Part shown: one piece after another, positions 1 through 64,000 of the stretch
How positions within the stretch are numbered: the first letter of the stretch is position 1
Layout: each line of letters starts with the position of its first letter
Virus record (IMG/VR): IMGVR_UViG_3300028127_000003
Reading direction: 5' to 3' (one strand)
Source: a virus
Length of the DNA stretch: 64,000 nt
Made by a program: the position numbers and the translations under genes
The notes under the pieces: model-generated
The model's input: the letters and a program-made list of their open reading frames with translations, nothing else
Told to the model about the DNA's origin: nothing
Database searches by the model: none

Positions 1-1291
1 CCTTTGTATATCCTTCAAAGTATCTTACTTTAATATCCATTCTAAAATATTGTGGGGAAGGATCTACTATTTTAATTTCAGTTGTTACCATCTGTCTTCC
101 TGATTTTTCTAATAATCCCATAATTCCTTCTTTTTCTATTTCAGTAAAAAAGAATTCAGAATTATCTAAGCTAAAATAATCTTTATTGTTTTGTAATTTT
201 TTAAGAGTATTAGGCAACATGAACAGATAGATAACATTATCATCGTCTAAATATCCATCATCTGTAGTGTTATATGCATCTAAATAAGAAAACATACCAT
301 ATCTTGAAAGAAAGTGCTCATAGTTATCAGGAGTTGCTAATACAAATGAATGTGACTGTAATGGGGCAATTAACTTTGTTAATTCAATATCTTCTGGATT
401 TGCTCCCATTTTAGGTGCAACTGTAAATTCAGATTCTAATAATTCATTTAGATCATGCGTATTTCCTAATGAATCTGTTCCTTCAGTTTTGAATTCAAAC
501 GATAAATCAGCTCTACCGTTTAAATTACCCATAGCACCTCCTATTTTTAAATATTCGATTTCAATCGATGCACCTGTTGGAGGAATGTCACCAAATGAAC
601 CATTACCGAAATAAAGATCTAATCCACCTGTAATTCCTGTTTTTACTAAATAACCTTCAGTTCCCTTTTTCATATCATATAAAGAATCATATTTAGTCCA
701 TAAATTAGAATTAACCTTTACTCTAATCTGTCCATGGTCTATCATGCTTTTAGTTATTACATTAAAGGATTGAAAAGATTCTCCAGTTGAGGTTAATGTT
801 TGAGATTCATATTCTCCCTGAATTACAGGAATATAAATATAATTTGCGTTTGATTTTTCTAATCTAAATTGATCATTACTTGTTCTCAGGGTGTATTTAA
901 GACCGTTGTCTTTGCATTCTATAATAGCATTGGATGGAATGTTTAAAGCATCACCAGCAATATCATCTAAACCCTGCACTCCTAATCTAAGCTTTAATTC
1001 ACCTGAAGCGGCAGCTCCTCTAAATGAATCATGTCCTGCTAATCTTGAGAGTCCATATATTGATTCTGGGTTTTGAGCTGTAAGAATATTTTGCTCTACT
1101 GTAGAATCTTCAATGTAGAAGAATATTAATCTTCCTATTTCTGAAATAACGTCTAGGATTTGTGAAAACGGAGAGGCTGTTGTAAATGCACCTTCTACCT
1201 CGCCATATATCCTAGTAATATAGGATCTAATGTCGTCAATCATTTCTCCAGCTTTTATTCTGGAAGTTGATAAAAATTTATTATCTGCCAT
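1..1291 (-). CDS. Baseplate wedge subunit (T4 gp6-like / baseplate J-like), partial, runs off window start
   Basis: Not in ORF track; read manually from ATG at 1291 (MADNKFLSTSRIKAGEMIDDIRSYITRIY...AQNPESIYGLSRLAGHDSFRGAAASG...LDLYFGNGSFGDIPPTGASIEIEYL...VLATPDNYE); open to position 1; directly downstream of gp25-like gene. Confidence 0.75.
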   Translation of the reverse strand, partial: MADNKFLSTSRIKAGEMIDDIRSYITRIYGEVEGAFTTASPFSQILDVISEIGRLIFFYIEDSTVEQNILTAQNPESIYGLSRLAGHDSFRGAAASGELKLRLGVQGLDDIAGDALNIPSNAIIECKDNGLKYTLRTSNDQFRLEKSNANYIYIPVIQGEYESQTLTSTGESFQSFNVITKSMIDHGQIRVKVNSNLWTKYDSLYDMKKGTEGYLVKTGITGGLDLYFGNGSFGDIPPTGASIEIEYLKIGGAMGNLNGRADLSFEFKTEGTDSLGNTHDLNELLESEFTVAPKMGANPEDIELTKLIAPLQSHSFVLATPDNYEHFLSRYGMFSYLDAYNTTDDGYLDDDNVIYLFMLPNTLKKLQNNKDYFSLDNSEFFFTEIEKEGIMGLLEKSGRQMVTTEIKIVDPSPQYFRMDIKVRYFEGYTK

Positions 1292-1308
1292 TTTTATTTT
1301 TAGTTTTA

Positions 1309-1662
1309 TTATACGTAAACTCCAAGTTGATATCTATTATCAATTCTTATATCTACAAACACTGCATGTCTGTCAACTTCTTTTGTGAAATCAACATCAA
1401 CAGTTACGTTAAATTTTCTAGCTAAAGGAACATATTTATAAATCTGTTCTGCAACTACTTTTTTTAATAAATAGTCATTATAACTTAATGAATATACATA
1501 GTCTTCTAAATTAGCTCCGAATTCAGGATCACCTAAAACATCTCCTCTTCTCGTAAAAAGAACAGTTTCTATCTGCGTCATCAACCTAGCTAATTCAGAA
1601 CTAATTTCTAATTTGCTTGGATCGAATCCAGGATCTCCTTTTGCTTTTATATAAAACTCCAT
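1309..1662 (-). CDS. Baseplate wedge protein, gp25/GPW-like
   Basis: IETVLFTRRGDVLGDPEFGANLEDYVY matches the gp25 family pattern; 117 aa; baseplate context. Confidence 0.8.
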   Translation of the reverse strand: MEFYIKAKGDPGFDPSKLEISSELARLMTQIETVLFTRRGDVLGDPEFGANLEDYVYSLSYNDYLLKKVVAEQIYKYVPLARKFNVTVDVDFTKEVDRHAVFVDIRIDNRYQLGVYV

Positions 1663-1678
1663 TTAACTATATATTCTA

Positions 1679-2512
1679 TTAAGAATGCATCATCCAATCG
1701 GTGCCTTCATCTGTTTTTATTTCTTCAATCACTGCTTCCAGTTCTCCTTCACCTAAACCCTGAATTGCGTCTGCATTGACTTCAATATTTCCAGGTAAAG
1801 CAAAACCAAATATACTTAACTTTTGTCCTAATGAAATTTTAATCTTTGCAGCACAATATCTAAAGAATGCTTCATCTTCAAATAATGCACACTCTGGAAT
1901 TGTTTCATATACTTCTAATATAATATCTCTGTTAGGGGTTTCTCCAGTAAATTTAATCTCATGTGTTAGTTGGTTATAGTGATAGCCAATGGGGTTTTCT
2001 AGAATTTGTCTAGCCATATCAAAGAAACTTTCATTAACCACATAATATTGAAGGTTCTCTGCGGCATCTACTACACCATCTCCACTGAACATTCCAGTAT
2101 ACATCATTCTTTCGATAGCAAAATCACCTTGTGAAAATCTAATATCTGTTCCACCTGCATACTTTGATCCAGTTTCAAAACATCCATATACTGAATAAAC
2201 TTCTCCACCACCTGTAACTGGATCCATCTTTGGAAGAGTAAAGCATCTTCTAGATTTAAAAAGATTAGACTTAAAAAGTTCTTTAGGTAAAACCATAAAG
2301 TTTTCTTTCATCGAATACTCGTAATTTTTATAGAACCATTTCTTTGCTCTCTTGACAATATTCTCTACTTCTGATTTTGGAAGATTCATAGGAATCATAC
2401 AAGACCCTGTTACTTCCGATGCCAACTCATTTACAAAGTCGTTAAAGCATTTATTATCATCCCATGTAGGTTTATCTAAGTGGCTATTATTACCTATTAT
2501 ATTATCACTCAT
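1679..2512 (-). CDS. Neck/head-completion protein, T4 gp13-like
   Basis: N-terminal 'EVENIVKRAKKWFYKNY' and C-terminal 'LGQKLSIFGFALPGNIEVNADAIQGLGEGELEAVIEEI' resemble gp13 termini; size 277 aa. Confidence 0.65.
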   Translation of the reverse strand: MSDNIIGNNSHLDKPTWDDNKCFNDFVNELASEVTGSCMIPMNLPKSEVENIVKRAKKWFYKNYEYSMKENFMVLPKELFKSNLFKSRRCFTLPKMDPVTGGGEVYSVYGCFETGSKYAGGTDIRFSQGDFAIERMMYTGMFSGDGVVDAAENLQYYVVNESFFDMARQILENPIGYHYNQLTHEIKFTGETPNRDIILEVYETIPECALFEDEAFFRYCAAKIKISLGQKLSIFGFALPGNIEVNADAIQGLGEGELEAVIEEIKTDEGTDWMMHS

Positions 2513-2528
2513 TTTGTTTTAGTTATTT

Positions 2529-3824
2529 TTAAACTTCCGTATAAAGTATTTTTTCAGTGTTGTCAAACTTTGCAGTTCTTTTATCGTATTTACCGTCTCT
2601 AAATATACCTCCTTGCATCGTCCCTTTCATTATTCCATTTCCGTATATGTAACAGTCTTTTAATACACAAGACTGGTGAACGTATGAACTTTCTAATTTA
2701 GATGAATTAACCTGTGTAGATTGATAGAAATTACACGTATGTATGTCAGATCCATTTATGTCACATCCGAAGAAATCACAATTTGTGAATTCTCCTCTCA
2801 AAGAACATCTTACAAATTCATATCCTTCTAATTCTACACAATATGATAAGTTACCATGATCAACTTGAATTACACCATTGTCGGCATCATAGTTAATATG
2901 CCCTTTTGTTAATTCACCATGTGTAAATAATCTAAGAACTCTTTCTCTAATATTAGGCCAGTGTAAATCTATTATCTTTTCATTGTCATTTAAATCAACC
3001 GTTAATTTAACATCTTGATTCCAACCTGTATTAATGGTTTTCCAATCTTTTCTAGCCTTTATAACTCTTTCATTCTTAGCAAGAATTTTTCTAAGCTCTA
3101 TTGAATTAAGATTGTTAAATTGAACATTACCCGTGCTATTCCATAGTTGAGTTATAAAAAGATCTAGCATTTGTAGAATCTTAGAAGTTTTCTTTTCCCA
3201 ATCTTTTCCACCGAGATATCTAAATTCTAAATAATTCTTATGTCTTTTTTCAAAGTTAATTCCGTAATATTTAGAATCAGGATATATGAAATTACTAGGA
3301 GTAATATTTAATCCATCATAGAAATAAGTATCTGACTTAGGTAAAACGAATTTAATTGATTTTGCGTATGCAGAATCTTTTCTTTCAGGAAAAAACTTAA
3401 AGACTTGACTTTCTTTAAAATCTAAAATAAATTTAAGAACATTCATCTTAGATATTCTATGTTTATTTTCTATTTTATCTGTATCGAAAGAAAGGTTTAA
3501 GTGAATAGAACTTCTATCATTCGTATATCCATTTTCTTCTATCCATTTACATACTTTAATAATCATCATCCTTGCAGCATAATACGGCTGTGCGCCTGTT
3601 ACGAGTTCCATTAGTTTTTCACCACCTGACATATCAGGTTCAATTTTAAACTCATCTCTTGTAACTTCAAAATCACTATGCGCCTTTGCTTCTACTCTAA
3701 TCTTTTTACCTAAAAGACCCGCTAACTCTTTAGCAGTCGTATCGATATCCTTGTTAGAATAAAATTCAAATTCAACACCTACCAGTGCATTCTTTAATAT
3801 GTCTGAATTATTAATATTATTCAT
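2529..3824 (-). CDS. Putative amidoligase (COOH-NH2 ligase type 2) with C-terminal pentapeptide-like beta-repeat region
   Basis: GVEFEF, IEPDMS..MELVT, TNDRSSIHLNLS, KYYGINF, LEFRYLGG motifs; C-terminal Cys/Phe/Ile 5-residue periodicity. Confidence 0.7.
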   Translation of the reverse strand: MNNINNSDILKNALVGVEFEFYSNKDIDTTAKELAGLLGKKIRVEAKAHSDFEVTRDEFKIEPDMSGGEKLMELVTGAQPYYAARMMIIKVCKWIEENGYTNDRSSIHLNLSFDTDKIENKHRISKMNVLKFILDFKESQVFKFFPERKDSAYAKSIKFVLPKSDTYFYDGLNITPSNFIYPDSKYYGINFEKRHKNYLEFRYLGGKDWEKKTSKILQMLDLFITQLWNSTGNVQFNNLNSIELRKILAKNERVIKARKDWKTINTGWNQDVKLTVDLNDNEKIIDLHWPNIRERVLRLFTHGELTKGHINYDADNGVIQVDHGNLSYCVELEGYEFVRCSLRGEFTNCDFFGCDINGSDIHTCNFYQSTQVNSSKLESSYVHQSCVLKDCYIYGNGIMKGTMQGGIFRDGKYDKRTAKFDNTEKILYTEV

Positions 3825-3885
3825 TTACGTAATTATATAACTTAAGTTGGTTTATATATCTCTGTTAGATACACTATAACGTGAA

Positions 3886-3910
3886 AAAGCCCGAGTGATC
3901 GGGCTCTTTC
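3886..3910 (-). terminator. Rho-independent terminator after S1 gene
   Basis: AGCCCGA-GTGA-TCGGGCT hairpin with A-run (U-tract on minus strand). Confidence 0.75.
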
Positions 3911-3929
3911 AACTAAATTATAGATTTGA

Positions 3930-5258
3930 TTATAGTTTAAGGAATACTTTTCTAGTGTCTTCTTCAACTCTGATCACTTGAACAGTAATATCTGCACCTT
4001 TTGATATGTCTTTAATATCTATGTTTTCAGGGAATTCAGATACATGTAAGAGTCCTACTACACCTTCTTCTATTTCTACAAATAAACCATAGTCTTTAGT
4101 AGATTTTACCTTTCCTACCACTTCAGTTTTCTTAGTATATCTTGAAGAAATACCTTCCCATGGATCTACTTTCTTTTCAGCAGGAGAACCTTGAACAAGT
4201 GTAATTTTTCTTTCATTAATAACTTCTTTAACATAGAATTTAATCTCTGTTCCTGGCTCTAAAGATCTATCTCTATGTGCCTTTGAAGTTTCAGTATCTA
4301 AGTCGTTAACGTGAATCATACCAGTTAAACATCCTTCAAACTCAACGAATACGCCGTATTTTGCAGAACCAGTAACGTGACCTGTTCTTTCAACTGTAAT
4401 ATCTTCTTGTATTGTTTTGAGTGTATTAGGAATAAGAGCTCTTAAATATGCTCTATGTGAAACTACCACAGTTCCTTTTTCTTCCGAATAACTTACAGGT
4501 ACTACATACATTTCCGTGTCGATGATTGATTCAAAGTCATGCAATTTATTTACACCAGCTAAAGAACCTGGCATAAAGCAATCAATTCCTTGAACTTGAA
4601 CAATATATCCTCCACCTGGAATCATTTTAGAAACAATACCACTATATGCTGTATTTCCATCGTCAATAGATGCTACGATTTCTTTAATAACTTTAGTCTT
4701 AAGACCTTCAGTCACAGAACCTATCATATATTTCTTGACATTCATTGAAGTATCGGCGATCAATTGAACATCGACTTCAACTCCTTGTTTTAGAAGTTCT
4801 CTTACTTCTGTAGTTTCTCTTGATAAATCTACATAGATTAATTCTCTATATCCTACATCAATTGATGCCCATTCGGAATCAACTGCATACACCTTTCCAG
4901 TATAGCTAGCTCCTAATTGTAAAGAATATAAAGTATTTGAAGTTAGTGAATGACCTTCCATTAGGTCAAATAGTTCTTGGGCGTATGATTCTCTGCTATA
5001 TACCTTTACACCTTTAGGTGTTTTAATATGTGGATTGGGTTTCCTAAGCTTAGTTACACATGTTGCCTCATATTGGTCCCACATGAATTCTCCGTTTTCA
5101 TCCATATAATTTGTATCTGGACCGGGAGTTGGTTTTTCCGGGGTTGCGGCGTTTAATGAAGTTTCTACTTTAACTTCTGTTTCTTGGTTAGCTTCTGTAA
5201 GCTGTGTAGTTGTCGAGAGTCTTGGTCTCTTTTGTTTTTGAGTTGTCTTTGTTGACAT
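3930..5258 (-). CDS. rpsA: Ribosomal protein bS1 homolog (four S1/OB domains plus N-terminal extension)
   Basis: Repeated S1 domains (GKVYAVDSEWASIDVG; GIVSKMIPGGGYIVQVQGIDCFMPGS; GHVTGSAKYGVFVEFEGCLTGMIHVNDL; GKVKSTKDYGLFVEIEEGVVGLLHVSEF). Confidence 0.85.
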   Translation of the reverse strand: MSTKTTQKQKRPRLSTTTQLTEANQETEVKVETSLNAATPEKPTPGPDTNYMDENGEFMWDQYEATCVTKLRKPNPHIKTPKGVKVYSRESYAQELFDLMEGHSLTSNTLYSLQLGASYTGKVYAVDSEWASIDVGYRELIYVDLSRETTEVRELLKQGVEVDVQLIADTSMNVKKYMIGSVTEGLKTKVIKEIVASIDDGNTAYSGIVSKMIPGGGYIVQVQGIDCFMPGSLAGVNKLHDFESIIDTEMYVVPVSYSEEKGTVVVSHRAYLRALIPNTLKTIQEDITVERTGHVTGSAKYGVFVEFEGCLTGMIHVNDLDTETSKAHRDRSLEPGTEIKFYVKEVINERKITLVQGSPAEKKVDPWEGISSRYTKKTEVVGKVKSTKDYGLFVEIEEGVVGLLHVSEFPENIDIKDISKGADITVQVIRVEEDTRKVFLKL

Positions 5259-5305
5259 TTACTTTGTTTTTTAAAAGGGTTAATGTATGTTTTACTAGTT
5301 ATATA

Positions 5306-7024
5306 TCAAATTACGGTGGCGTCAAATCCTATCATTGGAACGTAAGGAACAGTAGGAACTGGTATACCACCCATATAAATAAATTTCATTTCACTAAGAT
5401 GCGTAAAATAAGAATATGCAAGTGCTTTAGCCACTGCATTGGCTGCACCTTCCCTATCTAATCCATAATCTTTACCTGAATTAAGAGCTCTTCTTAAATT
5501 ATCTGCTAATTTCCTTTGATTTCCGTAACTAACTCCTATGTATTTTCCGCCTAAAGGAGGAACAGATAAACATGGTGGTGTCGGGGGATCAGTTGCAAAT
5601 GGCTGTATTGTTGCATCTTTCCAATATTTAAGAGTTGCCTTTGCAAGTTCTTTATATGGATCATCTTTACTTCCACCTTCTGCTAACATTGCAGCTTCAA
5701 TTCCCATTTCTACTATTAAAGTATTTCTAATTTGCTTAGCTAAAGTTCCCGTTTTAGACATATCTATATTCACAATAGAATCCTGTGTTTCGTCGTTTTC
5801 AGTAAGAGGACATCCTTGCCATTTTTTTCTTAATTCATCTTCTAGAAAAACGGGTTTAACTTTATTTTTTTTAAAACCATAGTCTTGTTTACCGTTCCAT
5901 GTAAATTCTGTAATAACATACTGAGTTAATGCAGGTGGCATTTTATTATTTTCATCAAAAGGCTCCTGTATTTTTAAATTAGTTAATTTAAATGGATATC
6001 TTACTTTTAATTTTTCGGCAGGTTCCATTTCTTCATATCCTACGGGTAATGTAGTATCAAAGGGCCATGGATATTTAATAGCTTGTATAGAATCTTTCTT
6101 TAATGCGGTTTCCTCACTGTATAAAAACTTTCCATCGCTATCTACAGTTGGATGGCACTTCTTTATTTCATCAATTACATATTTAGAAACTAGTAGATGA
6201 AATTCACCATCATAATTTCTATTATTATTATTTATTGAAACACCCGAGGAAGATTTAAATGATTGCCAACCCCAGTCTAATCCCTTTAGTGTAGATATGG
6301 CTGCCTTCCTGTTATTGTTCATCTGCTGAATGTCTTGATTACTAAATCCTGAACCGCCAACCCCAGCTGTGGAATTGCTTCTAATTTCATTAGTTCCCAT
6401 CCAAGTCGCCCAGTGCCAAAAATCCCATCTTTTATCTCCGTCAGAAATATCCTCAAATTGCATTAATAATCTTGTTGCAAATATTCTAGCTAATTCATCG
6501 CCGGTTTCTTTACCATCTAAGCGATGAAACTCGAAGAATTTAAATCTATATAGGTTTTCTGCTTCGTCATCCTTAAACTCTTCCAGATACTTGTCAAGCT
6601 CTTCAGTTGGCTCGTATTGTATACCTCCTGAAATTTCACCTTCTAGTTTATTATATTCAGGATCATTGTCTTTTCCTGCAATACTTAACCTGGAAGCTGC
6701 GCCAGCTGCACTCGCCAACCATGTTGCAATTCCTATTTTCTTTTCTTCGGTGTCTGGTGTTTCCATGACAGGTTCTCCTTTTTCAAAAAGGTCAGTGAAC
6801 CAATGTTCATAGCTTGCTATGAATGCACTCTCCCCGGGTGATGATTCATGAGGTGCCATTCCTGGAATACACGTTGCATTAGGACCAGAACCTTTTTTAA
6901 CATCAATCGTATATTGTGTGGCTAATAATTTACCGAATTCTGCGGCACTAGTCGGTGGGGCAGTAGGTGCGCTTAAAAGAAATCCTTCTACTTCACTAAT
7001 AAAATTAGTCCAATCTGCAGCCAT
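5306..7024 (-). CDS. Hypothetical protein, probably baseplate-associated structural
   Basis: 572-aa ORF directly downstream of gp5-like spike gene; no recognised motif. Confidence 0.45.
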   Translation of the reverse strand: MAADWTNFISEVEGFLLSAPTAPPTSAAEFGKLLATQYTIDVKKGSGPNATCIPGMAPHESSPGESAFIASYEHWFTDLFEKGEPVMETPDTEEKKIGIATWLASAAGAASRLSIAGKDNDPEYNKLEGEISGGIQYEPTEELDKYLEEFKDDEAENLYRFKFFEFHRLDGKETGDELARIFATRLLMQFEDISDGDKRWDFWHWATWMGTNEIRSNSTAGVGGSGFSNQDIQQMNNNRKAAISTLKGLDWGWQSFKSSSGVSINNNNRNYDGEFHLLVSKYVIDEIKKCHPTVDSDGKFLYSEETALKKDSIQAIKYPWPFDTTLPVGYEEMEPAEKLKVRYPFKLTNLKIQEPFDENNKMPPALTQYVITEFTWNGKQDYGFKKNKVKPVFLEDELRKKWQGCPLTENDETQDSIVNIDMSKTGTLAKQIRNTLIVEMGIEAAMLAEGGSKDDPYKELAKATLKYWKDATIQPFATDPPTPPCLSVPPLGGKYIGVSYGNQRKLADNLRRALNSGKDYGLDREGAANAVAKALAYSYFTHLSEMKFIYMGGIPVPTVPYVPMIGFDATVI

Positions 7025-7026
7025 TC

Positions 7027-7752
7027 TTATTTATTTTCTTGTTGATAATCAGGGTGTTTACTTTTCAAAGATGCAACACCCGATGGGGTAGGAGGTAATG
7101 AAACCGCAGTTCCTGATGGACCAACTCCGGTTGGATGTATATGGTTTTCAAAAAGAGTTAAATACTCGTCTAACCATGCTTCTAGTGATTTACCCCTTAC
7201 AGCGGGTTCTGAAGTATCTTCTCCACTTTCACCTGTATTACTTAAATATACGTCTCCTGAATCTATGAATATTCTATCGTCCGTAGAAATTTTAATATCA
7301 CCTACTTCGTCGATTTGAATTATAGGTCTTTCTTTTGCGCCAAATCCTCTGGTAATTACAAGACCATCTTCTTCTGAGTGATAAATTCTTACGTTTCTTT
7401 CAGCATCATACACTAAACTGATTACATTTTCAGCATTGCCTGCACCATCTAAAATATCTTCTTTAAGAAAAAGATTCTGCTCTATTTGAAACCAATATTC
7501 AGGATGATATAAATTTCCATTATCAAATCTAGCTGAAACTATATCCCCTATTCTTGGAACATGATGTGAACCTACTGCATTTCTATTCATAGGAGTTGCC
7601 CATGGAATAGCATCATCCGGTAAATTATCATATTTACCCAGGACCTTAACCTTACATCTACCTAGTTTAAGAGGATCGACATTATCGATAACTTCTCCTA
7701 ACCAATGAGTGTCTCTAAGATTATCAGTATTTAATTCTTTTTCTGTTGACAT
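7027..7752 (-). CDS. Baseplate central spike, gp5/VgrG-like OB-fold (no lysozyme domain)
   Basis: WLGEVIDNVDPLKLGRCKVKV...IPWATPM...VPRIGDIVSARFDNGNLYHPEY; C-terminal HIHP metal-binding tip motif. Confidence 0.8.
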   Translation of the reverse strand: MSTEKELNTDNLRDTHWLGEVIDNVDPLKLGRCKVKVLGKYDNLPDDAIPWATPMNRNAVGSHHVPRIGDIVSARFDNGNLYHPEYWFQIEQNLFLKEDILDGAGNAENVISLVYDAERNVRIYHSEEDGLVITRGFGAKERPIIQIDEVGDIKISTDDRIFIDSGDVYLSNTGESGEDTSEPAVRGKSLEAWLDEYLTLFENHIHPTGVGPSGTAVSLPPTPSGVASLKSKHPDYQQENK

Positions 7753-7755
7753 ATA

Positions 7756-9012
7756 TTAATCGTTTATATTACCAAGGGATTGGGCTGCTGCATCGTTTAG
7801 TGCAGCTCCTACTGTCGCACTAGTATCTACATTAAATACATTCTCTGCGATGTTAGAACCAATATTATCTACTCCATCAGAAACACCTCGTAAGGCGTCT
7901 TGATATATGTTTTCAAAATTAGGAACTCTACCTCTAATACCGTCCCTTGCACCTTGAACTAATTCATCTTTCTTTTCTCTTGCTAATCTGTTCAGGTCGT
8001 TTAAACCTCTTTCTCCTATTTCTTTAAGTTTAGCTAGCGCCTTATCTTTTAAAAGACCTAATATCCCATCAGCTTCATAATTTTCAGAATCATGTGCTGG
8101 GGATAATGCGTTAGGTATAGTATCAGAAACAATTCCATTTAATACTCTTGCATCCATACTATCTACAACTTCATATTGCATTTCAATAGTTTGTCTAGCC
8201 TGTTCGCCTGGATTTTTAGTAAGATCTCCAAATATTTCAGAACCTGTGTTTAAGGCAAATTCACATTCACCGAATCTAAACATAAAGAAGGGTCTATTGT
8301 CAGATCCTGATATACCTTTGTTTGAATTATCAACTCCTAGGCTTGGTTTCATATTTCCAGGAAAACCCTTAATAGCAGCCAAGTCTATCTTTTTAGGAAC
8401 CCCTGATAATGTAATTTTAGACATGTTTTGGATCTTTCTAACCTCAGTAACATATACTATCATTGAAAACTTTCTTAAATTTTCAGGTAAAATCCAATTC
8501 CATTTAACTTCGTCAAACACTGCTTTTCTATAAAGGTGCATAAGACCAGAAACTCTAAGGTTAATAGATTCTAAACAGCTTAGTGTTAACTTAGCATCAT
8601 CGCCTCCGTAATATGGAGTAGTAGGATTAAAATTTGTAATTGCTCTATCAACACCCTGTAATCCTTGGAAAAACCACGGTGTATTTCTATTTATGTCTAG
8701 TAATGCCTTTTTAAATTTAACTAGAGCATCTAATCTTTCTTCATAGAATTTAGTTGATCCCGCAGAAGCACTTGAACTAAGTGCAGATAATCTATTAGTG
8801 TCTTTGCTACTTTTTTTAGCTGACTCCGGCGGCTTTTTTGTAGCTCCTAATTGATTAACGTAGAATTCTTCGGCCGCTCCAGATAATAGAGGCGAATTAG
8901 TATGATCGCTTACGTTAAATAATATAACAAACGATAAAAAAGTCGGATCCTGATATGGCGACTGTGCTAATTTACCTTTTTGAAAATCTAATTTACTTTT
9001 AAAATCTGACAT
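7756..9012 (-). CDS. Putative tail-tube/baseplate protein (tube-initiator-like)
   Basis: Structural module context; 'LTLSCLESINLRVSGLMHLYRKAVFD' resembles tube-protein pattern; weak. Confidence 0.4.
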   Translation of the reverse strand: MSDFKSKLDFQKGKLAQSPYQDPTFLSFVILFNVSDHTNSPLLSGAAEEFYVNQLGATKKPPESAKKSSKDTNRLSALSSSASAGSTKFYEERLDALVKFKKALLDINRNTPWFFQGLQGVDRAITNFNPTTPYYGGDDAKLTLSCLESINLRVSGLMHLYRKAVFDEVKWNWILPENLRKFSMIVYVTEVRKIQNMSKITLSGVPKKIDLAAIKGFPGNMKPSLGVDNSNKGISGSDNRPFFMFRFGECEFALNTGSEIFGDLTKNPGEQARQTIEMQYEVVDSMDARVLNGIVSDTIPNALSPAHDSENYEADGILGLLKDKALAKLKEIGERGLNDLNRLAREKKDELVQGARDGIRGRVPNFENIYQDALRGVSDGVDNIGSNIAENVFNVDTSATVGAALNDAAAQSLGNIND

Positions 9013-9043
9013 ATAGTATATATTATTATTTGATAGGGTTTAA

Positions 9044-10522
9044 TTATCCTTTAACGTTATTTAATCTACTCGGCCATTCTCTTCTTAATAGAGTAAGTTT
9101 TTGAATAATTCCAGTAGACTCCTTATATATGTATTTAATTCCACCTATTACATAATAACCTGTTAAAAATTCATCTTTAACCTGATCTGCGTTTAAATCA
9201 TTTACGCTTTCAACTTCTTCTTCATTTTCTGTTTCAAATCCCTTTTCATCTTTATCGCCACCTATACCCTGCTGTGCAGTCATTTGTGTAAACCCACTTT
9301 TTAATATTTGAATAGGTATTTTTTGCCACAAATGAATTCCAGGATTAAATGTCTTTAAGGTTATTTCTAACTGCATTTTATTCATTTCATCTAAATTCTG
9401 TTGATTGCTTAATGCGGCAAATGAATAGTTAAGATGTACATTTGGCATATCATCTGATTGAATAGGGAGCCTTCCCATGTATTTTGATTTTACCTCTTTA
9501 GTATATCTGTCTTCATCTCTTCTTCCCTTTAGCGGCTCCTCAATGTCCTTCATACTATCACTAGCGAGTGGTTCTATTTCATGAGCAACAACACCAACAG
9601 AGTCGTTCTCAAAATATATCATTTTTCTTTTATAGCCGTTCTTTTTAGAAAGTCCGCCTGAATTGTTAACTAAGTTATAGCTTTGTATGAATGAATTAGT
9701 AGAATTCATAGACGAAGCGTTAGTTAGCATGTTAGGTATTCCTATTGCGTTTGAAGTCTGTTCTTCTCCATCTTCATCGAAATCTATTTCAAAGTTAATA
9801 AGTGTTTCATCCATTCCATCTTCTGAATTTAAAAGAGCATTAATATCTACGAAACATATATTATAATAAGGATCGATACAATATGTCTGAAAACTATCTT
9901 CACCGACATATGAATGTTCCACTAAATTATTTAAAAATTCTATATTAGGTTGACATGCATTAAGTGCTTTCATTGCGTCATCCGATGAATCAATGTTAGT
10001 TGCTAATCCTAGTTTTAAATTATTAGCAAATTCTTCTATCTGTTCTCTAGATGTTCCTTCATACGAAGCACATCCTTCTGAATATAATGTAGGTACTTTC
10101 ATCGTACCCTGTATAGAAAATTTAGTGCCACTAGTGGCTTTTTTCAAATCGCCAGTAGCAGGGCCTCCTATTTCATCTATATCAAAATCTATTCTAATAT
10201 CTTTAAAAGTGTCTTGTTGTCTTGCTGCAATTCTAACTGAAACGACATCACCATCTCTTGGAATTTGATCCGCATCAAAGGTTCCTCTAGTGTCTATTAT
10301 AGTTAGGGCTAATTTAGGAATTTTAGTACTACAATCAATTTCAAATCTCTTAACATCTTGTCCCGTAAATGAAGCTCCATTAATAACTACCATTGGAATA
10401 GGACCTCCTATTTCATGGCTCATTTTCTGTCCACCCTCATCTTCACCATGTGCATCAAACTTTATTGTGTCTAATTCCAATGAGTGTTCTATTACATTTA
10501 GAATGTGATTATCTATCGGCAT
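9044..10522 (-). CDS. Putative baseplate hub protein (gp27/gpD-like)
   Basis: 492 aa upstream of spike; ends with 'GYYVIGGIKYIY...IIQKLTLLRREW', typical of hub proteins. Confidence 0.55.
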   Translation of the reverse strand: MPIDNHILNVIEHSLELDTIKFDAHGEDEGGQKMSHEIGGPIPMVVINGASFTGQDVKRFEIDCSTKIPKLALTIIDTRGTFDADQIPRDGDVVSVRIAARQQDTFKDIRIDFDIDEIGGPATGDLKKATSGTKFSIQGTMKVPTLYSEGCASYEGTSREQIEEFANNLKLGLATNIDSSDDAMKALNACQPNIEFLNNLVEHSYVGEDSFQTYCIDPYYNICFVDINALLNSEDGMDETLINFEIDFDEDGEEQTSNAIGIPNMLTNASSMNSTNSFIQSYNLVNNSGGLSKKNGYKRKMIYFENDSVGVVAHEIEPLASDSMKDIEEPLKGRRDEDRYTKEVKSKYMGRLPIQSDDMPNVHLNYSFAALSNQQNLDEMNKMQLEITLKTFNPGIHLWQKIPIQILKSGFTQMTAQQGIGGDKDEKGFETENEEEVESVNDLNADQVKDEFLTGYYVIGGIKYIYKESTGIIQKLTLLRREWPSRLNNVKG

Positions 10523-10533
10523 TTATTTTAGTT

Positions 10534-10959
10534 TTAATATGTGGGTTTGTTAATGATCTTCTTTTTAACGAGGATATCTACAAAATCTCTAAAGTCCATT
10601 CCTACCTTAGCTCCTTTAACGTCTTTATCACCTTCAACGAATACGCCACCATCAAAATAGTAACTCTTTCCATTATCGGCTGCTACTTTAATTAAAGTAC
10701 CTAACATAACCTTTCCAGGAACTCTTACCTTAGAACCATGTAAAGCTTTTACGGAATCTTTGTTCCATTTGCTTAAATACATTTCTTCTCCAGTTGTACT
10801 TCCACCAGCTACCATTCCACCGGCTGCCGTTAATGCTTCACCTTCGGGTGTGTCTCTTTCAGCATAAAGAACTGCGATGATTTCTTTTGCTAGATCTTGG
10901 TCTCTTCCGACCTTTAATCCCTCGTTAAGGAACTGTTCAAATAATTGTACGTGTTTCAT
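10534..10959 (-). CDS. Hypothetical virion protein with shared N-terminal leader (MKHVQLFEQFLNE)
   Basis: Leader shared with six other ORFs in window. Confidence 0.55.
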   Translation of the reverse strand: MKHVQLFEQFLNEGLKVGRDQDLAKEIIAVLYAERDTPEGEALTAAGGMVAGGSTTGEEMYLSKWNKDSVKALHGSKVRVPGKVMLGTLIKVAADNGKSYYFDGGVFVEGDKDVKGAKVGMDFRDFVDILVKKKIINKPTY

Positions 10960-10982
10960 AATTGTTTTTATTTATTTTATTC

Positions 10983-11459
10983 TTAGATTTTAACTTGTCC
11001 GTTACTGACGTCGATATTTGTTTCGCCAGATCTTAAAATATTTGGAGGTAATATTTCTTTATTATATTTTTTAGATAGATACTCAATTCTATTAGCATCC
11101 TTAACTGGTAGTCTTTTTGTATTAATAAACTGTTCTCTAATAGGATTTTTATAAGTAGCATTAAGCATTAATTTCCATTTCTTCTTTCCAGAATCTTGAT
11201 TAGGAATTAGTAATACATCACCTTCTTTGATAGAAAATGGATTTGAAATTCCATTAAATTTTAAAATATCATCAGTACGATCATGTGTTCCGTATTCTGA
11301 CAAAGATATTAGATCTATTCTACCCGTTTCGTCAGCTTCTACAATATGTATTGATTGTACTGCGCTTTCCGTCATGTCTAGAAAAACAAACGATGGAGAA
11401 GCCATTGTTAGTTTATCCTCAGATAATTTCTTATTATCTATACTATATAGTTTTATCAT
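10983..11459 (-). CDS. Baseplate wedge protein gp53-like / LysM-like
   Basis: GRIDLISLSEYG...ILKFNGISNPFSIKEGDVLLIP pattern. Confidence 0.7.
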   Translation of the reverse strand: MIKLYSIDNKKLSEDKLTMASPSFVFLDMTESAVQSIHIVEADETGRIDLISLSEYGTHDRTDDILKFNGISNPFSIKEGDVLLIPNQDSGKKKWKLMLNATYKNPIREQFINTKRLPVKDANRIEYLSKKYNKEILPPNILRSGETNIDVSNGQVKI

Positions 11460-13222
11460 TATCCGTTAGCTATTTTTCTAAATTCTCTATTGAGAGCCTT
11501 TCTCTTATCTTTACCACCGTAGGCTGTTTCAATATAAGTTTGATTAACATCAACTCCTTCTTCAGGCTGTAAATAAAATCTACCTCTACCCATATTAAAC
11601 ATAGATTCAATATCCAGTTTATCTCTAGCTCTACCAGGCTTAAGAGTTATTTCTACTGTCATTCTTTCTGGAAAATCTTGTACACCCATACCTCCTTCAA
11701 AGGTAACGTTAGTTTCTCTACATGTTAAATTACCTACCATCATTATAGGATTTAAAGGATTACCAACCGTAAGGTGCCATGAACCCGTAGGATCACCTGT
11801 TAATAAAGATGCTGCCGCCTGTCCACCTCCTGGAGAATTAAACATTTTCATTAAAGTACCTCCTAATATATTATTTAAGAATTTAGAATCACCTTTACCA
11901 GACATCGCGTTTCCTATATCTTTGGCAACTCCTTTAAACATGTCTCCTAAACCAGATGCAACGCTTTTAATAAATCCACTATAATTACCCGATTTAATTA
12001 AACTAAGATCACCCAATGGTTTACCAGCTGATCCGTTTCCTACATATCTAACTGATCCTCCCCAGAAAGGAGCCTGACTGGAAGTTAGTACCATTATGTT
12101 TGCTAACTGATCTAGCATTAAAACCTTAGGATTTGCTCCACCAAAGGATCTTAATTCATATTCAAATTTAAGTTTAAATTCTTGATTAAAAGTTAAACCT
12201 TGATCTCTAAAAGATACATCTTTAATTACATTCACCGGACCGAATATATGATTAGGATATGTAGTTGCTTGTGCATCATATCCACTTCCTCCGTTTTTTC
12301 TTCTTTGTGCCGTTACACCATCTACACCTGCCGCTGCATTAGCCGCTGCAGTACCTATTACACTAGAATCTAAGAATTGTCCAAATGCACCTCTTCTGCT
12401 TGAGTTATTAGATTGTACAGTTTGCACTGAAGCTGATTCATCTTTCCAATTATATCCATGTGACCAATTAAGAATTGAGGACATACTATTACCTGTAACT
12501 TCACTCATCCATGTTACTGCTCTTGCAATATCGGGTTGATCTGTTTCACGCACTTTACCATCTTTATCAATGTCCATTGGTGTAATAATATCATCCTGTA
12601 CTGGATATGGAAATCTTCTTAAAGTTAGTAGATAATTATTAGGTATTTTACCATTATATCTACACATTGCAAAGTCGGCGTAATTATACATATATCCATA
12701 TCCACTTGAACCGGCTGCATTATTTTTAGTAACTTCTACTATTTTAGAAACAGTAGGATTATCTAATGTTCTCTCGTCTATTTTATTATATTCAATAGAG
12801 TCTACTCCTTTAGACTTAGCAGCTCCACCTGGTGTAAAGAAACTACCTCTATAATTTACTAGAGTATATTTATTAAAAGTAGAATATGCATGTACACCAT
12901 CCGTTATTTTTTCTTTAGTGTCTTTTCCATCCTTTCCTCTTTTATAATATATTACTGAGTCAGCCTCTTGTGTATAATATTGTGATTTTCCACCAGGAGC
13001 AACGTTACTTAAAGGCTCACCCACTAAAAGAGCTCTACTTCTTGTGTTAGGGTTATCAAACGTTCCGAGCAGTGTATTCTGAGGATCTACATTCGCAGAA
13101 CGAGCACCCTTTCCGTCTGGGCTTGACAAATTAAAGAAGTTATCTACTTTATCTCCAAATCCTGAAACTGATGATTTTAAACTGGAAGCGGCTCCCGCTG
13201 ATACTAATCCAAATAATGGCAT
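11459..13222 (-). CDS. Putative baseplate/tail-tube assembly structural protein
   Basis: 587 aa, Gly-rich, first gene of baseplate operon after a late-type motif. Confidence 0.45.
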   Translation of the reverse strand: MPLFGLVSAGAASSLKSSVSGFGDKVDNFFNLSSPDGKGARSANVDPQNTLLGTFDNPNTRSRALLVGEPLSNVAPGGKSQYYTQEADSVIYYKRGKDGKDTKEKITDGVHAYSTFNKYTLVNYRGSFFTPGGAAKSKGVDSIEYNKIDERTLDNPTVSKIVEVTKNNAAGSSGYGYMYNYADFAMCRYNGKIPNNYLLTLRRFPYPVQDDIITPMDIDKDGKVRETDQPDIARAVTWMSEVTGNSMSSILNWSHGYNWKDESASVQTVQSNNSSRRGAFGQFLDSSVIGTAAANAAAGVDGVTAQRRKNGGSGYDAQATTYPNHIFGPVNVIKDVSFRDQGLTFNQEFKLKFEYELRSFGGANPKVLMLDQLANIMVLTSSQAPFWGGSVRYVGNGSAGKPLGDLSLIKSGNYSGFIKSVASGLGDMFKGVAKDIGNAMSGKGDSKFLNNILGGTLMKMFNSPGGGQAAASLLTGDPTGSWHLTVGNPLNPIMMVGNLTCRETNVTFEGGMGVQDFPERMTVEITLKPGRARDKLDIESMFNMGRGRFYLQPEEGVDVNQTYIETAYGGKDKRKALNREFRKIANG

Positions 13223-13257
13223 ATTGTAATATTATGTTTTTACTAGGTTTTATATAT

Positions 13258-13848
13258 TCACAATTCTATGTCATCCAGATCGTCTGACTGTGGTCTATAT
13301 AAAAGCTTATCATAATATTTATCCGTCTTTGGTTCTCTATCTCCTAAAAACTTCTTGAGATGGGCAGCATATACTCCCCTGGATTGATAATAATATTTGC
13401 CAGAAGAATATACACTTCTGCTTGAGAGTTCAAATATATCTTTAAAATTCTTTTCGATTAAGAAATCTTGTATATTATTAAATAGATCTATTACCTCTGT
13501 CTTGGTTTTAACACACATTACAGAATCAACTGAGATCATATAAGATTCCCATTTAGAATCTATTTGATTCTGAAAATCTTTCATAGATTTATAGTTCTTT
13601 CTAGTAAGACCGAATGTTGTAGTTCTATTATTAAAGTCTTTTGAAAACTTCATACCGAAGAGATATCTTTTTAAGAAATCTATGTTGTCATGAAACTTAG
13701 TAATTCTTATTTGATACCTTGGCATATCCTCGTCGAACTTAACGTCATGAATTATTCCATAAACGGGAAATACAATGTGAGAATGTCTAGTGTTGGATAT
13801 AAGGGCATGTATTCTTTCACCCTTTGAAAATAACTTATGCCTTATCAT
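13258..13848 (-). CDS. Hypothetical protein
   Basis: 196-aa ORF in tightly packed operon. Confidence 0.6.
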   Translation of the reverse strand: MIRHKLFSKGERIHALISNTRHSHIVFPVYGIIHDVKFDEDMPRYQIRITKFHDNIDFLKRYLFGMKFSKDFNNRTTTFGLTRKNYKSMKDFQNQIDSKWESYMISVDSVMCVKTKTEVIDLFNNIQDFLIEKNFKDIFELSSRSVYSSGKYYYQSRGVYAAHLKKFLGDREPKTDKYYDKLLYRPQSDDLDDIEL

Positions 13849-14249
13849 TATAGATCGATTATCTTGACGCTTTCGAATCTTTTAAGAACGCCTTTAGGAT
13901 AATCATCTCTGTTAATGACTGTTAAGTTTAGTGATGCATCAGGTTCTATTGTTTCTTTTAAAAATAATTTAAAGTTGTCAATAGTTTCTGCATCTAAATT
14001 TTTAAATAAGTAAATGATTTTTTCTAAGTCGGCATTCTTATTTAGAACATTAATGAAAGAATCTCTTATTGCAAGACCAATTACAGAGCGATGTGGTTCA
14101 GTGTCATAGGGATCTGATTTAACTAGCTTATTTCTAATGCTATAGAAATCTATAACCGTTTCTCCTGGGTTGTTTCTACAGAATTTATTAAATTCCTTTC
14201 TACTATTACACCATACACATTCTATTGTAATTTCAGTCGTTGTTGTCAT
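13848..14249 (-). CDS. Hypothetical protein
   Basis: 133-aa ORF with overlapping start/stop. Confidence 0.6.
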   Translation of the reverse strand: MTTTTEITIECVWCNSRKEFNKFCRNNPGETVIDFYSIRNKLVKSDPYDTEPHRSVIGLAIRDSFINVLNKNADLEKIIYLFKNLDAETIDNFKLFLKETIEPDASLNLTVINRDDYPKGVLKRFESVKIIDL

Positions 14250-14560
14250 CTTATCAATTTCTCCAATTCTTTAATTTTAGTTTGTAAAGTTTGGATTTTA
14301 TGTTTTGTTTCGATGGTAGAGGGACTGTAATTAGTTCCCCATTCAGTGACCACCTTTATTTGATTAGATTGTTTTGAATTACCAAAATCTAATCCGACAT
14401 CGATACAGATATCTCTGATAAAATTTAATCTATCATCGATACCTTTATCAAAATCATAGACAATAACTGACTCGTATTTCTCACCAGCCGCATTGATGTT
14501 ATCATCTGTTACGGTTTTAATTACACCGTTATCTGCTATCTTAAGAGTTATCTCCTGCAT
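14246..14560 (-). CDS. Hypothetical protein
   Basis: 104-aa ORF with overlapping start/stop. Confidence 0.6.
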   Translation of the reverse strand: MQEITLKIADNGVIKTVTDDNINAAGEKYESVIVYDFDKGIDDRLNFIRDICIDVGLDFGNSKQSNQIKVVTEWGTNYSPSTIETKHKIQTLQTKIKELEKLIR

Positions 14561-14927
14561 TTAGTCTTTCTTCTAGGGATTGTTGAACTTTCTTGTATAT
14601 TTTCCTAGCCGCTTTTCTATCAGCTCTATAAGTTTCTTTATCTTTGATTGTAGTCATTGCGAAGGCTTCTTCTAATAAATCAATCTCTTCTTTATTATAA
14701 CCCACCTTAGTCCATGTTTCCTTTAATGAATTAAGCTTTGAACCTAACTGCTCTTCAATTTGGTCATTGACTTTTTTCTCATGAGCCTCTTGGAATTGTT
14801 TTCCTTCCTCCTGTTTCATGGCGTACCACGCTATTCCTTTTTCAGAGAATCTTCCCCATTCGTTTTTAGCTTTTAATAACCCAGCTCTTTTATAGGTGTC
14901 TCTTCTGTATTTTCTTGCTTGACTCAT
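14541..14927 (-). CDS. Hypothetical basic protein
   Basis: 128-aa ORF in operon. Confidence 0.6.
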   Translation of the reverse strand: MSQARKYRRDTYKRAGLLKAKNEWGRFSEKGIAWYAMKQEEGKQFQEAHEKKVNDQIEEQLGSKLNSLKETWTKVGYNKEEIDLLEEAFAMTTIKDKETYRADRKAARKIYKKVQQSLEERLNAGDNS

Positions 14928-15442
14928 AGTTTATAATAATTAGTTACAAATTCAGTTATTTGTTCGTTTAAAAATTCTTGTAGGTTATTTATCTCTATTT
15001 GAGAAACAGCTGATTTAGAGATCTCTTCTAAGATTTGTTCTTTTTCTTCTTCAGAGTTTTCAACTAGCATGTTAAATATTTCTTTCTTAGGAAGATTAAT
15101 TCCTACGCTTAATTGAAATGATTCGACATTCTTAGCAGATAAAGTTTTAATTAATTGACCAAGGGGAGAAGTATTTTCTTTAACTTCTACCTTTTTTTCA
15201 ATTTCTTTAACGGGAGCTTTTTTAGGCGTAGGTGTAGTTCCTACAAGCTCGACTCCAGGAAATGGTAATCCTTCAGTAGTTATTAGTTCTAAAAACTCAG
15301 GTAATACTTTGTTGAATATTTTAGATCCATCTTTAAAGTAAGTAAATTCAGAATCTTTAGATTCTACCTCAACCACTTTACCAAAATTATCTCCCTTTTT
15401 CCACTGATATTTTACAATATCTTTTTCTTCAGTTGTTTGCAT
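14924..15442 (-). CDS. Hypothetical protein
   Basis: 172-aa ORF downstream of AAAC-N16-GTATAAT motif. Confidence 0.6.
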   Translation of the reverse strand: MQTTEEKDIVKYQWKKGDNFGKVVEVESKDSEFTYFKDGSKIFNKVLPEFLELITTEGLPFPGVELVGTTPTPKKAPVKEIEKKVEVKENTSPLGQLIKTLSAKNVESFQLSVGINLPKKEIFNMLVENSEEEKEQILEEISKSAVSQIEINNLQEFLNEQITEFVTNYYKL

Positions 15443-15460
15443 GATTTAACCTATTTTATT

Positions 15461-15488
15461 ATTATACACCTAAACTTAGAAAAGTTTA
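15461..15488 (-). promoter_or_regulatory. Class II (middle-type) promoter motif
   Basis: TAAAC-N16-GTATAAT on minus strand; one of about 14 copies. Confidence 0.6.
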
Positions 15489-15691
15489 AGCTGTGGTATA
15501 ATATAGAAGGTATTAGATTCTCCTTCTTGATAGAACTTTATAAAGTCGTTTATAAAGGCATGGGATGTAGATGGTCCTATCATTGCCTCTGTCTTTTTAA
15601 TATACCTTCTAAAAAACTCATGGCTTCCATGTTCTTTTAAATAGTCTTCTAGGCGGTTTACTTCTGGTAAGTTTATTTTATTAATGCTCAT
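15476..15691 (-). CDS. Hypothetical protein
   Basis: 71-aa ORF overlapping the dCMP deaminase stop. Confidence 0.55.
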   Translation of the reverse strand: MSINKINLPEVNRLEDYLKEHGSHEFFRRYIKKTEAMIGPSTSHAFINDFIKFYQEGESNTFYIIPQLKLF

Positions 15692-16187
15692 TCCATACGA
15701 TTACTTGTTCAACAATAATTCCTGCCTTTTTTAATAAAGAAATACCTGACAGATCTCTATATCCTTCACAGTAGAATACTTTTTCTACACCAGCTTGTAT
15801 AATTAACTTAGCGCATTCAAAGCATGGAGAAGTAGTAGTATATAGGATCGATCCTTTCGAAGTAAGTGTAGATTTTGAAATCTTCATTAGTGCATTTGAT
15901 TCTGCATGTAAGACTTCTTGTTTAGTAACTTGTTTAGAACAACAAGTATCTTCACATTCATATCCTTTTTCTATTAAAATTTCTTTGTGATCAGGATTAT
16001 CTATATTTCTAGTTTGAGTTTCTTCACATTGATTATCAAAACCATGTGGAGTTCCATTATATCCAAATGAAACAATCTGCTCGTCTTTAACTACTATACA
16101 GCCGACTTTCCTTCTCTCAGCATAACTAAGTTTAGAAATTTGATATGCTATTTGCATGTATATTACGTCTACTGAAATTCTTGGCAT
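15681..16187 (-). CDS. dCMP deaminase
   Basis: KVGCIVVKD, FGYNG, VLHAESNAL and SPCFECAKLIIQAG zinc-deaminase motifs. Confidence 0.9.
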   Translation of the reverse strand: MPRISVDVIYMQIAYQISKLSYAERRKVGCIVVKDEQIVSFGYNGTPHGFDNQCEETQTRNIDNPDHKEILIEKGYECEDTCCSKQVTKQEVLHAESNALMKISKSTLTSKGSILYTTTSPCFECAKLIIQAGVEKVFYCEGYRDLSGISLLKKAGIIVEQVIVWNEH

Positions 16188-16202
16188 ATTACTTTATAAA
16201 TA

Positions 16203-16244
16203 AAAAGGGTCCATGTATTATACATGAACCCTTTAAAAAGTTTA
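16203..16244 (-). terminator. Terminator hairpin overlapping a class II promoter
   Basis: AAAGGGT-CCATGTA-TTA-TACATG-AACCCTTT imperfect inverted repeat containing TAAAC-N16-GTATAAT (16217-16244). Confidence 0.55.
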
Positions 16245-16261
16245 TATTGTTAATTTTAATA

Positions 16262-17287
16262 TTAAGCTTCTGGAGTTTCCTCACCAACAGCTGAATCAGA
16301 TTCTTTCATCTCATTCACTTTCTTAGAATATGCTTCGATCATTTCATTACATGCAGCTTCATAAGCTTCAACTGAATAATCTTCTTTCATTTCTTTAAGG
16401 CATTGAGCAGCCATTCCGCCAACTAATGCAGCATTTTCTTTCATATAAGTTTCAACAGTATGCTCATCATGTGCATCGTCTTCCCATGCTTTAGCTTCAT
16501 TTTTACAAGATTCGTAAACCTCTTTTAACATATCAGAAACTAGTGCTGTTTCTTCCTCTTCTTCAGCAACCTCTTCAGTTTCTTCTTCAGCAACTTCTTT
16601 AGTTTCTTCTTCAGCAACAACTTCTTCAGTTTCTTCTTCAGCAACTTCTTCAGTTTCTTCAGCTTCAGAAATTTCTTCATTTCCAGCAGCATCAACAGTG
16701 TCTTCTAATTCAGCTTCTAATTCGTCTGATTTGTCTTCAGGAGTTTCACAGTCATTATCAACTACTTCAGTTTCATCTTTTAAATCTTCAGCAGGTAAAC
16801 CAGCTTCTTCACCAGATTCAGTTACTGCTTCGATGTTTTCAACTATTTCATCTTCGATTACTTCTTCAGATTCTTTAATACCTAAGAAATCGGCAGCAGC
16901 TGCCTTTAATTCGTCATAAGTATATTTGCCTGCTAGAGCGTCATCAAGAATTGTTCCTCCTTTTTTACCAATCGCGTATAATGATACGTGATCAAATCCT
17001 AACCAAGGTCCAACGAATTCGTCTGATGCTTTTAAACCTAAATCAACGGATAGTGTCCATGATAAAGATCTTCTTCCTAGGAATTGGTCATTGTAACCTA
17101 ATTTTCCAGCTTTAATATAACCGGATGCGTTTACTGCTTCTTCTATAGCATCACCGTTTCCTTGAACTTCTTCCGCTTTTTCTTCAGATTGTTCAACTGG
17201 CTCAGCTGTTGCAACTACGTCTTGTTGCACCTCCTCAGTTCTATCCATCTCAGATAAAAACTGTTCAAATGATTTTAATTTTGCCAT
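16262..17287 (-). CDS. Highly acidic protein with shared leader; candidate prohead core/scaffold or internal head protein
   Basis: MAKLKSFEQFLSE leader, Glu-rich repeats (EEETEEVAEE), late-type motif upstream. Confidence 0.5.
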   Translation of the reverse strand: MAKLKSFEQFLSEMDRTEEVQQDVVATAEPVEQSEEKAEEVQGNGDAIEEAVNASGYIKAGKLGYNDQFLGRRSLSWTLSVDLGLKASDEFVGPWLGFDHVSLYAIGKKGGTILDDALAGKYTYDELKAAAADFLGIKESEEVIEDEIVENIEAVTESGEEAGLPAEDLKDETEVVDNDCETPEDKSDELEAELEDTVDAAGNEEISEAEETEEVAEEETEEVVAEEETKEVAEEETEEVAEEEEETALVSDMLKEVYESCKNEAKAWEDDAHDEHTVETYMKENAALVGGMAAQCLKEMKEDYSVEAYEAACNEMIEAYSKKVNEMKESDSAVGEETPEA

Positions 17288-17340
17288 AATTTTTTATTTT
17301 ATTTGTTTTATTGTATTAATTACTATCTATATATCCCTTT

Positions 17341-17823
17341 TTATAGGGTTTTAATCTTATTTTGTTTCATCCAGGCTTCTAGCTCTTTAACTGCTCTATC
17401 GAATACCCTGTTTCTATCAATTTTTAATTCAAATGAATTAAAGTAATTTTTCATCATATAATACGCAGGTTCTACGCTTTCATCATTCGCTGCTAGATCT
17501 TCTACGTGTTTAGAAACTTCATACGCATAATATGCAGATTTTTCAGCCATAGGGTTTGTCATTGCTTGATAGAATTGTCCACCATAGAATTTACCTACTA
17601 TGTCTCCGAATTTTTCTTTCATTTCTATCCATGAAATTCCTTCTAATCCAATCCATAATTTGGCTTGAACAGATTTCGTATCTTTTCTAATAAAACCGGC
17701 CTTAGCCATTTCTTTAGATATATCTTTAATTTTCTTAGGAATTGGTAATTTACCAAACTCTTTTTCCCATGTAGAAATTTCTTTGTCGTTTACAAAGGAT
17801 TCAAATAGCTTTATGTGTTTCAT
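17341..17823 (-). CDS. Hypothetical protein with shared leader (MKHIKLFESFVND)
   Basis: Leader motif. Confidence 0.55.
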   Translation of the reverse strand: MKHIKLFESFVNDKEISTWEKEFGKLPIPKKIKDISKEMAKAGFIRKDTKSVQAKLWIGLEGISWIEMKEKFGDIVGKFYGGQFYQAMTNPMAEKSAYYAYEVSKHVEDLAANDESVEPAYYMMKNYFNSFELKIDRNRVFDRAVKELEAWMKQNKIKTL

Positions 17824-18164
17824 TTTTTAGTTATTTGTATTTTCAAAGAAGAAGTACCCTGTATAATTCTATGATACTCTCCTGCATTTACTTCTATATA
17901 TCCTTTTAATTCTATAGGGAGCTTATTATCATATTGGAACTTCCAATCATTTTCGTTTAAAGCTTCGATAACCCTGTCCTCCTCGTCGAAGTGCCATTTA
18001 AAAAGATGTTCAGGTTGGTTTGGTAAGAATTCTCTAATGATTATATTTTTTGAAACAGTCGTCTCCGTAAAGGGTAATGTTTTATCATCGACCATGGATA
18101 TCATTTCTTCCATGGACATTTCTCCACAACCGCAACTTTTACATTTACAATCTTTATCTACCAT
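17820..18164 (-). CDS. Cupin-like hypothetical protein
   Basis: WHFDEEDR...GEYHRII motifs resemble the two cupin His motifs. Confidence 0.45.
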   Translation of the reverse strand: MVDKDCKCKSCGCGEMSMEEMISMVDDKTLPFTETTVSKNIIIREFLPNQPEHLFKWHFDEEDRVIEALNENDWKFQYDNKLPIELKGYIEVNAGEYHRIIQGTSSLKIQITKK

Positions 18165-18697
18165 GGTTGATCACTTTTTATACCAAGCTGTTTTCCAAAA
18201 AGAGTAGGTCCGTAACATGCCCAAAATCCCGCCTTAGTCGGATCCATCTTAGCCATTTTATCACAACCGTGTCTAGCCCAAAAGTTAGCTGCTCTTCCCG
18301 GGTCGTCGTTCTTAATAGTAGATGAAGGATCTCCCCATTCTAATTTCTTAGCAATGATGTTTCCTTCTTTATCAGTTCTTCCACTATTTCTGTAAACTAT
18401 GAATTTCTTATTTCCACCCCTTGTTGGTGAATCTAATTTTACATTCTTTTGATTTCCTCCTCTAGGTTTATAGACTGCTTTAGTTCCTACTTCTAGATTT
18501 TTAGCCATCCATCCTGAAGGACCCTTTAAGATAATATTGTTTTTATCCCAATATTGCTTTACTTCTTCAAATAATTCAATATATGCATCGCTTCCTAAAC
18601 GAAAGAATGAATTAGTAAGATCTAATCCTTCTTCAATGTGAGCTTTTAATTCGGGGGAAACTTCGTTCCAATCTTCAAATGTCTTTATAAACTTCAT
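18158..18697 (-). CDS. Hypothetical protein with shared leader (MKFIKTFEDWNE)
   Basis: C-terminal 'KKFIVY...WGD...DDPGRAANFWARHGCD...AGFWAC' motif of a type common in large aquatic phages. Confidence 0.55.
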   Translation of the reverse strand: MKFIKTFEDWNEVSPELKAHIEEGLDLTNSFFRLGSDAYIELFEEVKQYWDKNNIILKGPSGWMAKNLEVGTKAVYKPRGGNQKNVKLDSPTRGGNKKFIVYRNSGRTDKEGNIIAKKLEWGDPSSTIKNDDPGRAANFWARHGCDKMAKMDPTKAGFWACYGPTLFGKQLGIKSDQPW

Positions 18698-18708
18698 AAC
18701 TTATATAT

Positions 18709-19641
18709 CTATGATAGAACGAGCTCCTTTAAAAACTCCTGCTTGTATCGCTGTAGGGCAAGTTCTTTCGCCTTTGCTTCGAGTTCGATATCTAGATCCA
18801 TACCATACGTTTCAATGTGATCATATACATAATCAGCATGTGCACGTTTATTGCCTTGTGTAGCATCTTCGTGTATTTGTTTACATGAAGAATAGTGGCA
18901 TAGTTGGCGAATTCCTTTAGGCCATGATTTAGCTGCAAGTTCTAGAGCTTCTTTTTCTGGCATTGAATCTTCGTAGCACCAGTGATGATGATAGTCAAAT
19001 GTGATTGGAGTTTTACCCGTTAATAGATGTATGTCATATAAATCCTGTACCGAATACTGTGCTGTTTTGTCATCGTTTTCGATAACTAGACGATTCGCTG
19101 CACCTGGAGTAAGTCGCTTGAAATTTTCAGCAAATCTTTTCTTAGTAGCTTCTTTATCGTCGTAGGTTCCGCCGATGTGAATATTGATAGCAGCATAAGG
19201 AGTTTGTGGTAAATCTAGCATATCCATTATTTCGCCGTGTTGACGTAAATCTTTAAGGGCTTTGATAACTACCTTTTCATTCGGAGAAGCAAGAACATTG
19301 AAAGGACCTGGATGGAATGTCAATCTTTGGCCATATTGTTTAGCAAGTTTACCTGCACCTTTCATTAGATTACACACTTTGTCATAATCAGGAAGTTCAG
19401 ATAATTCGTATTCCGACATCCATGGAAATAGATTACTTGACATACGATACATTGTTATGTCGTTCTTGTAATTCCACTTGATAATTTCTATCATGTCCTT
19501 GATATTTAACACTGCAAGTTCTGATGCGTATTTAATACCTTTTTCCATGAAGGTTCTTTTAATCATTTTTCTACCAACATATATGTTCGATTCTTTTTTA
19601 AGAGTCATGTTGATACAACAATATCCGTAGTCTGCTGCCAT
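18709..19641 (-). CDS. uvsE: UV DNA damage endonuclease
   Basis: GYCCIN, RMSSNLFPW, RLTFHPGPFNVLAS, RLVIENDDK, TFDYHHH, AHADY, ELEAKAKELA motifs. Confidence 0.92.
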   Translation of the reverse strand: MAADYGYCCINMTLKKESNIYVGRKMIKRTFMEKGIKYASELAVLNIKDMIEIIKWNYKNDITMYRMSSNLFPWMSEYELSELPDYDKVCNLMKGAGKLAKQYGQRLTFHPGPFNVLASPNEKVVIKALKDLRQHGEIMDMLDLPQTPYAAINIHIGGTYDDKEATKKRFAENFKRLTPGAANRLVIENDDKTAQYSVQDLYDIHLLTGKTPITFDYHHHWCYEDSMPEKEALELAAKSWPKGIRQLCHYSSCKQIHEDATQGNKRAHADYVYDHIETYGMDLDIELEAKAKELALQRYKQEFLKELVLS

Positions 19642-19651
19642 ATATTTTATA

Positions 19652-19894
19652 TTAAGAGTTTGTATTAAGTTTCTTTTTTACTTCTTTGACCGTTCGTTCG
19701 GCCATGCATGCTTCTTCTAACGTAAATACATCGAAATCCATAAAAAGTAATCGGTCTTCAGTCTGAACAAACAGATTGTCACCAATTACTTCATATCCAT
19801 TTTGTCTGTATACTACACTGTCTTCTATTCGTACGACATGAGTCGTGCCTTCGATTCTAGCAATGCGTTCATACATTGAAATCATTAGTCCCAT
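19652..19894 (-). CDS. Hypothetical protein
   Basis: 80-aa ORF in operon. Confidence 0.55.
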   Translation of the reverse strand: MGLMISMYERIARIEGTTHVVRIEDSVVYRQNGYEVIGDNLFVQTEDRLLFMDFDVFTLEEACMAERTVKEVKKKLNTNS

Positions 19895-20298
19895 TGCTTT
19901 TCAAATTCGTACCAATGATCTGTTTCTGCACAACACTTGAGTCCGTCGACAATAAGCATATCAATTTCAGAAGCGGAGAGAGTGTCGAACCATGCGCTAA
20001 TGATACCTTCTAAAAGAGGAAGAGTTTCCTCAGATGTCATTGAATTGCGACCCATGTTAGAATAAATGTATTCTTCCTGTGCTTGTCTAACAATTGCTCC
20101 ACCAATTCTAATTGCTACATCACCGTTATCGTTAAATCGCCTTCCTGAAAAGTATTCGCCATCTCCGAACTTTTCGAAAATATCCTTTTCTGGATGTCTC
20201 ATTTTAAAGATTCCAATTTGAGTAGTGAGATGTGGGATAATAGATTTTGCAGGTTCATACCAACTAATTCCGTTTGCTTTGATTGATTCTAAGTTCAT
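19885..20298 (-). CDS. Hypothetical protein (early-type promoter)
   Basis: 137-aa ORF just downstream of class I motif. Confidence 0.6.
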   Translation of the reverse strand: MNLESIKANGISWYEPAKSIIPHLTTQIGIFKMRHPEKDIFEKFGDGEYFSGRRFNDNGDVAIRIGGAIVRQAQEEYIYSNMGRNSMTSEETLPLLEGIISAWFDTLSASEIDMLIVDGLKCCAETDHWYEFEKQWD

Positions 20299-20317
20299 GT
20301 GTTTGTTTTAATTATTA

Positions 20318-20375
20318 ATTACTATACTAATATAAGCAAAATACTTGAGATAAAAAAACATTTTACTGTTTATTT
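20318..20375 (-). promoter_or_regulatory. Class I (early-type) repeated upstream element
   Basis: rc AAAAATAAACAGTAAAATGTTTTTTTATCTCAAGTATTTTGCTTATATTAGTATAGTAAT; eight copies in window. Confidence 0.7.
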
Positions 20376-20513
20376 TTAATCTTCTTTATTTTTATGCTTA
20401 TTCTTTCTTCGATACTTTTTCTTGTTTCTCACAGGAGTAGGCATACGAAGGGCATCAAGCCACTCTTGTAATGTTAAATTTACTTCTTTTAATTTCTTAC
20501 CCTTGTTTTCCAT
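20376..20513 (-). CDS. Small basic 45-aa protein (MENKGKKLKEVNLTLQEWLDALRMPTPVRNKKKYRRKNKHKNKED), ArfA-like C-terminal motif
   Basis: Below ORF-track cutoff; fills the gap exactly, start overlaps stop of the upstream ORF. Confidence 0.55.
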   Translation of the reverse strand: MENKGKKLKEVNLTLQEWLDALRMPTPVRNKKKYRRKNKHKNKED

Positions 20514-20737
20514 TACCTTTCTAAGATTACAAAATCTCCAAACGCTTCGTCAAATACCTTAATAAGATTTTCATAGTCTCCTCCTGTCATTTGAGAATAA
20601 AGAGTTTCCCAATCCTTTCCAAGATCTTTTGAAAAACTTTTTGCGTAGGCTAATAGCATGAAGGCATTTCCTTCAGGACCCGTTAAGTCGATTATTACAG
20701 GATTTGATTGATGTTTGTGAAGTTTTTTTCTGATCAT
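20513..20737 (-). CDS. Hypothetical protein (early-type promoter)
   Basis: IDLTGPEGNAFMLL...GDYENLIKVF motif, a common phage hypothetical. Confidence 0.65.
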   Translation of the reverse strand: MIRKKLHKHQSNPVIIDLTGPEGNAFMLLAYAKSFSKDLGKDWETLYSQMTGGDYENLIKVFDEAFGDFVILER

Positions 20738-20753
20738 TATTATTGCTTGATTG

Positions 20754-20815
20754 ATTACTATACTAATATAAGCAAAAAATCTGAGATAAAAAAACTTTTA
20801 GCTGTTTATTTTCAA
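20754..20815 (-). promoter_or_regulatory. Class I (early-type) repeated upstream element
   Basis: ATTACTATACTAATATAAGCAAAAAATCTGAGATAAAAAAACTTTTAGCTGTTTATTTTC on plus strand. Confidence 0.7.
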
Positions 20816-20842
20816 AAAACTTTTGGTTATAACCAGAAGTTA

Positions 20843-21439
20843 TTACAAAAACTTATGGTACAGTTTACCTAAAGGATATTCGTTATCTTCTGACTCCATC
20901 TTTTCAGGATGCCATTGAACTGCCCATATCTTTTTATCTAAGTCTTCGAATCCTTCAACTACAGAATATAATGGATATGAAAGATGTGTAGCTTTGAAGT
21001 TTTTAGCTAGTATATTACAGTGTTGATGATGCCTAGAATTAACACTAGTTAATGTTCCATTTAAATCTTCAACCGTATGGAATTGAGATGGCTTCCCGCT
21101 ATGATCAACGTCTTCTGAAAAGTCAGCTGCTTTATGATCTTCTACTATTGCATCAGATAAATCTTCTACCGTTCCTCCAAAATAATGATTTAGGATTTGC
21201 ATTCCTCTACATATTCCTAATATTCTATTATTAGAATCCAGGGCCTGTTTAATCCATACGAATTCTTTAGCGTCCCTTTCTTCGTCTTTTCCAATGTCTG
21301 CTCCTCCACATAATAGTAAAGGGCCTTTGACCTTGCGTCTAAGATCTAGCCATATTATTTCATGGTTGTAATGTGAAAGCCAGAGTCGAATTGCCTCTTT
21401 TTCCTTTATTCCCCTTGGAGGTGCTACGTAAATAGTCAT
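20843..21439 (-). CDS. Class I glutamine amidotransferase / gamma-glutamyl hydrolase (peptidase C26, PuuD-like)
   Basis: LLLCGGADI, ILGICRGMQILN (catalytic Cys), VNSRHHQ, AVQWHPE (His-Glu). Confidence 0.85.
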   Translation of the reverse strand: MTIYVAPPRGIKEKEAIRLWLSHYNHEIIWLDLRRKVKGPLLLCGGADIGKDEERDAKEFVWIKQALDSNNRILGICRGMQILNHYFGGTVEDLSDAIVEDHKAADFSEDVDHSGKPSQFHTVEDLNGTLTSVNSRHHQHCNILAKNFKATHLSYPLYSVVEGFEDLDKKIWAVQWHPEKMESEDNEYPLGKLYHKFL

Positions 21440-21476
21440 AATAAAAACCCAATGAATTTGGGTTATTTTTAAAAAG

Positions 21477-22034
21477 CTAGGATTTGAAAAGGTTGTTTAC
21501 CTGATCAACGATATCTTTTCCTTTATAAGATGCCTTAAAATGTTTAAGCAATTCTTTCTTAGCTTTCTTTTTATCAGAAGATGATAAATTGTCAAATCTG
21601 TCTATAATAGAAGAATTGTTATCTTTTGCGGCTCTATATTGTCCACCATCATCGATGTATTGTGCATATAGATCGTATGATTTAAAGTATTTTAAGAATA
21701 ATTCTAGATCAGATAAGATTTCTTTTTCTAGTTGATTCTTTAATTTTCTATAGATGGTTTTCTTTTTGTTATAGTAATATTCCCATCCATCATTTTCTTG
21801 CATTCTCCATCCACTTACTTTATACATGTGGATTGTATCTTTAGAAGATAATTTGATTTCAAATTTAATACCCTTGTCAGTTGAAAGATCTTCAATGCTT
21901 TTAAGCATATCTTCCTTAGGTAATAATCTCGCCATAATCCATTCAACTTCCTGTTTCATTTCTTCAGGAGAACCCCAGTTCTTTTTGAAATCGTTATATG
22001 CGTAATACTTTTCGAATGTCATTAGATGTTTCAT
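21477..22034 (-). CDS. Hypothetical protein with shared leader (MKHLMTFEKY)
   Basis: Leader variant, late-type motif at 22039-22046. Confidence 0.55.
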   Translation of the reverse strand: MKHLMTFEKYYAYNDFKKNWGSPEEMKQEVEWIMARLLPKEDMLKSIEDLSTDKGIKFEIKLSSKDTIHMYKVSGWRMQENDGWEYYYNKKKTIYRKLKNQLEKEILSDLELFLKYFKSYDLYAQYIDDGGQYRAAKDNNSSIIDRFDNLSSSDKKKAKKELLKHFKASYKGKDIVDQVNNLFKS

Positions 22035-22045
22035 ACTCTATATAT

Positions 22046-22771
22046 CTATCCTACGAATCCAGGATCTCCAGCTCTTCTATCCCATCCGATATGTTTGACA
22101 TATCCATCATTATCGTCCACTGATAAACTAACAACTATAAAACCCTGATCTCTATACCAGTGATCTACGAGATGTTCTCTAACCATTCCCGTGTACCCGT
22201 TATTTAATAGTCTATAGTCGCTCATTCTTTTTAAGCCTGGATTCCAGCTAAATCCCATATAATCCCTGACTATCATGGGAGTACCATCTTCGTTCAAGTC
22301 TCCTGTTGAAAAACTGGCAGGAAGAACAGCTCTAACTTTCATTCCGTTTAATTCAAATACTCTTTCAGATATTTTATTTAAAATCCTATCGTTCTTTGGG
22401 CGTATCCATGCTTGTAATATTTTTTCACTAGCAGAGAGAATTCTAATAGAATCTTCGATAAATCCATGTCTATAGAATTCCCAATCTTCTTCACAATGAA
22501 AAACATATTTAGTAGTTACGGTAGAGTATGCTTTATCTATTGACTTTGACTGTCCTAGTTTATTTTCATTAAACATAAACTCTAAAGAGTTATTATACTT
22601 CTTATTAAGCTCATTACATGCATCAAATACTTCTTCCTGTGCAGAGTCCTCTGTTATAATAAATCTTTCAATTGGATATGTGTTGAATTTAAAAAAAGAG
22701 TCTAGTGTTTTTTCTAAAAGATCAACTCTTCCACATGAGGTAAGAACAACTGTAACTGAATTTATTTCCAT
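22046..22771 (-). CDS. Glycosyltransferase, GT-A fold (GT2-like)
   Basis: VTVVLTSCGRVDLLEKTLDSF, ITEDS, YVFHCEEDWEF, YVKHIG. Confidence 0.75.
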   Translation of the reverse strand: MEINSVTVVLTSCGRVDLLEKTLDSFFKFNTYPIERFIITEDSAQEEVFDACNELNKKYNNSLEFMFNENKLGQSKSIDKAYSTVTTKYVFHCEEDWEFYRHGFIEDSIRILSASEKILQAWIRPKNDRILNKISERVFELNGMKVRAVLPASFSTGDLNEDGTPMIVRDYMGFSWNPGLKRMSDYRLLNNGYTGMVREHLVDHWYRDQGFIVVSLSVDDNDGYVKHIGWDRRAGDPGFVG

Positions 22772-23103
22772 AGTATTTGTATCGATATTAAAATAAGGGT
22801 TAATAATAGAGACACTCCGGTCTTCGCCGTGATACCTTCATTCATAAAGTAATAAGTCATAGCAGTAAATATAAGAATACCACTAGCAAAACCTATGAAT
22901 CTTCCAGGCCAAAGTAAACCGTCAAAGTGCTCAACAACCATCTGTGTTGCTTTAATTAAAATGTAACTAATAATAGAACCCATTCCAATGGCAACTGGCC
23001 ATGGGTTTTTCTTAAACCAGGGCCATACAAATTGTCCATTAGTTTGAATCCAAATAAGTCCTTGCCCTAAGAGGAATAATAAAAAGCCGTAAAAAAGTTT
23101 CAT
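22762..23103 (-). CDS. Small multi-pass membrane protein
   Basis: Four hydrophobic segments in 113 aa. Confidence 0.6.
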   Translation of the reverse strand: MKLFYGFLLFLLGQGLIWIQTNGQFVWPWFKKNPWPVAIGMGSIISYILIKATQMVVEHFDGLLWPGRFIGFASGILIFTAMTYYFMNEGITAKTGVSLLLTLILISIQILWK

Positions 23104-23759
23104 TAGAATAATGAATTAGTAGTAGTTAATAGATGTGATATAAATGAAGGCCTATGTGAATCACTGGCTCCCATTTCCTTTATTGCAGTTATATGTTGCT
23201 TTGTTCCATATCCTTTATTAGAATTCCATCCATATCCTGGAGTTTCTTCATCTAATTCTTTCATTAACATATCTCTACTTGTTTTAGCAAGTATGGATGC
23301 AGCAGCGATAGAACTATATTTATTATCTCCACCTATTACGGTTTTAAAAGGTATTCCTTCATATCCGTGGAATTGATCTCCATCCACTAATATAAAATTA
23401 AATGAATTGTCAATAGTGTTTAGACATTCTTTCATTCCTAGAAGAGTAGCCTTTAATATGTTAGTAGATTCTATTGTTTCCGTATCTATATGCTGAACGC
23501 TATACGCAATTGCGTTATCTAATACTATTTCCCTAGCCTCTTTTCTTTGAGATTCATTTAGCAATTTAGAATCTTTTATTAAAGGATGGTTAAATCCATA
23601 CGGCATAATAACCGCAGATACTGTAACTGGGCCTGCCAAGGCACCTCGACCTGCTTCGTCTATTCCAACTTCAACGATACTTCTATCGTCATTATAACTT
23701 CCTTTAAGTAAGATGTGTTTTGCTTTCTCCATATTAAGTTTTATAGGAGTTATACACAC
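23103..23759 (-). CDS. rnhB: Ribonuclease HII
   Basis: GIDEAGRGALAGPV, IKDSKLL, ILVDG, GDNKYSSIAAASILAK, NKGYGTKQH, HRPSF. Confidence 0.93.
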   Translation of the reverse strand: MCITPIKLNMEKAKHILLKGSYNDDRSIVEVGIDEAGRGALAGPVTVSAVIMPYGFNHPLIKDSKLLNESQRKEAREIVLDNAIAYSVQHIDTETIESTNILKATLLGMKECLNTIDNSFNFILVDGDQFHGYEGIPFKTVIGGDNKYSSIAAASILAKTSRDMLMKELDEETPGYGWNSNKGYGTKQHITAIKEMGASDSHRPSFISHLLTTTNSLF

Positions 23760-23773
23760 ATTTAGTGAAATGT

Positions 23774-24502
23774 TTATTTAGGCTCGTGGTTTTCCTTCCA
23801 CTTATCGTATCTCTTTACAACTTCCTGAAGGATCTTTGCTCTAACAATATCTTTTTCAGTAAATTCATGCACACCTATTCCTTTAATACCTGTCATTAAT
23901 TCAGTAAACGAAGGTAAACCAACATTGGCTTTAGATATATCATGCTGGCTAACGTCTCCTGTTACTATAACCTTAGAGTCTTTACCCATTCTTGTTACAA
24001 ATAACATTAACTGCTTGAACGTTGCATTCTGTGCTTCATCTAATACCATTAATGATCCGTCAAATGTATCACCTCTCATATAAGCCATTGGCCTAAATAC
24101 AATAACTTCTTTCTCTACGAGAGTTTGTGCTATTTCAGATCCTACTATTTTTGTAATGTTCGATATGTATGATTGCATGAATGGATCTATCTTGTCTGCG
24201 ATATCTCCTGGTAAAAATCCTAACTTTTCACCTGCTTCCTGGATGGGTTTACATAATACTATTTGTGAAATCTCTTTTCTAGCTAAGAGGAGGAGTGCAG
24301 TATAACATGCTGTAAATGTTTTGGATGTTCCAGCTGGACCTGTGCAAAACGTTATCTGATTCTCTAGTATTGTGTTTGTATATTTCTTTTGGGATTGTCT
24401 TAATTGTACTCCTTTTAATTCTGCTTCTTTTATTCCGTATCTTCTTCTTCTAGGTCCATCGGAACTAGATGAAGATTTATTGTTTGAATTGTTTCTGCTC
24501 AT
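23774..24502 (-). CDS. phoH: PhoH-like ATPase
   Basis: GPAGTSKT, LGFLPGD, YMRGDTF, LDEAQN, TGDVSQHD. Confidence 0.92.
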   Translation of the reverse strand: MSRNNSNNKSSSSSDGPRRRRYGIKEAELKGVQLRQSQKKYTNTILENQITFCTGPAGTSKTFTACYTALLLLARKEISQIVLCKPIQEAGEKLGFLPGDIADKIDPFMQSYISNITKIVGSEIAQTLVEKEVIVFRPMAYMRGDTFDGSLMVLDEAQNATFKQLMLFVTRMGKDSKVIVTGDVSQHDISKANVGLPSFTELMTGIKGIGVHEFTEKDIVRAKILQEVVKRYDKWKENHEPK

Positions 24503-24516
24503 CGAGTTTAATTTTT

Positions 24517-24816
24517 TTAGTCTCCTGCCATTATTACCGTTTTTTTAAGCTGCAATAACGTATCACATTTTTCATACTCCTCAAGTTCTTCAAAATATTC
24601 TATAATAATATCTATGAACTTGCTTCTTTGTCCTTCGCCATGAGGGATTTCTATCGTATTCTTGCCTTCGCTGAATACAACAAATCTATTAATGGTTTTA
24701 GTAAAATTTCTTGTGATAGTATAATAGCTTGATCTCATCAATGCGTCTTTGTCATCACTAAAAGATTCCTTCATTACAAAGTATATTTTTTTATATCGAG
24801 ATATTAATAATCTCAA
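24517..24816 (-). CDS. Small protein with C-terminal UVR-like motif
   Basis: IIEYFEELEEYEKCDTLLQLKK; true start may be MKESF. Confidence 0.6.
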   Translation of the reverse strand: MRLLISRYKKIYFVMKESFSDDKDALMRSSYYTITRNFTKTINRFVVFSEGKNTIEIPHGEGQRSKFIDIIIEYFEELEEYEKCDTLLQLKKTVIMAGD

Positions 24817-24880
24817 TTTATATATTTAATTCCGGTAAGGTCTAAGGTAAAATGAAGTAAAAAAATATGTTATTATATTT

Positions 24881-25078
24881 CTACTTGTCCTTGTTTTCGG
24901 CGTTAGATTTCTTTTGAAGATATATTGCCTTTTGGAACTTAAGTCTCTTTAATGCAGAGGGCTTCGTATATTGCTTTTCATCTCTAACCTTTTTCATCTG
25001 TTTGGTCTTAATGGTTTTACGCTTATACTGTTTTAAAGCTTTTTCTATATTCCCTTTATCTACATTAATTATTAACAT
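24881..25078 (-). CDS. rpsU: Ribosomal protein bS21
   Basis: MLIINVDKGNIEKALKQYKRK...YTKPSALKR...KAIY; matches Bacteroidota-type bS21, 65 aa basic. Confidence 0.88.
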   Translation of the reverse strand: MLIINVDKGNIEKALKQYKRKTIKTKQMKKVRDEKQYTKPSALKRLKFQKAIYLQKKSNAENKDK

Positions 25079-25377
25079 ATATTGCTTATGATTTTTTTAA
25101 GTTCATGGCATCTTTCATATTCTTCTTGTTCTGCGAAATATTTGATAACCGTTTCTAGTGCTGCTATTTTTTCTTCTTTAGGAGAATTATTGTTTAATGC
25201 TCCCATTTCATTTTCAATTATAGCCTTATAAATTAAGTCCATCATTATCTCTTTGGATGATGATTTCAATTTTTCAATAAACGCGATTGATTCTACGCTG
25301 TTGTTAACTTCAAATTCTGGATTATTTCTATTGGTATCTGAATTATCCCATTCGTCAAAATCTGGTAAATCATTCAT
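25072..25377 (-). CDS. Small protein with C-terminal UVR-like motif
   Basis: LETVIKYFAEQEEYERCHELKKII. Confidence 0.65.
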   Translation of the reverse strand: MNDLPDFDEWDNSDTNRNNPEFEVNNSVESIAFIEKLKSSSKEIMMDLIYKAIIENEMGALNNNSPKEEKIAALETVIKYFAEQEEYERCHELKKIISNIC

Positions 25378-26170
25378 TGTCTATTTCTTTTATTTTTTTT
25401 ATTAGTTCTATTTGTGAATCTTTAAGGGGTGGATTAAATGCATTTAACTTCACCATAAGGTTACCATAAGTATTCATACTATATATCGGGAATCCTTTAC
25501 CACTTATTCTTAATATCTTATTATTCTGTGAATTTGGAGGAACATTTACCTTTATTTTATAAAAAGGCGTATTGATTTCTATTTCAGTTCCTAGAATCAT
25601 ATCATAAAAAGAAACATTTGCATCTACATAGATGTCATTTCCGTTTAATATAATCCTATCATCATATTTTAAATTAATTATAATGATTAGATCTCCTTTG
25701 GGTGCAGATGAATTAGCAGGATGAGGTTGACCTTTTCCACTAATTTTTAACTTCATACCTTCATAAACTCCTTTAGGTATATTAACGTTTAGTTTTTTAG
25801 AACCTATGTCTACTCTCTTTTGGGTTCCATGATAAGATTCTTCTAGGGTTATTGTCATTCTAACCGTAACGTCTCTTCCTTTTGAAGAGGAACCAAACGC
25901 ATCATTGAACATATCACTGAAGGATCCTTCTCCGTTTTGAAACCAACTATGAAATGGATTGTCAGAAGACTTATATCCTAATTCAATATCATACTTTCTT
26001 TTTCTGTTCTCGTCAGATAAAACCTCGTATGCTGTAACTATTTCTTTAAAGGAAGACTCATCCCCTTCGACGGTATCGGGATGATATTGCTTTGCTAGTT
26101 TACGATAGGCCTTCTTAATCTCGGCTTGGCTTGCTGACTTGTCTATCTGCAGCAGTTCGTAGTAGTTCAT
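25370..26170 (-). CDS. dnaJ: DnaJ-class co-chaperone (J domain plus C-terminal domain, no Zn finger)
   Basis: NYYELLQI..EIKKAYRKLAKQYHPD; KGDLII; C-terminal LRISGKGFP. Confidence 0.9.
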   Translation of the reverse strand: MNYYELLQIDKSASQAEIKKAYRKLAKQYHPDTVEGDESSFKEIVTAYEVLSDENRKRKYDIELGYKSSDNPFHSWFQNGEGSFSDMFNDAFGSSSKGRDVTVRMTITLEESYHGTQKRVDIGSKKLNVNIPKGVYEGMKLKISGKGQPHPANSSAPKGDLIIIINLKYDDRIILNGNDIYVDANVSFYDMILGTEIEINTPFYKIKVNVPPNSQNNKILRISGKGFPIYSMNTYGNLMVKLNAFNPPLKDSQIELIKKIKEIDNE

Positions 26171-26324
26171 TCTTTCTTTTCTTTACGGCTTCCTTAACGA
26201 CTTTAATGCTCTTTCTTTTTTCAACCACATCTCTTTTCTGTTGGTTTTCCATAAGATCTGCAATTCTCGTAAGTTGCTCCGCAATGACTTTTAATAATTG
26301 TTCTTCCATGATATATTTATACAC
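26115..26324 (-). CDS. Hypothetical protein
   Basis: 69-aa ORF with TATAAATA upstream. Confidence 0.45.
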   Translation of the reverse strand: MYKYIMEEQLLKVIAEQLTRIADLMENQQKRDVVEKRKSIKVVKEAVKKRKNELLRTAADRQVSKPSRD

Positions 26325-26327
26325 ATT

Positions 26328-26612
26328 TTATTTATTGTCTAGAATATTTTTAAGATGTGCACATTTTTCATATTCTTCAGATTCCTGAAACCAATCTAAC
26401 ATTTGCTGTAATGTTCTGATAATCGGTTCTATTTCTATGCCGTTGTCTTGCATTGATTTAAAGTCAACTCCTTTTTCTAAGATCATATCCCAGTTATTTC
26501 TAACTAGTTTATCTTTCAGTTCGTGAAGGTTATTTTCCATATCTGCATTTTTTTGAATTTGAGCTATTTCATCGTGCTCATCGTTGTTTTGGTCTTCGAA
26601 GTCTTCAAACAT
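26328..26612 (-). CDS. Small protein with C-terminal UVR-like motif (early-type promoter)
   Basis: LQQMLDWFQESEEYEKCAHLKNIL. Confidence 0.65.
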   Translation of the reverse strand: MFEDFEDQNNDEHDEIAQIQKNADMENNLHELKDKLVRNNWDMILEKGVDFKSMQDNGIEIEPIIRTLQQMLDWFQESEEYEKCAHLKNILDNK

Positions 26613-26627
26613 ATTTCTTTATTTTTA

Positions 26628-26690
26628 ATTACTATACTAATATAAGCAAAATTTCTGAGATAAAAAAACTTTTAACTGTTTATTTTCAAA
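26628..26690 (-). promoter_or_regulatory. Class I (early-type) repeated upstream element
   Basis: ATTACTATACTAATATAAGCAAAATTTCTGAGATAAAAAAAC...CTGTTTATTTTC. Confidence 0.7.
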
Positions 26691-26700
26691 AAAGTTTAAA

Positions 26701-27444
26701 TTAAAATGGAGCTTCAACCTTAGATACTAGTTCCATATCTGACATCTTTAACATCACGTTCATAGTTCCAATAACATCATCTTCACAATAGTCTTTAATT
26801 TCTTCTAATCTTCCAGCGTAATACGCTTCTGATACTTCACCACCATACATGTTTTGTTTAGGAGAAGGTATCTGTAAAAGATCACAGATCATAGAAAGAG
26901 ATGCACCATTCCATCCGCCAAATTTCCATATTTCATTAGTGTCTAATAGACAATTCTCCCATGGCTTAAGTTTTTGTAAGTGTAATTGTTGTGGAATTTC
27001 TACACCTTGAATAATGGATCTTTTAATTAAGTAAGGCATATCAAAGCCTTTAATGTTATGACCTACTATTTGAATTTTAGGATTTGCCTTAAAGATTAAT
27101 GCCATCGTATCCATAAATTCCTTTAGAGTATTCTTTTCATCATCTCCATAAAAAGACTTTATCTTAGGGGTAGGTGTAATGCCATCTGGGAAGGTGACTT
27201 GTCCGATTGTAATAACTACTGCTCTTCCGAATTCAGGATAAAGGGCAGCATCCTTGATATACATATCAGCATCTGAAACTCCTTCATACTCTGATTTACT
27301 TTGTCTACCATACTTTGCTTTCTTTTCCCAGTGTGAGTATGCATTTTCTCCAATAATCTCTGCAAAGCTATCTAAGTCCTTTGCAGCAGTTGACGTTTCA
27401 ATGTCAATAAATAACATGTTTTTTAAATCTGAAATACTATACAT
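26701..27444 (-). CDS. 3'-5' exonuclease (PolB-proofreading-like DEDD family)
   Basis: FIDIET, GHNIKGFDMPYL, LDTNEIWKFG, YCEDDV. Confidence 0.85.
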   Translation of the reverse strand: MYSISDLKNMLFIDIETSTAAKDLDSFAEIIGENAYSHWEKKAKYGRQSKSEYEGVSDADMYIKDAALYPEFGRAVVITIGQVTFPDGITPTPKIKSFYGDDEKNTLKEFMDTMALIFKANPKIQIVGHNIKGFDMPYLIKRSIIQGVEIPQQLHLQKLKPWENCLLDTNEIWKFGGWNGASLSMICDLLQIPSPKQNMYGGEVSEAYYAGRLEEIKDYCEDDVIGTMNVMLKMSDMELVSKVEAPF

Positions 27445-27685
27445 CTTTTTCTTGTTTTGGGTGAGTTTTTCTAATATTATAAATAGAGACTGGATATCTC
27501 ATTTGTCTTCCATAATTTCCATTAACAAATGTAAACCATCGATGGCCGTATGTTTCTGTTAATTTGTCAGAGGTACCTTCTAACTTTCCTACTTCCCATG
27601 ATCCTGCGAAATAGAAATAGTACGTTTCGCCAATAATTGGCTTCTTAACGTGAATAATCTCTAGCTTCTTTTTCTTCTTTGCCAT
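27437..27685 (-). CDS. Hypothetical protein
   Basis: Start moved to MAKKK (27685) because a class II promoter covers 27690-27717. Confidence 0.55.
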   Translation of the reverse strand: MAKKKKKLEIIHVKKPIIGETYYFYFAGSWEVGKLEGTSDKLTETYGHRWFTFVNGNYGRQMRYPVSIYNIRKTHPKQEKDV

Positions 27686-27714
27686 ATAGATTATACTCAA
27701 ATATGTGTAATTGT

Positions 27715-28182
27715 TTATATTTTCTTCTTTAATCTCATTAAGTATACTACTCTAGAGAAATGATAAAAGGAAAGAATAGGTATCTGTAACACTTCAAACA
27801 AGAATAAATTCTGTTCAGTGTTTATAAAGAGTGTTGGATATAATATTGCAGATATTATTCCAAAGATTTTAAATCTTTTATCAAAGAGCATGATCCATGT
27901 CGATGACATAAAAAATAGAATAGCAGATATATTATGTATTGTAGGGTAATTTGCAACGCTAAAGCTTGCTATGATTATTAATAAGAATGCCGGTATTTTC
28001 CATTCAATAGAACGATGAAGCCATAATCCTAATGAAACTCCTATTGTTAATAAAGGGAATAAGATTGGTTTTAATTGATGATAATCACTATAACTATCCT
28101 CTATGCCTAGGATTAATGGCAGACACACTGTATATAATATTGCGTAAATACACAGTGCAAATCGTAACCATAATCTATTCAT
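27715..28182 (-). CDS. Multi-pass membrane protein
   Basis: About five hydrophobic segments; class II motif upstream (28209-28237). Confidence 0.6.
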   Translation of the reverse strand: MNRLWLRFALCIYAILYTVCLPLILGIEDSYSDYHQLKPILFPLLTIGVSLGLWLHRSIEWKIPAFLLIIIASFSVANYPTIHNISAILFFMSSTWIMLFDKRFKIFGIISAILYPTLFINTEQNLFLFEVLQIPILSFYHFSRVVYLMRLKKKI

Positions 28183-28238
28183 ACTTGGAAGTTTATTAAC
28201 TATACTTAACTATACACTTCCATTTGGAATTGTTTCAA

Positions 28239-28463
28239 TTAAAAGTGTCCGTGTTCTTTAACACGTCTTATCATAAGATATGTGTTATATGATACGTTAA
28301 TTTCTGCATATCCTCCTGTAATTGTAGAAGGACAAGATTCTCTAGAAATCCAATAGCTAGGTGGTTCTTTAATTCTTTCTGTTATAAAGTCAAACAGTTT
28401 GTCAATGTCCATGTGATGAACCCATAAGTTCACATGCATACAAGTCATATCCGGATATGCCAT
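28239..28463 (-). CDS. Hypothetical protein
   Basis: 74-aa ORF in operon. Confidence 0.5.
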   Translation of the reverse strand: MAYPDMTCMHVNLWVHHMDIDKLFDFITERIKEPPSYWISRESCPSTITGGYAEINVSYNTYLMIRRVKEHGHF

Positions 28464-28466
28464 AAT

Positions 28467-29420
28467 TTATTCTTTTATTTCGAATCGTTCGCTGTCAAGT
28501 TCTATAGTTTTTTTATCTAAATCATTAGATAATTTTGTTAGGGCCTTGTCAGTATCTTTGTTTACTTCTCTTCCGTAAAAGTCTTTAAATATTTTACGGT
28601 ATATTTGCACAGTAGAATCATAAGGAACTCCAGGTTGAGAATTACTTTCTATAATATACAATTTTCCTTCTTGATCTTCCATTATATCAAAACATATATA
28701 TGGTAAATCTTTAAACTTATCACAGAATTTTTCTATTAGTGTTTTAAATTTTTCAGGAAGAGTTGTAATATCTCTTTTGATATATTTAAAATTCATTTCT
28801 TCTTTTCCGTCACCATCACCTGATTTTGCTTTATCATTTAATGGTTCTCTTTCCATCCAAAAGAAAGCATCTCCTTTAAAGTTAATTATTCTATGCTCTG
28901 ATTTCTTATCTACGAATTCGGAATATACGTCAAATTTAGAATGATCAGCTTTATCCCAATCTTCCTGAGATTTAAAAACCTGAATTCCAATACCTGAATG
29001 TCCTTCAGCTGGCTTTGCAATTAATGGAAAACCAATTTCTAAAGCTTCTTTCTCGTCATGGCATGTTTGTGGAATGTTTTCATCTCCATCGACTATTTTA
29101 TGAAACTCTGCCTTAGATCCAGATTGCTTAATGAATTCTGGTCTATTATATACATTTTCTTTTTTAACTAATCCTTCCTTTAAAAGGGTTTCAACTACTC
29201 CTGAATTATAGGTTAATATAGGATAGTCTGGATTAATATCTATGTCTTTATAATTGTCTTTATTGATTTGTATAAAGAAATTATCTGACGCAAATCCTTT
29301 ATAAGACCACCACCTGTGACCTGAGTCGGGATCAATTGCTAGATAAACTTTAAAAAGATCATTAGTATCTTCGTTTAGGCTTTCGTTAATAAATTGGTTG
29401 AATGATTGTATTTGCTTCAT
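28467..29420 (-). CDS. ATP-grasp ligase (RimK-like) with shared N-terminal leader
   Basis: FPLIAKPAEGHSGIGI, YSEFVD..SEHRI, FDIMED..KLYIIESNSQPG; leader MKQIQSFNQFINE. Confidence 0.8.
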   Translation of the reverse strand: MKQIQSFNQFINESLNEDTNDLFKVYLAIDPDSGHRWWSYKGFASDNFFIQINKDNYKDIDINPDYPILTYNSGVVETLLKEGLVKKENVYNRPEFIKQSGSKAEFHKIVDGDENIPQTCHDEKEALEIGFPLIAKPAEGHSGIGIQVFKSQEDWDKADHSKFDVYSEFVDKKSEHRIINFKGDAFFWMEREPLNDKAKSGDGDGKEEMNFKYIKRDITTLPEKFKTLIEKFCDKFKDLPYICFDIMEDQEGKLYIIESNSQPGVPYDSTVQIYRKIFKDFYGREVNKDTDKALTKLSNDLDKKTIELDSERFEIKE

Positions 29421-29427
29421 ATTCTAT

Positions 29428-30045
29428 TTATCCACTCATCTTACAGAAACTTACAGTAATATACCTTGTTCCTGAAAAAATAGGCTTTGCACCGTGTCTA
29501 TGTGTAATTGCACCTGGGTGTAAAGCTGCCATTCCAACTCTAGGAGGACTAATATTTGCCTTATATAATGGGAAATAAGTTCCACCTCCTGTAAAATCTT
29601 CATTCATTCTAACAACAGTTGTTAAATGGCTATTATCATGGTGAAGAGAAAGGTGCGCTTGTGTTTCTGTAGTATACTTTACAATAAATGTTTCATCTGA
29701 CATAGAATTCCACTGCTTTCCTTCTAAAGTCCAGAACCATATTCCTAATGGCCTAACAAATTCGTTAAGAACCTTTGAGTAAATTTCATTCATCCATACT
29801 TTGTCAATGAGCATGTCGGTTGTTGGATAAAATTCATGTCTATCTACTGTCCATTCTCCTTCAGTTTCACATAGTTCAATTAGATCTTTACAAAACTGTT
29901 CTTTAAATAAAGGAAATACTAAAACACTCGGAGCCGCTTCGTCAACTATGAGTTCATATTCTCCTTTTCTTAAAAGGGGATCGATGTATTTGTCACACCA
30001 TGCATCCCAATCGCTTGCATCTAAAATTTCTACGTATTTTCCCAT
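29428..30045 (-). CDS. 2OG-Fe(II) dioxygenase, procollagen lysyl hydroxylase (PLOD) catalytic-domain-like
   Basis: FPLFKEQFCKDLI...W...PTTD; FIVKY...LSLHHDNS; GGGTYF; LHPGAITHRHGA...GTRYITVSF parallel the PLOD C-terminal domain (HxD...H...R). Confidence 0.8.
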   Translation of the reverse strand: MGKYVEILDASDWDAWCDKYIDPLLRKGEYELIVDEAAPSVLVFPLFKEQFCKDLIELCETEGEWTVDRHEFYPTTDMLIDKVWMNEIYSKVLNEFVRPLGIWFWTLEGKQWNSMSDETFIVKYTTETQAHLSLHHDNSHLTTVVRMNEDFTGGGTYFPLYKANISPPRVGMAALHPGAITHRHGAKPIFSGTRYITVSFCKMSG

Positions 30046-31919
30046 TATTTTACTTTTTCTAATTTAGTTACTTTTTTTTCAACTCCTGATTTTTCAGCGT
30101 ATGTTTCGTTAGCAACTCCTTCTTCTTCTCCATATCTTGACTCTGCTGAGATAGGATAGTCAGGGCTTTCATTATATGCCCAATCTTCTATTCCTAATTC
30201 AATAAATCTAGCGTTGATTTGTTCATTATAATATTGTGCTATTGTTCTAACTCTTCTTTGAATGTCTGCTCTTGATAAATCATGAGTGTTTCTTCCACCT
30301 TGATTATTATAGAGAAATTGAATATAGCTTAGTTTAGGTATTTTACATATCTTAGAATATAGGAAGCTTCTGATCACTAATTCAAAATCATCTGCAATTG
30401 TTAGACTTCTGTTATGTCCTCCTATTTCAAAATAAGTAGATCTTCTCCATGCTCTAACGTGATTTGGAACTCCTACAATATGTCTGATTGTTTTTGGATT
30501 AATATTCTGTTGATTAGCAGGTGACAACATTCTACCTTCATACTCTTCTTCTCTATAAGAACCATATCCTAATGCAAACCCTTCTCCATATCTTTGATTT
30601 TCCCACTCTTCATTTACCTCGGCAGTATCTCCATAAAACATACCACAATCAGGATGTGCCTGTGCAGCATTATGTAAATCTTCTGCACATGTTTTAACCA
30701 ATAAGTCATCATGGTCTAATTCTGCTAGAATATATCCTTTAGCAAGAGAACAACATCTGTATTTAGATTCTCCAATACATCCTCCTGATTTTTCTCTAAA
30801 ATCATACACCTTTACTCTTGGATCTACTAACGCAATTTCTTCTGCTATCTTTAAAGTTTTACCTCCATCGGTGGAATCATTTACTAAAACCCATTCCCAG
30901 TTATTATACGTCTGATCTCTTACGGATCTATATGTGTTCCATAACTTTTCACCAGTATTATATATAGGCGTAAAGAATGAAATCATCTGATCATCTTCTA
31001 GGTTAGAAGGAGATAGAATAGAATTCATTGCTACGGAATATGCAGTGTTTCCTATATTTTCCGTGTTCTCAGAATTAAACCACCTTTTTCTAAATTGGAG
31101 AGGAAGAGAAGCTAGGTTAGGAAACTCTTTCCATGATTCTCCATTTGTAATAATTGCATCAGGATTAAACGACGTAACTGCGTTAATTACTTCACTATCG
31201 TCTTCTAAGTATTTAACGTCTAATTCATCTGCTTCATACGATAAATATTTTATAGACTTTAATTCTGGCTTAGTTTTTCCTATATAAATTATTTTAGGTA
31301 TTTTTGCACTTGGTACTTTTTCTAAATAATTGTAGTGGCATAAAACCTTGTCAATCCATACGAATGAATCACCATGTGTTTTTAATACTTCTTCTATAAA
31401 GAAACCGTCTGCTGCATAATTTGCACTAAACGAATGAGTATCAAATATGCTTCTATTAATAACCATCTGTGCAATGTCAATTTTCTGAAATGCAGTATTT
31501 TCACGACTAGCTACTCTAATTTCTTGTCCGGTAAAATCTCTACCTGCAACTAATTGAGAAACGATATGAACCTGTGCAATTGGAAGATTCTTTATACTCG
31601 CTTTAATAGTTTTGTAAAAGTCTTCGTGTATAATGTTATCATCATCTAGTAAATAGATCCAACCTGATTTGATTGTTCTAATAATATCAGAAACTTCAGG
31701 ATATAATAATCCTCCTCTTTGTCCTTTTACAAAATGTAATTTGACATTGACAGTATCTGTTAAGTTCGAGAGAACCTCTGCATCAATATCCTTTAATGCT
31801 CCTGTATCAAATACAATGTGCCAATTTACTGTTACTCCCTTAGGCGCATTTAATACTCCTTCTTTAATTGTTAAAAGGTTACTTGTTCTGGTACACCTTG
31901 TAATAATATTAATCTTCAT
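30045..31919 (-). CDS. Bi-domain glycosyltransferase (two GT-A/GT2-like domains)
   Basis: N-term WIYLLDDDN; C-term ISFFTPIYNT...WEWVLVNDST...ILAELDHDD...ADDFEL. Confidence 0.82.
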   Translation of the reverse strand: MKINIITRCTRTSNLLTIKEGVLNAPKGVTVNWHIVFDTGALKDIDAEVLSNLTDTVNVKLHFVKGQRGGLLYPEVSDIIRTIKSGWIYLLDDDNIIHEDFYKTIKASIKNLPIAQVHIVSQLVAGRDFTGQEIRVASRENTAFQKIDIAQMVINRSIFDTHSFSANYAADGFFIEEVLKTHGDSFVWIDKVLCHYNYLEKVPSAKIPKIIYIGKTKPELKSIKYLSYEADELDVKYLEDDSEVINAVTSFNPDAIITNGESWKEFPNLASLPLQFRKRWFNSENTENIGNTAYSVAMNSILSPSNLEDDQMISFFTPIYNTGEKLWNTYRSVRDQTYNNWEWVLVNDSTDGGKTLKIAEEIALVDPRVKVYDFREKSGGCIGESKYRCCSLAKGYILAELDHDDLLVKTCAEDLHNAAQAHPDCGMFYGDTAEVNEEWENQRYGEGFALGYGSYREEEYEGRMLSPANQQNINPKTIRHIVGVPNHVRAWRRSTYFEIGGHNRSLTIADDFELVIRSFLYSKICKIPKLSYIQFLYNNQGGRNTHDLSRADIQRRVRTIAQYYNEQINARFIELGIEDWAYNESPDYPISAESRYGEEEGVANETYAEKSGVEKKVTKLEKVK

Positions 31920-31933
31920 ATTTATATTTGTTT

Positions 31934-32866
31934 TTATACGTCAAAAAAGAACATGTGAAAAAATCTAGCATTGTCAATTGCATCTCCAAAATACTGAGTC
32001 GCAGCGTGGATATTTTTAGCATTAAACAAGACTAATCTATTATACACATTTCCTACTTCATCTATTTTTTCAAAATTAGATCCATCGTAAAAATTCATTT
32101 CATTACTATTACCCTTGAATGCATCTATGTATGCTTGGGTTTTTCTTTTATCGTCATCGAATGTATAATCACCCGTGACTTTACTTCTATAGAACGCAGT
32201 TCCAGATGTAGGTGGAGCGTCAGGTGTTAAATATACCATTGCTGCATAAGTTTGATTATCCACGTGATAAACAATCTGTTGATCTGCTGTACAAAATTGA
32301 AATATTCCGTTAGCATACCTGTCGTGATTCCAATTGAATATTGGTTTTCCTATAATTTCTTCTAGTTTTTCTTTAGTTCCATCTAAGATAAATCTTTCAT
32401 TTGCTCTTTGGCCCTTGTGATAATCGGAAGGTGTAAATTCTAAATGGTTCATTGCCCATTCTCTTACAAGGTCAGGATCATTATAAAAATTATCTACTAC
32501 TATAACATCCTTTGATGTATTTGCAAATCCTGAATGATACGATAACCAGTGTCCGATTGGACCTATTGCAGTTTCTCCAATACTAGTATGGATGACTAGT
32601 GTTTTTAGTTTTTTATCAAAAGGAACCTCAATAGTAAATGACATATTCTGATTAGTAAGCTGATTTGAATATACTTCCATTACGTCTTGCCTATCACCTA
32701 AAAATTGAACTTTAAGAGGTTCATTTGACATTGAAAAGCCTAAAGCTTCTCCGCCTATTAATCCAACCCATCCATTAAGAGTATATGTGTCTGTATTCTT
32801 AGTTACGCTTTCCACATAGAATTTTACATTCTTGTTAAACGTATCATGTTTGATTTTATTATCCAT
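31934..32866 (-). CDS. 2OG-Fe(II) oxygenase with N-terminal extra domain
   Basis: IVVDNFY, YHVD (HxD), YAAMVYLTP..SGTAFY, YNRLVLF..IHAA, distal R. Confidence 0.7.
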   Translation of the reverse strand: MDNKIKHDTFNKNVKFYVESVTKNTDTYTLNGWVGLIGGEALGFSMSNEPLKVQFLGDRQDVMEVYSNQLTNQNMSFTIEVPFDKKLKTLVIHTSIGETAIGPIGHWLSYHSGFANTSKDVIVVDNFYNDPDLVREWAMNHLEFTPSDYHKGQRANERFILDGTKEKLEEIIGKPIFNWNHDRYANGIFQFCTADQQIVYHVDNQTYAAMVYLTPDAPPTSGTAFYRSKVTGDYTFDDDKRKTQAYIDAFKGNSNEMNFYDGSNFEKIDEVGNVYNRLVLFNAKNIHAATQYFGDAIDNARFFHMFFFDV

Positions 32867-32960
32867 CGATTGTGTTCTATAATATTAGTTATACTTAGAT
32901 ATTTTAAATTGTTTACTAAGTGTAATAAGATAATAAGTTATTACAATCTATATATCACAT

Positions 32961-32990
32961 AAAAAAAGGGTCCTCTTTCGAGGACCCTTT
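32961..32990 (-). terminator. Rho-independent terminator after collagen gene
   Basis: AAAGGGTCCTC-TTTC-GAGGACCCTTT perfect hairpin, GAAA loop on minus strand, U-tract. Confidence 0.85.
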
Positions 32991-33014
32991 CTAAAATTAT
33001 CTTGATGATTTAAA

Positions 33015-38573
<5,559 letters not shown>

Positions 38574-38593
38574 GTTTTAATAATTTATTTTTT

Positions 38594-39370
38594 TTAGTCG
38601 TCTAGATTACTTTTGTCGTATACTACTTCAAACTGATCAGTTCCAGCAAGCTCATAACCTGCAAGAGTTCCGTTCCAGTAAAGTGTATCTCCAGCATCTA
38701 AGTCAGAAGCAGGAACAGCAGTTGCACCACCGTCTCTTGAGAAATATACGTCTCCGTTTCTATCATTATAAGATTCGTCAAGTGCTATACCGTTTAAGAA
38801 TACTTGAACTGTTGAATCTTGGAAAGGAGTATACGTTAGTGTAAGTCCTGTTGATGAGTAATTACCTGAAGTTACAGCAGAGAACGAAGTCTGTGTGAAT
38901 TCTTCTGGTTGAATTAGGTCTGTTGGCGACTGCGATGGTCTCCATGGAAGAACATGACCCACTGTTTCTGTTAATGCTTGTAAAACAGGATTGCTGTATG
39001 CAAAACCTGGATCACCAGTATTAACGTAATCTTCTAAAGTACCGTTACCTGAGTTATCTACAACGTAGAAATCTCCGGGAACTAACTGGTCCAATTTAGG
39101 CCATGCTGAAACGTTAATAGTTCCAACTTGCACAGCGATAAAATTGTCCGCGTCTACAATAGATTCGATGATTAATCTTCCTAGCTTGTTAGCAGTGCTT
39201 GAATCAGCTAACACCCATCTAGAACCCACATAAGCTATAACAACTCCAGCAGAAAAACCGTGGTCTTCCTGTGTGTAAGCTGATTTAAGCGAACCTGATT
39301 CAATGCTGGTGTTAATAAGATCAAGAGCAGCCTGTAAGCCGTCAATTTGCTTGATTTTAATTAATGACAT
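38594..39370 (-). CDS. Putative appendage/fibre attachment structural protein
   Basis: N-term MSLIKIKQI; C-terminal domain shared with 43513-44739. Confidence 0.6.
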   Translation of the reverse strand: MSLIKIKQIDGLQAALDLINTSIESGSLKSAYTQEDHGFSAGVVIAYVGSRWVLADSSTANKLGRLIIESIVDADNFIAVQVGTINVSAWPKLDQLVPGDFYVVDNSGNGTLEDYVNTGDPGFAYSNPVLQALTETVGHVLPWRPSQSPTDLIQPEEFTQTSFSAVTSGNYSSTGLTLTYTPFQDSTVQVFLNGIALDESYNDRNGDVYFSRDGGATAVPASDLDAGDTLYWNGTLAGYELAGTDQFEVVYDKSNLDD

Positions 39371-39489
39371 GAATAGTTACATTTTTTTTTATTTATTTTA
39401 AATGTGGAATAATTCCACTCAATCTTATATATTATAAATTGATGGGATAAAGGTCCCAGAATCTATAGTATAAGATATTATTTTACGTA

Positions 39490-40260
39490 TTAAAAATCCC
39501 ACTTATCTGTAAAGTGACATCTTACGTATGTTGGTCGGTTCATTACTGCTCCGCCTTTATGATTTTCTCTGAATCTTACGTTGAAATCTGAATCTTCACT
39601 TACGTTACCCCAAGTATCTCTCCATAAAACAGATGCAGATGGTTTATGCATAAACAACCAAGGACTCATTACTACTAAACCTTCCTTTATTCTTGTTATG
39701 TTCCACTTTCCTTCAACATCTGGAAGTTCTTCACCATATTCTGTAGAATCTTCAAATGTTTTATCGTCTTTAAATTTCATTACTTCGTTATCGTACCAAG
39801 ATCTGTTAATCCACCAATTAGCGTCAGGGTTTTTATTAAACTCTATCATTAGGTGTAGTGTATGTTCTTCTAATAACATATCGTCTGAATCCATATATGT
39901 AATTAAATTTCCAGTTGCGGCTCCTACTCCTACTCTACGAGGAAAACCTCTATAATATTTGTTGCCTTCTTCGTTTTGCATATATGTACTCATTTCTTTT
40001 GAGTTTCTAGAAACGTATATTAATCTTATGTTATCTTCAGTTTGAAAATGAGCATCATATAGTGACTTTGTTTCCATGCAATTGTCTGCTACTATTATTA
40101 ATTCACAGTTTTTATATAATTGATTTTGAAAACTCTGGACTGCTCTTAAAAATTTAGAATGTGAATCTTTCCTAGATCCTGGATAATTACCAAGATATGA
40201 TTGCATGATAATACTAATCTTTGGCTTTGCAGCCGCTTCAATTACTTCTTTTAATTCCAT
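39490..40260 (-). CDS. Glycosyltransferase family 2-like
   Basis: KISIIMQSYL, ELIIVADN, LITYMDSDD, SEDSDF. Confidence 0.8.
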   Translation of the reverse strand: MELKEVIEAAAKPKISIIMQSYLGNYPGSRKDSHSKFLRAVQSFQNQLYKNCELIIVADNCMETKSLYDAHFQTEDNIRLIYVSRNSKEMSTYMQNEEGNKYYRGFPRRVGVGAATGNLITYMDSDDMLLEEHTLHLMIEFNKNPDANWWINRSWYDNEVMKFKDDKTFEDSTEYGEELPDVEGKWNITRIKEGLVVMSPWLFMHKPSASVLWRDTWGNVSEDSDFNVRFRENHKGGAVMNRPTYVRCHFTDKWDF

Positions 40261-40272
40261 TATTTATTATGT

Positions 40273-41460
40273 TTATTTATATAGGTTTGTTGACCAGTCA
40301 TATTCGTTTGATAGAGCATGTTTTCCTGGTTCAAAAATATTCTCTATTAGTTTTTTATATGTATCTACGATGTTAGGATTTGTTGTAAGATATCTTGAAA
40401 GAACCTTTGTGCTTTTTGCTGTATATTCCTTTTCTATCTCATCATGATGATTTAATACATTCTCTAACATCTTTGCAGCTGACACTGTATCGAATCCTTT
40501 ATAATAATACCCTGCATCCTTTATCATTGTTGCGTTATGAACTAAAGGATATCCAAAATAAAGAGCGTCTAAATATGCATAGTTTAAAGGATTATCCCAT
40601 TGATGTGAAAGAACTATATCCGTTTTCTCAGAAAGAAAATTAGTTACTGGGTACCTTGAGCACATTTTTAATTTACCGGAATGAGTTACATCTAAGTGTT
40701 TAATGGAACTAATAAAGTATTTACTAGATAATAATCTTTTACCACTTCCTACCCAAAATTCATTGAACGCCTTTTTACCCTTTTTTCTGTATAGTTCTTC
40801 TACCATCATGATAAGAGGCATACAATATTTAACTACATTCATATTAGGTTCCATTGAAGATAGGTTCATATCTTCTGCATTCTTGCCTCCTTTATAGAAT
40901 GCGTCTTTCATACCATTTCTGACGTTTTTAGAATTTTCTTCTTTTATAAACTTAGGACTCCATACAAATGGAACCACTTTAACCTTGTCAGCAGAAAGCC
41001 TTCCCATTGTTTGATAGTATGATCTATTTTGATATTCCTGCTGTGGAATAAACCATGCTTCATCGTGGCCATGCGTCCAATTACTTACAGATTCTTTAGA
41101 ATCAAATAAGACTCTTTCCATATCTATAATATAATTATTACCGCAAAAGTATTTAATAATCTTAATTTTAGGATTCTTTTTTCTAACGGCGACTGTTTGC
41201 TCGGTACTAAATGAAGTTCCTAGAAGTATTAATAAATCCGTTGAATTTACTTTATCTGCATATTTATAAATAGGATATTTAGAAGTGTCCCAATCTACCT
41301 TTGACAGATCTTTAACTTTATTACTAGTGTCTAACGCATATACACTATGATCTCCTATTTCAGAAAGAGTTTCAATTAAATTTAATACATTTAATTTGAT
41401 TCCATTTATCCAAAGAGATTCATTATCCTGTTGTAATCCTAGTGTAATTCCAATGTTCAT
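40273..41460 (-). CDS. DUF2827-like putative glycosyltransferase
   Basis: Start moved to MNIGITLG (track start overlaps a terminator); MEPNMNVVK, VLSHQWDNPLNYAYLDALYFGYPLVHNA..AGYYY; family name recalled, not verified. Confidence 0.6.
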   Translation of the reverse strand: MNIGITLGLQQDNESLWINGIKLNVLNLIETLSEIGDHSVYALDTSNKVKDLSKVDWDTSKYPIYKYADKVNSTDLLILLGTSFSTEQTVAVRKKNPKIKIIKYFCGNNYIIDMERVLFDSKESVSNWTHGHDEAWFIPQQEYQNRSYYQTMGRLSADKVKVVPFVWSPKFIKEENSKNVRNGMKDAFYKGGKNAEDMNLSSMEPNMNVVKYCMPLIMMVEELYRKKGKKAFNEFWVGSGKRLLSSKYFISSIKHLDVTHSGKLKMCSRYPVTNFLSEKTDIVLSHQWDNPLNYAYLDALYFGYPLVHNATMIKDAGYYYKGFDTVSAAKMLENVLNHHDEIEKEYTAKSTKVLSRYLTTNPNIVDTYKKLIENIFEPGKHALSNEYDWSTNLYK

Positions 41461-41497
41461 GTTAAACCGATATTTTGTTTTACTATATATTTTAAAT

Positions 41498-41526
41498 AAA
41501 AAAGGCTCCTCTTCCGAGGAGCCTTT
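41498..41526 (-). terminator. Rho-independent terminator
   Basis: AAAGGCTCCTC-TTCC-GAGGAGCCTTT perfect hairpin with U-tract on minus strand. Confidence 0.85.
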
Positions 41527-41569
41527 AATCAATTAAGCATTAAGCTAATAATTTAAACCGAAGTTTAGA

Positions 41570-43342
41570 TTATAGTTTTATACCCATAACTTGAACTTTG
41601 TCCTTAGCATCAACGTCATAAGCTAATAAGCCTGTGAAATCGATATCAGTTCCACCTGTACATCTGAAGTCAACGAATACACCGTTTACATAAACAGTTA
41701 AATCATCGTTAGTTCCGAATGCAACTGGCTGAGGTAAAGTAAATAAGTTAGTTGCAGTAAATACTGCAGTTTGTCTTAGGTACGTACCACCTTCTTCAAC
41801 AGCTACTTCTAATGAATCGATAGATGCGTTTATAACATTTACCTCTCCGTTAGTTGTTGCTATCTCAGCAGCTAATTCAGCAGATAAAGCAGATTCAACA
41901 GAACCAGCTCTTGTGATTTCAGCAGCTAAGTCACCTTCAACACCTAATACTCTAGTGTCGATTGAAGTGATGTCACCAGCTAATTCACCGTCAACAACCT
42001 CTAAAGAATTAACTGAAGCAGTTAATAATAAGTTGTCAGCGTCGTTAGCGTCGATCTGTGCTTTTAACTTAGCGTCTTCACCAGCTCTATCTTCTTTTTC
42101 TTGCTCGATAGCAATCGCTAGATTGTTATCAACAGCTTCTAAAGAATCGATAGATCTGTCTTGTGCGATTTGCTCAGCGTTAGTTGAAGCGATTTCAGCA
42201 GCTAAAGCAACTTCTAAAGAATCAACAGATGCGTCAGTTCTTACTACGAATGCAGCAAAAGCATCATCATTTTCAGTATCAACAGAGTTGATTAAAGAAA
42301 CGATTTCAGCGAATGAATCTTTGTCAGCAGTTGAAGCTTCTAAGATTGCATCGATTCTACCTTTTTCTGTAGCGATGTCAGATGCTAATTCACCATCAAC
42401 AACCTCTAAAGAGTTTACAGATAATGTTAAGTTAGCGTTGTCTAAATCGTTAGCGTCGATTCTAGAACCTAATGCTAAATCAGCAGCAGCTCTTAATCTT
42501 GCTTCCTCTTCGATAGAAGATGATAAACCAGCGTCAGCAGCTTCTAAAGAATCAATAGATGCGTTTTGAACAGCTTGCTCAGCAGCAGTTTCAGCGATCT
42601 CAGCAGATAATTCTGCAGATATCTTACCTTCCATTGCAGTTGCTCTGTCGATTTCAGCTTGTAAGTCACCTTCAACACCAGATACTCTAGTGTCTAATGA
42701 AGTGATGTTACCAGCAAAACCATTGTCAACAACTTCTAATGAATCGATAGATGCGTTAACATTGATAAAATCAGCGTTAGTTGCAGCGATCTCTGCGTTT
42801 AAAGCAGCTTCAATAGCATTTTCTCTACCAGTTGCTCTTTCGATTTCAGAAGCTAAGTCACCTTCAACACCTAATACTCTAGTGTCTAATGAAGTGATGT
42901 CACCTTCTAAACCAAGAATGTCAGAGTCATTGCTTGTGATTTGTCTCTGAAGATCAGCATCAACTAATTCTAATGAATCGATTGACTTATCTGTTCTTAG
43001 TACGAATGAAGCGAATGCATTGTCATTTTCAGTATCAACTGCGTTGATTAAAGAAACGATTTCAGCGAATGAATCTTTGTCTGCTTCTGCAGAATCTAAG
43101 ATTGCATCTACTCTTTCTTTTTCTGTTACGATCTCAGCCGATAAAGCAGTATCAACAGCTTCTAAAGAAGATACTTCACCTGCGATGAAAGTCTCTAAAG
43201 AGTTTACTGATGCGTCTACTGTATCAAATCCTTGTTTGATGTCCCATACGTTTGCAATTTTTACATTGTCAGACGATACAACATTTGCCCATGTGATTGA
43301 ACTTAGAAAGTCAGAAATTTGTTTTGAACGAATTTGTGCCAT
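41570..43342 (-). CDS. Long coiled-coil fibre/whisker-like protein with modular repeats
   Basis: Ala/Asp/Glu-rich heptads; repeated S(I/V)(D/N)SLE motif; duplicated DAIL...ADKDSFAEIVSLIN blocks; small beta C-terminal domain. Confidence 0.7.
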   Translation of the reverse strand: MAQIRSKQISDFLSSITWANVVSSDNVKIANVWDIKQGFDTVDASVNSLETFIAGEVSSLEAVDTALSAEIVTEKERVDAILDSAEADKDSFAEIVSLINAVDTENDNAFASFVLRTDKSIDSLELVDADLQRQITSNDSDILGLEGDITSLDTRVLGVEGDLASEIERATGRENAIEAALNAEIAATNADFINVNASIDSLEVVDNGFAGNITSLDTRVSGVEGDLQAEIDRATAMEGKISAELSAEIAETAAEQAVQNASIDSLEAADAGLSSSIEEEARLRAAADLALGSRIDANDLDNANLTLSVNSLEVVDGELASDIATEKGRIDAILEASTADKDSFAEIVSLINSVDTENDDAFAAFVVRTDASVDSLEVALAAEIASTNAEQIAQDRSIDSLEAVDNNLAIAIEQEKEDRAGEDAKLKAQIDANDADNLLLTASVNSLEVVDGELAGDITSIDTRVLGVEGDLAAEITRAGSVESALSAELAAEIATTNGEVNVINASIDSLEVAVEEGGTYLRQTAVFTATNLFTLPQPVAFGTNDDLTVYVNGVFVDFRCTGGTDIDFTGLLAYDVDAKDKVQVMGIKL

Positions 43343-43512
43343 ATTATTTATATAATTATTTTTTGCACACCCTACATTATTGTAGGATTGGATTATATAT
43401 TAATACGTTTATTCGTGGGGGGTAAAAAAGTATATAATATCTTAATAAAATTAATTAAATTTTACGTATTTACGTTTTTACGTTTTTCTTATAATACTAA
43501 GATAATATATTA

Positions 43513-44739
43513 TTAAGAATAAGATTCGTAGAATAAAGAGACTCTATCTTCATCAGTGAGCTCATATCCCGCGACTATCGAGTTAAAGATTAATTCATCA
43601 CCTACTCGGATATCTTGGAATGTTCTAGCAGTAGTTCCTCCATCTGATGAAAAGTAACCATCTAGGTTTTTAGTTCCGTCTCCTAATGAAATAGAAATAC
43701 CATTAATTTCAACGTCAATGTATTGGCCATCTTGCGGTGTAACCGATAATATGATTCCAGTTCTAGATACATTTCCAGATGTATTATTTGGAATTAATTC
43801 TTTATCTAGTACTGTGCTAGATTTCTTACCTAGATCAGTTGAAGATAATGCTGAACCATATACATCTAGTTTAAATGAAACTTCGTCCGTAACTAGCCAA
43901 TTATTTTTATATACACCAGGTCCTTCAGTCGACATTTCGTGAGATACTATAACCTGTATTGCATCATCGATGTCGTCAATACATTCTCCAGAAGAACAGT
44001 TGATTCTGTACCAGTCTACTACATTAAAAATAGAATATTGAGCGGTATCGCTTCTGTTTATTAATGTAATCGTACCTTCAATTCCATCTTTATCTATTCT
44101 GTTAATTAAAAAGTTTTCTAAAACACTTACTCTAATTCCATCGTAGTCACTATTCATAAATGTCATTTTAGTTACTAGACCAGGGGATCCTGAATCTAAA
44201 GATAAGCTTCCTTGTCCAATAGGAACTGAACCATCGATATGTTGAACTTTATAATATGGATCCATGGACGAAGATACACCTATTCCCGAACTTCTTTGAG
44301 TAGATTTATACAGAGAAGGATCGTGTCTGTTTTCATTAAATAAAATAGATCCAATTTCCATGTTAGGTAAAGAATAAACCTTAGTAGGTTCTATTCTAGA
44401 ATTAGTCACTACTATGTTTACGTATATTTTTCCAGCAGGAAGATTTAATGTTTGTAGTTTTGATAATTCAAATTGAAAAACAGCCTGTGTAGTTGGATCG
44501 TCATTTACTAATATAAGATCTCCTGAAACTCCGTATACTCTAGGCATTGAATATTGTGCGATTAAATCAGACGATTCATCTAATAAATTCATAGTAAATG
44601 TAGAATATAGTGATGTATTAAGATTTCCACCTACCCTATCTCTATATAGTTTTACTGTGTAGACTTGTGAGTCTCCCTGTATAACATCTATTGTGTTATC
44701 AATATATCCAATAATATCTTCTTGCGTAACCTGTGGCAT
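43513..44739 (-). CDS. Putative structural/appendage protein
   Basis: C-terminal domain shared with 38594-39370; late-type motif upstream. Confidence 0.6.
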   Translation of the reverse strand: MPQVTQEDIIGYIDNTIDVIQGDSQVYTVKLYRDRVGGNLNTSLYSTFTMNLLDESSDLIAQYSMPRVYGVSGDLILVNDDPTTQAVFQFELSKLQTLNLPAGKIYVNIVVTNSRIEPTKVYSLPNMEIGSILFNENRHDPSLYKSTQRSSGIGVSSSMDPYYKVQHIDGSVPIGQGSLSLDSGSPGLVTKMTFMNSDYDGIRVSVLENFLINRIDKDGIEGTITLINRSDTAQYSIFNVVDWYRINCSSGECIDDIDDAIQVIVSHEMSTEGPGVYKNNWLVTDEVSFKLDVYGSALSSTDLGKKSSTVLDKELIPNNTSGNVSRTGIILSVTPQDGQYIDVEINGISISLGDGTKNLDGYFSSDGGTTARTFQDIRVGDELIFNSIVAGYELTDEDRVSLFYESYS

Positions 44740-44777
44740 TTTTAAACTATTTTGTTTTTATAAACTATATATCTTGA

Positions 44778-45464
44778 TTAATTTGCTCTTAAATGATTGT
44801 AAAGCTTAAATTTTAATACTGGCAATACCCTTTCATTCATATCGAATTCTGAATTAACACTGCATCTAAAAAACCTATAATCAGAACTTTCATCTTGTAC
44901 CTTTGTAATAAAAAGAGAAATTGCTCTTATATCATACACTGTTTCTCCTTCATATTTTAGATTTAAATCTTTCCAGTTTTCTGTCAATAAAGAAGGAACT
45001 TTAAAAGAATATATTTGCATGATATCTTCAGGAGTTTTCACTAAAGCATATCCTAGTTTTTTAGTTCTTTTAATATCTGGAATTTCTGTAATGTTAATAG
45101 CCTTCTCGACTAATCTAAATACTACCCTTACATTTTTATGTATATCTTCTAATATATCTATAGCTTTATCACAAAGCTTATACATGTCTTCTATATGTTT
45201 ATCTCCTTCTGGATATTCATATTCTAAAGACATTGTGTCAAGGTTGATTCCCTTGAGAACTCTTAAATTAACGTCTATCTCCTCCTTCCTGTGCTTAATT
45301 TTATACATTTCAAGTAGATGATCTTCTACTTCATCGAGTATGGATATTAAGCCTCCATCTTTGAGAATCTTATTAAAAGTGTTCTCAGCTGCTAAGAGTT
45401 TATAGTATTTTAATTCAAAATCATGAGGCTCGATAGTGAGCCAATTTGGATCTAATACATTCAT
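44778..45464 (-). CDS. Hypothetical protein resembling a Bacteroidota conserved family
   Basis: W...DFELKYYKLLA N-terminus and LPV.K C-terminus (recalled similarity). Confidence 0.5.
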   Translation of the reverse strand: MNVLDPNWLTIEPHDFELKYYKLLAAENTFNKILKDGGLISILDEVEDHLLEMYKIKHRKEEIDVNLRVLKGINLDTMSLEYEYPEGDKHIEDMYKLCDKAIDILEDIHKNVRVVFRLVEKAINITEIPDIKRTKKLGYALVKTPEDIMQIYSFKVPSLLTENWKDLNLKYEGETVYDIRAISLFITKVQDESSDYRFFRCSVNSEFDMNERVLPVLKFKLYNHLRAN

Positions 45465-45496
45465 GGAATATTTATCTAAAATTCCACGCGTGTATT

Positions 45497-45808
45497 TTAT
45501 TTTTTAGAAGATGTCTTCTTTTTAGAAGCTTTTTTAGGTGGAGTTTGTTCGGTTGGAATAACTGCTAATCCCCATTGTAGAATAAACCACTGTGCTTCTT
45601 TCTCAGCTTGTTTGATGTCTAATCCTAATGTGTTAACAACAGTTTCTGTAATATGCTTTATAAACTTTTGCTCTTTTTCTTGAGTAGTTTTATATTCCAT
45701 ATACCATTGTGGATTGTCCTTAACATCATCATAGGTTACCCCATGATCTTTTAATTGATGATTGATTAGCTCAATAAATAATTCTCTTTCAATGTCTCTG
45801 TTTCTCAT
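45497..45808 (-). CDS. Hypothetical protein
   Basis: 103-aa ORF. Confidence 0.55.
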   Translation of the reverse strand: MRNRDIERELFIELINHQLKDHGVTYDDVKDNPQWYMEYKTTQEKEQKFIKHITETVVNTLGLDIKQAEKEAQWFILQWGLAVIPTEQTPPKKASKKKTSSKK

Positions 45809-46002
45809 AATGATAGTATTGTAATTAGTGCATCCATATCCTGTAACCTAATCCATTCGTCATAGGTTAAAGAGATCATGGTGAAGTCTTTTGCCGGTGT
45901 ATTTAAAAATTCAAACTCTTTCGTCGTCTCCGAAAAAGGATCACTTAATATCTTATTAAGAGAGTCTAAATCTTGCGTTTTTACGTAAATATGAATTTTC
46001 AT
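45805..46002 (-). CDS. Hypothetical protein
   Basis: 65-aa ORF. Confidence 0.5.
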   Translation of the reverse strand: MKIHIYVKTQDLDSLNKILSDPFSETTKEFEFLNTPAKDFTMISLTYDEWIRLQDMDALITILSL

Positions 46003-46014
46003 ATAATTTATATA

Positions 46015-46683
46015 TTAAGATTTCCCGATGATTTCGTCAATAATACCATAAGCTTTAGCTTCTTTTGCATTTAACCAAAAGTCTCTAGTCGCATCTTTCA
46101 TTACTTCGTCAGCTGGTTTTCCACAATATTCTCCTAAAAGATTAAATAATTCTTTATTTACTTTTTGCCATTCTTTCCAATCTATTTCAGCATCTTGAAT
46201 ATTACCATTAAATCCACCAGAGGATTGGTGTAACATTGTAGTAGAATGTCTAAGTGAAGATCTTTTTCCCTTAGTTCCTGCTCCTAATAAAACAGAACCC
46301 ATTGATGCAGCCATACCAGTATTTACTGTTTTAATATCTGACTTAATGTAATCCATAACATCAACCATTGAAAGTCCACTTTTAACACTTCCACCTGGAG
46401 AATCAATATGCATCGTAATATCTGTTCCTCCAACTGAGTCTAAAAACATCAACTGTGCTTGAACAATCGTAGACATATTATCATTAACAGGTCCTGCAAC
46501 CCATAATAACCTATCCATCATTAATCTAGAAAAGATATCCATCTGAGTAGCTCTTAACTCTCTTTCTTCTAAGATATATGGAGTTAACGAGTTTTCAATC
46601 TGCTTCTCATAGTAATTTAATTTAGATGATGAAACATTATGATCACTCATCGCATACTTTTCAAATTCTTTTCCGTAATTCAT
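46015..46683 (-). CDS. clpP: ATP-dependent Clp protease proteolytic subunit
   Basis: DIFSRLMMDR, IDSPGG, GMAASMG (Ser), MLHQ (His), RDFWL (Asp). Confidence 0.95.
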   Translation of the reverse strand: MNYGKEFEKYAMSDHNVSSSKLNYYEKQIENSLTPYILEERELRATQMDIFSRLMMDRLLWVAGPVNDNMSTIVQAQLMFLDSVGGTDITMHIDSPGGSVKSGLSMVDVMDYIKSDIKTVNTGMAASMGSVLLGAGTKGKRSSLRHSTTMLHQSSGGFNGNIQDAEIDWKEWQKVNKELFNLLGEYCGKPADEVMKDATRDFWLNAKEAKAYGIIDEIIGKS

Positions 46684-46711
46684 ATAATTCTTTGTGTGTA
46701 TTATTTTAATA

Positions 46712-47551
46712 TTATATTAAGTTATCCTTAAATGTTTCAACATAAGAATAAGTATTATCAGATTCGGTATCATCTCCTTGTGTTATTAGATTATGATTAG
46801 TCATATACACTTGCATGTTTTTGAATTGATAATTAATCCATACGTCAACTGGGCCGACAATAGGCAAACCTTCTAATAATTTCTTAGCTCCTTCGTATGT
46901 TAATACATAACCAGATAACCACCATACTCCATTATATAACCGTGATAGATTTTGGGAATGAGGATCCCATGTAAATCCAAATTGATTTGGCAAACTAGAA
47001 AGATACAATAAATCCCAATCATTAGGAAGTTCTTTTTCAAATATGCTTTCTATTTTATCTTGAAATTTATGACAAAATTCAAAGTCATCTTCCATTATGA
47101 GGGTGACTGGTGTTTTATTCTCTACAATTTCTTTCCAAATTCTATAGTGTGAAAATGCGATTCCAGTTTCAGCAGAAGAACATAATATCTTATTATTTCT
47201 TTTTAATTTATTTTTCATTCCGGGAGAAGGATCTATTTCCCAGTGAAATGAAAATGGATATTTGTTAATGTGTATTTTTTTAGAAAACCACTTTATTCTT
47301 TTTCCTTCTATTGCGTCAAAGAATCTTAAATGATCTAGTAATGTTTTACGTCCCTTTAGTTTTTGGGAAGATGCTCTCTTCTCTGCTATTTTTAATCTAT
47401 CTTTCCTGTATGCTAGATGAATAACTACGGTGTCGTCAATATACTTAGTCCATTCAATTCTTTTCTGTCTCTCGAATACTCGTAAGAGTCGAGAGAACCA
47501 TTTTGATGTGGTTCTAGCGACTCTATTAAATCCTTCAAGCCCGTACTTCAT
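46712..47551 (-). CDS. Glycosyltransferase family 25 (COLGALT/LgtB-like)
   Basis: IHLAYRKDR, FFDAIEG, SHYRIWKEIV..LIMEDD, DWDLLYL, GYVLTYEGAKKLL..PVDVWI. Confidence 0.82.
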   Translation of the reverse strand: MKYGLEGFNRVARTTSKWFSRLLRVFERQKRIEWTKYIDDTVVIHLAYRKDRLKIAEKRASSQKLKGRKTLLDHLRFFDAIEGKRIKWFSKKIHINKYPFSFHWEIDPSPGMKNKLKRNNKILCSSAETGIAFSHYRIWKEIVENKTPVTLIMEDDFEFCHKFQDKIESIFEKELPNDWDLLYLSSLPNQFGFTWDPHSQNLSRLYNGVWWLSGYVLTYEGAKKLLEGLPIVGPVDVWINYQFKNMQVYMTNHNLITQGDDTESDNTYSYVETFKDNLI

Positions 47552-47559
47552 TATTGAAT

Positions 47560-47862
47560 TTATATTCTATTTAGCAAGTCTGTGATGTGTTTACATTTTT
47601 CGTAATTTTCTCTTTCTTTAAAAAATTCTAGAGATTTTTGCAAAGACTTATTATATCTATCTTCATCCAAGAGGGATTCATACTCATTTCCTTGTTCATC
47701 TATCAATTTACATAGTATATTTCCTTTCATTGATATTCCATCAATAGTATCTTCTATGTGTTGTACGATATTTAAATGAAAACCGACAATGTCATCTATG
47801 CCATCTTCCAAGGAACCCAGTTCCATCGTCCTAGTGTTAATCCTGAATTTCGGGTATTCCAT
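47560..47862 (-). CDS. Small protein with C-terminal UVR-like motif
   Basis: LQKSLEFFKERENYEKCKHITDLL. Confidence 0.65.
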   Translation of the reverse strand: MEYPKFRINTRTMELGSLEDGIDDIVGFHLNIVQHIEDTIDGISMKGNILCKLIDEQGNEYESLLDEDRYNKSLQKSLEFFKERENYEKCKHITDLLNRI

Positions 47863-48736
47863 CCTTTCCTATGAGTTCTTCTTCATTAATAATACCTGCG
47901 AATGATTCTAGAATTTGTCTGAATTCTTTCTGTGTAGGTTTTTCAGTTTCTATAGTCTCGTTTACTTTTTCTATAAAGGATAATCCATGATCTGTTAATA
48001 GCATCTTACCCGCTTCAATGGTAAAGAATGGTTGATCTATTATCATTGCGTATTGTGTAGAATCTTCTATAATTTCTTGTTGAATTTTAGCTGCTAATTC
48101 GAAGTGTCTTTCGTAGAAATGAGAGTTATCTGCACAATGGTAATATACTCCTAGGTCTAGTTCAGGGTATGTGTCTTTTAACCATAGATGAACATGTTGG
48201 TGAACGAATGCAAAGAAAGGTGCGTCAAACGTTAATCCATAGAACACATCATTAGATCTCATTTGAACTTTCATATTCAATTGATTATTTCTAATAAAGA
48301 AATTTAAGTACATAGTACATACAAAATCTTTATTACCTTCAAACTGAAATTTGGGTTGATTAAGAAATGCTATCGCCTGTCTCGTGTTTTGATCCGCTTT
48401 TAATGAATCTACAACCCATTCTAATTGTTCATTAAATAATAGTGAACCGTAGTTTGAGTTAATTTCATTTGAATTAGGATTAGTTAATGTAGACCAGAAT
48501 CCTGAAAATTGACCTATATAATCTACATCGTTATCTTTTCGTAGATACCATGTTAATTCACCTGCAAAGTATTTCCAGTTGAATTTTCTATTTTCAAAAT
48601 TAGCAATAGGCATGTAAGGATCTATAGGTAAAGTTGTAAGGGCTAATTCCTTTACTTTCATATCACGTGGTTGTGATACACTTCCTATATCGTCTATGTT
48701 TGTAATTGTTTTTGAGAATTGACTTGAAAAATTCAT
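47837..48736 (-). CDS. Thymidylate-synthase-superfamily enzyme, T4 gp42 dCMP hydroxymethylase-like
   Basis: NSNYG, TRQA, DFVCT, MRSNDVFYGLTFD (Asp at specificity site), HFYERHF. Confidence 0.75.
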   Translation of the reverse strand: MNFSSQFSKTITNIDDIGSVSQPRDMKVKELALTTLPIDPYMPIANFENRKFNWKYFAGELTWYLRKDNDVDYIGQFSGFWSTLTNPNSNEINSNYGSLLFNEQLEWVVDSLKADQNTRQAIAFLNQPKFQFEGNKDFVCTMYLNFFIRNNQLNMKVQMRSNDVFYGLTFDAPFFAFVHQHVHLWLKDTYPELDLGVYYHCADNSHFYERHFELAAKIQQEIIEDSTQYAMIIDQPFFTIEAGKMLLTDHGLSFIEKVNETIETEKPTQKEFRQILESFAGIINEEELIGKDGIPEIQD

Positions 48737-48763
48737 TTAATAAGTTATTAGTTTATTATTATA

Positions 48764-50767
48764 CTACTTTTTAATAGAAAGTTTATCTTCTTTCTTCGTA
48801 TGATTGATTGTGTACACCTCGTCTCCTCTAACTATTTCTCCTTTAATAATAGCATCCGCTAAAAGATCTTCAATGTAAGTTTGAACCGCTCTCTTCAAGG
48901 GTCTTGCACCATAATCAGGATCATATCCTTTTTCTGCTAAGAATTCCTTTGCTTGCTTAGTAACTTTAATATTATATTTCTGATCAAACATTCTAATTAC
49001 CAGGTGTCTAACTTCAATATCAACAATTTGAAGAATATCTTCATGCTTTAATTGGTCGAATAATACTACATCATCTAATCTATTTAAAAATTCCGGTGCA
49101 AACTTATTTTTAAGTTCCTTTGCGATGATAGCTTCAGTGTGTGCTTTTCTTCCAGCGATTGAAGATTTCTTAGTTTCAAATCCAATACCCGTTCCGAACT
49201 CACTTACTTTTTTAGCACCGACATTAGATGTCATAATGATAATCGTATTCGTAAAGTCAACTGTTCTTCCTAATGAATCTGTTAATCTTCCTTCGTCTAA
49301 TACTTGTAGTAAAGTATTGAATACATCAGGGTGTGCTTTTTCAATTTCATCGAAAAGTACAACCGAATAAGGTCTTCTTCTAACCTGTTCTGTTAATTGA
49401 CCGCCATCTTCATGACCAACATATCCAGGAGGAGAACCAATTAATCTTGATACTGCAAACTTTTCCATGTATTCGCTCATATCAATTCTAATTAAATGAT
49501 CTTCTGATCCAAAGTAATAATTAGTAATCGCCTTTACTGTTTCTGTTTTACCAACACCAGTTGGTCCTAAGAACATAAAAGAACCTATAGGTTTTTTAGC
49601 AGATGATACACCAGTTCTTGATCTTTTAATTACCTTAGAGAGTGCGTCTACTGCTTGATCTTGTCCAATAATCATTTTCTTAAGCTCTGTTTCCATTGCT
49701 AGGATTATTTTACTTTCATCACCTGTCATTCTTGTTACAGGAATTCCTGTTGCTTGTGAAATAGTTTCAGCAATATCTTCGGCTGTTACTTTTTTCTTTT
49801 TATCTCTTAGTGACTTTTCCCATGCAGATATTTTCTTTTCAATTAAATTCTTAGATTGAATTTCTTTATCTCTAAAGTGAGCAGCTTTTTCATAGTCTTG
49901 TTCTTCAACTGCCTTTAATTTGTCAAGTGTTAAAGCTTCTACCTCAGTCTCCGCTCTTTTAATATGCACAGGTACTTTGATTTCGCTTAAGTGAACTTTT
50001 GCACCTGATTCATCCATTAAATCAATAGCCTTATCAGGAAGTTCTCTACTTGTAATATACCTTGTAGAAAGAGAGACACATGCTTCTAGTGCATCATCAG
50101 TATATTCAACTGCATGATAATCTTCATAGTTTCCTTTAATTCTTTGTAAGATTTCGATAGTATCTTCCTCGCTAGGTGGATCTATAAATACTTCTTGGAA
50201 TCTTCTAGTAAGTGCACCATCATCTTCAATATTTTCTCTATATTCATCTAAAGTAGTTGCACCAATACATTGTACTTGTCCTCTCGCTAATGCAGGTTTT
50301 AATATATTTGAAGCGTCTAAAGATCCACTAACACCACCTGCTCCAACGATTGTATGTAATTCATCGATAAAAACAATGATGTCTTTGTTATTCTTTAATT
50401 CCTCAACGATAAGTTTCATTCTTTCTTCAAACTCACCTCTATATTTTGTACCTGCTACGATATTAGAAATATTGATAGAAACTATTCTTTTCTTTAAAAG
50501 AGTTCTTGCTACTTTCTTATCTACGATTCTTTGTGCAATCGCCTCTACTAACGCAGTCTTACCTACACCAGGATCTCCTAAAATAATAGGATTATTCTTC
50601 TTTCTTCTCGATAGGATTTGGCAAATTCTATACACTTCTTTTTCCCTTCCGATAATAGGATCTAGATTTCCTTTTGCAGCTTCAGCTGTTAGGTCTTCTC
50701 CATACTCATCAACGTAAGGTGTTTTTCTTTTACCGCCTTTTCCTGGATTTTCAAATTGTTCTGCCAT
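48764..50767 (-). CDS. clpC: ClpC-like AAA+ unfoldase lacking the N-terminal Clp-N domain
   Basis: DPIIGREKE, GDPGVGKT, FIDELH, UVR segment EEQDYEKAAHFRD, GPTGVGKT, FDEIEKAH, GIGF ClpP-docking loop, GARPLKR. Confidence 0.9.
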   Translation of the reverse strand: MAEQFENPGKGGKRKTPYVDEYGEDLTAEAAKGNLDPIIGREKEVYRICQILSRRKKNNPIILGDPGVGKTALVEAIAQRIVDKKVARTLLKKRIVSINISNIVAGTKYRGEFEERMKLIVEELKNNKDIIVFIDELHTIVGAGGVSGSLDASNILKPALARGQVQCIGATTLDEYRENIEDDGALTRRFQEVFIDPPSEEDTIEILQRIKGNYEDYHAVEYTDDALEACVSLSTRYITSRELPDKAIDLMDESGAKVHLSEIKVPVHIKRAETEVEALTLDKLKAVEEQDYEKAAHFRDKEIQSKNLIEKKISAWEKSLRDKKKKVTAEDIAETISQATGIPVTRMTGDESKIILAMETELKKMIIGQDQAVDALSKVIKRSRTGVSSAKKPIGSFMFLGPTGVGKTETVKAITNYYFGSEDHLIRIDMSEYMEKFAVSRLIGSPPGYVGHEDGGQLTEQVRRRPYSVVLFDEIEKAHPDVFNTLLQVLDEGRLTDSLGRTVDFTNTIIIMTSNVGAKKVSEFGTGIGFETKKSSIAGRKAHTEAIIAKELKNKFAPEFLNRLDDVVLFDQLKHEDILQIVDIEVRHLVIRMFDQKYNIKVTKQAKEFLAEKGYDPDYGARPLKRAVQTYIEDLLADAIIKGEIVRGDEVYTINHTKKEDKLSIKK

Positions 50768-50815
50768 TGTAGAATTTAATTGTTATACTTATTTTACTCC
50801 GTTTTTAGGAATTGT

Positions 50816-51271
50816 TTATTTTGACAGATTATCTGCGGCTGCTATTGCAGGTAAGATATCTGGCTTTATTCTTACTTTAATTCCAAGAGACTTAACATAA
50901 CCTATCGCAGCGTTAACTACTTTATTAGAAGCGTGTTGTTCTTGGTGGTTGAGGTCTAAATCAATTGTATGTATATTTATCCCATTATCCCGAAGATATT
51001 GTGTAACTTCGACGGATCTTTCAACTTCTCCCCATAACTTTCTCCACATATCTCGAATAGGTTCTACCTTTTCCTTCTTATAAAGAACATGGCATCCAGT
51101 ATTTCCAACATGAATTACAACCGTGCTTACGTATGTTGTAAACTCACCCTTTACATGTGAATCACATCCTACGTAAATTCGAATTGAATTATTGGAATTT
51201 CTTTTTATGTATTGTTTCAGATATGTCGCTAAATCAATTTGCGACTTATCAGCAAGTCTTCTGAACTTCAT
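50816..51271 (-). CDS. RNase H-like protein, YkuK family
   Basis: IYVGCDSH, LWGEVERS, IDLDLN, VRIKPD..AAAD. Confidence 0.7.
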   Translation of the reverse strand: MKFRRLADKSQIDLATYLKQYIKRNSNNSIRIYVGCDSHVKGEFTTYVSTVVIHVGNTGCHVLYKKEKVEPIRDMWRKLWGEVERSVEVTQYLRDNGINIHTIDLDLNHQEQHASNKVVNAAIGYVKSLGIKVRIKPDILPAIAAADNLSK

Positions 51272-51283
51272 CTATTATATTTA

Positions 51284-51949
51284 TTAGAAATTGGTGGAGT
51301 CGGTATTCTTAGAAAACTTATTATGATACTCTGTAATTTTAGACACTGCTTCTTCTGCAGTATCAACTACTCTAAATAAATCAAAATCTTTTTGACATAT
51401 TGCACCATGTTTCCATAAAGTATTTTGCATCCAATCTACGAGACCTTCCCAATAATCTCTACCTACAAGAACAATAGGATATTTTACATTATGTCCGCAT
51501 TGTGCAAGTGTTATGGCTTCGAATAACTCATCTAAGGTTCCAACACCTCCTGGGCAAATAACAAATGCCTGTGAATATTTAAGGAACATTACTTTTCGTG
51601 TAAAGAAATATCTGTTCTCGACTCCTAAATCAACGTAATCGTTCATGCTAGCTTCGAATGGTAATTCAATTCCAACACCTATACTTTTACCTAATGCTTC
51701 ATGTGCTCCTTTATTTGCAGCTTCCATAATTCCAGGACCACCTCCTGTGATTACACCAAACCCTGCTTCAACGAGAAGCTTTCCAATTTTCTCAGCTTCT
51801 TTATACATTGGATTTGTTGATAATGTTCTAGCGCTTCCAAATACAGAAACACAAGGACCTAATTCATTAAACGTATCAAACCCCTTTGTGAATTCTCCCT
51901 GAATTCTTAGAATCTGCCAAGCATCTTCAGATTTTCTATTGTTACTCAT
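51284..51949 (-). CDS. LOG family nucleotide phosphoribohydrolase (TIGR00730-like)
   Basis: VSVFGSAR, ITGGGPGIMEAANKGA, FFTRKVMF, PGGVGTLDELFE. Confidence 0.9.
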   Translation of the reverse strand: MSNNRKSEDAWQILRIQGEFTKGFDTFNELGPCVSVFGSARTLSTNPMYKEAEKIGKLLVEAGFGVITGGGPGIMEAANKGAHEALGKSIGVGIELPFEASMNDYVDLGVENRYFFTRKVMFLKYSQAFVICPGGVGTLDELFEAITLAQCGHNVKYPIVLVGRDYWEGLVDWMQNTLWKHGAICQKDFDLFRVVDTAEEAVSKITEYHNKFSKNTDSTNF

Positions 51950-52010
51950 TATGTGTTTTGATTATGTGAATACTTTAATATTATACTAAGATATTCCTAA
52001 AAGTTTAGAT

Positions 52011-52040
52011 AAAAAAAGACCAATTCGTTAGAATTGGTCT
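52011..52040 (-). terminator. Rho-independent terminator
   Basis: AGACCAATTC-GTTA-GAATTGGTCT with A7 run (U-tract on minus strand). Confidence 0.8.
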
Positions 52041-52208
52041 TAAAATAAATTATTTCTGTATAGCTATTCGTTCAAGTTTAAATATAAAACTTATGGTTTA
52101 TATATCAATGTTATTTGGGTGAAATGTAATATTTTAATAAATTAGTAGAATAAAATGATAATATCAAAATATCATATTATCATAATTTTAGAATCTTAAA
52201 ATATCTTA

Positions 52209-52445
52209 TTATTTTAATCTAATATTATTTACTGATCTTCCAGTACATCTCCAACATAAAGAAGCTGTTGTATCTGTGCCAACCTCGGACCATTCGTCGC
52301 ATTCTCCGTTCTCTGGTGCAAATTCAGAATATTTACTCATAGTTGGTTTTGAGTTTTGACATATCATCATTCTCATACCATTTACGTCTTTGGTTTTCCA
52401 ATGTGTTGTTTTCTTAGCCATTTTAGTTTGTATTAATCTTATCAT
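52209..52445 (-). CDS. Small Cys-containing hypothetical protein
   Basis: C..., CDEW, CWRC possible Zn ribbon; probable start MAKKTT. Confidence 0.5.
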   Translation of the reverse strand: MIRLIQTKMAKKTTHWKTKDVNGMRMMICQNSKPTMSKYSEFAPENGECDEWSEVGTDTTASLCWRCTGRSVNNIRLK

Positions 52446-52457
52446 AATATTAAGTTA

Positions 52458-52724
52458 TTATAATAGGTCTTCGTCTTCTTCATCTTTAAAATCTAGATCT
52501 ATTTTAAAATTCTGCATTTGTGTATACAAATCGTCTAGTATATGTGCAGCTACTAAAAAATTAACAGTAATTCCTATTGAAAAGATCCATCCAAACGACC
52601 ATCCTGATATCCATGCAATGAATGAAGATACGAGAGCTATTAATACAGCTGGAATTGCAAAGATAGCTGCAATGACACTAACGATTAGTGCACAGTATAT
52701 CATTTTTGATAAGACGTTATTCAT
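52458..52724 (-). CDS. Small membrane protein
   Basis: Two hydrophobic segments and acidic tail; class II motif upstream. Confidence 0.55.
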   Translation of the reverse strand: MNNVLSKMIYCALIVSVIAAIFAIPAVLIALVSSFIAWISGWSFGWIFSIGITVNFLVAAHILDDLYTQMQNFKIDLDFKDEEDEDLL

Positions 52725-52777
52725 ATTAAAAGTTTAAGTTAATCCTTTAATATTATACTCTAATAATCTTAATTGTT

Positions 52778-53728
52778 TCAATTACCCTTTTTTCTTGAAG
52801 GAGGAGAGCTTGAACGAACAGGTGTCGAAGATCTTGTATTAGATGGACGAGAATTATTAATCACAGGTCTATTATTATTAGATGGACGAGAATTATTGTT
52901 AAACGTTGGGCGATTATTTCTCACTGGCGGTTTTTCTCTAATAATTCTTGGCCTAGTGTTTGTATTATTAGAGTTGTTCTCGGGTCTCTGATAAACTCTT
53001 ACTCGTGTGTTATTATTTCTATTCGGACTATTATTGATGATAACCTCATTGTTCCTAGTATTATTAGTGCTTCTTCTAGTAGTCGTACTTCTAGTTCTTC
53101 TTCCATTATTTACTTCAGTTCTAATACTTGAACGTCTGCCATTAATATGCACTGTATTTGTTCTGCCACTTCTCCAACCTGGGATTCCATAGACGTTATT
53201 ACCATAATACGGCCATCCTCCATAATAATTATTAAAGTGTGAACCATACCATCCATAATGGTTTCCATATCCCCAGCCATGATTATTCCAACCATAGTAG
53301 ATTCCATATCCCCATCTATCATATCCAAATGGTGACCATCTATGAGGAGAGCCCCAAGAATTCCAGCCTGTATAACCCCAAGCCCAATCATTCCACATCT
53401 GATCTCTATTCCAGCTCCAATAATAATTATTCCATCTAGAATCGTATTGTCTTCCTAGTAATCTATTATTCCAATCAAATGACCTCGGTTGACTCAATGC
53501 GTATTGCGCAAAGTCTAATCTGAAGCTTAGATCTGTTCTTAGTTTATTTCTAAATTGAAATTCGGATAGCGTGTCTATTTTAACATCTCCGAAGTGTTGC
53601 ATCGACGTCGACACATTGTGCGCCGAAACATCGTTATTTTGATCGTAACCCATCAATCGAAATTGTGTGCTACAAGAGGCTAGAAGAAAGATTCCTAGCA
53701 TTAGAATTAAGTGGTTTAGTTGTTTCAT
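52778..53728 (-). CDS. Lipoprotein with W/G/Y/N-rich core and R/N/S/P-rich tail
   Basis: Lipobox LLASC after hydrophobic signal; composition typical of a Bacteroidota lipoprotein family. Confidence 0.7.
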   Translation of the reverse strand: MKQLNHLILMLGIFLLASCSTQFRLMGYDQNNDVSAHNVSTSMQHFGDVKIDTLSEFQFRNKLRTDLSFRLDFAQYALSQPRSFDWNNRLLGRQYDSRWNNYYWSWNRDQMWNDWAWGYTGWNSWGSPHRWSPFGYDRWGYGIYYGWNNHGWGYGNHYGWYGSHFNNYYGGWPYYGNNVYGIPGWRSGRTNTVHINGRRSSIRTEVNNGRRTRSTTTRRSTNNTRNNEVIINNSPNRNNNTRVRVYQRPENNSNNTNTRPRIIREKPPVRNNRPTFNNNSRPSNNNRPVINNSRPSNTRSSTPVRSSSPPSRKKGN

Positions 53729-54049
53729 ATACCTTATATATCTCAGATTCCTCTAATTCCTCCTAGGACTTCTTAGTCTTGGAAATTTTTTGAGTTAGGA
53801 AATTTTTCTAAATAGTCATCGCCGCCTCTCTATACTCCCTCTAAGTCAGGGGAAAATTTGGAATTGACTTTTAAAAAAACGTATTTTTTCAATTTTATGT
53901 TTCTTCAAAATACTCTAATCCAAATATCAATCCATCGCAATTTACTCTAATATAGTATCAGGTCCCCTGTACCGGTAGGTAGTGGGGCCGCTCTCCGAGT
54001 CTCTGAGCCCTCAAATGTGTCATACTCAATATAGTCCACTTTTAATAGA

Positions 54050-54349
54050 GGCAATAACGTGAATGTGCGCTCGTCACCCACCGTCAACGATACTAAAAGC
54101 GTCCAACTCTCCCAAGCCCTTCTTGTCTCCTAGTAGATAGTAACGTTGATTAAGAGTGTTTTATTAGTTTAAGACCTCTAAGTCCTTAAACTGCCGCCGC
54201 ACCTCCGACGACTTAGTGTCATAGTGTGGCTCTTTTTTTGGGTTATTAAAGGGAATAGAGAAGGTCATCTTTGAGACCTTGGAGTCATGTGACGGCTTAG
54301 TGAGGGGTGTGCACTGTCGTCGGGGTTTTACCCTTGGACTTAAAGACTT
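54050..54349 (-). ncRNA. Candidate structured ncRNA
   Basis: No ORF; GC-richer; nested stems (54174-54185 with 54336-54347; 54205-54212 with 54316-54323; 54261-54280 hairpin); class II promoter directly upstream (54352-54381). Confidence 0.5.
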
Positions 54350-54451
54350 AAGTTATACTGCTAGGTCTCAGAAAAGTTTCATTTATACTGAACTTTTTTT
54401 CTCAAAGACTTGGAGGGCTAGTGGGGAGTAAGAGCGACGTGTTCGCGCTTC

Positions 54452-54970
54452 TTATCTAAATTTAGGTATATTTAGTTTAGGAGTTTTAAAAGATGTAAAC
54501 GATGTATTGGGTGGTTTCATCTTTACTGGAGGCGGCATTAAGCTCGTCGGCTTCATTGGATCTTTAGGACTCTTCTTTGGTTTACTAGGACTAGGTGAAT
54601 TATCTGCAGGTTGTTCGGCTGTGTTAGGAGTGTCTTGTGCACTACTCGAAACTTGATTCATCATTCTATCTCGTGCTTTCTGTTTGAAATAGTCTGTAAG
54701 GCTGAAACTTGACGTATCTTCTGGTGGTGCAGCTTGATTTTGAGCTTGCTTATCATTTAAATTTGCTTGCTTACTATCTACATGTGTATCTTGCGCTTTG
54801 TTCTTGGATTGCTGGTCACTCATTTGTGAATTTTGCTTAGAGTTTTGTGAATCGTTTGATGATAGCGACTTATTATTACTATTTGACATCTGGCTATTAT
54901 CTGAAGTATGTACTTGTGGAGTATTTACAAATGCATGCGCTTTATTAAATGGAGAATTTAGTTGGTTCAT
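54452..54970 (-). CDS. Low-complexity Q/N/S/P/K-rich hypothetical protein
   Basis: 172 aa, late-type GATATATA motif immediately upstream. Confidence 0.5.
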   Translation of the reverse strand: MNQLNSPFNKAHAFVNTPQVHTSDNSQMSNSNNKSLSSNDSQNSKQNSQMSDQQSKNKAQDTHVDSKQANLNDKQAQNQAAPPEDTSSFSLTDYFKQKARDRMMNQVSSSAQDTPNTAEQPADNSPSPSKPKKSPKDPMKPTSLMPPPVKMKPPNTSFTSFKTPKLNIPKFR

Positions 54971-55429
54971 ATTCTATATATCACGCATAGGGTATTTTTA
55001 TTGGTTTTTACACGCTCGAGAATATTTGAGCTTGGGTAACATTGCTTTTCTATATTATTTCTATCTAGGAGCACTCATAGGTATATACTGCTTAAATCAC
55101 ACACGAGACAAGTGGTTGACATTTAGCTAAGTGCTTTTTGACTATTGCTAATTATACAATTAATGTTAGAGCATGCCCCAAGGAAGGTCCCCCTCCCACC
55201 ACACGTTAATTCGCGTTTTAGTGTGACTACTCGGAGGCCTGTAAAAGCCTATCTAGCTCCTGTTGTAATTTGGGTATTTTTGGGCTATAAGGTGTTTCTA
55301 GCTTCAATTTGATGATCTCGGCTCTAATAGCCTCTACTCGTTGTTGTTTACTCTGTTCCATAAGGTATCTATTTGTTTATATAGCTAATATACTAAATTT
55401 CTATGACCCGGTATAATATTTGGGCAATT

Positions 55430-55740
55430 ATTTACCAGGGCTTGCCGGTGACTGCCGGTGCTGTCTAGGGCTCTCTGTCTCTCTAGGCTCCTCTGTATTC
55501 TAGGGTACTGTTGGCCATCTGGGGACTGTCCACGCTCCAGGTGACTCTGGACATGTCGGTGATCCGGCTTGTCAGGGTTGCTCTGGAGAGCTAGCTCTAT
55601 AGTGCTTCTATAGGCAACTGTCCAGGAACAGCCCTGGAGAGCTCCCAGGGCTCCCCGGACAGCCCCTGGAGCAAAAAGGCCCCTGGGAAGCCCTGGAGAG
55701 CTGCCCTGGGAGCTATTATATAGTGTTGTCTGGAGAAGTT
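55430..55740. repeat. GC-rich non-coding cluster of degenerate CCCTGGAGAG/CCWGG motifs at strand-switch
   Basis: GCCCTGGAGAGCT at 55631 and 55690; further CCCTGG/CTCTGGA copies in 55540-55735. Confidence 0.5.
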
Positions 55741-56080
55741 GCATATATGACCTATTCTGGTTTATATTATACGCATATTTAAAGCTTTGTTTCAGTGCCC
55801 AGGGGCCTTTTTTCACTTTTTTTCACCTTTTTAACACTTTGGATTTTTATTTGTCAGTTTTTATGATTATATTAGCTATATAAGTTATTTAATTAAAAAC
55901 ACCCCCTATTAAAAATGGATTTTAACTGCCTTAATATTAACGATATCATCACGTTGATCTTTATCTATGAGATGGTAAGCTTTATTTTCGTCCAAACTAG
56001 TAATTTTGTGCTGACGATGCTCATGACAAGCCCTAAATACCGTAAATTCATTAAAAAGCATATAATTTGAAAATAAATTG

Positions 56081-56140
56081 AAAATAAGCAGCCTAGAATT
56101 TTTATTTGTCGCCGGAATTGCTTATATTAGTATAGTAATT
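56081..56140 (+). promoter_or_regulatory. Class I (early-type) repeated upstream element
   Basis: AAAATAAGCAGCCTAGAATTTTTATTTGTCGCCGGAATTGCTTATATTAGTATAGTAAT. Confidence 0.7.
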
Positions 56141-56168
56141 AGTTAATCAACCTTTAAAAAACACATTT

Positions 56169-56360
56169 ATGAAAAATTACACTTCACGTGCCAACCGTTA
56201 TCCTAATGGCTACCAGCCTAAAATTGACTATTATCAGGCTAAAATCGCGAATGCTACCGATCGCCTCGAGGTAGACAATATTATCTTCTTCGCCGGGAAG
56301 CTTAAATACTTCCTTAATAAACAGGCTGAGGTAGATGCTCGCCTAGAGAAACTTTATTAA
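56169..56360 (+). CDS. Hypothetical early protein
   Basis: 63-aa ORF after class I element. Confidence 0.6.
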   Translation: MKNYTSRANRYPNGYQPKIDYYQAKIANATDRLEVDNIIFFAGKLKYFLNKQAEVDARLEKLY

Positions 56361-56376
56361 AAAAAGTCTGCCCTGG

Positions 56377-56418
56377 ATTTTTTATTGTCGCCGGAATTGC
56401 TTATATTAGTATAGTAAT
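56377..56418 (+). promoter_or_regulatory. Class I (early-type) repeated upstream element
   Basis: ATTTTTTATTGTCGCCGGAATTGCTTATATTAGTATAGTAAT. Confidence 0.7.
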
Positions 56419-56435
56419 CATTAAACAAACAAGAT

Positions 56436-56633
56436 ATGTCAGTTAAATTAAACGTTTTACCCTTCCTATTGTCTATTGCAGCCTTTCTCGTTGCCGGTAT
56501 GACTATTACCTCAACCATTGATAAGTATATTAGCTTTGCTGGTGAACTTAACGCCATGGGCTTCTTTGTAGCTGCTATGATGCTTGGTCTACTAGGCCTG
56601 GCAGCTAGTTTTGAAAAGCTACCTAATAAATAA
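56436..56633 (+). CDS. Small two-TM membrane protein (early)
   Basis: Two hydrophobic helices in 65 aa. Confidence 0.6.
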   Translation: MSVKLNVLPFLLSIAAFLVAGMTITSTIDKYISFAGELNAMGFFVAAMMLGLLGLAASFEKLPNK

Positions 56634-56639
56634 TCATCT

Positions 56640-56716
56640 GGACCAGTAGCTCAGCTGGATAGAGCATCTGCCTTCTAAGCAGACGGTCACAGGTTCGAAT
56701 CCTGTCTGGTTCACCA
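56640..56716 (+). tRNA. tRNA-Arg (anticodon UCU)
   Basis: GGACCAG/CTGGTTC acceptor, TAGCTCAG D-arm, TCTGC-CTTCTAA-GCAGA anticodon arm, GGTTCGAATCC T-arm, encoded CCA. Confidence 0.95.
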
Positions 56717-56744
56717 ATTCTATTTCCTCACTTTAAATTTAAAT

Positions 56745-57173
56745 ATGTCTAATATAGTAACAATCTCTGGTGGTAAAGCTTCTGAACAGGCAATCGCTGA
56801 TGAATGTATTAAATGGTGTATTAAGAAACTATTGCCCCGATATAGAACCCTAAATATAAAGGCTATTATTAAGCCTATGGAAGATCATGGCTGTTGCTAT
56901 AATCTAAACGACCTCAGCAGGGACTTTAAACTGACTCTTAAAAAAGGCCTTAGTGTCTATGAGCTTATAAGTACCATCTGTCATGAAATGGTCCATGTGA
57001 AGCAGTACGCTCGTAAGGAGTTGAGGTGGTGCAATACCCACTATAATGTCATGTGGAAGAAGTCTGTCCATACTAATACTGCCTATGATGACCAACCATG
57101 GGAAAAAGAAGCCTATAAACTAGAACACCGACTGGCGGTAGAGTTTTTCACTAACATGACTAGCTCCCTGTAA
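56745..57173 (+). CDS. Putative zincin metallopeptidase (HExxH)
   Basis: TICHEMVHVKQY...QPWEKEAY. Confidence 0.65.
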   Translation: MSNIVTISGGKASEQAIADECIKWCIKKLLPRYRTLNIKAIIKPMEDHGCCYNLNDLSRDFKLTLKKGLSVYELISTICHEMVHVKQYARKELRWCNTHYNVMWKKSVHTNTAYDDQPWEKEAYKLEHRLAVEFFTNMTSSL

Positions 57174-57190
57174 ATTGTTAATAACTTTAT

Positions 57191-57250
57191 GAAAATAAAC
57201 AGCTAAATATTTTTATTTGTCGCCGGAAATGCTTATATTAGTATAGTAAT
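57191..57250 (+). promoter_or_regulatory. Class I (early-type) repeated upstream element
   Basis: GAAAATAAACAGCTAAATATTTTTATTTGTCGCCGGAAATGCTTATATTAGTATAGTAAT. Confidence 0.7.
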
Positions 57251-57278
57251 AATTAATCAATCAAAATAAACAAAAATT

Positions 57279-57665
57279 ATGAAAGTAACATCTTTTGACC
57301 GCCCAACCGTTAAAGCCCTTCGTGTAGACCTTGATAGCGCCCTAGCTAAAGTTGCTAAGGAGTATGGTATTGAAATCTCTACTGGTAATATCTCTTTCTC
57401 TGGAGATAATTGTTCAATTAAAGTTAAAGCATCTGTCATCGGTGATGGTGGTATGGTAATGACTAAAGAAGCTACTGACTTCGCTCGCTATGCTAAATAT
57501 GAATTGCCTGGTGTAAAGCTTGGAGATACCTTTATGAATGCTGGTACGGTATATACTATTACTGGCTGGAAATCTAGAGCTCGTAAGAGTCCTGTCTTAG
57601 CGAAATCATCCGCTAACGGTGAAACATACCGAGTTCCGGTTTCAATGGTTAAAGTTGGTCTTTAA
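57279..57665 (+). CDS. Hypothetical early protein
   Basis: 128-aa ORF after class I element. Confidence 0.65.
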   Translation: MKVTSFDRPTVKALRVDLDSALAKVAKEYGIEISTGNISFSGDNCSIKVKASVIGDGGMVMTKEATDFARYAKYELPGVKLGDTFMNAGTVYTITGWKSRARKSPVLAKSSANGETYRVPVSMVKVGL

Positions 57666-57729
57666 CCTGAAACCTTTTTAATAATTTAAGTATAATATAT
57701 AAATCAAGTAATAAAAAAACCAGACTATA

Positions 57730-58869
57730 ATGGCAATTACAACACTAAGTTCAAACGTTCTCGATCAACGCAAAATCGAAACCATCAACGCACAACAACT
57801 ACGAAAAGTAGTTCCCTTCCGTGACGTTCAATTAATTGATACCAAGACTATCGAGTATAAAGGCCAAAGAATCGGCATTACGAGCCAAGCTTTTAAAGGC
57901 TTGTTGAGTTTGATCGGAATGAGCCAAGCATTCGCTAAGAAATTCGATAATCTATTTAGCCCTGAAGCTAAGAGTCAATTTATCAATACCATGAAAAATG
58001 CAATGGCATCTAATTATGGTAAATTAAACGAAGTAACTCTGATCCTTAACCCAGTGAACAAGAATATCATTGGTATTACTAAAGGTAACGAGCAAACAAT
58101 ATCTAATTCGCAATTCCTTGGAATTACAGAGAACCTCATCGATAAGCATGGTTTCGACGTAACCAATTGGTCTACTGACCCTACTACTGGAATTGTTCGA
58201 ATTAACGCATTTAACCCAAAAGCTGAATTTGCGGTTAAAGGTCTCTCCGATGAGGTCTTTACTGGAGGTGTTTCCTTCTCTAATTCACCCTTGAAAGGTT
58301 TCCAAGTTATGCCTTATGTAAACCGTATGTGGTGTGCTAATGGTCTAACTACCTCACTTGCACAGGAAACATATACTCTAAACTCTCTAGATAATGTAAG
58401 TATGGAGAAGTTCCAAGAGAACTTGCAAGCGTTGAGGTCTAACAACTTTGCTCCTGAATCTTTCGGTGATCGAGTTAGAGCCGCTAATAACACTCATGCT
58501 TCTGTAGCTGAGATGACTTGGGCTCATAACCAAATCTCGAAACATGCTGGAGAAAGAGCTGAGAACTGGATCCCTCTACAAGAGAATATGAATGCGTACA
58601 ATAAGATTGATCTTGGCTCTATGGATTCAAATCAAATGAAAGGTGCCAAGACTAATCAATCTGTTTGGTCTGTTATGAATGGCCTAACGCACTTTGCTAC
58701 TCATGGTAAAGACCTCATCGAATCAAATATGCAAGACTCTGACTCAACACAGTTGATGGTTCAGGCTGGTAACTTCTTCGGTAAGAAATCATTTGACCAT
58801 GAAAACCACATGCCAAACCCATTTGGTAATCTTAATCAAGATAATCAACGTGGAGCTTTGCTAAACTAA
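57730..58869 (+). CDS. DUF932-like protein
   Basis: RMWCANG and WSVMNGLTHFATH motifs resemble DUF932 signatures; class II motif at 57668-57696. Confidence 0.55.
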   Translation: MAITTLSSNVLDQRKIETINAQQLRKVVPFRDVQLIDTKTIEYKGQRIGITSQAFKGLLSLIGMSQAFAKKFDNLFSPEAKSQFINTMKNAMASNYGKLNEVTLILNPVNKNIIGITKGNEQTISNSQFLGITENLIDKHGFDVTNWSTDPTTGIVRINAFNPKAEFAVKGLSDEVFTGGVSFSNSPLKGFQVMPYVNRMWCANGLTTSLAQETYTLNSLDNVSMEKFQENLQALRSNNFAPESFGDRVRAANNTHASVAEMTWAHNQISKHAGERAENWIPLQENMNAYNKIDLGSMDSNQMKGAKTNQSVWSVMNGLTHFATHGKDLIESNMQDSDSTQLMVQAGNFFGKKSFDHENHMPNPFGNLNQDNQRGALLN

Positions 58870-59001
58870 TTGACTTAACTTACTCCCTAACCCCCAAGAT
58901 TGGGCTTCTGAGATGACAAGTGTTCGCTTGCGCAATCGATGAGGTCCTTTCTTATTTTTTAGGGGATAGTAACTTTTCTAATATTTTAAATATAATTACT
59001 T

Positions 59002-59472
59002 ATGAAACAACTCTTAACAATCTTATCACTAACCATTCTCCCTTTACTATGCACAGCTCAATTAAATAATAATATCTGGAAGGCTTCTGCCATACAGGGA
59101 ATTGCCGGCTTCTCGGACGGTGCCAACCAAGCATACTTATATCACTACTATAATAGTGGCAAATTCGAGAAATGGGGGATCAGGCCCAATACCGAGGCTT
59201 GGAAGAACAAGTGGGTAGTAGACTCAGATGGTCATGTAAGGGTCGGTGAGGAGCGGTTTTGGCTTTCGAGTAGATCTCTAGTATTCCTTACCGATTTCAA
59301 CCATGCATCCCGATTCATTAAACACCGGGCCAATGAAGCAACCATGCTAGTATACGCCGTTGGTCATGGTGCCAAGACTAAGAAATGGTATTGGTACCTA
59401 GCAGATACCGCAATAATGTTTACAGCTAGATCTATAGGCTTCTATGGTAGCTATAACCTCGTTTTTAAATAA
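59002..59472 (+). CDS. Secreted/membrane hypothetical protein
   Basis: N-terminal signal peptide (MKQLLTILSLTILPLLCTAQ). Confidence 0.6.
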   Translation: MKQLLTILSLTILPLLCTAQLNNNIWKASAIQGIAGFSDGANQAYLYHYYNSGKFEKWGIRPNTEAWKNKWVVDSDGHVRVGEERFWLSSRSLVFLTDFNHASRFIKHRANEATMLVYAVGHGAKTKKWYWYLADTAIMFTARSIGFYGSYNLVFK

Positions 59473-59499
59473 GGGGGGGGGATTGTTAATAACTTTTGA

Positions 59500-59552
59500 A
59501 AAATAGGCAGCCTAGAATTTTTATTTGTCGCCGGAAATGCTTATATTAGTAG
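59500..59552 (+). promoter_or_regulatory. Class I (early-type) repeated upstream element
   Basis: AAAATAGGCAGCCTAGAATTTTTATTTGTCGCCGGAAATGCTTATATTAGTAG. Confidence 0.65.
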
Positions 59553-59585
59553 TATACTAATCAAGTTAATTAAAACATCCACATT

Positions 59586-60044
59586 ATGTACATCAAAGAA
59601 AACAACCACGCCCTCACTAACGGTCCAACCTTCACAATCGAACAAAACATTGGCGGTAAAATGCACAAATTCCACACTAGCGATTATGGCTTTGAGTGGG
59701 ATGTAGAATATGACTATAGAGTCGTTACTAAGTGTAGAGCCGGTTTCTTTACTATCTCTGATGGTAAATCTAGTCTTAAAAACCTGGTTAACAGATACCA
59801 GAAGAATGCTCTTCATACAATTGAACTTAAGTCTACCCACCCTGGGTCTGATACTTATCTTACTGCCCTGGCTCTTAAAGCTGGTAAATTCGTAACGGTA
59901 GCTAATTGTATTATCGAGAATATTGAGATTGGAACCATTCACAGTTCATTCCCTAAGATGGCCGATCATGGTCACTGGAAAGCAATTGGATCTAAGACTT
60001 GGGCCGATAACGCCTATAGTCTTGATGTCCATAACTGGTTCTAA
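59586..60044 (+). CDS. Hypothetical early protein
   Basis: 152-aa ORF after class I element. Confidence 0.6.
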   Translation: MYIKENNHALTNGPTFTIEQNIGGKMHKFHTSDYGFEWDVEYDYRVVTKCRAGFFTISDGKSSLKNLVNRYQKNALHTIELKSTHPGSDTYLTALALKAGKFVTVANCIIENIEIGTIHSSFPKMADHGHWKAIGSKTWADNAYSLDVHNWF

Positions 60045-60054
60045 AAATAAATCG

Positions 60055-60113
60055 AAAATAAACAGCTAAATATTTTTTTATCTCAGATATTTTGCTTATA
60101 TTAGTATAGTAAT
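60055..60113 (+). promoter_or_regulatory. Class I (early-type) repeated upstream element
   Basis: GAAAATAAACAGCTAAATATTTTTTTATCTCAGATATTTTGCTTATATTAGTATAGTAAT. Confidence 0.7.
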
Positions 60114-60132
60114 TAATTAAACATCCACAATT

Positions 60133-61209
60133 ATGCAAAAGTACACCTTTAAAAAATCCGGCAAAGATTACAAACTTGCAAACATCAATTCAAAAGAAAC
60201 ACTTACGGTGGGAACTGATCATCCAAAGCACTCCTGGTTGGCCAAACATTCAGGACGTATAGTAACAATTACAGATACGCGTTGGTCATCTAGTAAAGAC
60301 TACCAAGGCCACTACAAGCAAACGGTGAGCCCTAGTAAGATGAATATTAAGTTGTCTAAGTTGGACGACCTCAACATTAACCAAGACCTGTTCAAGCCAA
60401 TGGCTACTGGAACCTCATTTGACAAATTTGTAAGTCAAGATGGTGGTTTTATGCCAGGTTCTAATATCATGGCAGCAGGAGCCCCAGGTATTGGTAAGAC
60501 TACTGTCCTGTTAGACCTCTTAAGCAACTTGCATGAAGCTGGTAAATCAGTCCTATTCATCTCGGCTGAAATGTCTCAAATCGACATGGCCAGATACCTA
60601 CAAAGATTCCCTAACTGGGGTCAATTACCAATCCTCTTCCTTGCAGACTATACCGACTCATGTCCAAAGACAGTTATCGAATCCGTACTTAACCAGGGAT
60701 GGGACCTAGTACTTACCGATTCATACACCGAAGTAAATGACTCTGTAAAAGAAGCTTGTGGTCTAACCCGAGGTAAAACAGAAAAATGGTTCCTTGACCT
60801 GATGATCGCCCACAACAAAGGCAAGAATAAACCCAAAAAATACACTACTTTCGTTACTATCTTGCAATTATCAAAAGGTGGCCAGTTCGTTGGATCAAAT
60901 AAACTAAAACACATGACCACTTCGATGATGCACTTAGACTGGGATGGCCAAGAAAACTCTGGTAGAAGGTATATGGAGTTCTCAAAGAACCGAGTAGGCC
61001 AAGTAGGTAAAAAACTGTATTTTGACCTAGAAGGTGGAGTCTCTTTCGACGAGGCCAGATACGCCCGAGACCTATTTAATGATCAAATCGTCCAGGAAGA
61101 GAGAAAAGCACTAGATGGAGAAGCAGATGCATTTGATGCTCTATTTGGCCTAGGAGCCGAAACAGACGAAACTGACCAAATAGACGAAACTAGCGCTCTA
61201 GAGGTATAA
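60133..61209 (+). CDS. RadA/Sms-like RecA-fold ATPase (no Zn finger, no Lon-like domain)
   Basis: GAPGIGKTT, VLFISAEMS, VLTDS, FVGSNKLKHMTTSMMHL, SKNRVG. Confidence 0.75.
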   Translation: MQKYTFKKSGKDYKLANINSKETLTVGTDHPKHSWLAKHSGRIVTITDTRWSSSKDYQGHYKQTVSPSKMNIKLSKLDDLNINQDLFKPMATGTSFDKFVSQDGGFMPGSNIMAAGAPGIGKTTVLLDLLSNLHEAGKSVLFISAEMSQIDMARYLQRFPNWGQLPILFLADYTDSCPKTVIESVLNQGWDLVLTDSYTEVNDSVKEACGLTRGKTEKWFLDLMIAHNKGKNKPKKYTTFVTILQLSKGGQFVGSNKLKHMTTSMMHLDWDGQENSGRRYMEFSKNRVGQVGKKLYFDLEGGVSFDEARYARDLFNDQIVQEERKALDGEADAFDALFGLGAETDETDQIDETSALEV

Positions 61210-61426
61210 TCCTAAAATTTGCTCTCCGGAGCACCCTGGGCCTAATATTGGTCCTGGAGAGAGGTAGGAGTGGATGCTTACCTCTCGGAGGGGGTAGAGT
61301 GTCTTGCCTCGGGTGTCTGTTGAGATACCGATGTTTGATTTTGGTACTAGGCAACCCACACATGCAAGAAAGGCTCTATATATTCCTCTACCCCCGCGGG
61401 CCTGTAGAGGCTAGTGTTGGCTTATC

Positions 61427-61888
61427 TTATGGTTTATAGAGGAGGTCGGTTTCCCTTTCTGCTTGTTGCTCCCATGGCCTGGAGGACCAGGGAAGGCTCC
61501 AATCCTGTGGCTTACCCATCCATAGACTACCATGCAAGTGATGCCTATCTAGTTGTTTAACATGGACTAGTTCGTGGAATAGAGTTCTTTGTAGAGTTAG
61601 ATGGCTATATAGGGGATTGAGTCCTATTAGATATAGGTTATTGGCTAGTTTGTATGTTATACCTATTAGTCTTGGGTGTAGAGGTTCTAGTTGGATATAG
61701 ATTTGTGGTTGGTTGAATGGTACTCTGTTAATTGAATCTTTAATATACCTCTGTATACTAGGATTCTTTTCCATTAGGTCTATATTGGGTTTAGTGTATC
61801 TTGGCTGTGTGCGCTTTGGTTCCTTATAGTTTATCTGTAACCAGATTAGGAAGAGGGTTATTAACAGGAGGAGTGGGCGGCTTTGCAT
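61427..61888 (-). CDS. Membrane-anchored putative zincin metallopeptidase (HExxH)
   Basis: N-terminal TM; TLFHELVHVKQL...RPWEQQA; paralog of 56745-57173. Confidence 0.6.
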   Translation of the reverse strand: MQSRPLLLLITLFLIWLQINYKEPKRTQPRYTKPNIDLMEKNPSIQRYIKDSINRVPFNQPQIYIQLEPLHPRLIGITYKLANNLYLIGLNPLYSHLTLQRTLFHELVHVKQLDRHHLHGSLWMGKPQDWSLPWSSRPWEQQAERETDLLYKP

Positions 61889-61915
61889 ATAAAGTATATA
61901 TCGGCCTGTGGTTTG

Positions 61916-62017
61916 CTAGTCAAACCAATAGAACATTGCTAAGATACAAATTTTATCGAGGATCCAAAGACCTATTAGAATGCTTAGCTTCCTATCTAGA
62001 TTTGGGCGGCTTTGCAT
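61916..62017 (-). CDS. 33-aa hydrophobic peptide MQSRPNLDRKLSILIGLWILDKICILAMFYWFD
   Basis: Fills gap between two ORFs; shares first 14 nt with next gene. Confidence 0.4.
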   Translation of the reverse strand: MQSRPNLDRKLSILIGLWILDKICILAMFYWFD

Positions 62018-62020
62018 GGC

Positions 62021-62275
62021 TTATGATTTAGCCATTGATTTCTTAAGGTTGAGTTGCTTTTCTTTAATACTCATTAGTTGGAGTCTCATTGCGAGTTCCT
62101 GTATCTGTAGACCCTTAAGTCTCTTCTTTTGAGGATTCTTTTCGTTATTATAGGATCTACTTAGTTCTGATTTCTTATTACCCACTTCTCTCTTTTTCTT
62201 TTGTAGATCAGAGATACGTTTTCCTATCTCGGCCTTGCCTTCTAAGATGGGTTGTTTGTGTGGGTTTTGGCTCAT
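62021..62275 (-). CDS. Basic coiled-coil hypothetical protein
   Basis: 84 aa, K-rich. Confidence 0.55.
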   Translation of the reverse strand: MSQNPHKQPILEGKAEIGKRISDLQKKKREVGNKKSELSRSYNNEKNPQKKRLKGLQIQELAMRLQLMSIKEKQLNLKKSMAKS

Positions 62276-62850
62276 TTCTTTGCTAAGTGTGTTTTAATAC
62301 GTAGGTCTTTATAATCCTTTTGTATACCTTTAATAATCTTTACATTTGCCCTGTCGTCGTCAAAGAATGTTAGGTCTGTATAACCCTCTTCTATAAACCA
62401 TTTAAAGGCCTGTTCTTTCTTTTGAGCGATTGTACCTGTTAGTCCTAAGATTGGATCGTTAATTGCCCAGATAAATGATTTCTTTACATGGAAACCTACA
62501 TGTTCTTTTAGCCAAGTGTAAATCATTTCTTGATCGTCTCTGGCTGTAATTACTCCTATTGCCTCTCCTTTCTTATACTCTCTTTCTAAGATGTTTAGGT
62601 ATTTAGTAATTAGTTTACCCGCCTTCATGATTTCAAGTGATTTAAAGTCATCGAAGTTTAGGATATGTTTAGGATCATGTTGATATGAATTAAACTCTTC
62701 AGGAGTTAGTGAGAAACACTTCTTGCCTCCCTTGTCACATACTTGGATTTTGGCATCTGTAATAACCAGAGTATCGTCTAAGTCAAAGATAAAAATCTTG
62801 TCTTTAGAGAACTTTGCCTCCTTTACGAGTATGTCTTTTTTAGTTTGCAT
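62272..62850 (-). CDS. HAD-superfamily phosphatase (PNKP phosphatase-like)
   Basis: IFIFDLDDTL, VITAR, FFDDDRAN. Confidence 0.75.
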   Translation of the reverse strand: MQTKKDILVKEAKFSKDKIFIFDLDDTLVITDAKIQVCDKGGKKCFSLTPEEFNSYQHDPKHILNFDDFKSLEIMKAGKLITKYLNILEREYKKGEAIGVITARDDQEMIYTWLKEHVGFHVKKSFIWAINDPILGLTGTIAQKKEQAFKWFIEEGYTDLTFFDDDRANVKIIKGIQKDYKDLRIKTHLAKK

Positions 62851-62858
62851 TAATCTAC

Positions 62859-63143
62859 TTATTCCCAGTTATCAGTGTCATCTATTGCCATGGAAAATTC
62901 TTCAGCACTAGTAACGGGTTCATTATATGTGGAGTCAGAAAAATCAGTTTCACAATAAGCGTTTTCTCCATCCCATGTAAATGTATATTCATGATCATCA
63001 TCCCATGGATTTTCACCATATACGGCAATATGATCATCTTCTAAATAAGCATCATAGCCATAATCTCCTGCAACCTCCTTAAGATCTCTTTTGTTAAGTC
63101 TTCTTTCGTTTACGAACTGTTCGTATAATTTTACGCTTTTCAT
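62859..63143 (-). CDS. Acidic hypothetical protein with shared leader (MKSVKLYEQFVNE)
   Basis: Leader motif; late-type motif at 63168-63176. Confidence 0.55.
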   Translation of the reverse strand: MKSVKLYEQFVNERRLNKRDLKEVAGDYGYDAYLEDDHIAVYGENPWDDDHEYTFTWDGENAYCETDFSDSTYNEPVTSAEEFSMAIDDTDNWE

Positions 63144-63182
63144 AATATTATTTGTTTTTTATTATACTATATATTCTTCAAA

Positions 63183-63968
63183 TTATTTAGGAGATACGGA
63201 GTTAGTTAAAGGATCATATACTTGTCTTTTAAATTCTCCATTAACTACATCGCTAAGAAGTTGATTGTATTGTTCTACTAATCTAGGATTTTCTCTAGTA
63301 TATCTTCTAATTTTTGCTCTTTCTCTTTCTAAATAATCTTTATCAGTTGGGTGAGATCTTACGGCATCGGCAAGAACTCTTTCACCTTCTTCATAATCAA
63401 AGCCTTCATAGTAATATCCTATATCCTTACATAGATGTGCGTTGTGTATGATCGGATATCCCATCCAAGCTACATCAAAGTAGAGATAGTTTAATGCATT
63501 CTCCCATTGCCATGAAACCACCACCTGTGCCCAGTTTTCTAAAATATATGGGGTTGGTTGTCTTGTTTCAGCTGACATTTTCTTATACTTAGCCAATTCT
63601 GTTTTAGAGATTAGATTTTTAAATCTTTTATTGTCCTTGACATTAGCTGCTCCGATCAACATCAGCTTTTCAATTTCAATATCTTTATGGTTCTTAAATA
63701 CTCTGTCAACTATAATCGTAGGAGGAATACAGAACTTCATCATTGAAATGTTAGGCTCCATTATTGCATATCTCTTTATTGCTCTACCATCATATAATTT
63801 ATAAGGTGCTTTTTCAATTGCAGTCTCGATCGTAAGAGGATCCCATACAAATGGAACTACAGTTGAATTATCAGTTCCTAATAAAAATGAATAATATTGA
63901 AGATTTGTGTTTTCCATTTGAGGAATAGACCATATTGCATCTGGAACTTCAGGCTTTATTGTTGACAT
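63183..63968 (-). CDS. DUF2827-like putative glycosyltransferase (second copy)
   Basis: IMEPNISMMK, VVSWQWENALNYLYFDVAWMGYPIIHNA..IGYYY; paralog of 40273-41460. Confidence 0.6.
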   Translation of the reverse strand: MSTIKPEVPDAIWSIPQMENTNLQYYSFLLGTDNSTVVPFVWDPLTIETAIEKAPYKLYDGRAIKRYAIMEPNISMMKFCIPPTIIVDRVFKNHKDIEIEKLMLIGAANVKDNKRFKNLISKTELAKYKKMSAETRQPTPYILENWAQVVVSWQWENALNYLYFDVAWMGYPIIHNAHLCKDIGYYYEGFDYEEGERVLADAVRSHPTDKDYLERERAKIRRYTRENPRLVEQYNQLLSDVVNGEFKRQVYDPLTNSVSPK

Positions 63969-64000
63969 TGTCTTTGCCCTTCCTTCATGTGTATTATATA

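Follow-up and report, generated by a model that had tools for sequence, protein, structure and literature searches.

A possibly UVR-type hairpin shared by four small proteins of a marine phage with its own N-domain-less ClpC and ClpP

Genes for ClpC, ClpP and their neighbours

The genes described here belong to a large uncultured marine phage that encodes its own ClpC-ClpP machine. The 64-kb stretch of DNA that was analysed, referred to as the window, encodes a ClpP peptidase, a ClpC without N-domain and a DnaJ, together with exactly four small ORFs that end in a hairpin (F24517, F25072, F26328 and F47560), all of them on the minus strand. The four hairpin copies are distributed over three separate gene neighbourhoods: F47560 is part of a conserved operon with the gene order LOG, RNaseH-like, ClpC, Thy-like, F47560, (GT25), ClpP; F25072 and F26328 are located on either side of dnaJ; and F24517 is paired with phoH.

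The ClpC of 667 aa (48764..50767) was characterized by Pfam and by alignment to S. aureus ClpC, and consists of the Pfam domains AAA, AAA_lid_9, UVR, AAA_2 and ClpB_D2-small. Residues 156-805 of S. aureus ClpC were aligned to the phage protein from phage residue 12 with an E-value of 5.6e-224, and the blocks GDPGVGKT, FIDELH, GPTGVGKT and LFDEIEKA of both AAA+ modules are kept. The M-domain is intact, has the length of the ClpC type and not of the longer ClpB type, and carries the canonical UVR motif EEQDYEKAAHFRDKE (residues 274-306, Pfam UVR E 1.5e-5). Where S. aureus ClpC has its ClpP-docking loop, the phage protein has GTGIGFETK, in which GIGF represents an IGF-type loop. For the Clp_N domain no Pfam match was obtained in the phage ClpC, and the stop-to-stop frame leaves room for only about 30 residues ahead of the linker; the absence of the N-domain is natural, and N-less ClpC recurs in viral contigs. 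The ORF upstream of ClpC was considered as a split-off Clp_N domain and ruled out, as it encodes an RNaseH-like protein (PF04308).

The ClpP peptidase of 222 aa (46015..46683, Pfam CLP_protease 7e-57) has a Ser-His-Asp triad, its GMAASMG, MLHQ and TRD matching the catalytic blocks when aligned with ClpP proteins of solved structure, and an N-terminal extension of about 26 residues. Thus, Pfam and the alignments upheld the sequence-only reading of a complete ClpP and an N-less ClpC with UVR motif and IGF-type loop.

Between ClpC and F47560 lies the gene of a thymidylate-synthase-family enzyme (Thy-like, 47837..48736, Pfam Thymidylat_synt 2.5e-16), the 3′ end of which overlaps the F47560 start by 26 bases. 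A UVR-like segment was found inserted in the viral ThyA of L045. The conserved block begins upstream of ClpC with a LOG/SLOG gene (51284-51949, Pfam PF03641 1e-33) and the RNaseH-like, YkuK-type gene (50816-51271, Pfam PF04308 3.9e-25), both kept in most of 39 loci. The genes for ClpC, Thy-like, F47560 and ClpP were present together and in unchanged order in 39/39 loci, and the block is still intact where identity drops to 67% for ClpC and 32% for F47560. A gene for a family-25 glycosyltransferase (GT25, 46712..47551, Pfam Glyco_transf_25 2.2e-18) separates F47560 from ClpP as an insertion that is confined to the closest relatives of the window (L253-L257), whereas in all other loci ClpP follows F47560 directly.

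Four small proteins with a common C-terminal hairpin

A six-frame scan of the 64 kb with the pattern E[EDNQ][YFW]E[KR][CA]xx[LIMVF] returned exactly four matches, every one of them C-terminal, and a motif HMM run over the window gave nothing beyond these four ORFs. Together with the alignment, both searches confirmed four small ORFs ending in [YWF]FxExE[EN]YE[KR]CxxL. The proteins can be aligned over the last ~30 residues only, with invariant F, E, E, Y, E and C, and none of them matched a Pfam or PHROG family.

The shared tail of about 35 residues is read as a helix-turn-helix hairpin of a diverged, cysteine-bearing UVR type, a classification for which the support is weak to moderate. Like the UVR motif PF02151 of the UvrB C-terminus, UvrC, the ClpC M-domain and McsA-type proteins, it is a helix-turn-helix of ~35 residues with the register E-[FY]-E-x-small-small-x-[LI]. 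The UVR signature E-[FY]-E-x-A-A-x-[LI]-R-D stands at the start of helix 2, and the R-D after the motif is kept in many members of the hairpin family (EEYEKCAxIRD) but lost in the four window copies, which read EEYEKC or ENYEKC. The hairpin further differs from PF02151 in being C-terminal, in small proteins restricted to phages, and in having an invariant Cys in place of the first small residue, for which a simple UVR-type packing role gives no explanation.

The profile comparisons bear on the likeness to UVR that had been read from the sequence. Comparison of a broad hairpin profile with the ClpC M-domain (hhalign) aligned 35 columns in the expected register, YEKC over YEKAA, at P 0.0048; a narrow hairpin profile reached P 0.05 only. 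For three members of the wider family (P0151, P0226 and P0227) PF02151 was the best match and fell on the hairpin (E 8e-4, 7e-3 and 0.08), at 19.5, 16.5 and 13.1 bits against a gathering score of 21.5 bits; in the four window families, Pfam UVR matched 0/38 members even at E<=10. All hairpin matches to the UVR profile were sub-threshold. As a lead only, the closest among the named ESM clusters is a viral family of 63 aa, in which UVR occurs in 32% of members.

F47560 (100 aa, 47560..47862) has a compact alpha/beta body and the hairpin at residues 67-99 (bases 47563-47664). AlphaFold2 predicted the fold with pLDDT 91.6 and pTM 0.83, and the helices H67-83 and H87-99 form a hairpin with pLDDT >90; since the hairpin is packed in the compact domain of this model, its docking face may be buried. 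A PDB sequence search with the F47560 profile returned nothing at E<=10 beyond chance rows. In fold searches with the body, the best Foldseek E-value was 1.5, and the best VIA-align Z-score was 5.5, to generic three-helix/TPR-like chains; known ClpC adaptors (MecA, McsA/McsB, CLPF, NblA, SPO1 Gp53) were not among the listed fold matches, an absence that does not amount to exclusion.

The other three genes belong to a DnaJ-S21-PhoH cluster. F26328 (94 aa, 26328..26612) is located upstream of orf69 and dnaJ and, like F25072 (101 aa, 25072..25377), consists of an acidic/aromatic N-terminal tail and the hairpin. At 27 bases ahead of the F26328 start there is a promoter-like element of about 39 bases, TTTATCTCAGAAATTTTGCTTATATTAGTATAGTAATTA (26626..26664), near-identical copies of which precede two other genes; its assignment is a resemblance to a consensus only. 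The F25072 start overlaps by 8 bases the end of dnaJ (25370..26170), which encodes a DnaJ-type co-chaperone with HPD-containing J domain and DnaJ_C. The presence of DnaJ, proposed earlier, was borne out by Pfam (DnaJ 6.4e-23, DnaJ_C 1e-35), which detected no zinc-finger domain in it. Hairpin ORFs were found on either side of DnaJ in 71/76 clade loci. Between F25072 and F24517 lies a phage-encoded ribosomal protein S21 (24881..25078, Pfam Ribosomal_S21 1.2e-9).

For F24517 (24517..24774) the start is most likely the ATG at 24774, as aligned orthologues likewise indicate 85 aa; the TTG at 24816 was disfavoured by orthologue lengths. The protein comprises an N-terminal helix with an RNxF motif and the C-terminal hairpin (AlphaFold2, H49-63/H67-82), and its family is widespread and phoH-linked. 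Comparison with the P0151 family (hhalign) gave 97% probability and E 3e-11 over 67 columns. The gene for the PhoH-like ATPase (23774..24502, Pfam PhoH 5.7e-62) follows 14 bases downstream; in 79/80 clade loci F24517 immediately precedes phoH, and a gene of the F24517 type occurs 0-1.5 kb upstream of phoH in 16 loci of a distant phage group.

Distribution of the hairpin family and of ClpC

A hairpin profile search returned 1292 protein clusters at E<=1e-3 with many unrelated bodies, the clusters (about 1300) being defined at 50% identity. Some members reach ~290-345 aa and carry a body of ~250 residues after the motif.

The expectation that the hairpin would be restricted to phages with ClpC did not hold. 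Outside the clade, hairpin carriers among viral genomes at least 97% complete lacked ClpC in 7/7 cases (G012-G016, G018 and G021, 97-100% complete), and the same ClpC query detected ClpC in G003, G004 and G006. The 170-kb relative G002 still carries all three hairpin genes from the DnaJ-S21-PhoH cluster, and over its whole 170 kb no ClpP, F47560, Thy, ClpC, RNaseH-like or LOG gene was found; its synteny with the window breaks exactly at the clpC-clpP block. In another relative, G004, the same trio is located 6-8 kb from ClpC.

Because of the 1292 clusters, the seven ClpC-free genomes and the trio without protease block in G002, the hairpin is considered a general phage module and not a private set of ClpC adaptors, a view to which, taken jointly with the activation by F47560 set out below, we give slightly better than even confidence. 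F47560 is the only one of the four hairpin genes tied to clpC-clpP. Since the hairpin marks a very large family that also occurs in ClpC-free phages, only F47560 is a credible partner of the protease, and it is plausible for F47560 alone that the UVR hairpin is a partner of N-less ClpC. The adjacency of F47560 and ClpC is known from one phage clade and may thus be inherited gene order, and the Thy-like gene is as constant a neighbour of F47560 as ClpC is.

N-less ClpC also occurs in a second, unrelated phage lineage, where the adjacent, divergently oriented gene (in L060, L064, L067, L073 and L298-L300) encodes a protein with two canonical UVR motifs (Pfam E 8e-20). Among the other N-less ClpC loci, 20/24 have no UVR-type ORF within 10 kb; in one of these 20 (L033), ClpC and ClpP are directly adjacent.

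Possible role of F47560 and comparison with known systems

In the reading that we favour, by a narrow balance, the hairpin would be a general protein-protein docking or pairing module on small proteins of an undescribed phage family, and F47560 would be the sole hairpin protein acting with the phage protease, switching on ClpC-ClpP. We infer the binding steps and the activation from the genes, motifs, predicted fold, distribution and gene order described above. Without the N-domain, the phage ClpC is also without the normal adaptor and phospho-arginine site. In cellular ClpC, the M-domain keeps the enzyme inactive by locking it in a head-to-head resting state. The UVR-like hairpin of F47560 would most likely be set on the tip of the M-domain of the phage ClpC; this docking would release the resting lock and turn ClpC-ClpP on, and a client bound to the alpha/beta body might be handed to the protease. 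A more far-reaching form of this reading is offered tentatively and well short of even confidence: stand-alone UVR-type hairpins would be the natural trans switch of N-less phage ClpC, docking on the M-domain tip, disrupting the resting state and thereby taking over the regulation that the lost N-domain would provide; this arrangement would have arisen at least twice (F47560 between clpC and clpP, and the double-UVR protein divergent from clpC), and EEYEKC would be a common docking tag added by phages to partners of chaperone and ATPase machines such as ClpC, DnaJ and PhoH.

The sequence-only reading had instead taken all four hairpins as interchangeable, differently timed adaptors that replace Clp-N and supply the phage ClpC-ClpP with different substrates. 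The hairpin common to the four and similar to the ClpC M-domain tip, the missing adaptor-binding N-domain, the promoter-like element of F26328 itself and the 6-8 kb between trio and ClpC in G004 agree with such a set, but it is contradicted by the lack of ClpC in all seven near-complete hairpin phages outside the clade, by G002 with its trio and no clpC-clpP block, and by the constant neighbours of the trio, which are dnaJ and phoH and not clpC; we regard it as very improbable. The occurrence of the family in ClpC-free phages would be explained by a host partner, such that the hairpins act as takeover factors that do without the phage ClpC and hit UVR proteins of the host, either at the M-domains of ClpC or ClpB or where UvrB and UvrC meet in nucleotide excision repair. 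UVR-UVR pairing in UvrB/UvrC (PMC8889267) and the small phage protein SPO1 Gp53, which acts on host ClpC (PMC6873191), provide precedents; however, the constant pairing with phage dnaJ, phoH and clpC-clpP is left unexplained, and this option is considered unlikely.

Somewhat less remote, though still doubtful, is that the hairpin only mediates self-association or stability and has no partner common to the family, F47560 serving the Thy-like enzyme, F24517 serving PhoH, and F25072 and F26328 serving DnaJ. The overlap of F47560 with the Thy-like gene, the UVR-like insert in the viral ThyA of L045, the F24517-phoH pairing that appears again in a distant phage group and the general description of the UvrB UVR domain as a protein-protein contact motif (PMC7966870) are consistent with it, whereas the strict E-x-Y-E-x-C across hundreds of unrelated bodies suggests one conserved contact, and in another lineage the double-UVR protein adjoins N-less ClpC.

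If F47560 does switch on the N-less ClpC, it would represent a compact natural two-part release of M-domain repression without N-domain, which is a current question in AAA+ protease control, and an example of a phage running a private protease. Independent of ClpC, a large unnamed phage protein family is defined by the hairpin and its invariant E-x-Y-E-x-C. Moreover, one branch of the family is constantly paired with phoH, which serves as a marker gene for marine phages and has no assigned function, and this pairing points to a concrete candidate partner.

Several known systems are related to the proposed one. That UVR coiled coils are established ClpC-adaptor contacts, as had been assumed, is reflected in the literature examined by a proposed contact of the plant CLPF UVR domain with the CLPC UVR (PMC7966870), while for McsA that literature gives no support. 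CLPC1 traps are enriched in UVR proteins (PMC8889267), and CLPF, EXE1/2 and UVR2-4, trapped on CLPC1, are stand-alone UVR proteins opposite a ClpC whose M-domain is also of the UVR type (PMC7966870, PMC8889267), as proposed for the phage. In contrast to the phage ClpC, plant CLPC1 has an N-domain, and for CLPF, ClpS1 and a YccV domain are involved as well; in sequence, the bodies of the hairpin proteins are unrelated to the plant UVR proteins, and their link to the phage ClpC is gene order only. The small phage protein SPO1 Gp53 works as an adaptor-like modulator on B. subtilis ClpC, to which it binds, raising the ATPase activity and redirecting ClpCP (PMC6873191). Its target is the host ClpC, bound mainly at the N-domain that the ClpC of the window phage is missing, whereas the window phage supplies both ClpC and ClpP itself; for Gp53 no UVR motif is reported. 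The role proposed for F47560 corresponds to that of MecA and McsB in Gram-positive bacteria, namely ClpC activation, substrate delivery and contact with the M-domain (linker) (PMC6873191); these adaptors need the N-domain, unlike the proposed action of F47560, and no Pfam, PDB-sequence or listed fold match linked them to the four hairpin proteins. The phage ClpC itself is built like an S. aureus delta-N ClpC obtained by engineering (Jenne et al., EMBO J 2025, PMC12583610), which likewise has no N-domain and a kept M-domain with an aromatic tip, F436 in S. aureus and Y in the phage; the S. aureus protein is a laboratory construct that is proteolytically silent unless its M-domain contacts are broken, whereas the phage ClpC is natural.

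Hairpin proteins of the window and their gene neighbours

Nearly all genes of the window up to ~55 kb are located on the minus strand. The four small ORFs named in the sequence-only reading (F47560, F24517, F25072 and F26328, designated by coordinate) were present as named, and the shared motif [YWF]FxExE[EN]YE[KR]CxxL was located by a six-frame pattern scan exactly four times in 64 kb, each copy being C-terminal; no fifth copy was found in the window with an HMM built from the motif. The four proteins are, as had been claimed, otherwise unrelated, being alignable only over the final ~30 residues, where six positions (F, E, E, Y, E and C) are invariant. Each represents a separate conserved orthologue group in marine metagenomes, and no Pfam or PHROGs family was assigned to any of them. 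The start of F24517 should be set to the ATG at 24774, which yields a protein of 85 aa and matches the start of the orthologues. The N-terminal tails of F25072 (25072-25377, minus strand) and F26328 (26328-26612, minus strand) are strongly acidic, aromatic-rich and probably disordered (e.g. MFEDFEDQNNDEHDE); tails of this type also begin many relatives of both proteins and are reminiscent of partner-binding acidic tips elsewhere.

On the basis of neighbour counts, the four copies fall into three neighbourhoods, namely clpC-clpP, dnaJ and phoH. The gene order ClpC, Thy-like (a thymidylate-synthase-family gene), F47560, ClpP was found in 39 of 39 loci with a true F47560 orthologue, dnaJ was flanked on both sides by hairpin ORFs (F25072 and F26328 in the window) in 71 of 76 loci, and phoH was located directly downstream of F24517 in 79 of 80 clade loci, all three being raw counts that include shared ancestry. 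The first of these orders persists at ClpC identities down to 67% and F47560 identities down to 32%, with the ClpP start usually a few tens of bases past the F47560 stop; the family-25 glycosyltransferase gene GT25 is an insertion confined to the closest relatives of the window. The homology of F24517 to P0151, a family of the wider hairpin group, spans almost the entire protein (hhalign 97%, E 3e-11, 67 columns), and in 16 loci of the distant P0151 group the gene is again followed, at 0-1.5 kb, by a phoH, here with only ~33% identity to the window copy. A phage-encoded ribosomal protein S21 (24881-25078, minus strand; Pfam 1.2e-9), matched in 63 of 80 related loci, is flanked by two hairpin genes. 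Elsewhere, a viral thymidylate synthase (L045:5486-6829, minus strand; Pfam 1e-92), ~3 kb from a ClpC gene, contains an insertion of ~70 residues with the UVR-like segment QDYEVAAKERD and recalls the pairing of Thy-like and hairpin genes in the window.

A ~39-base element, TTTATCTCA..TTTTGCTTATATTAGTATAGTAAT, occurs on the minus strand in three nearly identical copies (26626-26664, 20752-20790 and 20316-20354), which stand 27-31 bases ahead of the start codons of F26328 and of the ORFs 20513-20737 and 19885-20298. A weaker [AT]AGTATA box is found 23-30 bases ahead of ClpC, the Thy-like gene and others. Judged by their sequence, these elements and boxes are probably promoters of one class; for the expression at different times that had been proposed, such promoter-like strings give nothing firm.

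The clpC-clpP block and other ClpC genes without Clp_N

The predicted architecture of the protease was borne out. ClpC (48764-50767) comprises both AAA modules, the lid, a UVR match (residues 274-306) and the D2-small domain, Clp_N being absent, and it retains the docking loop as GIGF; ClpP (46015-46683) matches CLP_protease at 7e-57 with the Ser, His and Asp blocks present. From residue 12 onward the phage ClpC aligns with residues 156-805 of S. aureus ClpC (E 5.6e-224), and thus starts in the linker past the N-domain. Its M-domain, the coiled coil bearing the UVR motif, is of ClpC length, with an aromatic Y at the position of S. aureus F436. The ORF just upstream of ClpC was considered as a detached Clp_N domain and rejected, being RNaseH-like (PF04308). 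In most related loci, LOG/SLOG-family and YkuK-type RNaseH-like genes (50816-51949, minus strand) precede ClpC as the first genes of the conserved block. The hairpin genes of the DnaJ cluster are separated from ClpC by ~22 kb in the window versus only 6-8 kb in the related genome G004 (window 27500-46000 versus G004:C1:95556-105795); the window stretch, which includes a high-GC gene encoding 1852 aa (33015-38573) and genes of glycosyltransferase type, looks like an inserted island.

A ClpC without Clp_N is not unique to this phage, as in 24 of 67 more distant viral ClpC loci the open frame extends only 38-75 residues upstream of the conserved core. Such genes (including L013, L014, L017, L023, L025-L028, L031-L033, L038, L046, L052, L057, L063, L070, L074, L079 and L080) recur in IMG/VR contigs, some of 230-480 kb, most without ClpP within 10 kb; in L033, ClpP lies directly downstream with no gene between. 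When an HMM of the M-domain hairpin of ClpC was run against the distant ClpC loci, ORFs of ~140-160 codons were detected near ClpC, each with a pair of canonical UVR motifs (Pfam E 8e-20 to 4e-14). Those at L060:9354-9779, L064:9370-9813, L067:9392-9868 and L073:9354-9779 (all minus strand) are divergent from an N-less ClpC and within ~200 bases of it. They possess a conserved N-terminal region of the TYTSPDG type, and their relatives in other contigs adjoin ClpC wherever flank exists (L298-L300; L301 stops at the contig edge). This pairing hints at independent support for a UVR-ClpC partnership; neither body nor position is common to the double-UVR proteins and F47560, and a UVR-type ORF within 10 kb is absent from 20 of the 24 other N-less ClpC loci.

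Occurrence of the hairpin family with and without ClpC

A hairpin profile of 42 positions, built from 68 diverse copies and searched among 1.84 billion proteins, matched 1292 cluster representatives at E<=1e-3. Almost all of these are proteins of 40-150 residues with a C-terminal hairpin and many unrelated bodies, and a few are longer (~290-345 residues), a body of ~250 residues following the motif. In frames of ~290-345 codons at L229:5946-6824, L251:1758-2768, L244:4909-5943 and L241:1085-2080, the EEYEKC hairpin stands ~30-115 residues into the frame and precedes a conserved body of ~250 residues, so that the module is not restricted to small proteins. Among the cultured-phage records of INPHARED no relatives of the window region or of the hairpin proteins were found: distant blastn returned ClpC-like stretches only, and tblastn returned nothing for the hairpin proteins F24517 and P0121 and one chance-level match for P0151, in a search whose low-complexity filter may mask the acidic motif.

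The sequence-only reading had taken the four proteins as interchangeable adaptors replacing the Clp-N domain of the phage ClpC. Outside the window clade, hairpin proteins occur without ClpC: P0151 relatives are present in other viral contigs of IMG/VR, from which the gene contexts of the diverse family members were taken, and seven near-complete viral records (G012-G016, G018 and G021; CheckV-estimated 97-100% complete, three with terminal repeats) carry one or two hairpin proteins each, with no ClpC found in any of them. The search itself works, since the same query detected ClpC in G003, G004 and G006; G003 (complete, 256 kb) holds ClpC together with three hairpin ORFs. In G002 (170 kb, 70% complete as estimated by CheckV), the hairpin genes are three of the DnaJ cluster only, and a search of the whole contig returned no counterpart of ClpP, GT25, F47560, Thy-like, ClpC, RNaseH-like or LOG; its segment at 71.6-72.1 kb matches window genes at 45.5-46.0 kb, and synteny ends exactly at the clpC-clpP block. 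Another five contigs of the clade that lack ClpC (G007-G011) carry no weight either way, since by CheckV estimate they are 30-46% complete and the expected ClpC position falls outside the contig. No hairpin ORF was found within 10 kb of the more distant viral ClpC genes (L012-L080). The observation named beforehand as contradicting the adaptor model, motif proteins common in ClpC-less phages, was thus made for the family as a whole, and we consider the hairpin likely to be a general module and not a ClpC adaptor set.

Relation to UVR motifs and a possible role of F47560

AlphaFold2 with family alignments predicted F47560 (pLDDT 91.6, pTM 0.83) as a small beta/alpha body with two C-terminal helices (67-83, 87-99) and a turn of three residues between them; the model of F24517 scored 73.3 overall, yet the same hairpin (49-63, 67-82) reached ~90. 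The fold was left unassigned, as the best Foldseek match to the PDB had an E of only 1.5, a wide VIA-align search gave generic three-helix/TPR-like matches only (best Z 5.5), and the F47560 profile returned chance rows only against PDB sequences. Even at E 10, Pfam UVR matched none of 38 proteins from the four window families. Against the ClpC M-domain, the narrow hairpin profile gave P 0.05, and the broad one gave P 0.0048 for a 35-column alignment that kept the expected register. PF02151 was the best match on the hairpin in three of ten wider-family members tested (E 8e-4, 7e-3 and 0.08), EEYEKCAxIRD is read in many members, and a protein-language-model look-up, a lead only, twice named a viral 63-aa cluster with UVR in 32% of its members. 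At the level of sequence, the kinship of the shared tail to the UVR motif appears real but weak; our reading is of a diverged UVR-type hairpin whose first small residue is replaced by the invariant cysteine.

In S. aureus ClpC, the inactive resting state is held jointly by the N-domain and the M-domain; deletion of the N-domain raises ATPase activity with no proteolysis, and when the M-domain tip is mutated as well, the enzyme shows high activity towards a pore-recognised substrate (PMC12583610). The phage ClpC, with the N-domain absent and the M-domain intact, would still need release of the M-domain contacts, and F47560, encoded in the same operon, would be the best candidate to provide it through its hairpin. 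That F47560 acts in this way is possible, with the balance tilted against it: the Thy-like gene accompanies F47560 no less regularly than ClpC does, and the structure model of F47560 places its hairpin within a compact domain. For contacts of the proposed kind, plants offer a parallel, where binding between the UVR domain of CLPF and the UVR of CLPC was proposed and several UVR proteins were enriched on trapped CLPC1 (PMC7966870, PMC8889267). A small phage protein that mimics a ClpC adaptor has a precedent in SPO1 Gp53, which, however, works mainly via the ClpC N-domain that the phage ClpC described here is without (PMC6873191).

Follow-up and report, generated by a model that had tools for sequence, protein, structure and literature searches.

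A large marine phage carries, as a separate gene, a lysyl hydroxylase (LH) domain of the type found in the animal PLOD enzymes, and this gene lies in an operon-like run of genes that follows a gene for a collagen-like fibre. The gene was found in the DNA of IMG/VR virus record IMGVR_UViG_3300028127_000003, of which the whole stretch of 64,000 nucleotides was analysed and is referred to here as the window. Its source is a large marine T4-like tailed phage; PhoH, a wedge protein of the baseplate and a fibre with Peptidase_S74 are among its gene products. The explanation that we favour, with a probability of roughly 0.65, is that LH is an accessory enzyme that modifies lysines of the phage's collagen-like fibre before trimerisation, the hydroxylysine probably serving as a glycosylation site.

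29428..30045, minus strand: stand-alone PLOD-type lysyl-hydroxylase-like Fe(II)/2-oxoglutarate (2OG) dioxygenase of 205 aa, assigned by phmmer, structure model and residue mapping

The gene product is a PLOD-type lysyl hydroxylase domain

The sequence-only reading of this DNA had described the gene product as a stand-alone LH-like catalytic domain, which the 205-aa polypeptide bears out, the PLOD glycosyltransferase (GT) and accessory domains being absent from it. All the motifs listed in that reading were found in the translation: FPLFKEQFCKDLI at residues 44–56, W65 followed by PTTD at 74–77, FIVKY at 120–124, LHHDNS at 134–139, GGGTYF at 153–158, LHPGAITHRHGA at 175–186 and GTRYITVSF at 192–200. 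The identical 205-aa protein was present on 126 public contigs, some of them up to 198 kb, and its 90% cluster had 49 members, the full-length ones being 205 aa among the members listed, indicating that the stand-alone form is not an assembly artefact. Comparison with a 92%-identical copy (in locus L106) gave a dN/dS of 0.06 at a dS of 0.83, indicating that the LH gene is under purifying selection. A megablast search of phage records returned no match.

In a phmmer search of the PDB, LH matched human LH3 (residues 540–736) with E = 2e-25 and the LH domain of mimivirus L230 with E = 1.5e-18, the next match being a Bacillus prolyl-4-hydroxylase (P4H) with E = 0.29. No Pfam model captured the LH domain: the sole match was a sub-threshold one of its N-terminal part to PF25238, and PF13640 gave none. 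The want of a suitable Pfam model explains the bland public annotations of LH relatives, which are called hypothetical or "GT25 LPS biosynthesis". An AlphaFold (AF2) model of LH was built on 26 stand-alone homologues (pLDDT 94.9) and compared with known structures by Foldseek. It matched LH3 with TM scores of 0.83–0.89 (rmsd 1.7–2.4 Å, 33–35% identity) and L230 with 0.84–0.85 on the query and 0.88–0.89 on the chain, against TM scores of 0.44–0.62 and rmsd above 3.5 Å for other 2OG oxygenase families. In BFVD, a library of viral structures, the only entries that came close were a Megavirus procollagen-lysine dioxygenase (TM 0.87) and a phage protein of 610 aa (TM 0.75), and the generic 2OG oxygenases of phages did not exceed 0.68.

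Trees were computed by FastTree for 187 LH domains and by IQ-TREE for 75, with two cyanophage P4H-type oxygenases as the outgroup; L230 was compared pairwise and by structure only, and the PLOD clade rests on an LH3 orthologue (P0227) and a springtail PLOD (P0636). A PLOD-type clade, consisting of animal PLODs and marine proteins of ~900 aa with the architecture GT25+GT_PLOD+AC+LH, was recovered with 98–99% support, and the query LH fell outside it in both trees. It was placed inside a clade dominated by fusions of GT25 and LH (GT25-LH), with a support of 98% in FastTree and 81–88% in IQ-TREE, and stand-alone forms arose several separate times within this group. Since the outgroup sat on very long branches in both trees, the rooting of the LH tree is unreliable and we make no claim on gene donor or recipient.

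Neither in sequence, nor in fold, nor in the trees did LH group with generic phage P4H-like oxygenases, the rival placement that had been named at the outset. The earlier claim that similarity to PLOD extends beyond the generic HxD...H...R core stands in that the match is specific to LH3 and L230, but the protein belongs to a sister radiation and not to the PLOD clade itself. LH is a genuine PLOD-type lysyl-hydroxylase domain. Within the lysyl-hydroxylase family, it falls in a large branch from phages and bacteria, most members of which are fused to GT25.

The catalytic core is intact, with an altered loop and dimer pocket

Residues of LH were mapped on LH3 by the phmmer alignment, and the residue roles were taken from published studies (PMC6082870, PMC5802723). 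The Fe(II) triad HxD...H is present as H135, D137 and H184, corresponding to H667, D669 and H719 of LH3, and these residues were invariant or nearly so in both of our alignments (A1, stand-alone proteins; A2, GT25-LH proteins). The 2OG ligands are also kept (Y124 and R194 for LH3 Y656 and R729), with Cys691 of the LH3 2OG pocket replaced by Thr156, a Thr that is invariant in the phage GT25-LH alignment. The capping loop of LH is 9 residues shorter than residues 590–610 of LH3, Asp597 and the substrate-mimic Arg599 being deleted, and the second Fe site of LH3 (H595, D597, D611 and H613) is half gone: H70 and D77 are kept, D597 is deleted and H613 is replaced by L79. LH3 and L230 form a tail-to-tail dimer by inserting Leu715 (L873 in L230) into an aromatic pocket (PMC6082870, PMC5802723). 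In LH this Leu is replaced by Ile180, and of the pocket residues (F639, Y642, T672 and F673) Y642, T672 and F673 are replaced by K110, H140 and L141, respectively. With its ligands conserved, the catalytic core is intact; the regulatory loop is changed, and the mode of dimerisation may be as well.

As judged from these residues, LH is predicted to be a catalytically competent Fe(II)/2OG dioxygenase of the collagen lysyl-hydroxylase family. That the gene is instead a decaying or non-catalytic remnant would fit with its loss in close relatives (see below) but is scarcely credible, as the catalytic residues are all kept, the dN/dS is low, the length is uniform among the cluster members listed and the exact sequence recurs on 126 contigs.

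LH relatives are mostly joined to sugar transferases

An exhaustive profile-free search returned 2173 cluster representatives at E ≤1e-3. The nearest relatives (52–60% identity over 96–100% of the query) were 430–480-aa proteins with an N-terminal domain of GT25, the family of animal collagen galactosyltransferases. The other architectures were GT-B+GT25+LH, GT25+PLOD-GT+LH, the animal-type PLOD-GT+accessory+LH, C39 peptidase+GT25+LH, DUF6445+LH and the stand-alone form, and among ~210 representatives most of the longer proteins had the LH domain joined to GT25, GT-B or PLOD-GT. Stand-alone relatives were also found at 16 loci of bacterial genomes, mostly Thiothrix and other Gammaproteobacteria, where they sat among housekeeping genes (RecQ, GlyQ, UbiD or PDH) with no collagen or GT gene nearby, indicating that the link between the LH family and collagen is not universal.

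The window has a GT25 gene of its own:

46712..47551, minus strand: stand-alone GT25 (COLGALT-like) of 279 aa, Pfam PF01755 with E = 2e-18; candidate hydroxylysine glycosyltransferase

Its only PDB sequence matches were COLGALT1 (5e-11) and mimivirus R655, and it is located 17 kb from LH among unrelated genes. By HMM and phmmer comparison, it matched the fused GT25 domains with E values of 1e-12 to 1e-18, whereas the fused domains matched each other with 1e-25 or lower. We considered this gene as the detached half of a GT25-LH fusion and rejected the idea, the sequence being too divergent for a recent fission.

The LH gene lies behind a collagen-like fibre gene

The genes around LH are all encoded on the same strand:

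28239..28463, minus strand: 74-aa ORF that accompanies the ATP-grasp gene downstream of LH genes
28467..29420, minus strand: ATP-grasp protein of 317 aa, 7 nt downstream of LH; a conserved neighbour of the LH gene in many phages
30043..30047, minus strand: TAATG overlap read from the sequence, in which the GT stop and the LH start have one base in common
30045..31919, minus strand: bifunctional-type GT of 624 aa with two GT-A domains (Pfam GT2 with 6e-18; AF2 pLDDT 74)
31934..32866, minus strand: DUF6445 protein of 310 aa, probable second 2OG oxygenase (Pfam with 4e-15; alignment A4)
33015..38573, minus strand: collagen-like fibre of 1852 aa with a C-terminal Peptidase_S74 chaperone; probable substrate
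39490..41532, minus strand: GT2 of 256 aa (39490–40260) and DUF2827 protein of 419 aa (40273–41532), encoded upstream of the fibre gene and additional candidates for its glycosylation

The order is thus collagen-like fibre, DUF6445, two-domain GT, LH and ATP-grasp. The genes that begin with DUF6445 and end with the 74-aa ORF are spaced by 14, −1, 7 and 3 nt with no terminator-like site within, and the gap between the fibre gene and the DUF6445 gene is 148 nt, so that this run has the appearance of a single transcription unit behind the fibre gene. A scan for the T4 late-promoter motif found 12 sites against 12 expected. At least four glycosyltransferase genes are located around the fibre gene.

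The gene immediately upstream of LH had been described as a translationally coupled, two-domain GT. The TAATG stop/start overlap makes the coupling plausible, and two domains were indeed found, as Pfam placed GT2 at residues 314–455, the N-terminal half was GT-A-like in the model, and Foldseek gave whole-length matches to two-GT-A proteins. Each GT-A domain has a DxD-like motif (DDD at 92–94 and DHDD at 402–405) in invariant columns of the GT alignment (A3). In the DUF6445 protein, the invariant residues H201, D203, H287 and R301 (alignment A4) make up an H-x-D...H...R pattern, which is typical of 2OG oxygenases. DUF6445 matched no PDB sequence and had no structure in the Atlas, and it was found fused to LH in three proteins (L065, L067 and P0152).

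LH genes of viruses are linked to collagen-like fibre genes

The 1852-aa fibre has 521 G-X-Y triplets, in which Lys occupies position Y 119 times and position X 9 times, and Pro never occupies Y. We surveyed the neighbourhoods of LH relatives at 80 viral loci, reduced to 48 groups, by our own ORF calling, an ORF with at least 20 triplets being counted as collagen-like. The loci were searched with the alignment of the GT25-LH family (A2), that of the diverse stand-alone proteins (A1) being too little conserved for this purpose. Of the 29 groups in which 6 kb or more of sequence was available upstream of LH, 16 had a collagen-like ORF there on the same strand, against none of 38 groups on the downstream side (Fisher p = 6e-8); in one group, some members carried a small ORF of 24 triplets after LH. 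Thirteen of the 29 informative viral loci had no collagen gene within 10 kb, and collagen genes were located elsewhere on the contig in 4 of 9 such exceptions checked. The same arrangement was found in Synechococcus phage S-CAM9 and Roseobacter phage CRP-6, both in culture and each from a different family, in which a "hypothetical" protein (614 or 589 aa) consists of GT25 and PLOD-GT by Pfam and an LH-like C-terminus, 28–30% identical to LH. The gene for this protein is located behind that of a collagen-like tail fibre in which Lys occurs in Y, with three short genes between the two in S-CAM9 and a single one in CRP-6. The LH family is, in viruses, positionally linked to collagen-like fibre genes.

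The lysines themselves were less informative. Lys-in-Y content failed as a predictor of LH presence, as Lys-rich collagens occur without any LH: Lys in Y amounted to 21–28% in close LH-less relatives and 16–28% across related LH-less phages, and one related genome, 94% complete, had a Lys-rich collagen and no LH. The frequency of Lys in Y co-varied with that of Asp in the next X position, KGD being a known collagen-stabilising pair. Since Lys in Y tracks Asp and persists without LH, the Lys pattern is not evidence of hydroxylation.

These surveys also bear on whether LH acts on something other than the fibre, namely another virion protein, a small peptide or a host protein. The Gammaproteobacterial stand-alone relatives beside RecQ, GlyQ, UbiD and PDH genes would fit such a substrate, as would the relatives fused to a C39 peptidase domain, which is typical of peptide export systems, the 13 loci with no collagen gene nearby, and the conserved ATP-grasp gene and 74-aa ORF that come after LH in many loci. 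Against it, the collagen linkage is strong and directional (16/29 versus 0/38) and reaches enzymes as distant as the 28–30%-identical ones of the two cultured phages, and LH fusions are overwhelmingly to transferase families that act on collagen hydroxylysine. Weighing both sides, we regard a non-fibre substrate as unlikely, though worth keeping in mind.

LH is an accessory gene at an interchangeable site

For the 624-aa GT, we surveyed 80 viral loci anchored on this protein, which made up 44 non-redundant groups. DUF6445 was directly upstream of the GT in 35 of the 44 groups and collagen-like genes were present in 28, and the constant partner of the GT is DUF6445. A true LH (282 bits with the LH profile) followed the GT only in the lineage of the window among the 80 loci. 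Nine other genes after the GT had appeared to be LH genes by the A1 HMM (E <1e-5); seven of them proved to be P4H-like proteins of PF13640 by BLASTP, bit scores (25–31 bits versus 282) and Pfam. In more distant phages, a 196-aa P4H-like oxygenase of PF13640 occupied the position of LH and overlapped the GT stop; such enzymes matched LH with E values of 0.004–0.06 and had no specific similarity to it.

Closer relatives have lost the gene. In locus L107, where the GT is 96% identical to that of the window, the DNA still contained the junction TAATGGGAAA and the 16 nt that immediately precede the ATP-grasp start but had lost the ~580-nt interior of LH, indicating a deletion scar; the GT stayed intact, and the TAATG junction was kept beside the scar. 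In relatives with 90% and 77% identity, the ATP-grasp gene directly followed the GT, with LH absent. The LH gene is therefore accessory, and related phage populations exist with and without it. Since elsewhere the GT is followed directly by the ATP-grasp gene or by a P4H-like enzyme, the coupling belongs to the position and not to an LH3-like partnership.

From the coupling, the sequence-only reading had likened the two genes to a split LH3/L230 multifunctional enzyme. This part did not hold, because the GT had no detectable homology to PLOD GT domains or GT25 and is widespread without LH, the kin of LH are fused to GT25, and LH is dispensable. In hhalign comparisons, the GT gave a probability below 1% with the GT25-LH family and the LH3 orthologue (0.4% for the latter), and its best Foldseek matches were the two-GT-A polymerases K4CP and PmHS2 (heparosan synthase 2), LH3 not being ranked. 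A stricter form of the idea, that GT and LH are the two halves of one LH3/L230-like enzyme and form an obligate complex, could draw on the one-base stop/start overlap and on the two domains of the GT, which would parallel the GT and accessory domains of LH3. We consider it highly improbable given that the GT lacks detectable homology to LH3 or GT25, that its partner is DUF6445 in 35 of 44 groups and that a true LH accompanies it, among the 80 loci, solely in the lineage of the window, that an unrelated P4H-like oxygenase takes the LH position elsewhere, and that LH is cleanly deleted beside an intact GT in the 96% relative. The resemblance to LH3 and L230 is one of functional logic, a hydroxylase placed by sugar transferases and by collagen, and not of gene fission.

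Proposed role of LH

Returning to the fibre as the substrate, LH would act in the infected cell on newly synthesised fibre chains before these form trimers, and would convert Lys in Y of G-X-K-G (119 sites in the fibre) to hydroxylysine by use of O2 and 2OG. The hydroxylysine would then probably accept sugars from phage transferases, for which the GT25 of 46712–47551 and the coupled two-domain GT are the candidates. For the phage LH, the substrate is thus an inference, and so are the residue that it modifies, the site of the hydroxyl group and the later glycosylation.

Hydroxylysine could also be the end product, contributing to helix stability, cross-linking or receptor contact of the fibre after a GT25 partner was lost. 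This is consistent with the absence from LH of a GT25 domain, which nearly all of its close relatives have, with the divergence and remoteness of the GT25 in the window, and with the occurrence of the coupled GT without LH in most phages. We think it distinctly unlikely, in view of the four or more glycosyltransferase genes that surround the fibre gene and of the GT-B gene that lies directly upstream of LH in other stand-alone cases.

On a wider scale, we put forward tentatively, at somewhat less than even odds, that tailed phages carry out animal-type collagen chemistry (Lys to hydroxylysine to glycosyl-hydroxylysine) on their own fibres by means of a modular toolkit. Hydroxylases of several kinds (PLOD-type LH, P4H-like and probably DUF6445) would be gained, swapped and lost at a fixed site of the operon, so that near-identical phages would differ in the decoration of their fibres, and the PLOD clade of animals and giant viruses would be one branch of a larger phage and bacterial LH radiation.

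A full-text literature search found no paper on a bacteriophage enzyme of the PLOD type. Reviews regard the glycosylation of hydroxylysine as a chemistry of animals and mimivirus (PMC8968730, PMC9546862), and prokaryotic collagen-like proteins as generally lacking such modifications (2022 review, PMC8968730), and a comparative analysis of 2010 predicted bacterial hydroxylases for collagen-like proteins from other 2OG families (PMC2938197). The window adds an LH that stands alone, the exchange of hydroxylase genes at the site after the GT, and a polymorphism in which LH is present in some related phages and absent from others. If the proposal is true, the receptor-binding fibres of phages would bear a variable coat of hydroxylysine glycans, with a bearing on host range and evasion of host defences, and the polymorphism would be a natural experiment on the purpose of this coat. 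A very large sister group of prokaryotic and viral enzymes would also make it possible to test the deep origin of the animal collagen-modifying enzymes, and a single-domain LH of 205 aa that evolved for the bacterial cytoplasm would be a handy tool for hydroxylating recombinant collagen produced in E. coli. The fused relatives of LH can be tested directly in S-CAM9 and CRP-6, both of which are in culture.

Comparison with known systems

The closest animal counterpart is human LH3/PLOD3 (PDB 6fxk, 8one; PMC6082870), to which LH is 33–35% identical across its full 205 aa, with TM scores of 0.85–0.89 and rmsd of 1.7–1.8 Å for the best superpositions. Both have an N-terminal helical extension and a double-stranded beta-helix, and they have in common the Fe triad, the 2OG Tyr and Arg, and the motifs HHD, GGG, HPG..TH.H and G.RY..VSF. 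Unlike LH3, the phage enzyme lacks the PLOD GT and accessory domains, is cytoplasmic and is encoded by a phage.

Mimivirus L230 (LH domain PDB 6ax6) is a bifunctional collagen lysyl hydroxylase and hydroxylysine glucosyltransferase (PMC5802723, PMC9546862), 28–29% identical to the phage LH, and its LH domain, of about the same size as the phage protein, folds and works in E. coli (PMC5802723). Both are viral enzymes encoded beside virus-encoded collagen-like proteins, but in L230, a protein of 895 aa from a virus of a eukaryote, LH is fused to a GT domain, whereas the phage LH is a separate 205-aa gene of a tailed phage. The phage GT25-LH fusions (~430–480 aa) form a common clade with LH and likewise sit between a collagen-like fibre gene on the upstream side and the pair of ATP-grasp gene and small ORF on the downstream side; unlike them, LH has no GT25 domain and overlaps the stop of an unrelated gene for a protein with two GT-A domains. 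The P4H-type oxygenases (PF13640) have the superfamily core in common with LH and, in related phages, occupy its position after the GT.

The conserved DUF6445-GT pair of a probable fibre-modification operon

The putative fibre-modification operon has as its core the pair of DUF6445 and the two-GT-A glycosyltransferase (GT), rather than the stand-alone lysyl-hydroxylase-like (LH) gene. In the window, this pair is encoded as follows:

31934-32866, minus strand: DUF6445 gene, directly 5′ of the two-GT-A transferase gene
30045-31919, minus strand: two-GT-A transferase of 624 aa, 3′ partner of DUF6445

The gene order of DUF6445 followed by the 624-aa GT was strongly conserved in the related viral loci L102-L181 (35 of 44 non-redundant viral groups), where the pair mostly sits shortly 3′ of collagen-like fibre genes, including those of Lys-free fibres. 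In DUF6445, H201, D203, H287 and R301 were invariant, a pattern typical of 2OG oxygenases.

The position after GT was variable. In L111, L116, L121, L124, L164, L169 and L176, all from related phages, the place of LH is taken by a 196-aa P4H-like oxygenase (PF13640) whose gene overlaps the GT stop, for instance:

L111, 11847-12434: P4H-like oxygenase, 196 aa, PF13640, overlapping the GT stop
L121, 10946-11533: P4H-like oxygenase, 196 aa, PF13640, overlapping the GT stop

Despite this enzyme, the collagens of these relatives had Pro in only 0-2% of Y positions (Pro in X: 6-20%). L176 carries three closely spaced 2OG oxygenase ORFs. In L107, with a 96% identical GT, comparison of 4855-4905 with window 29400-30090 revealed a deletion scar of LH: the LH region retains 9 nt at its beginning and 16 nt at its end, approximately 580 nt are missing and a 12-codon ORF is the remainder of the gene.

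Across the phage collagens (window 33015-38573 and L102-L180), the share of Lys in Y paralleled that of Asp in X (Lys-in-Y/Asp-in-X = 0.22/0.24, 0.28/0.26 and 0/0, for example), and the Lys-free fibres were rich in Pro at X and in Thr or Gln at Y, indicating that two compositional types of fibre occur with the same DUF6445-GT operon.

On the 3′ side of LH, the window has a further conserved element:

28239-29420, minus strand: ATP-grasp gene and small ORF, 3′ of LH

An ATP-grasp gene with a 74-80-aa ORF was found 3′ of LH or of the phage fusion genes GT25-LH in about 15 to 21 of the 48 viral groups (many of L007-L063). ATP-grasp ligases attach amino acids to proteins; the two genes could be a further protein-modifying module or mere conserved synteny.

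LH relatives in other contexts

One GT25-LH clade (L008, L010, L019, L025, L031, L032 and L041), adjoining the lineage of the window LH in the IQ-TREE phylogeny, had no collagen gene within 10 kb; a 280-370-aa protein with a very high content of Asp, Glu and Lys recurred 3-7 kb upstream of its GT25-LH genes. A stand-alone LH-like clade (207-247 aa, 40-46% identical) is chromosomal in Thiothrix, Thiolinea and other Gammaproteobacteria (L086-L099), one host among them being a cultured strain:

L096, 9971-10636: stand-alone LH-like gene, Thiothrix eikelboomii ATCC 49788

The neighbours at these loci were RecQ, glycyl-tRNA synthetase, UbiD or PDH genes, and neither collagen nor GT was found there.

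In P0130 and P0167, a Peptidase_C39 domain of the bacteriocin-processing type is joined to the LH domain, with a GT25-like stretch between them (phmmer); this architecture hints that such proteins may hydroxylate exported peptides. Two cultured phages encode larger proteins annotated as hypothetical:

L100, 4681-6525: GT25+PLOD-GT+LH-like protein, S-CAM9
L101, 4795-6564: GT25+PLOD-GT+LH-like protein, Roseobacter phage CRP-6

Both genes stand a little 3′ of collagen-like tail-fibre genes, whose triplets have Lys in Y at 22/59 (S-CAM9) and 26/99 (CRP-6). Both phages are available as experimental systems. Hundreds of 830-1000-aa GT25+PLOD-GT+accessory+LH proteins (P0230, P0521-P0635) occurred in marine metagenomes, on contigs reaching 529 kb, some of which were binned as archaeal MAGs; they are probably encoded by giant viruses, and they group with animal PLODs.
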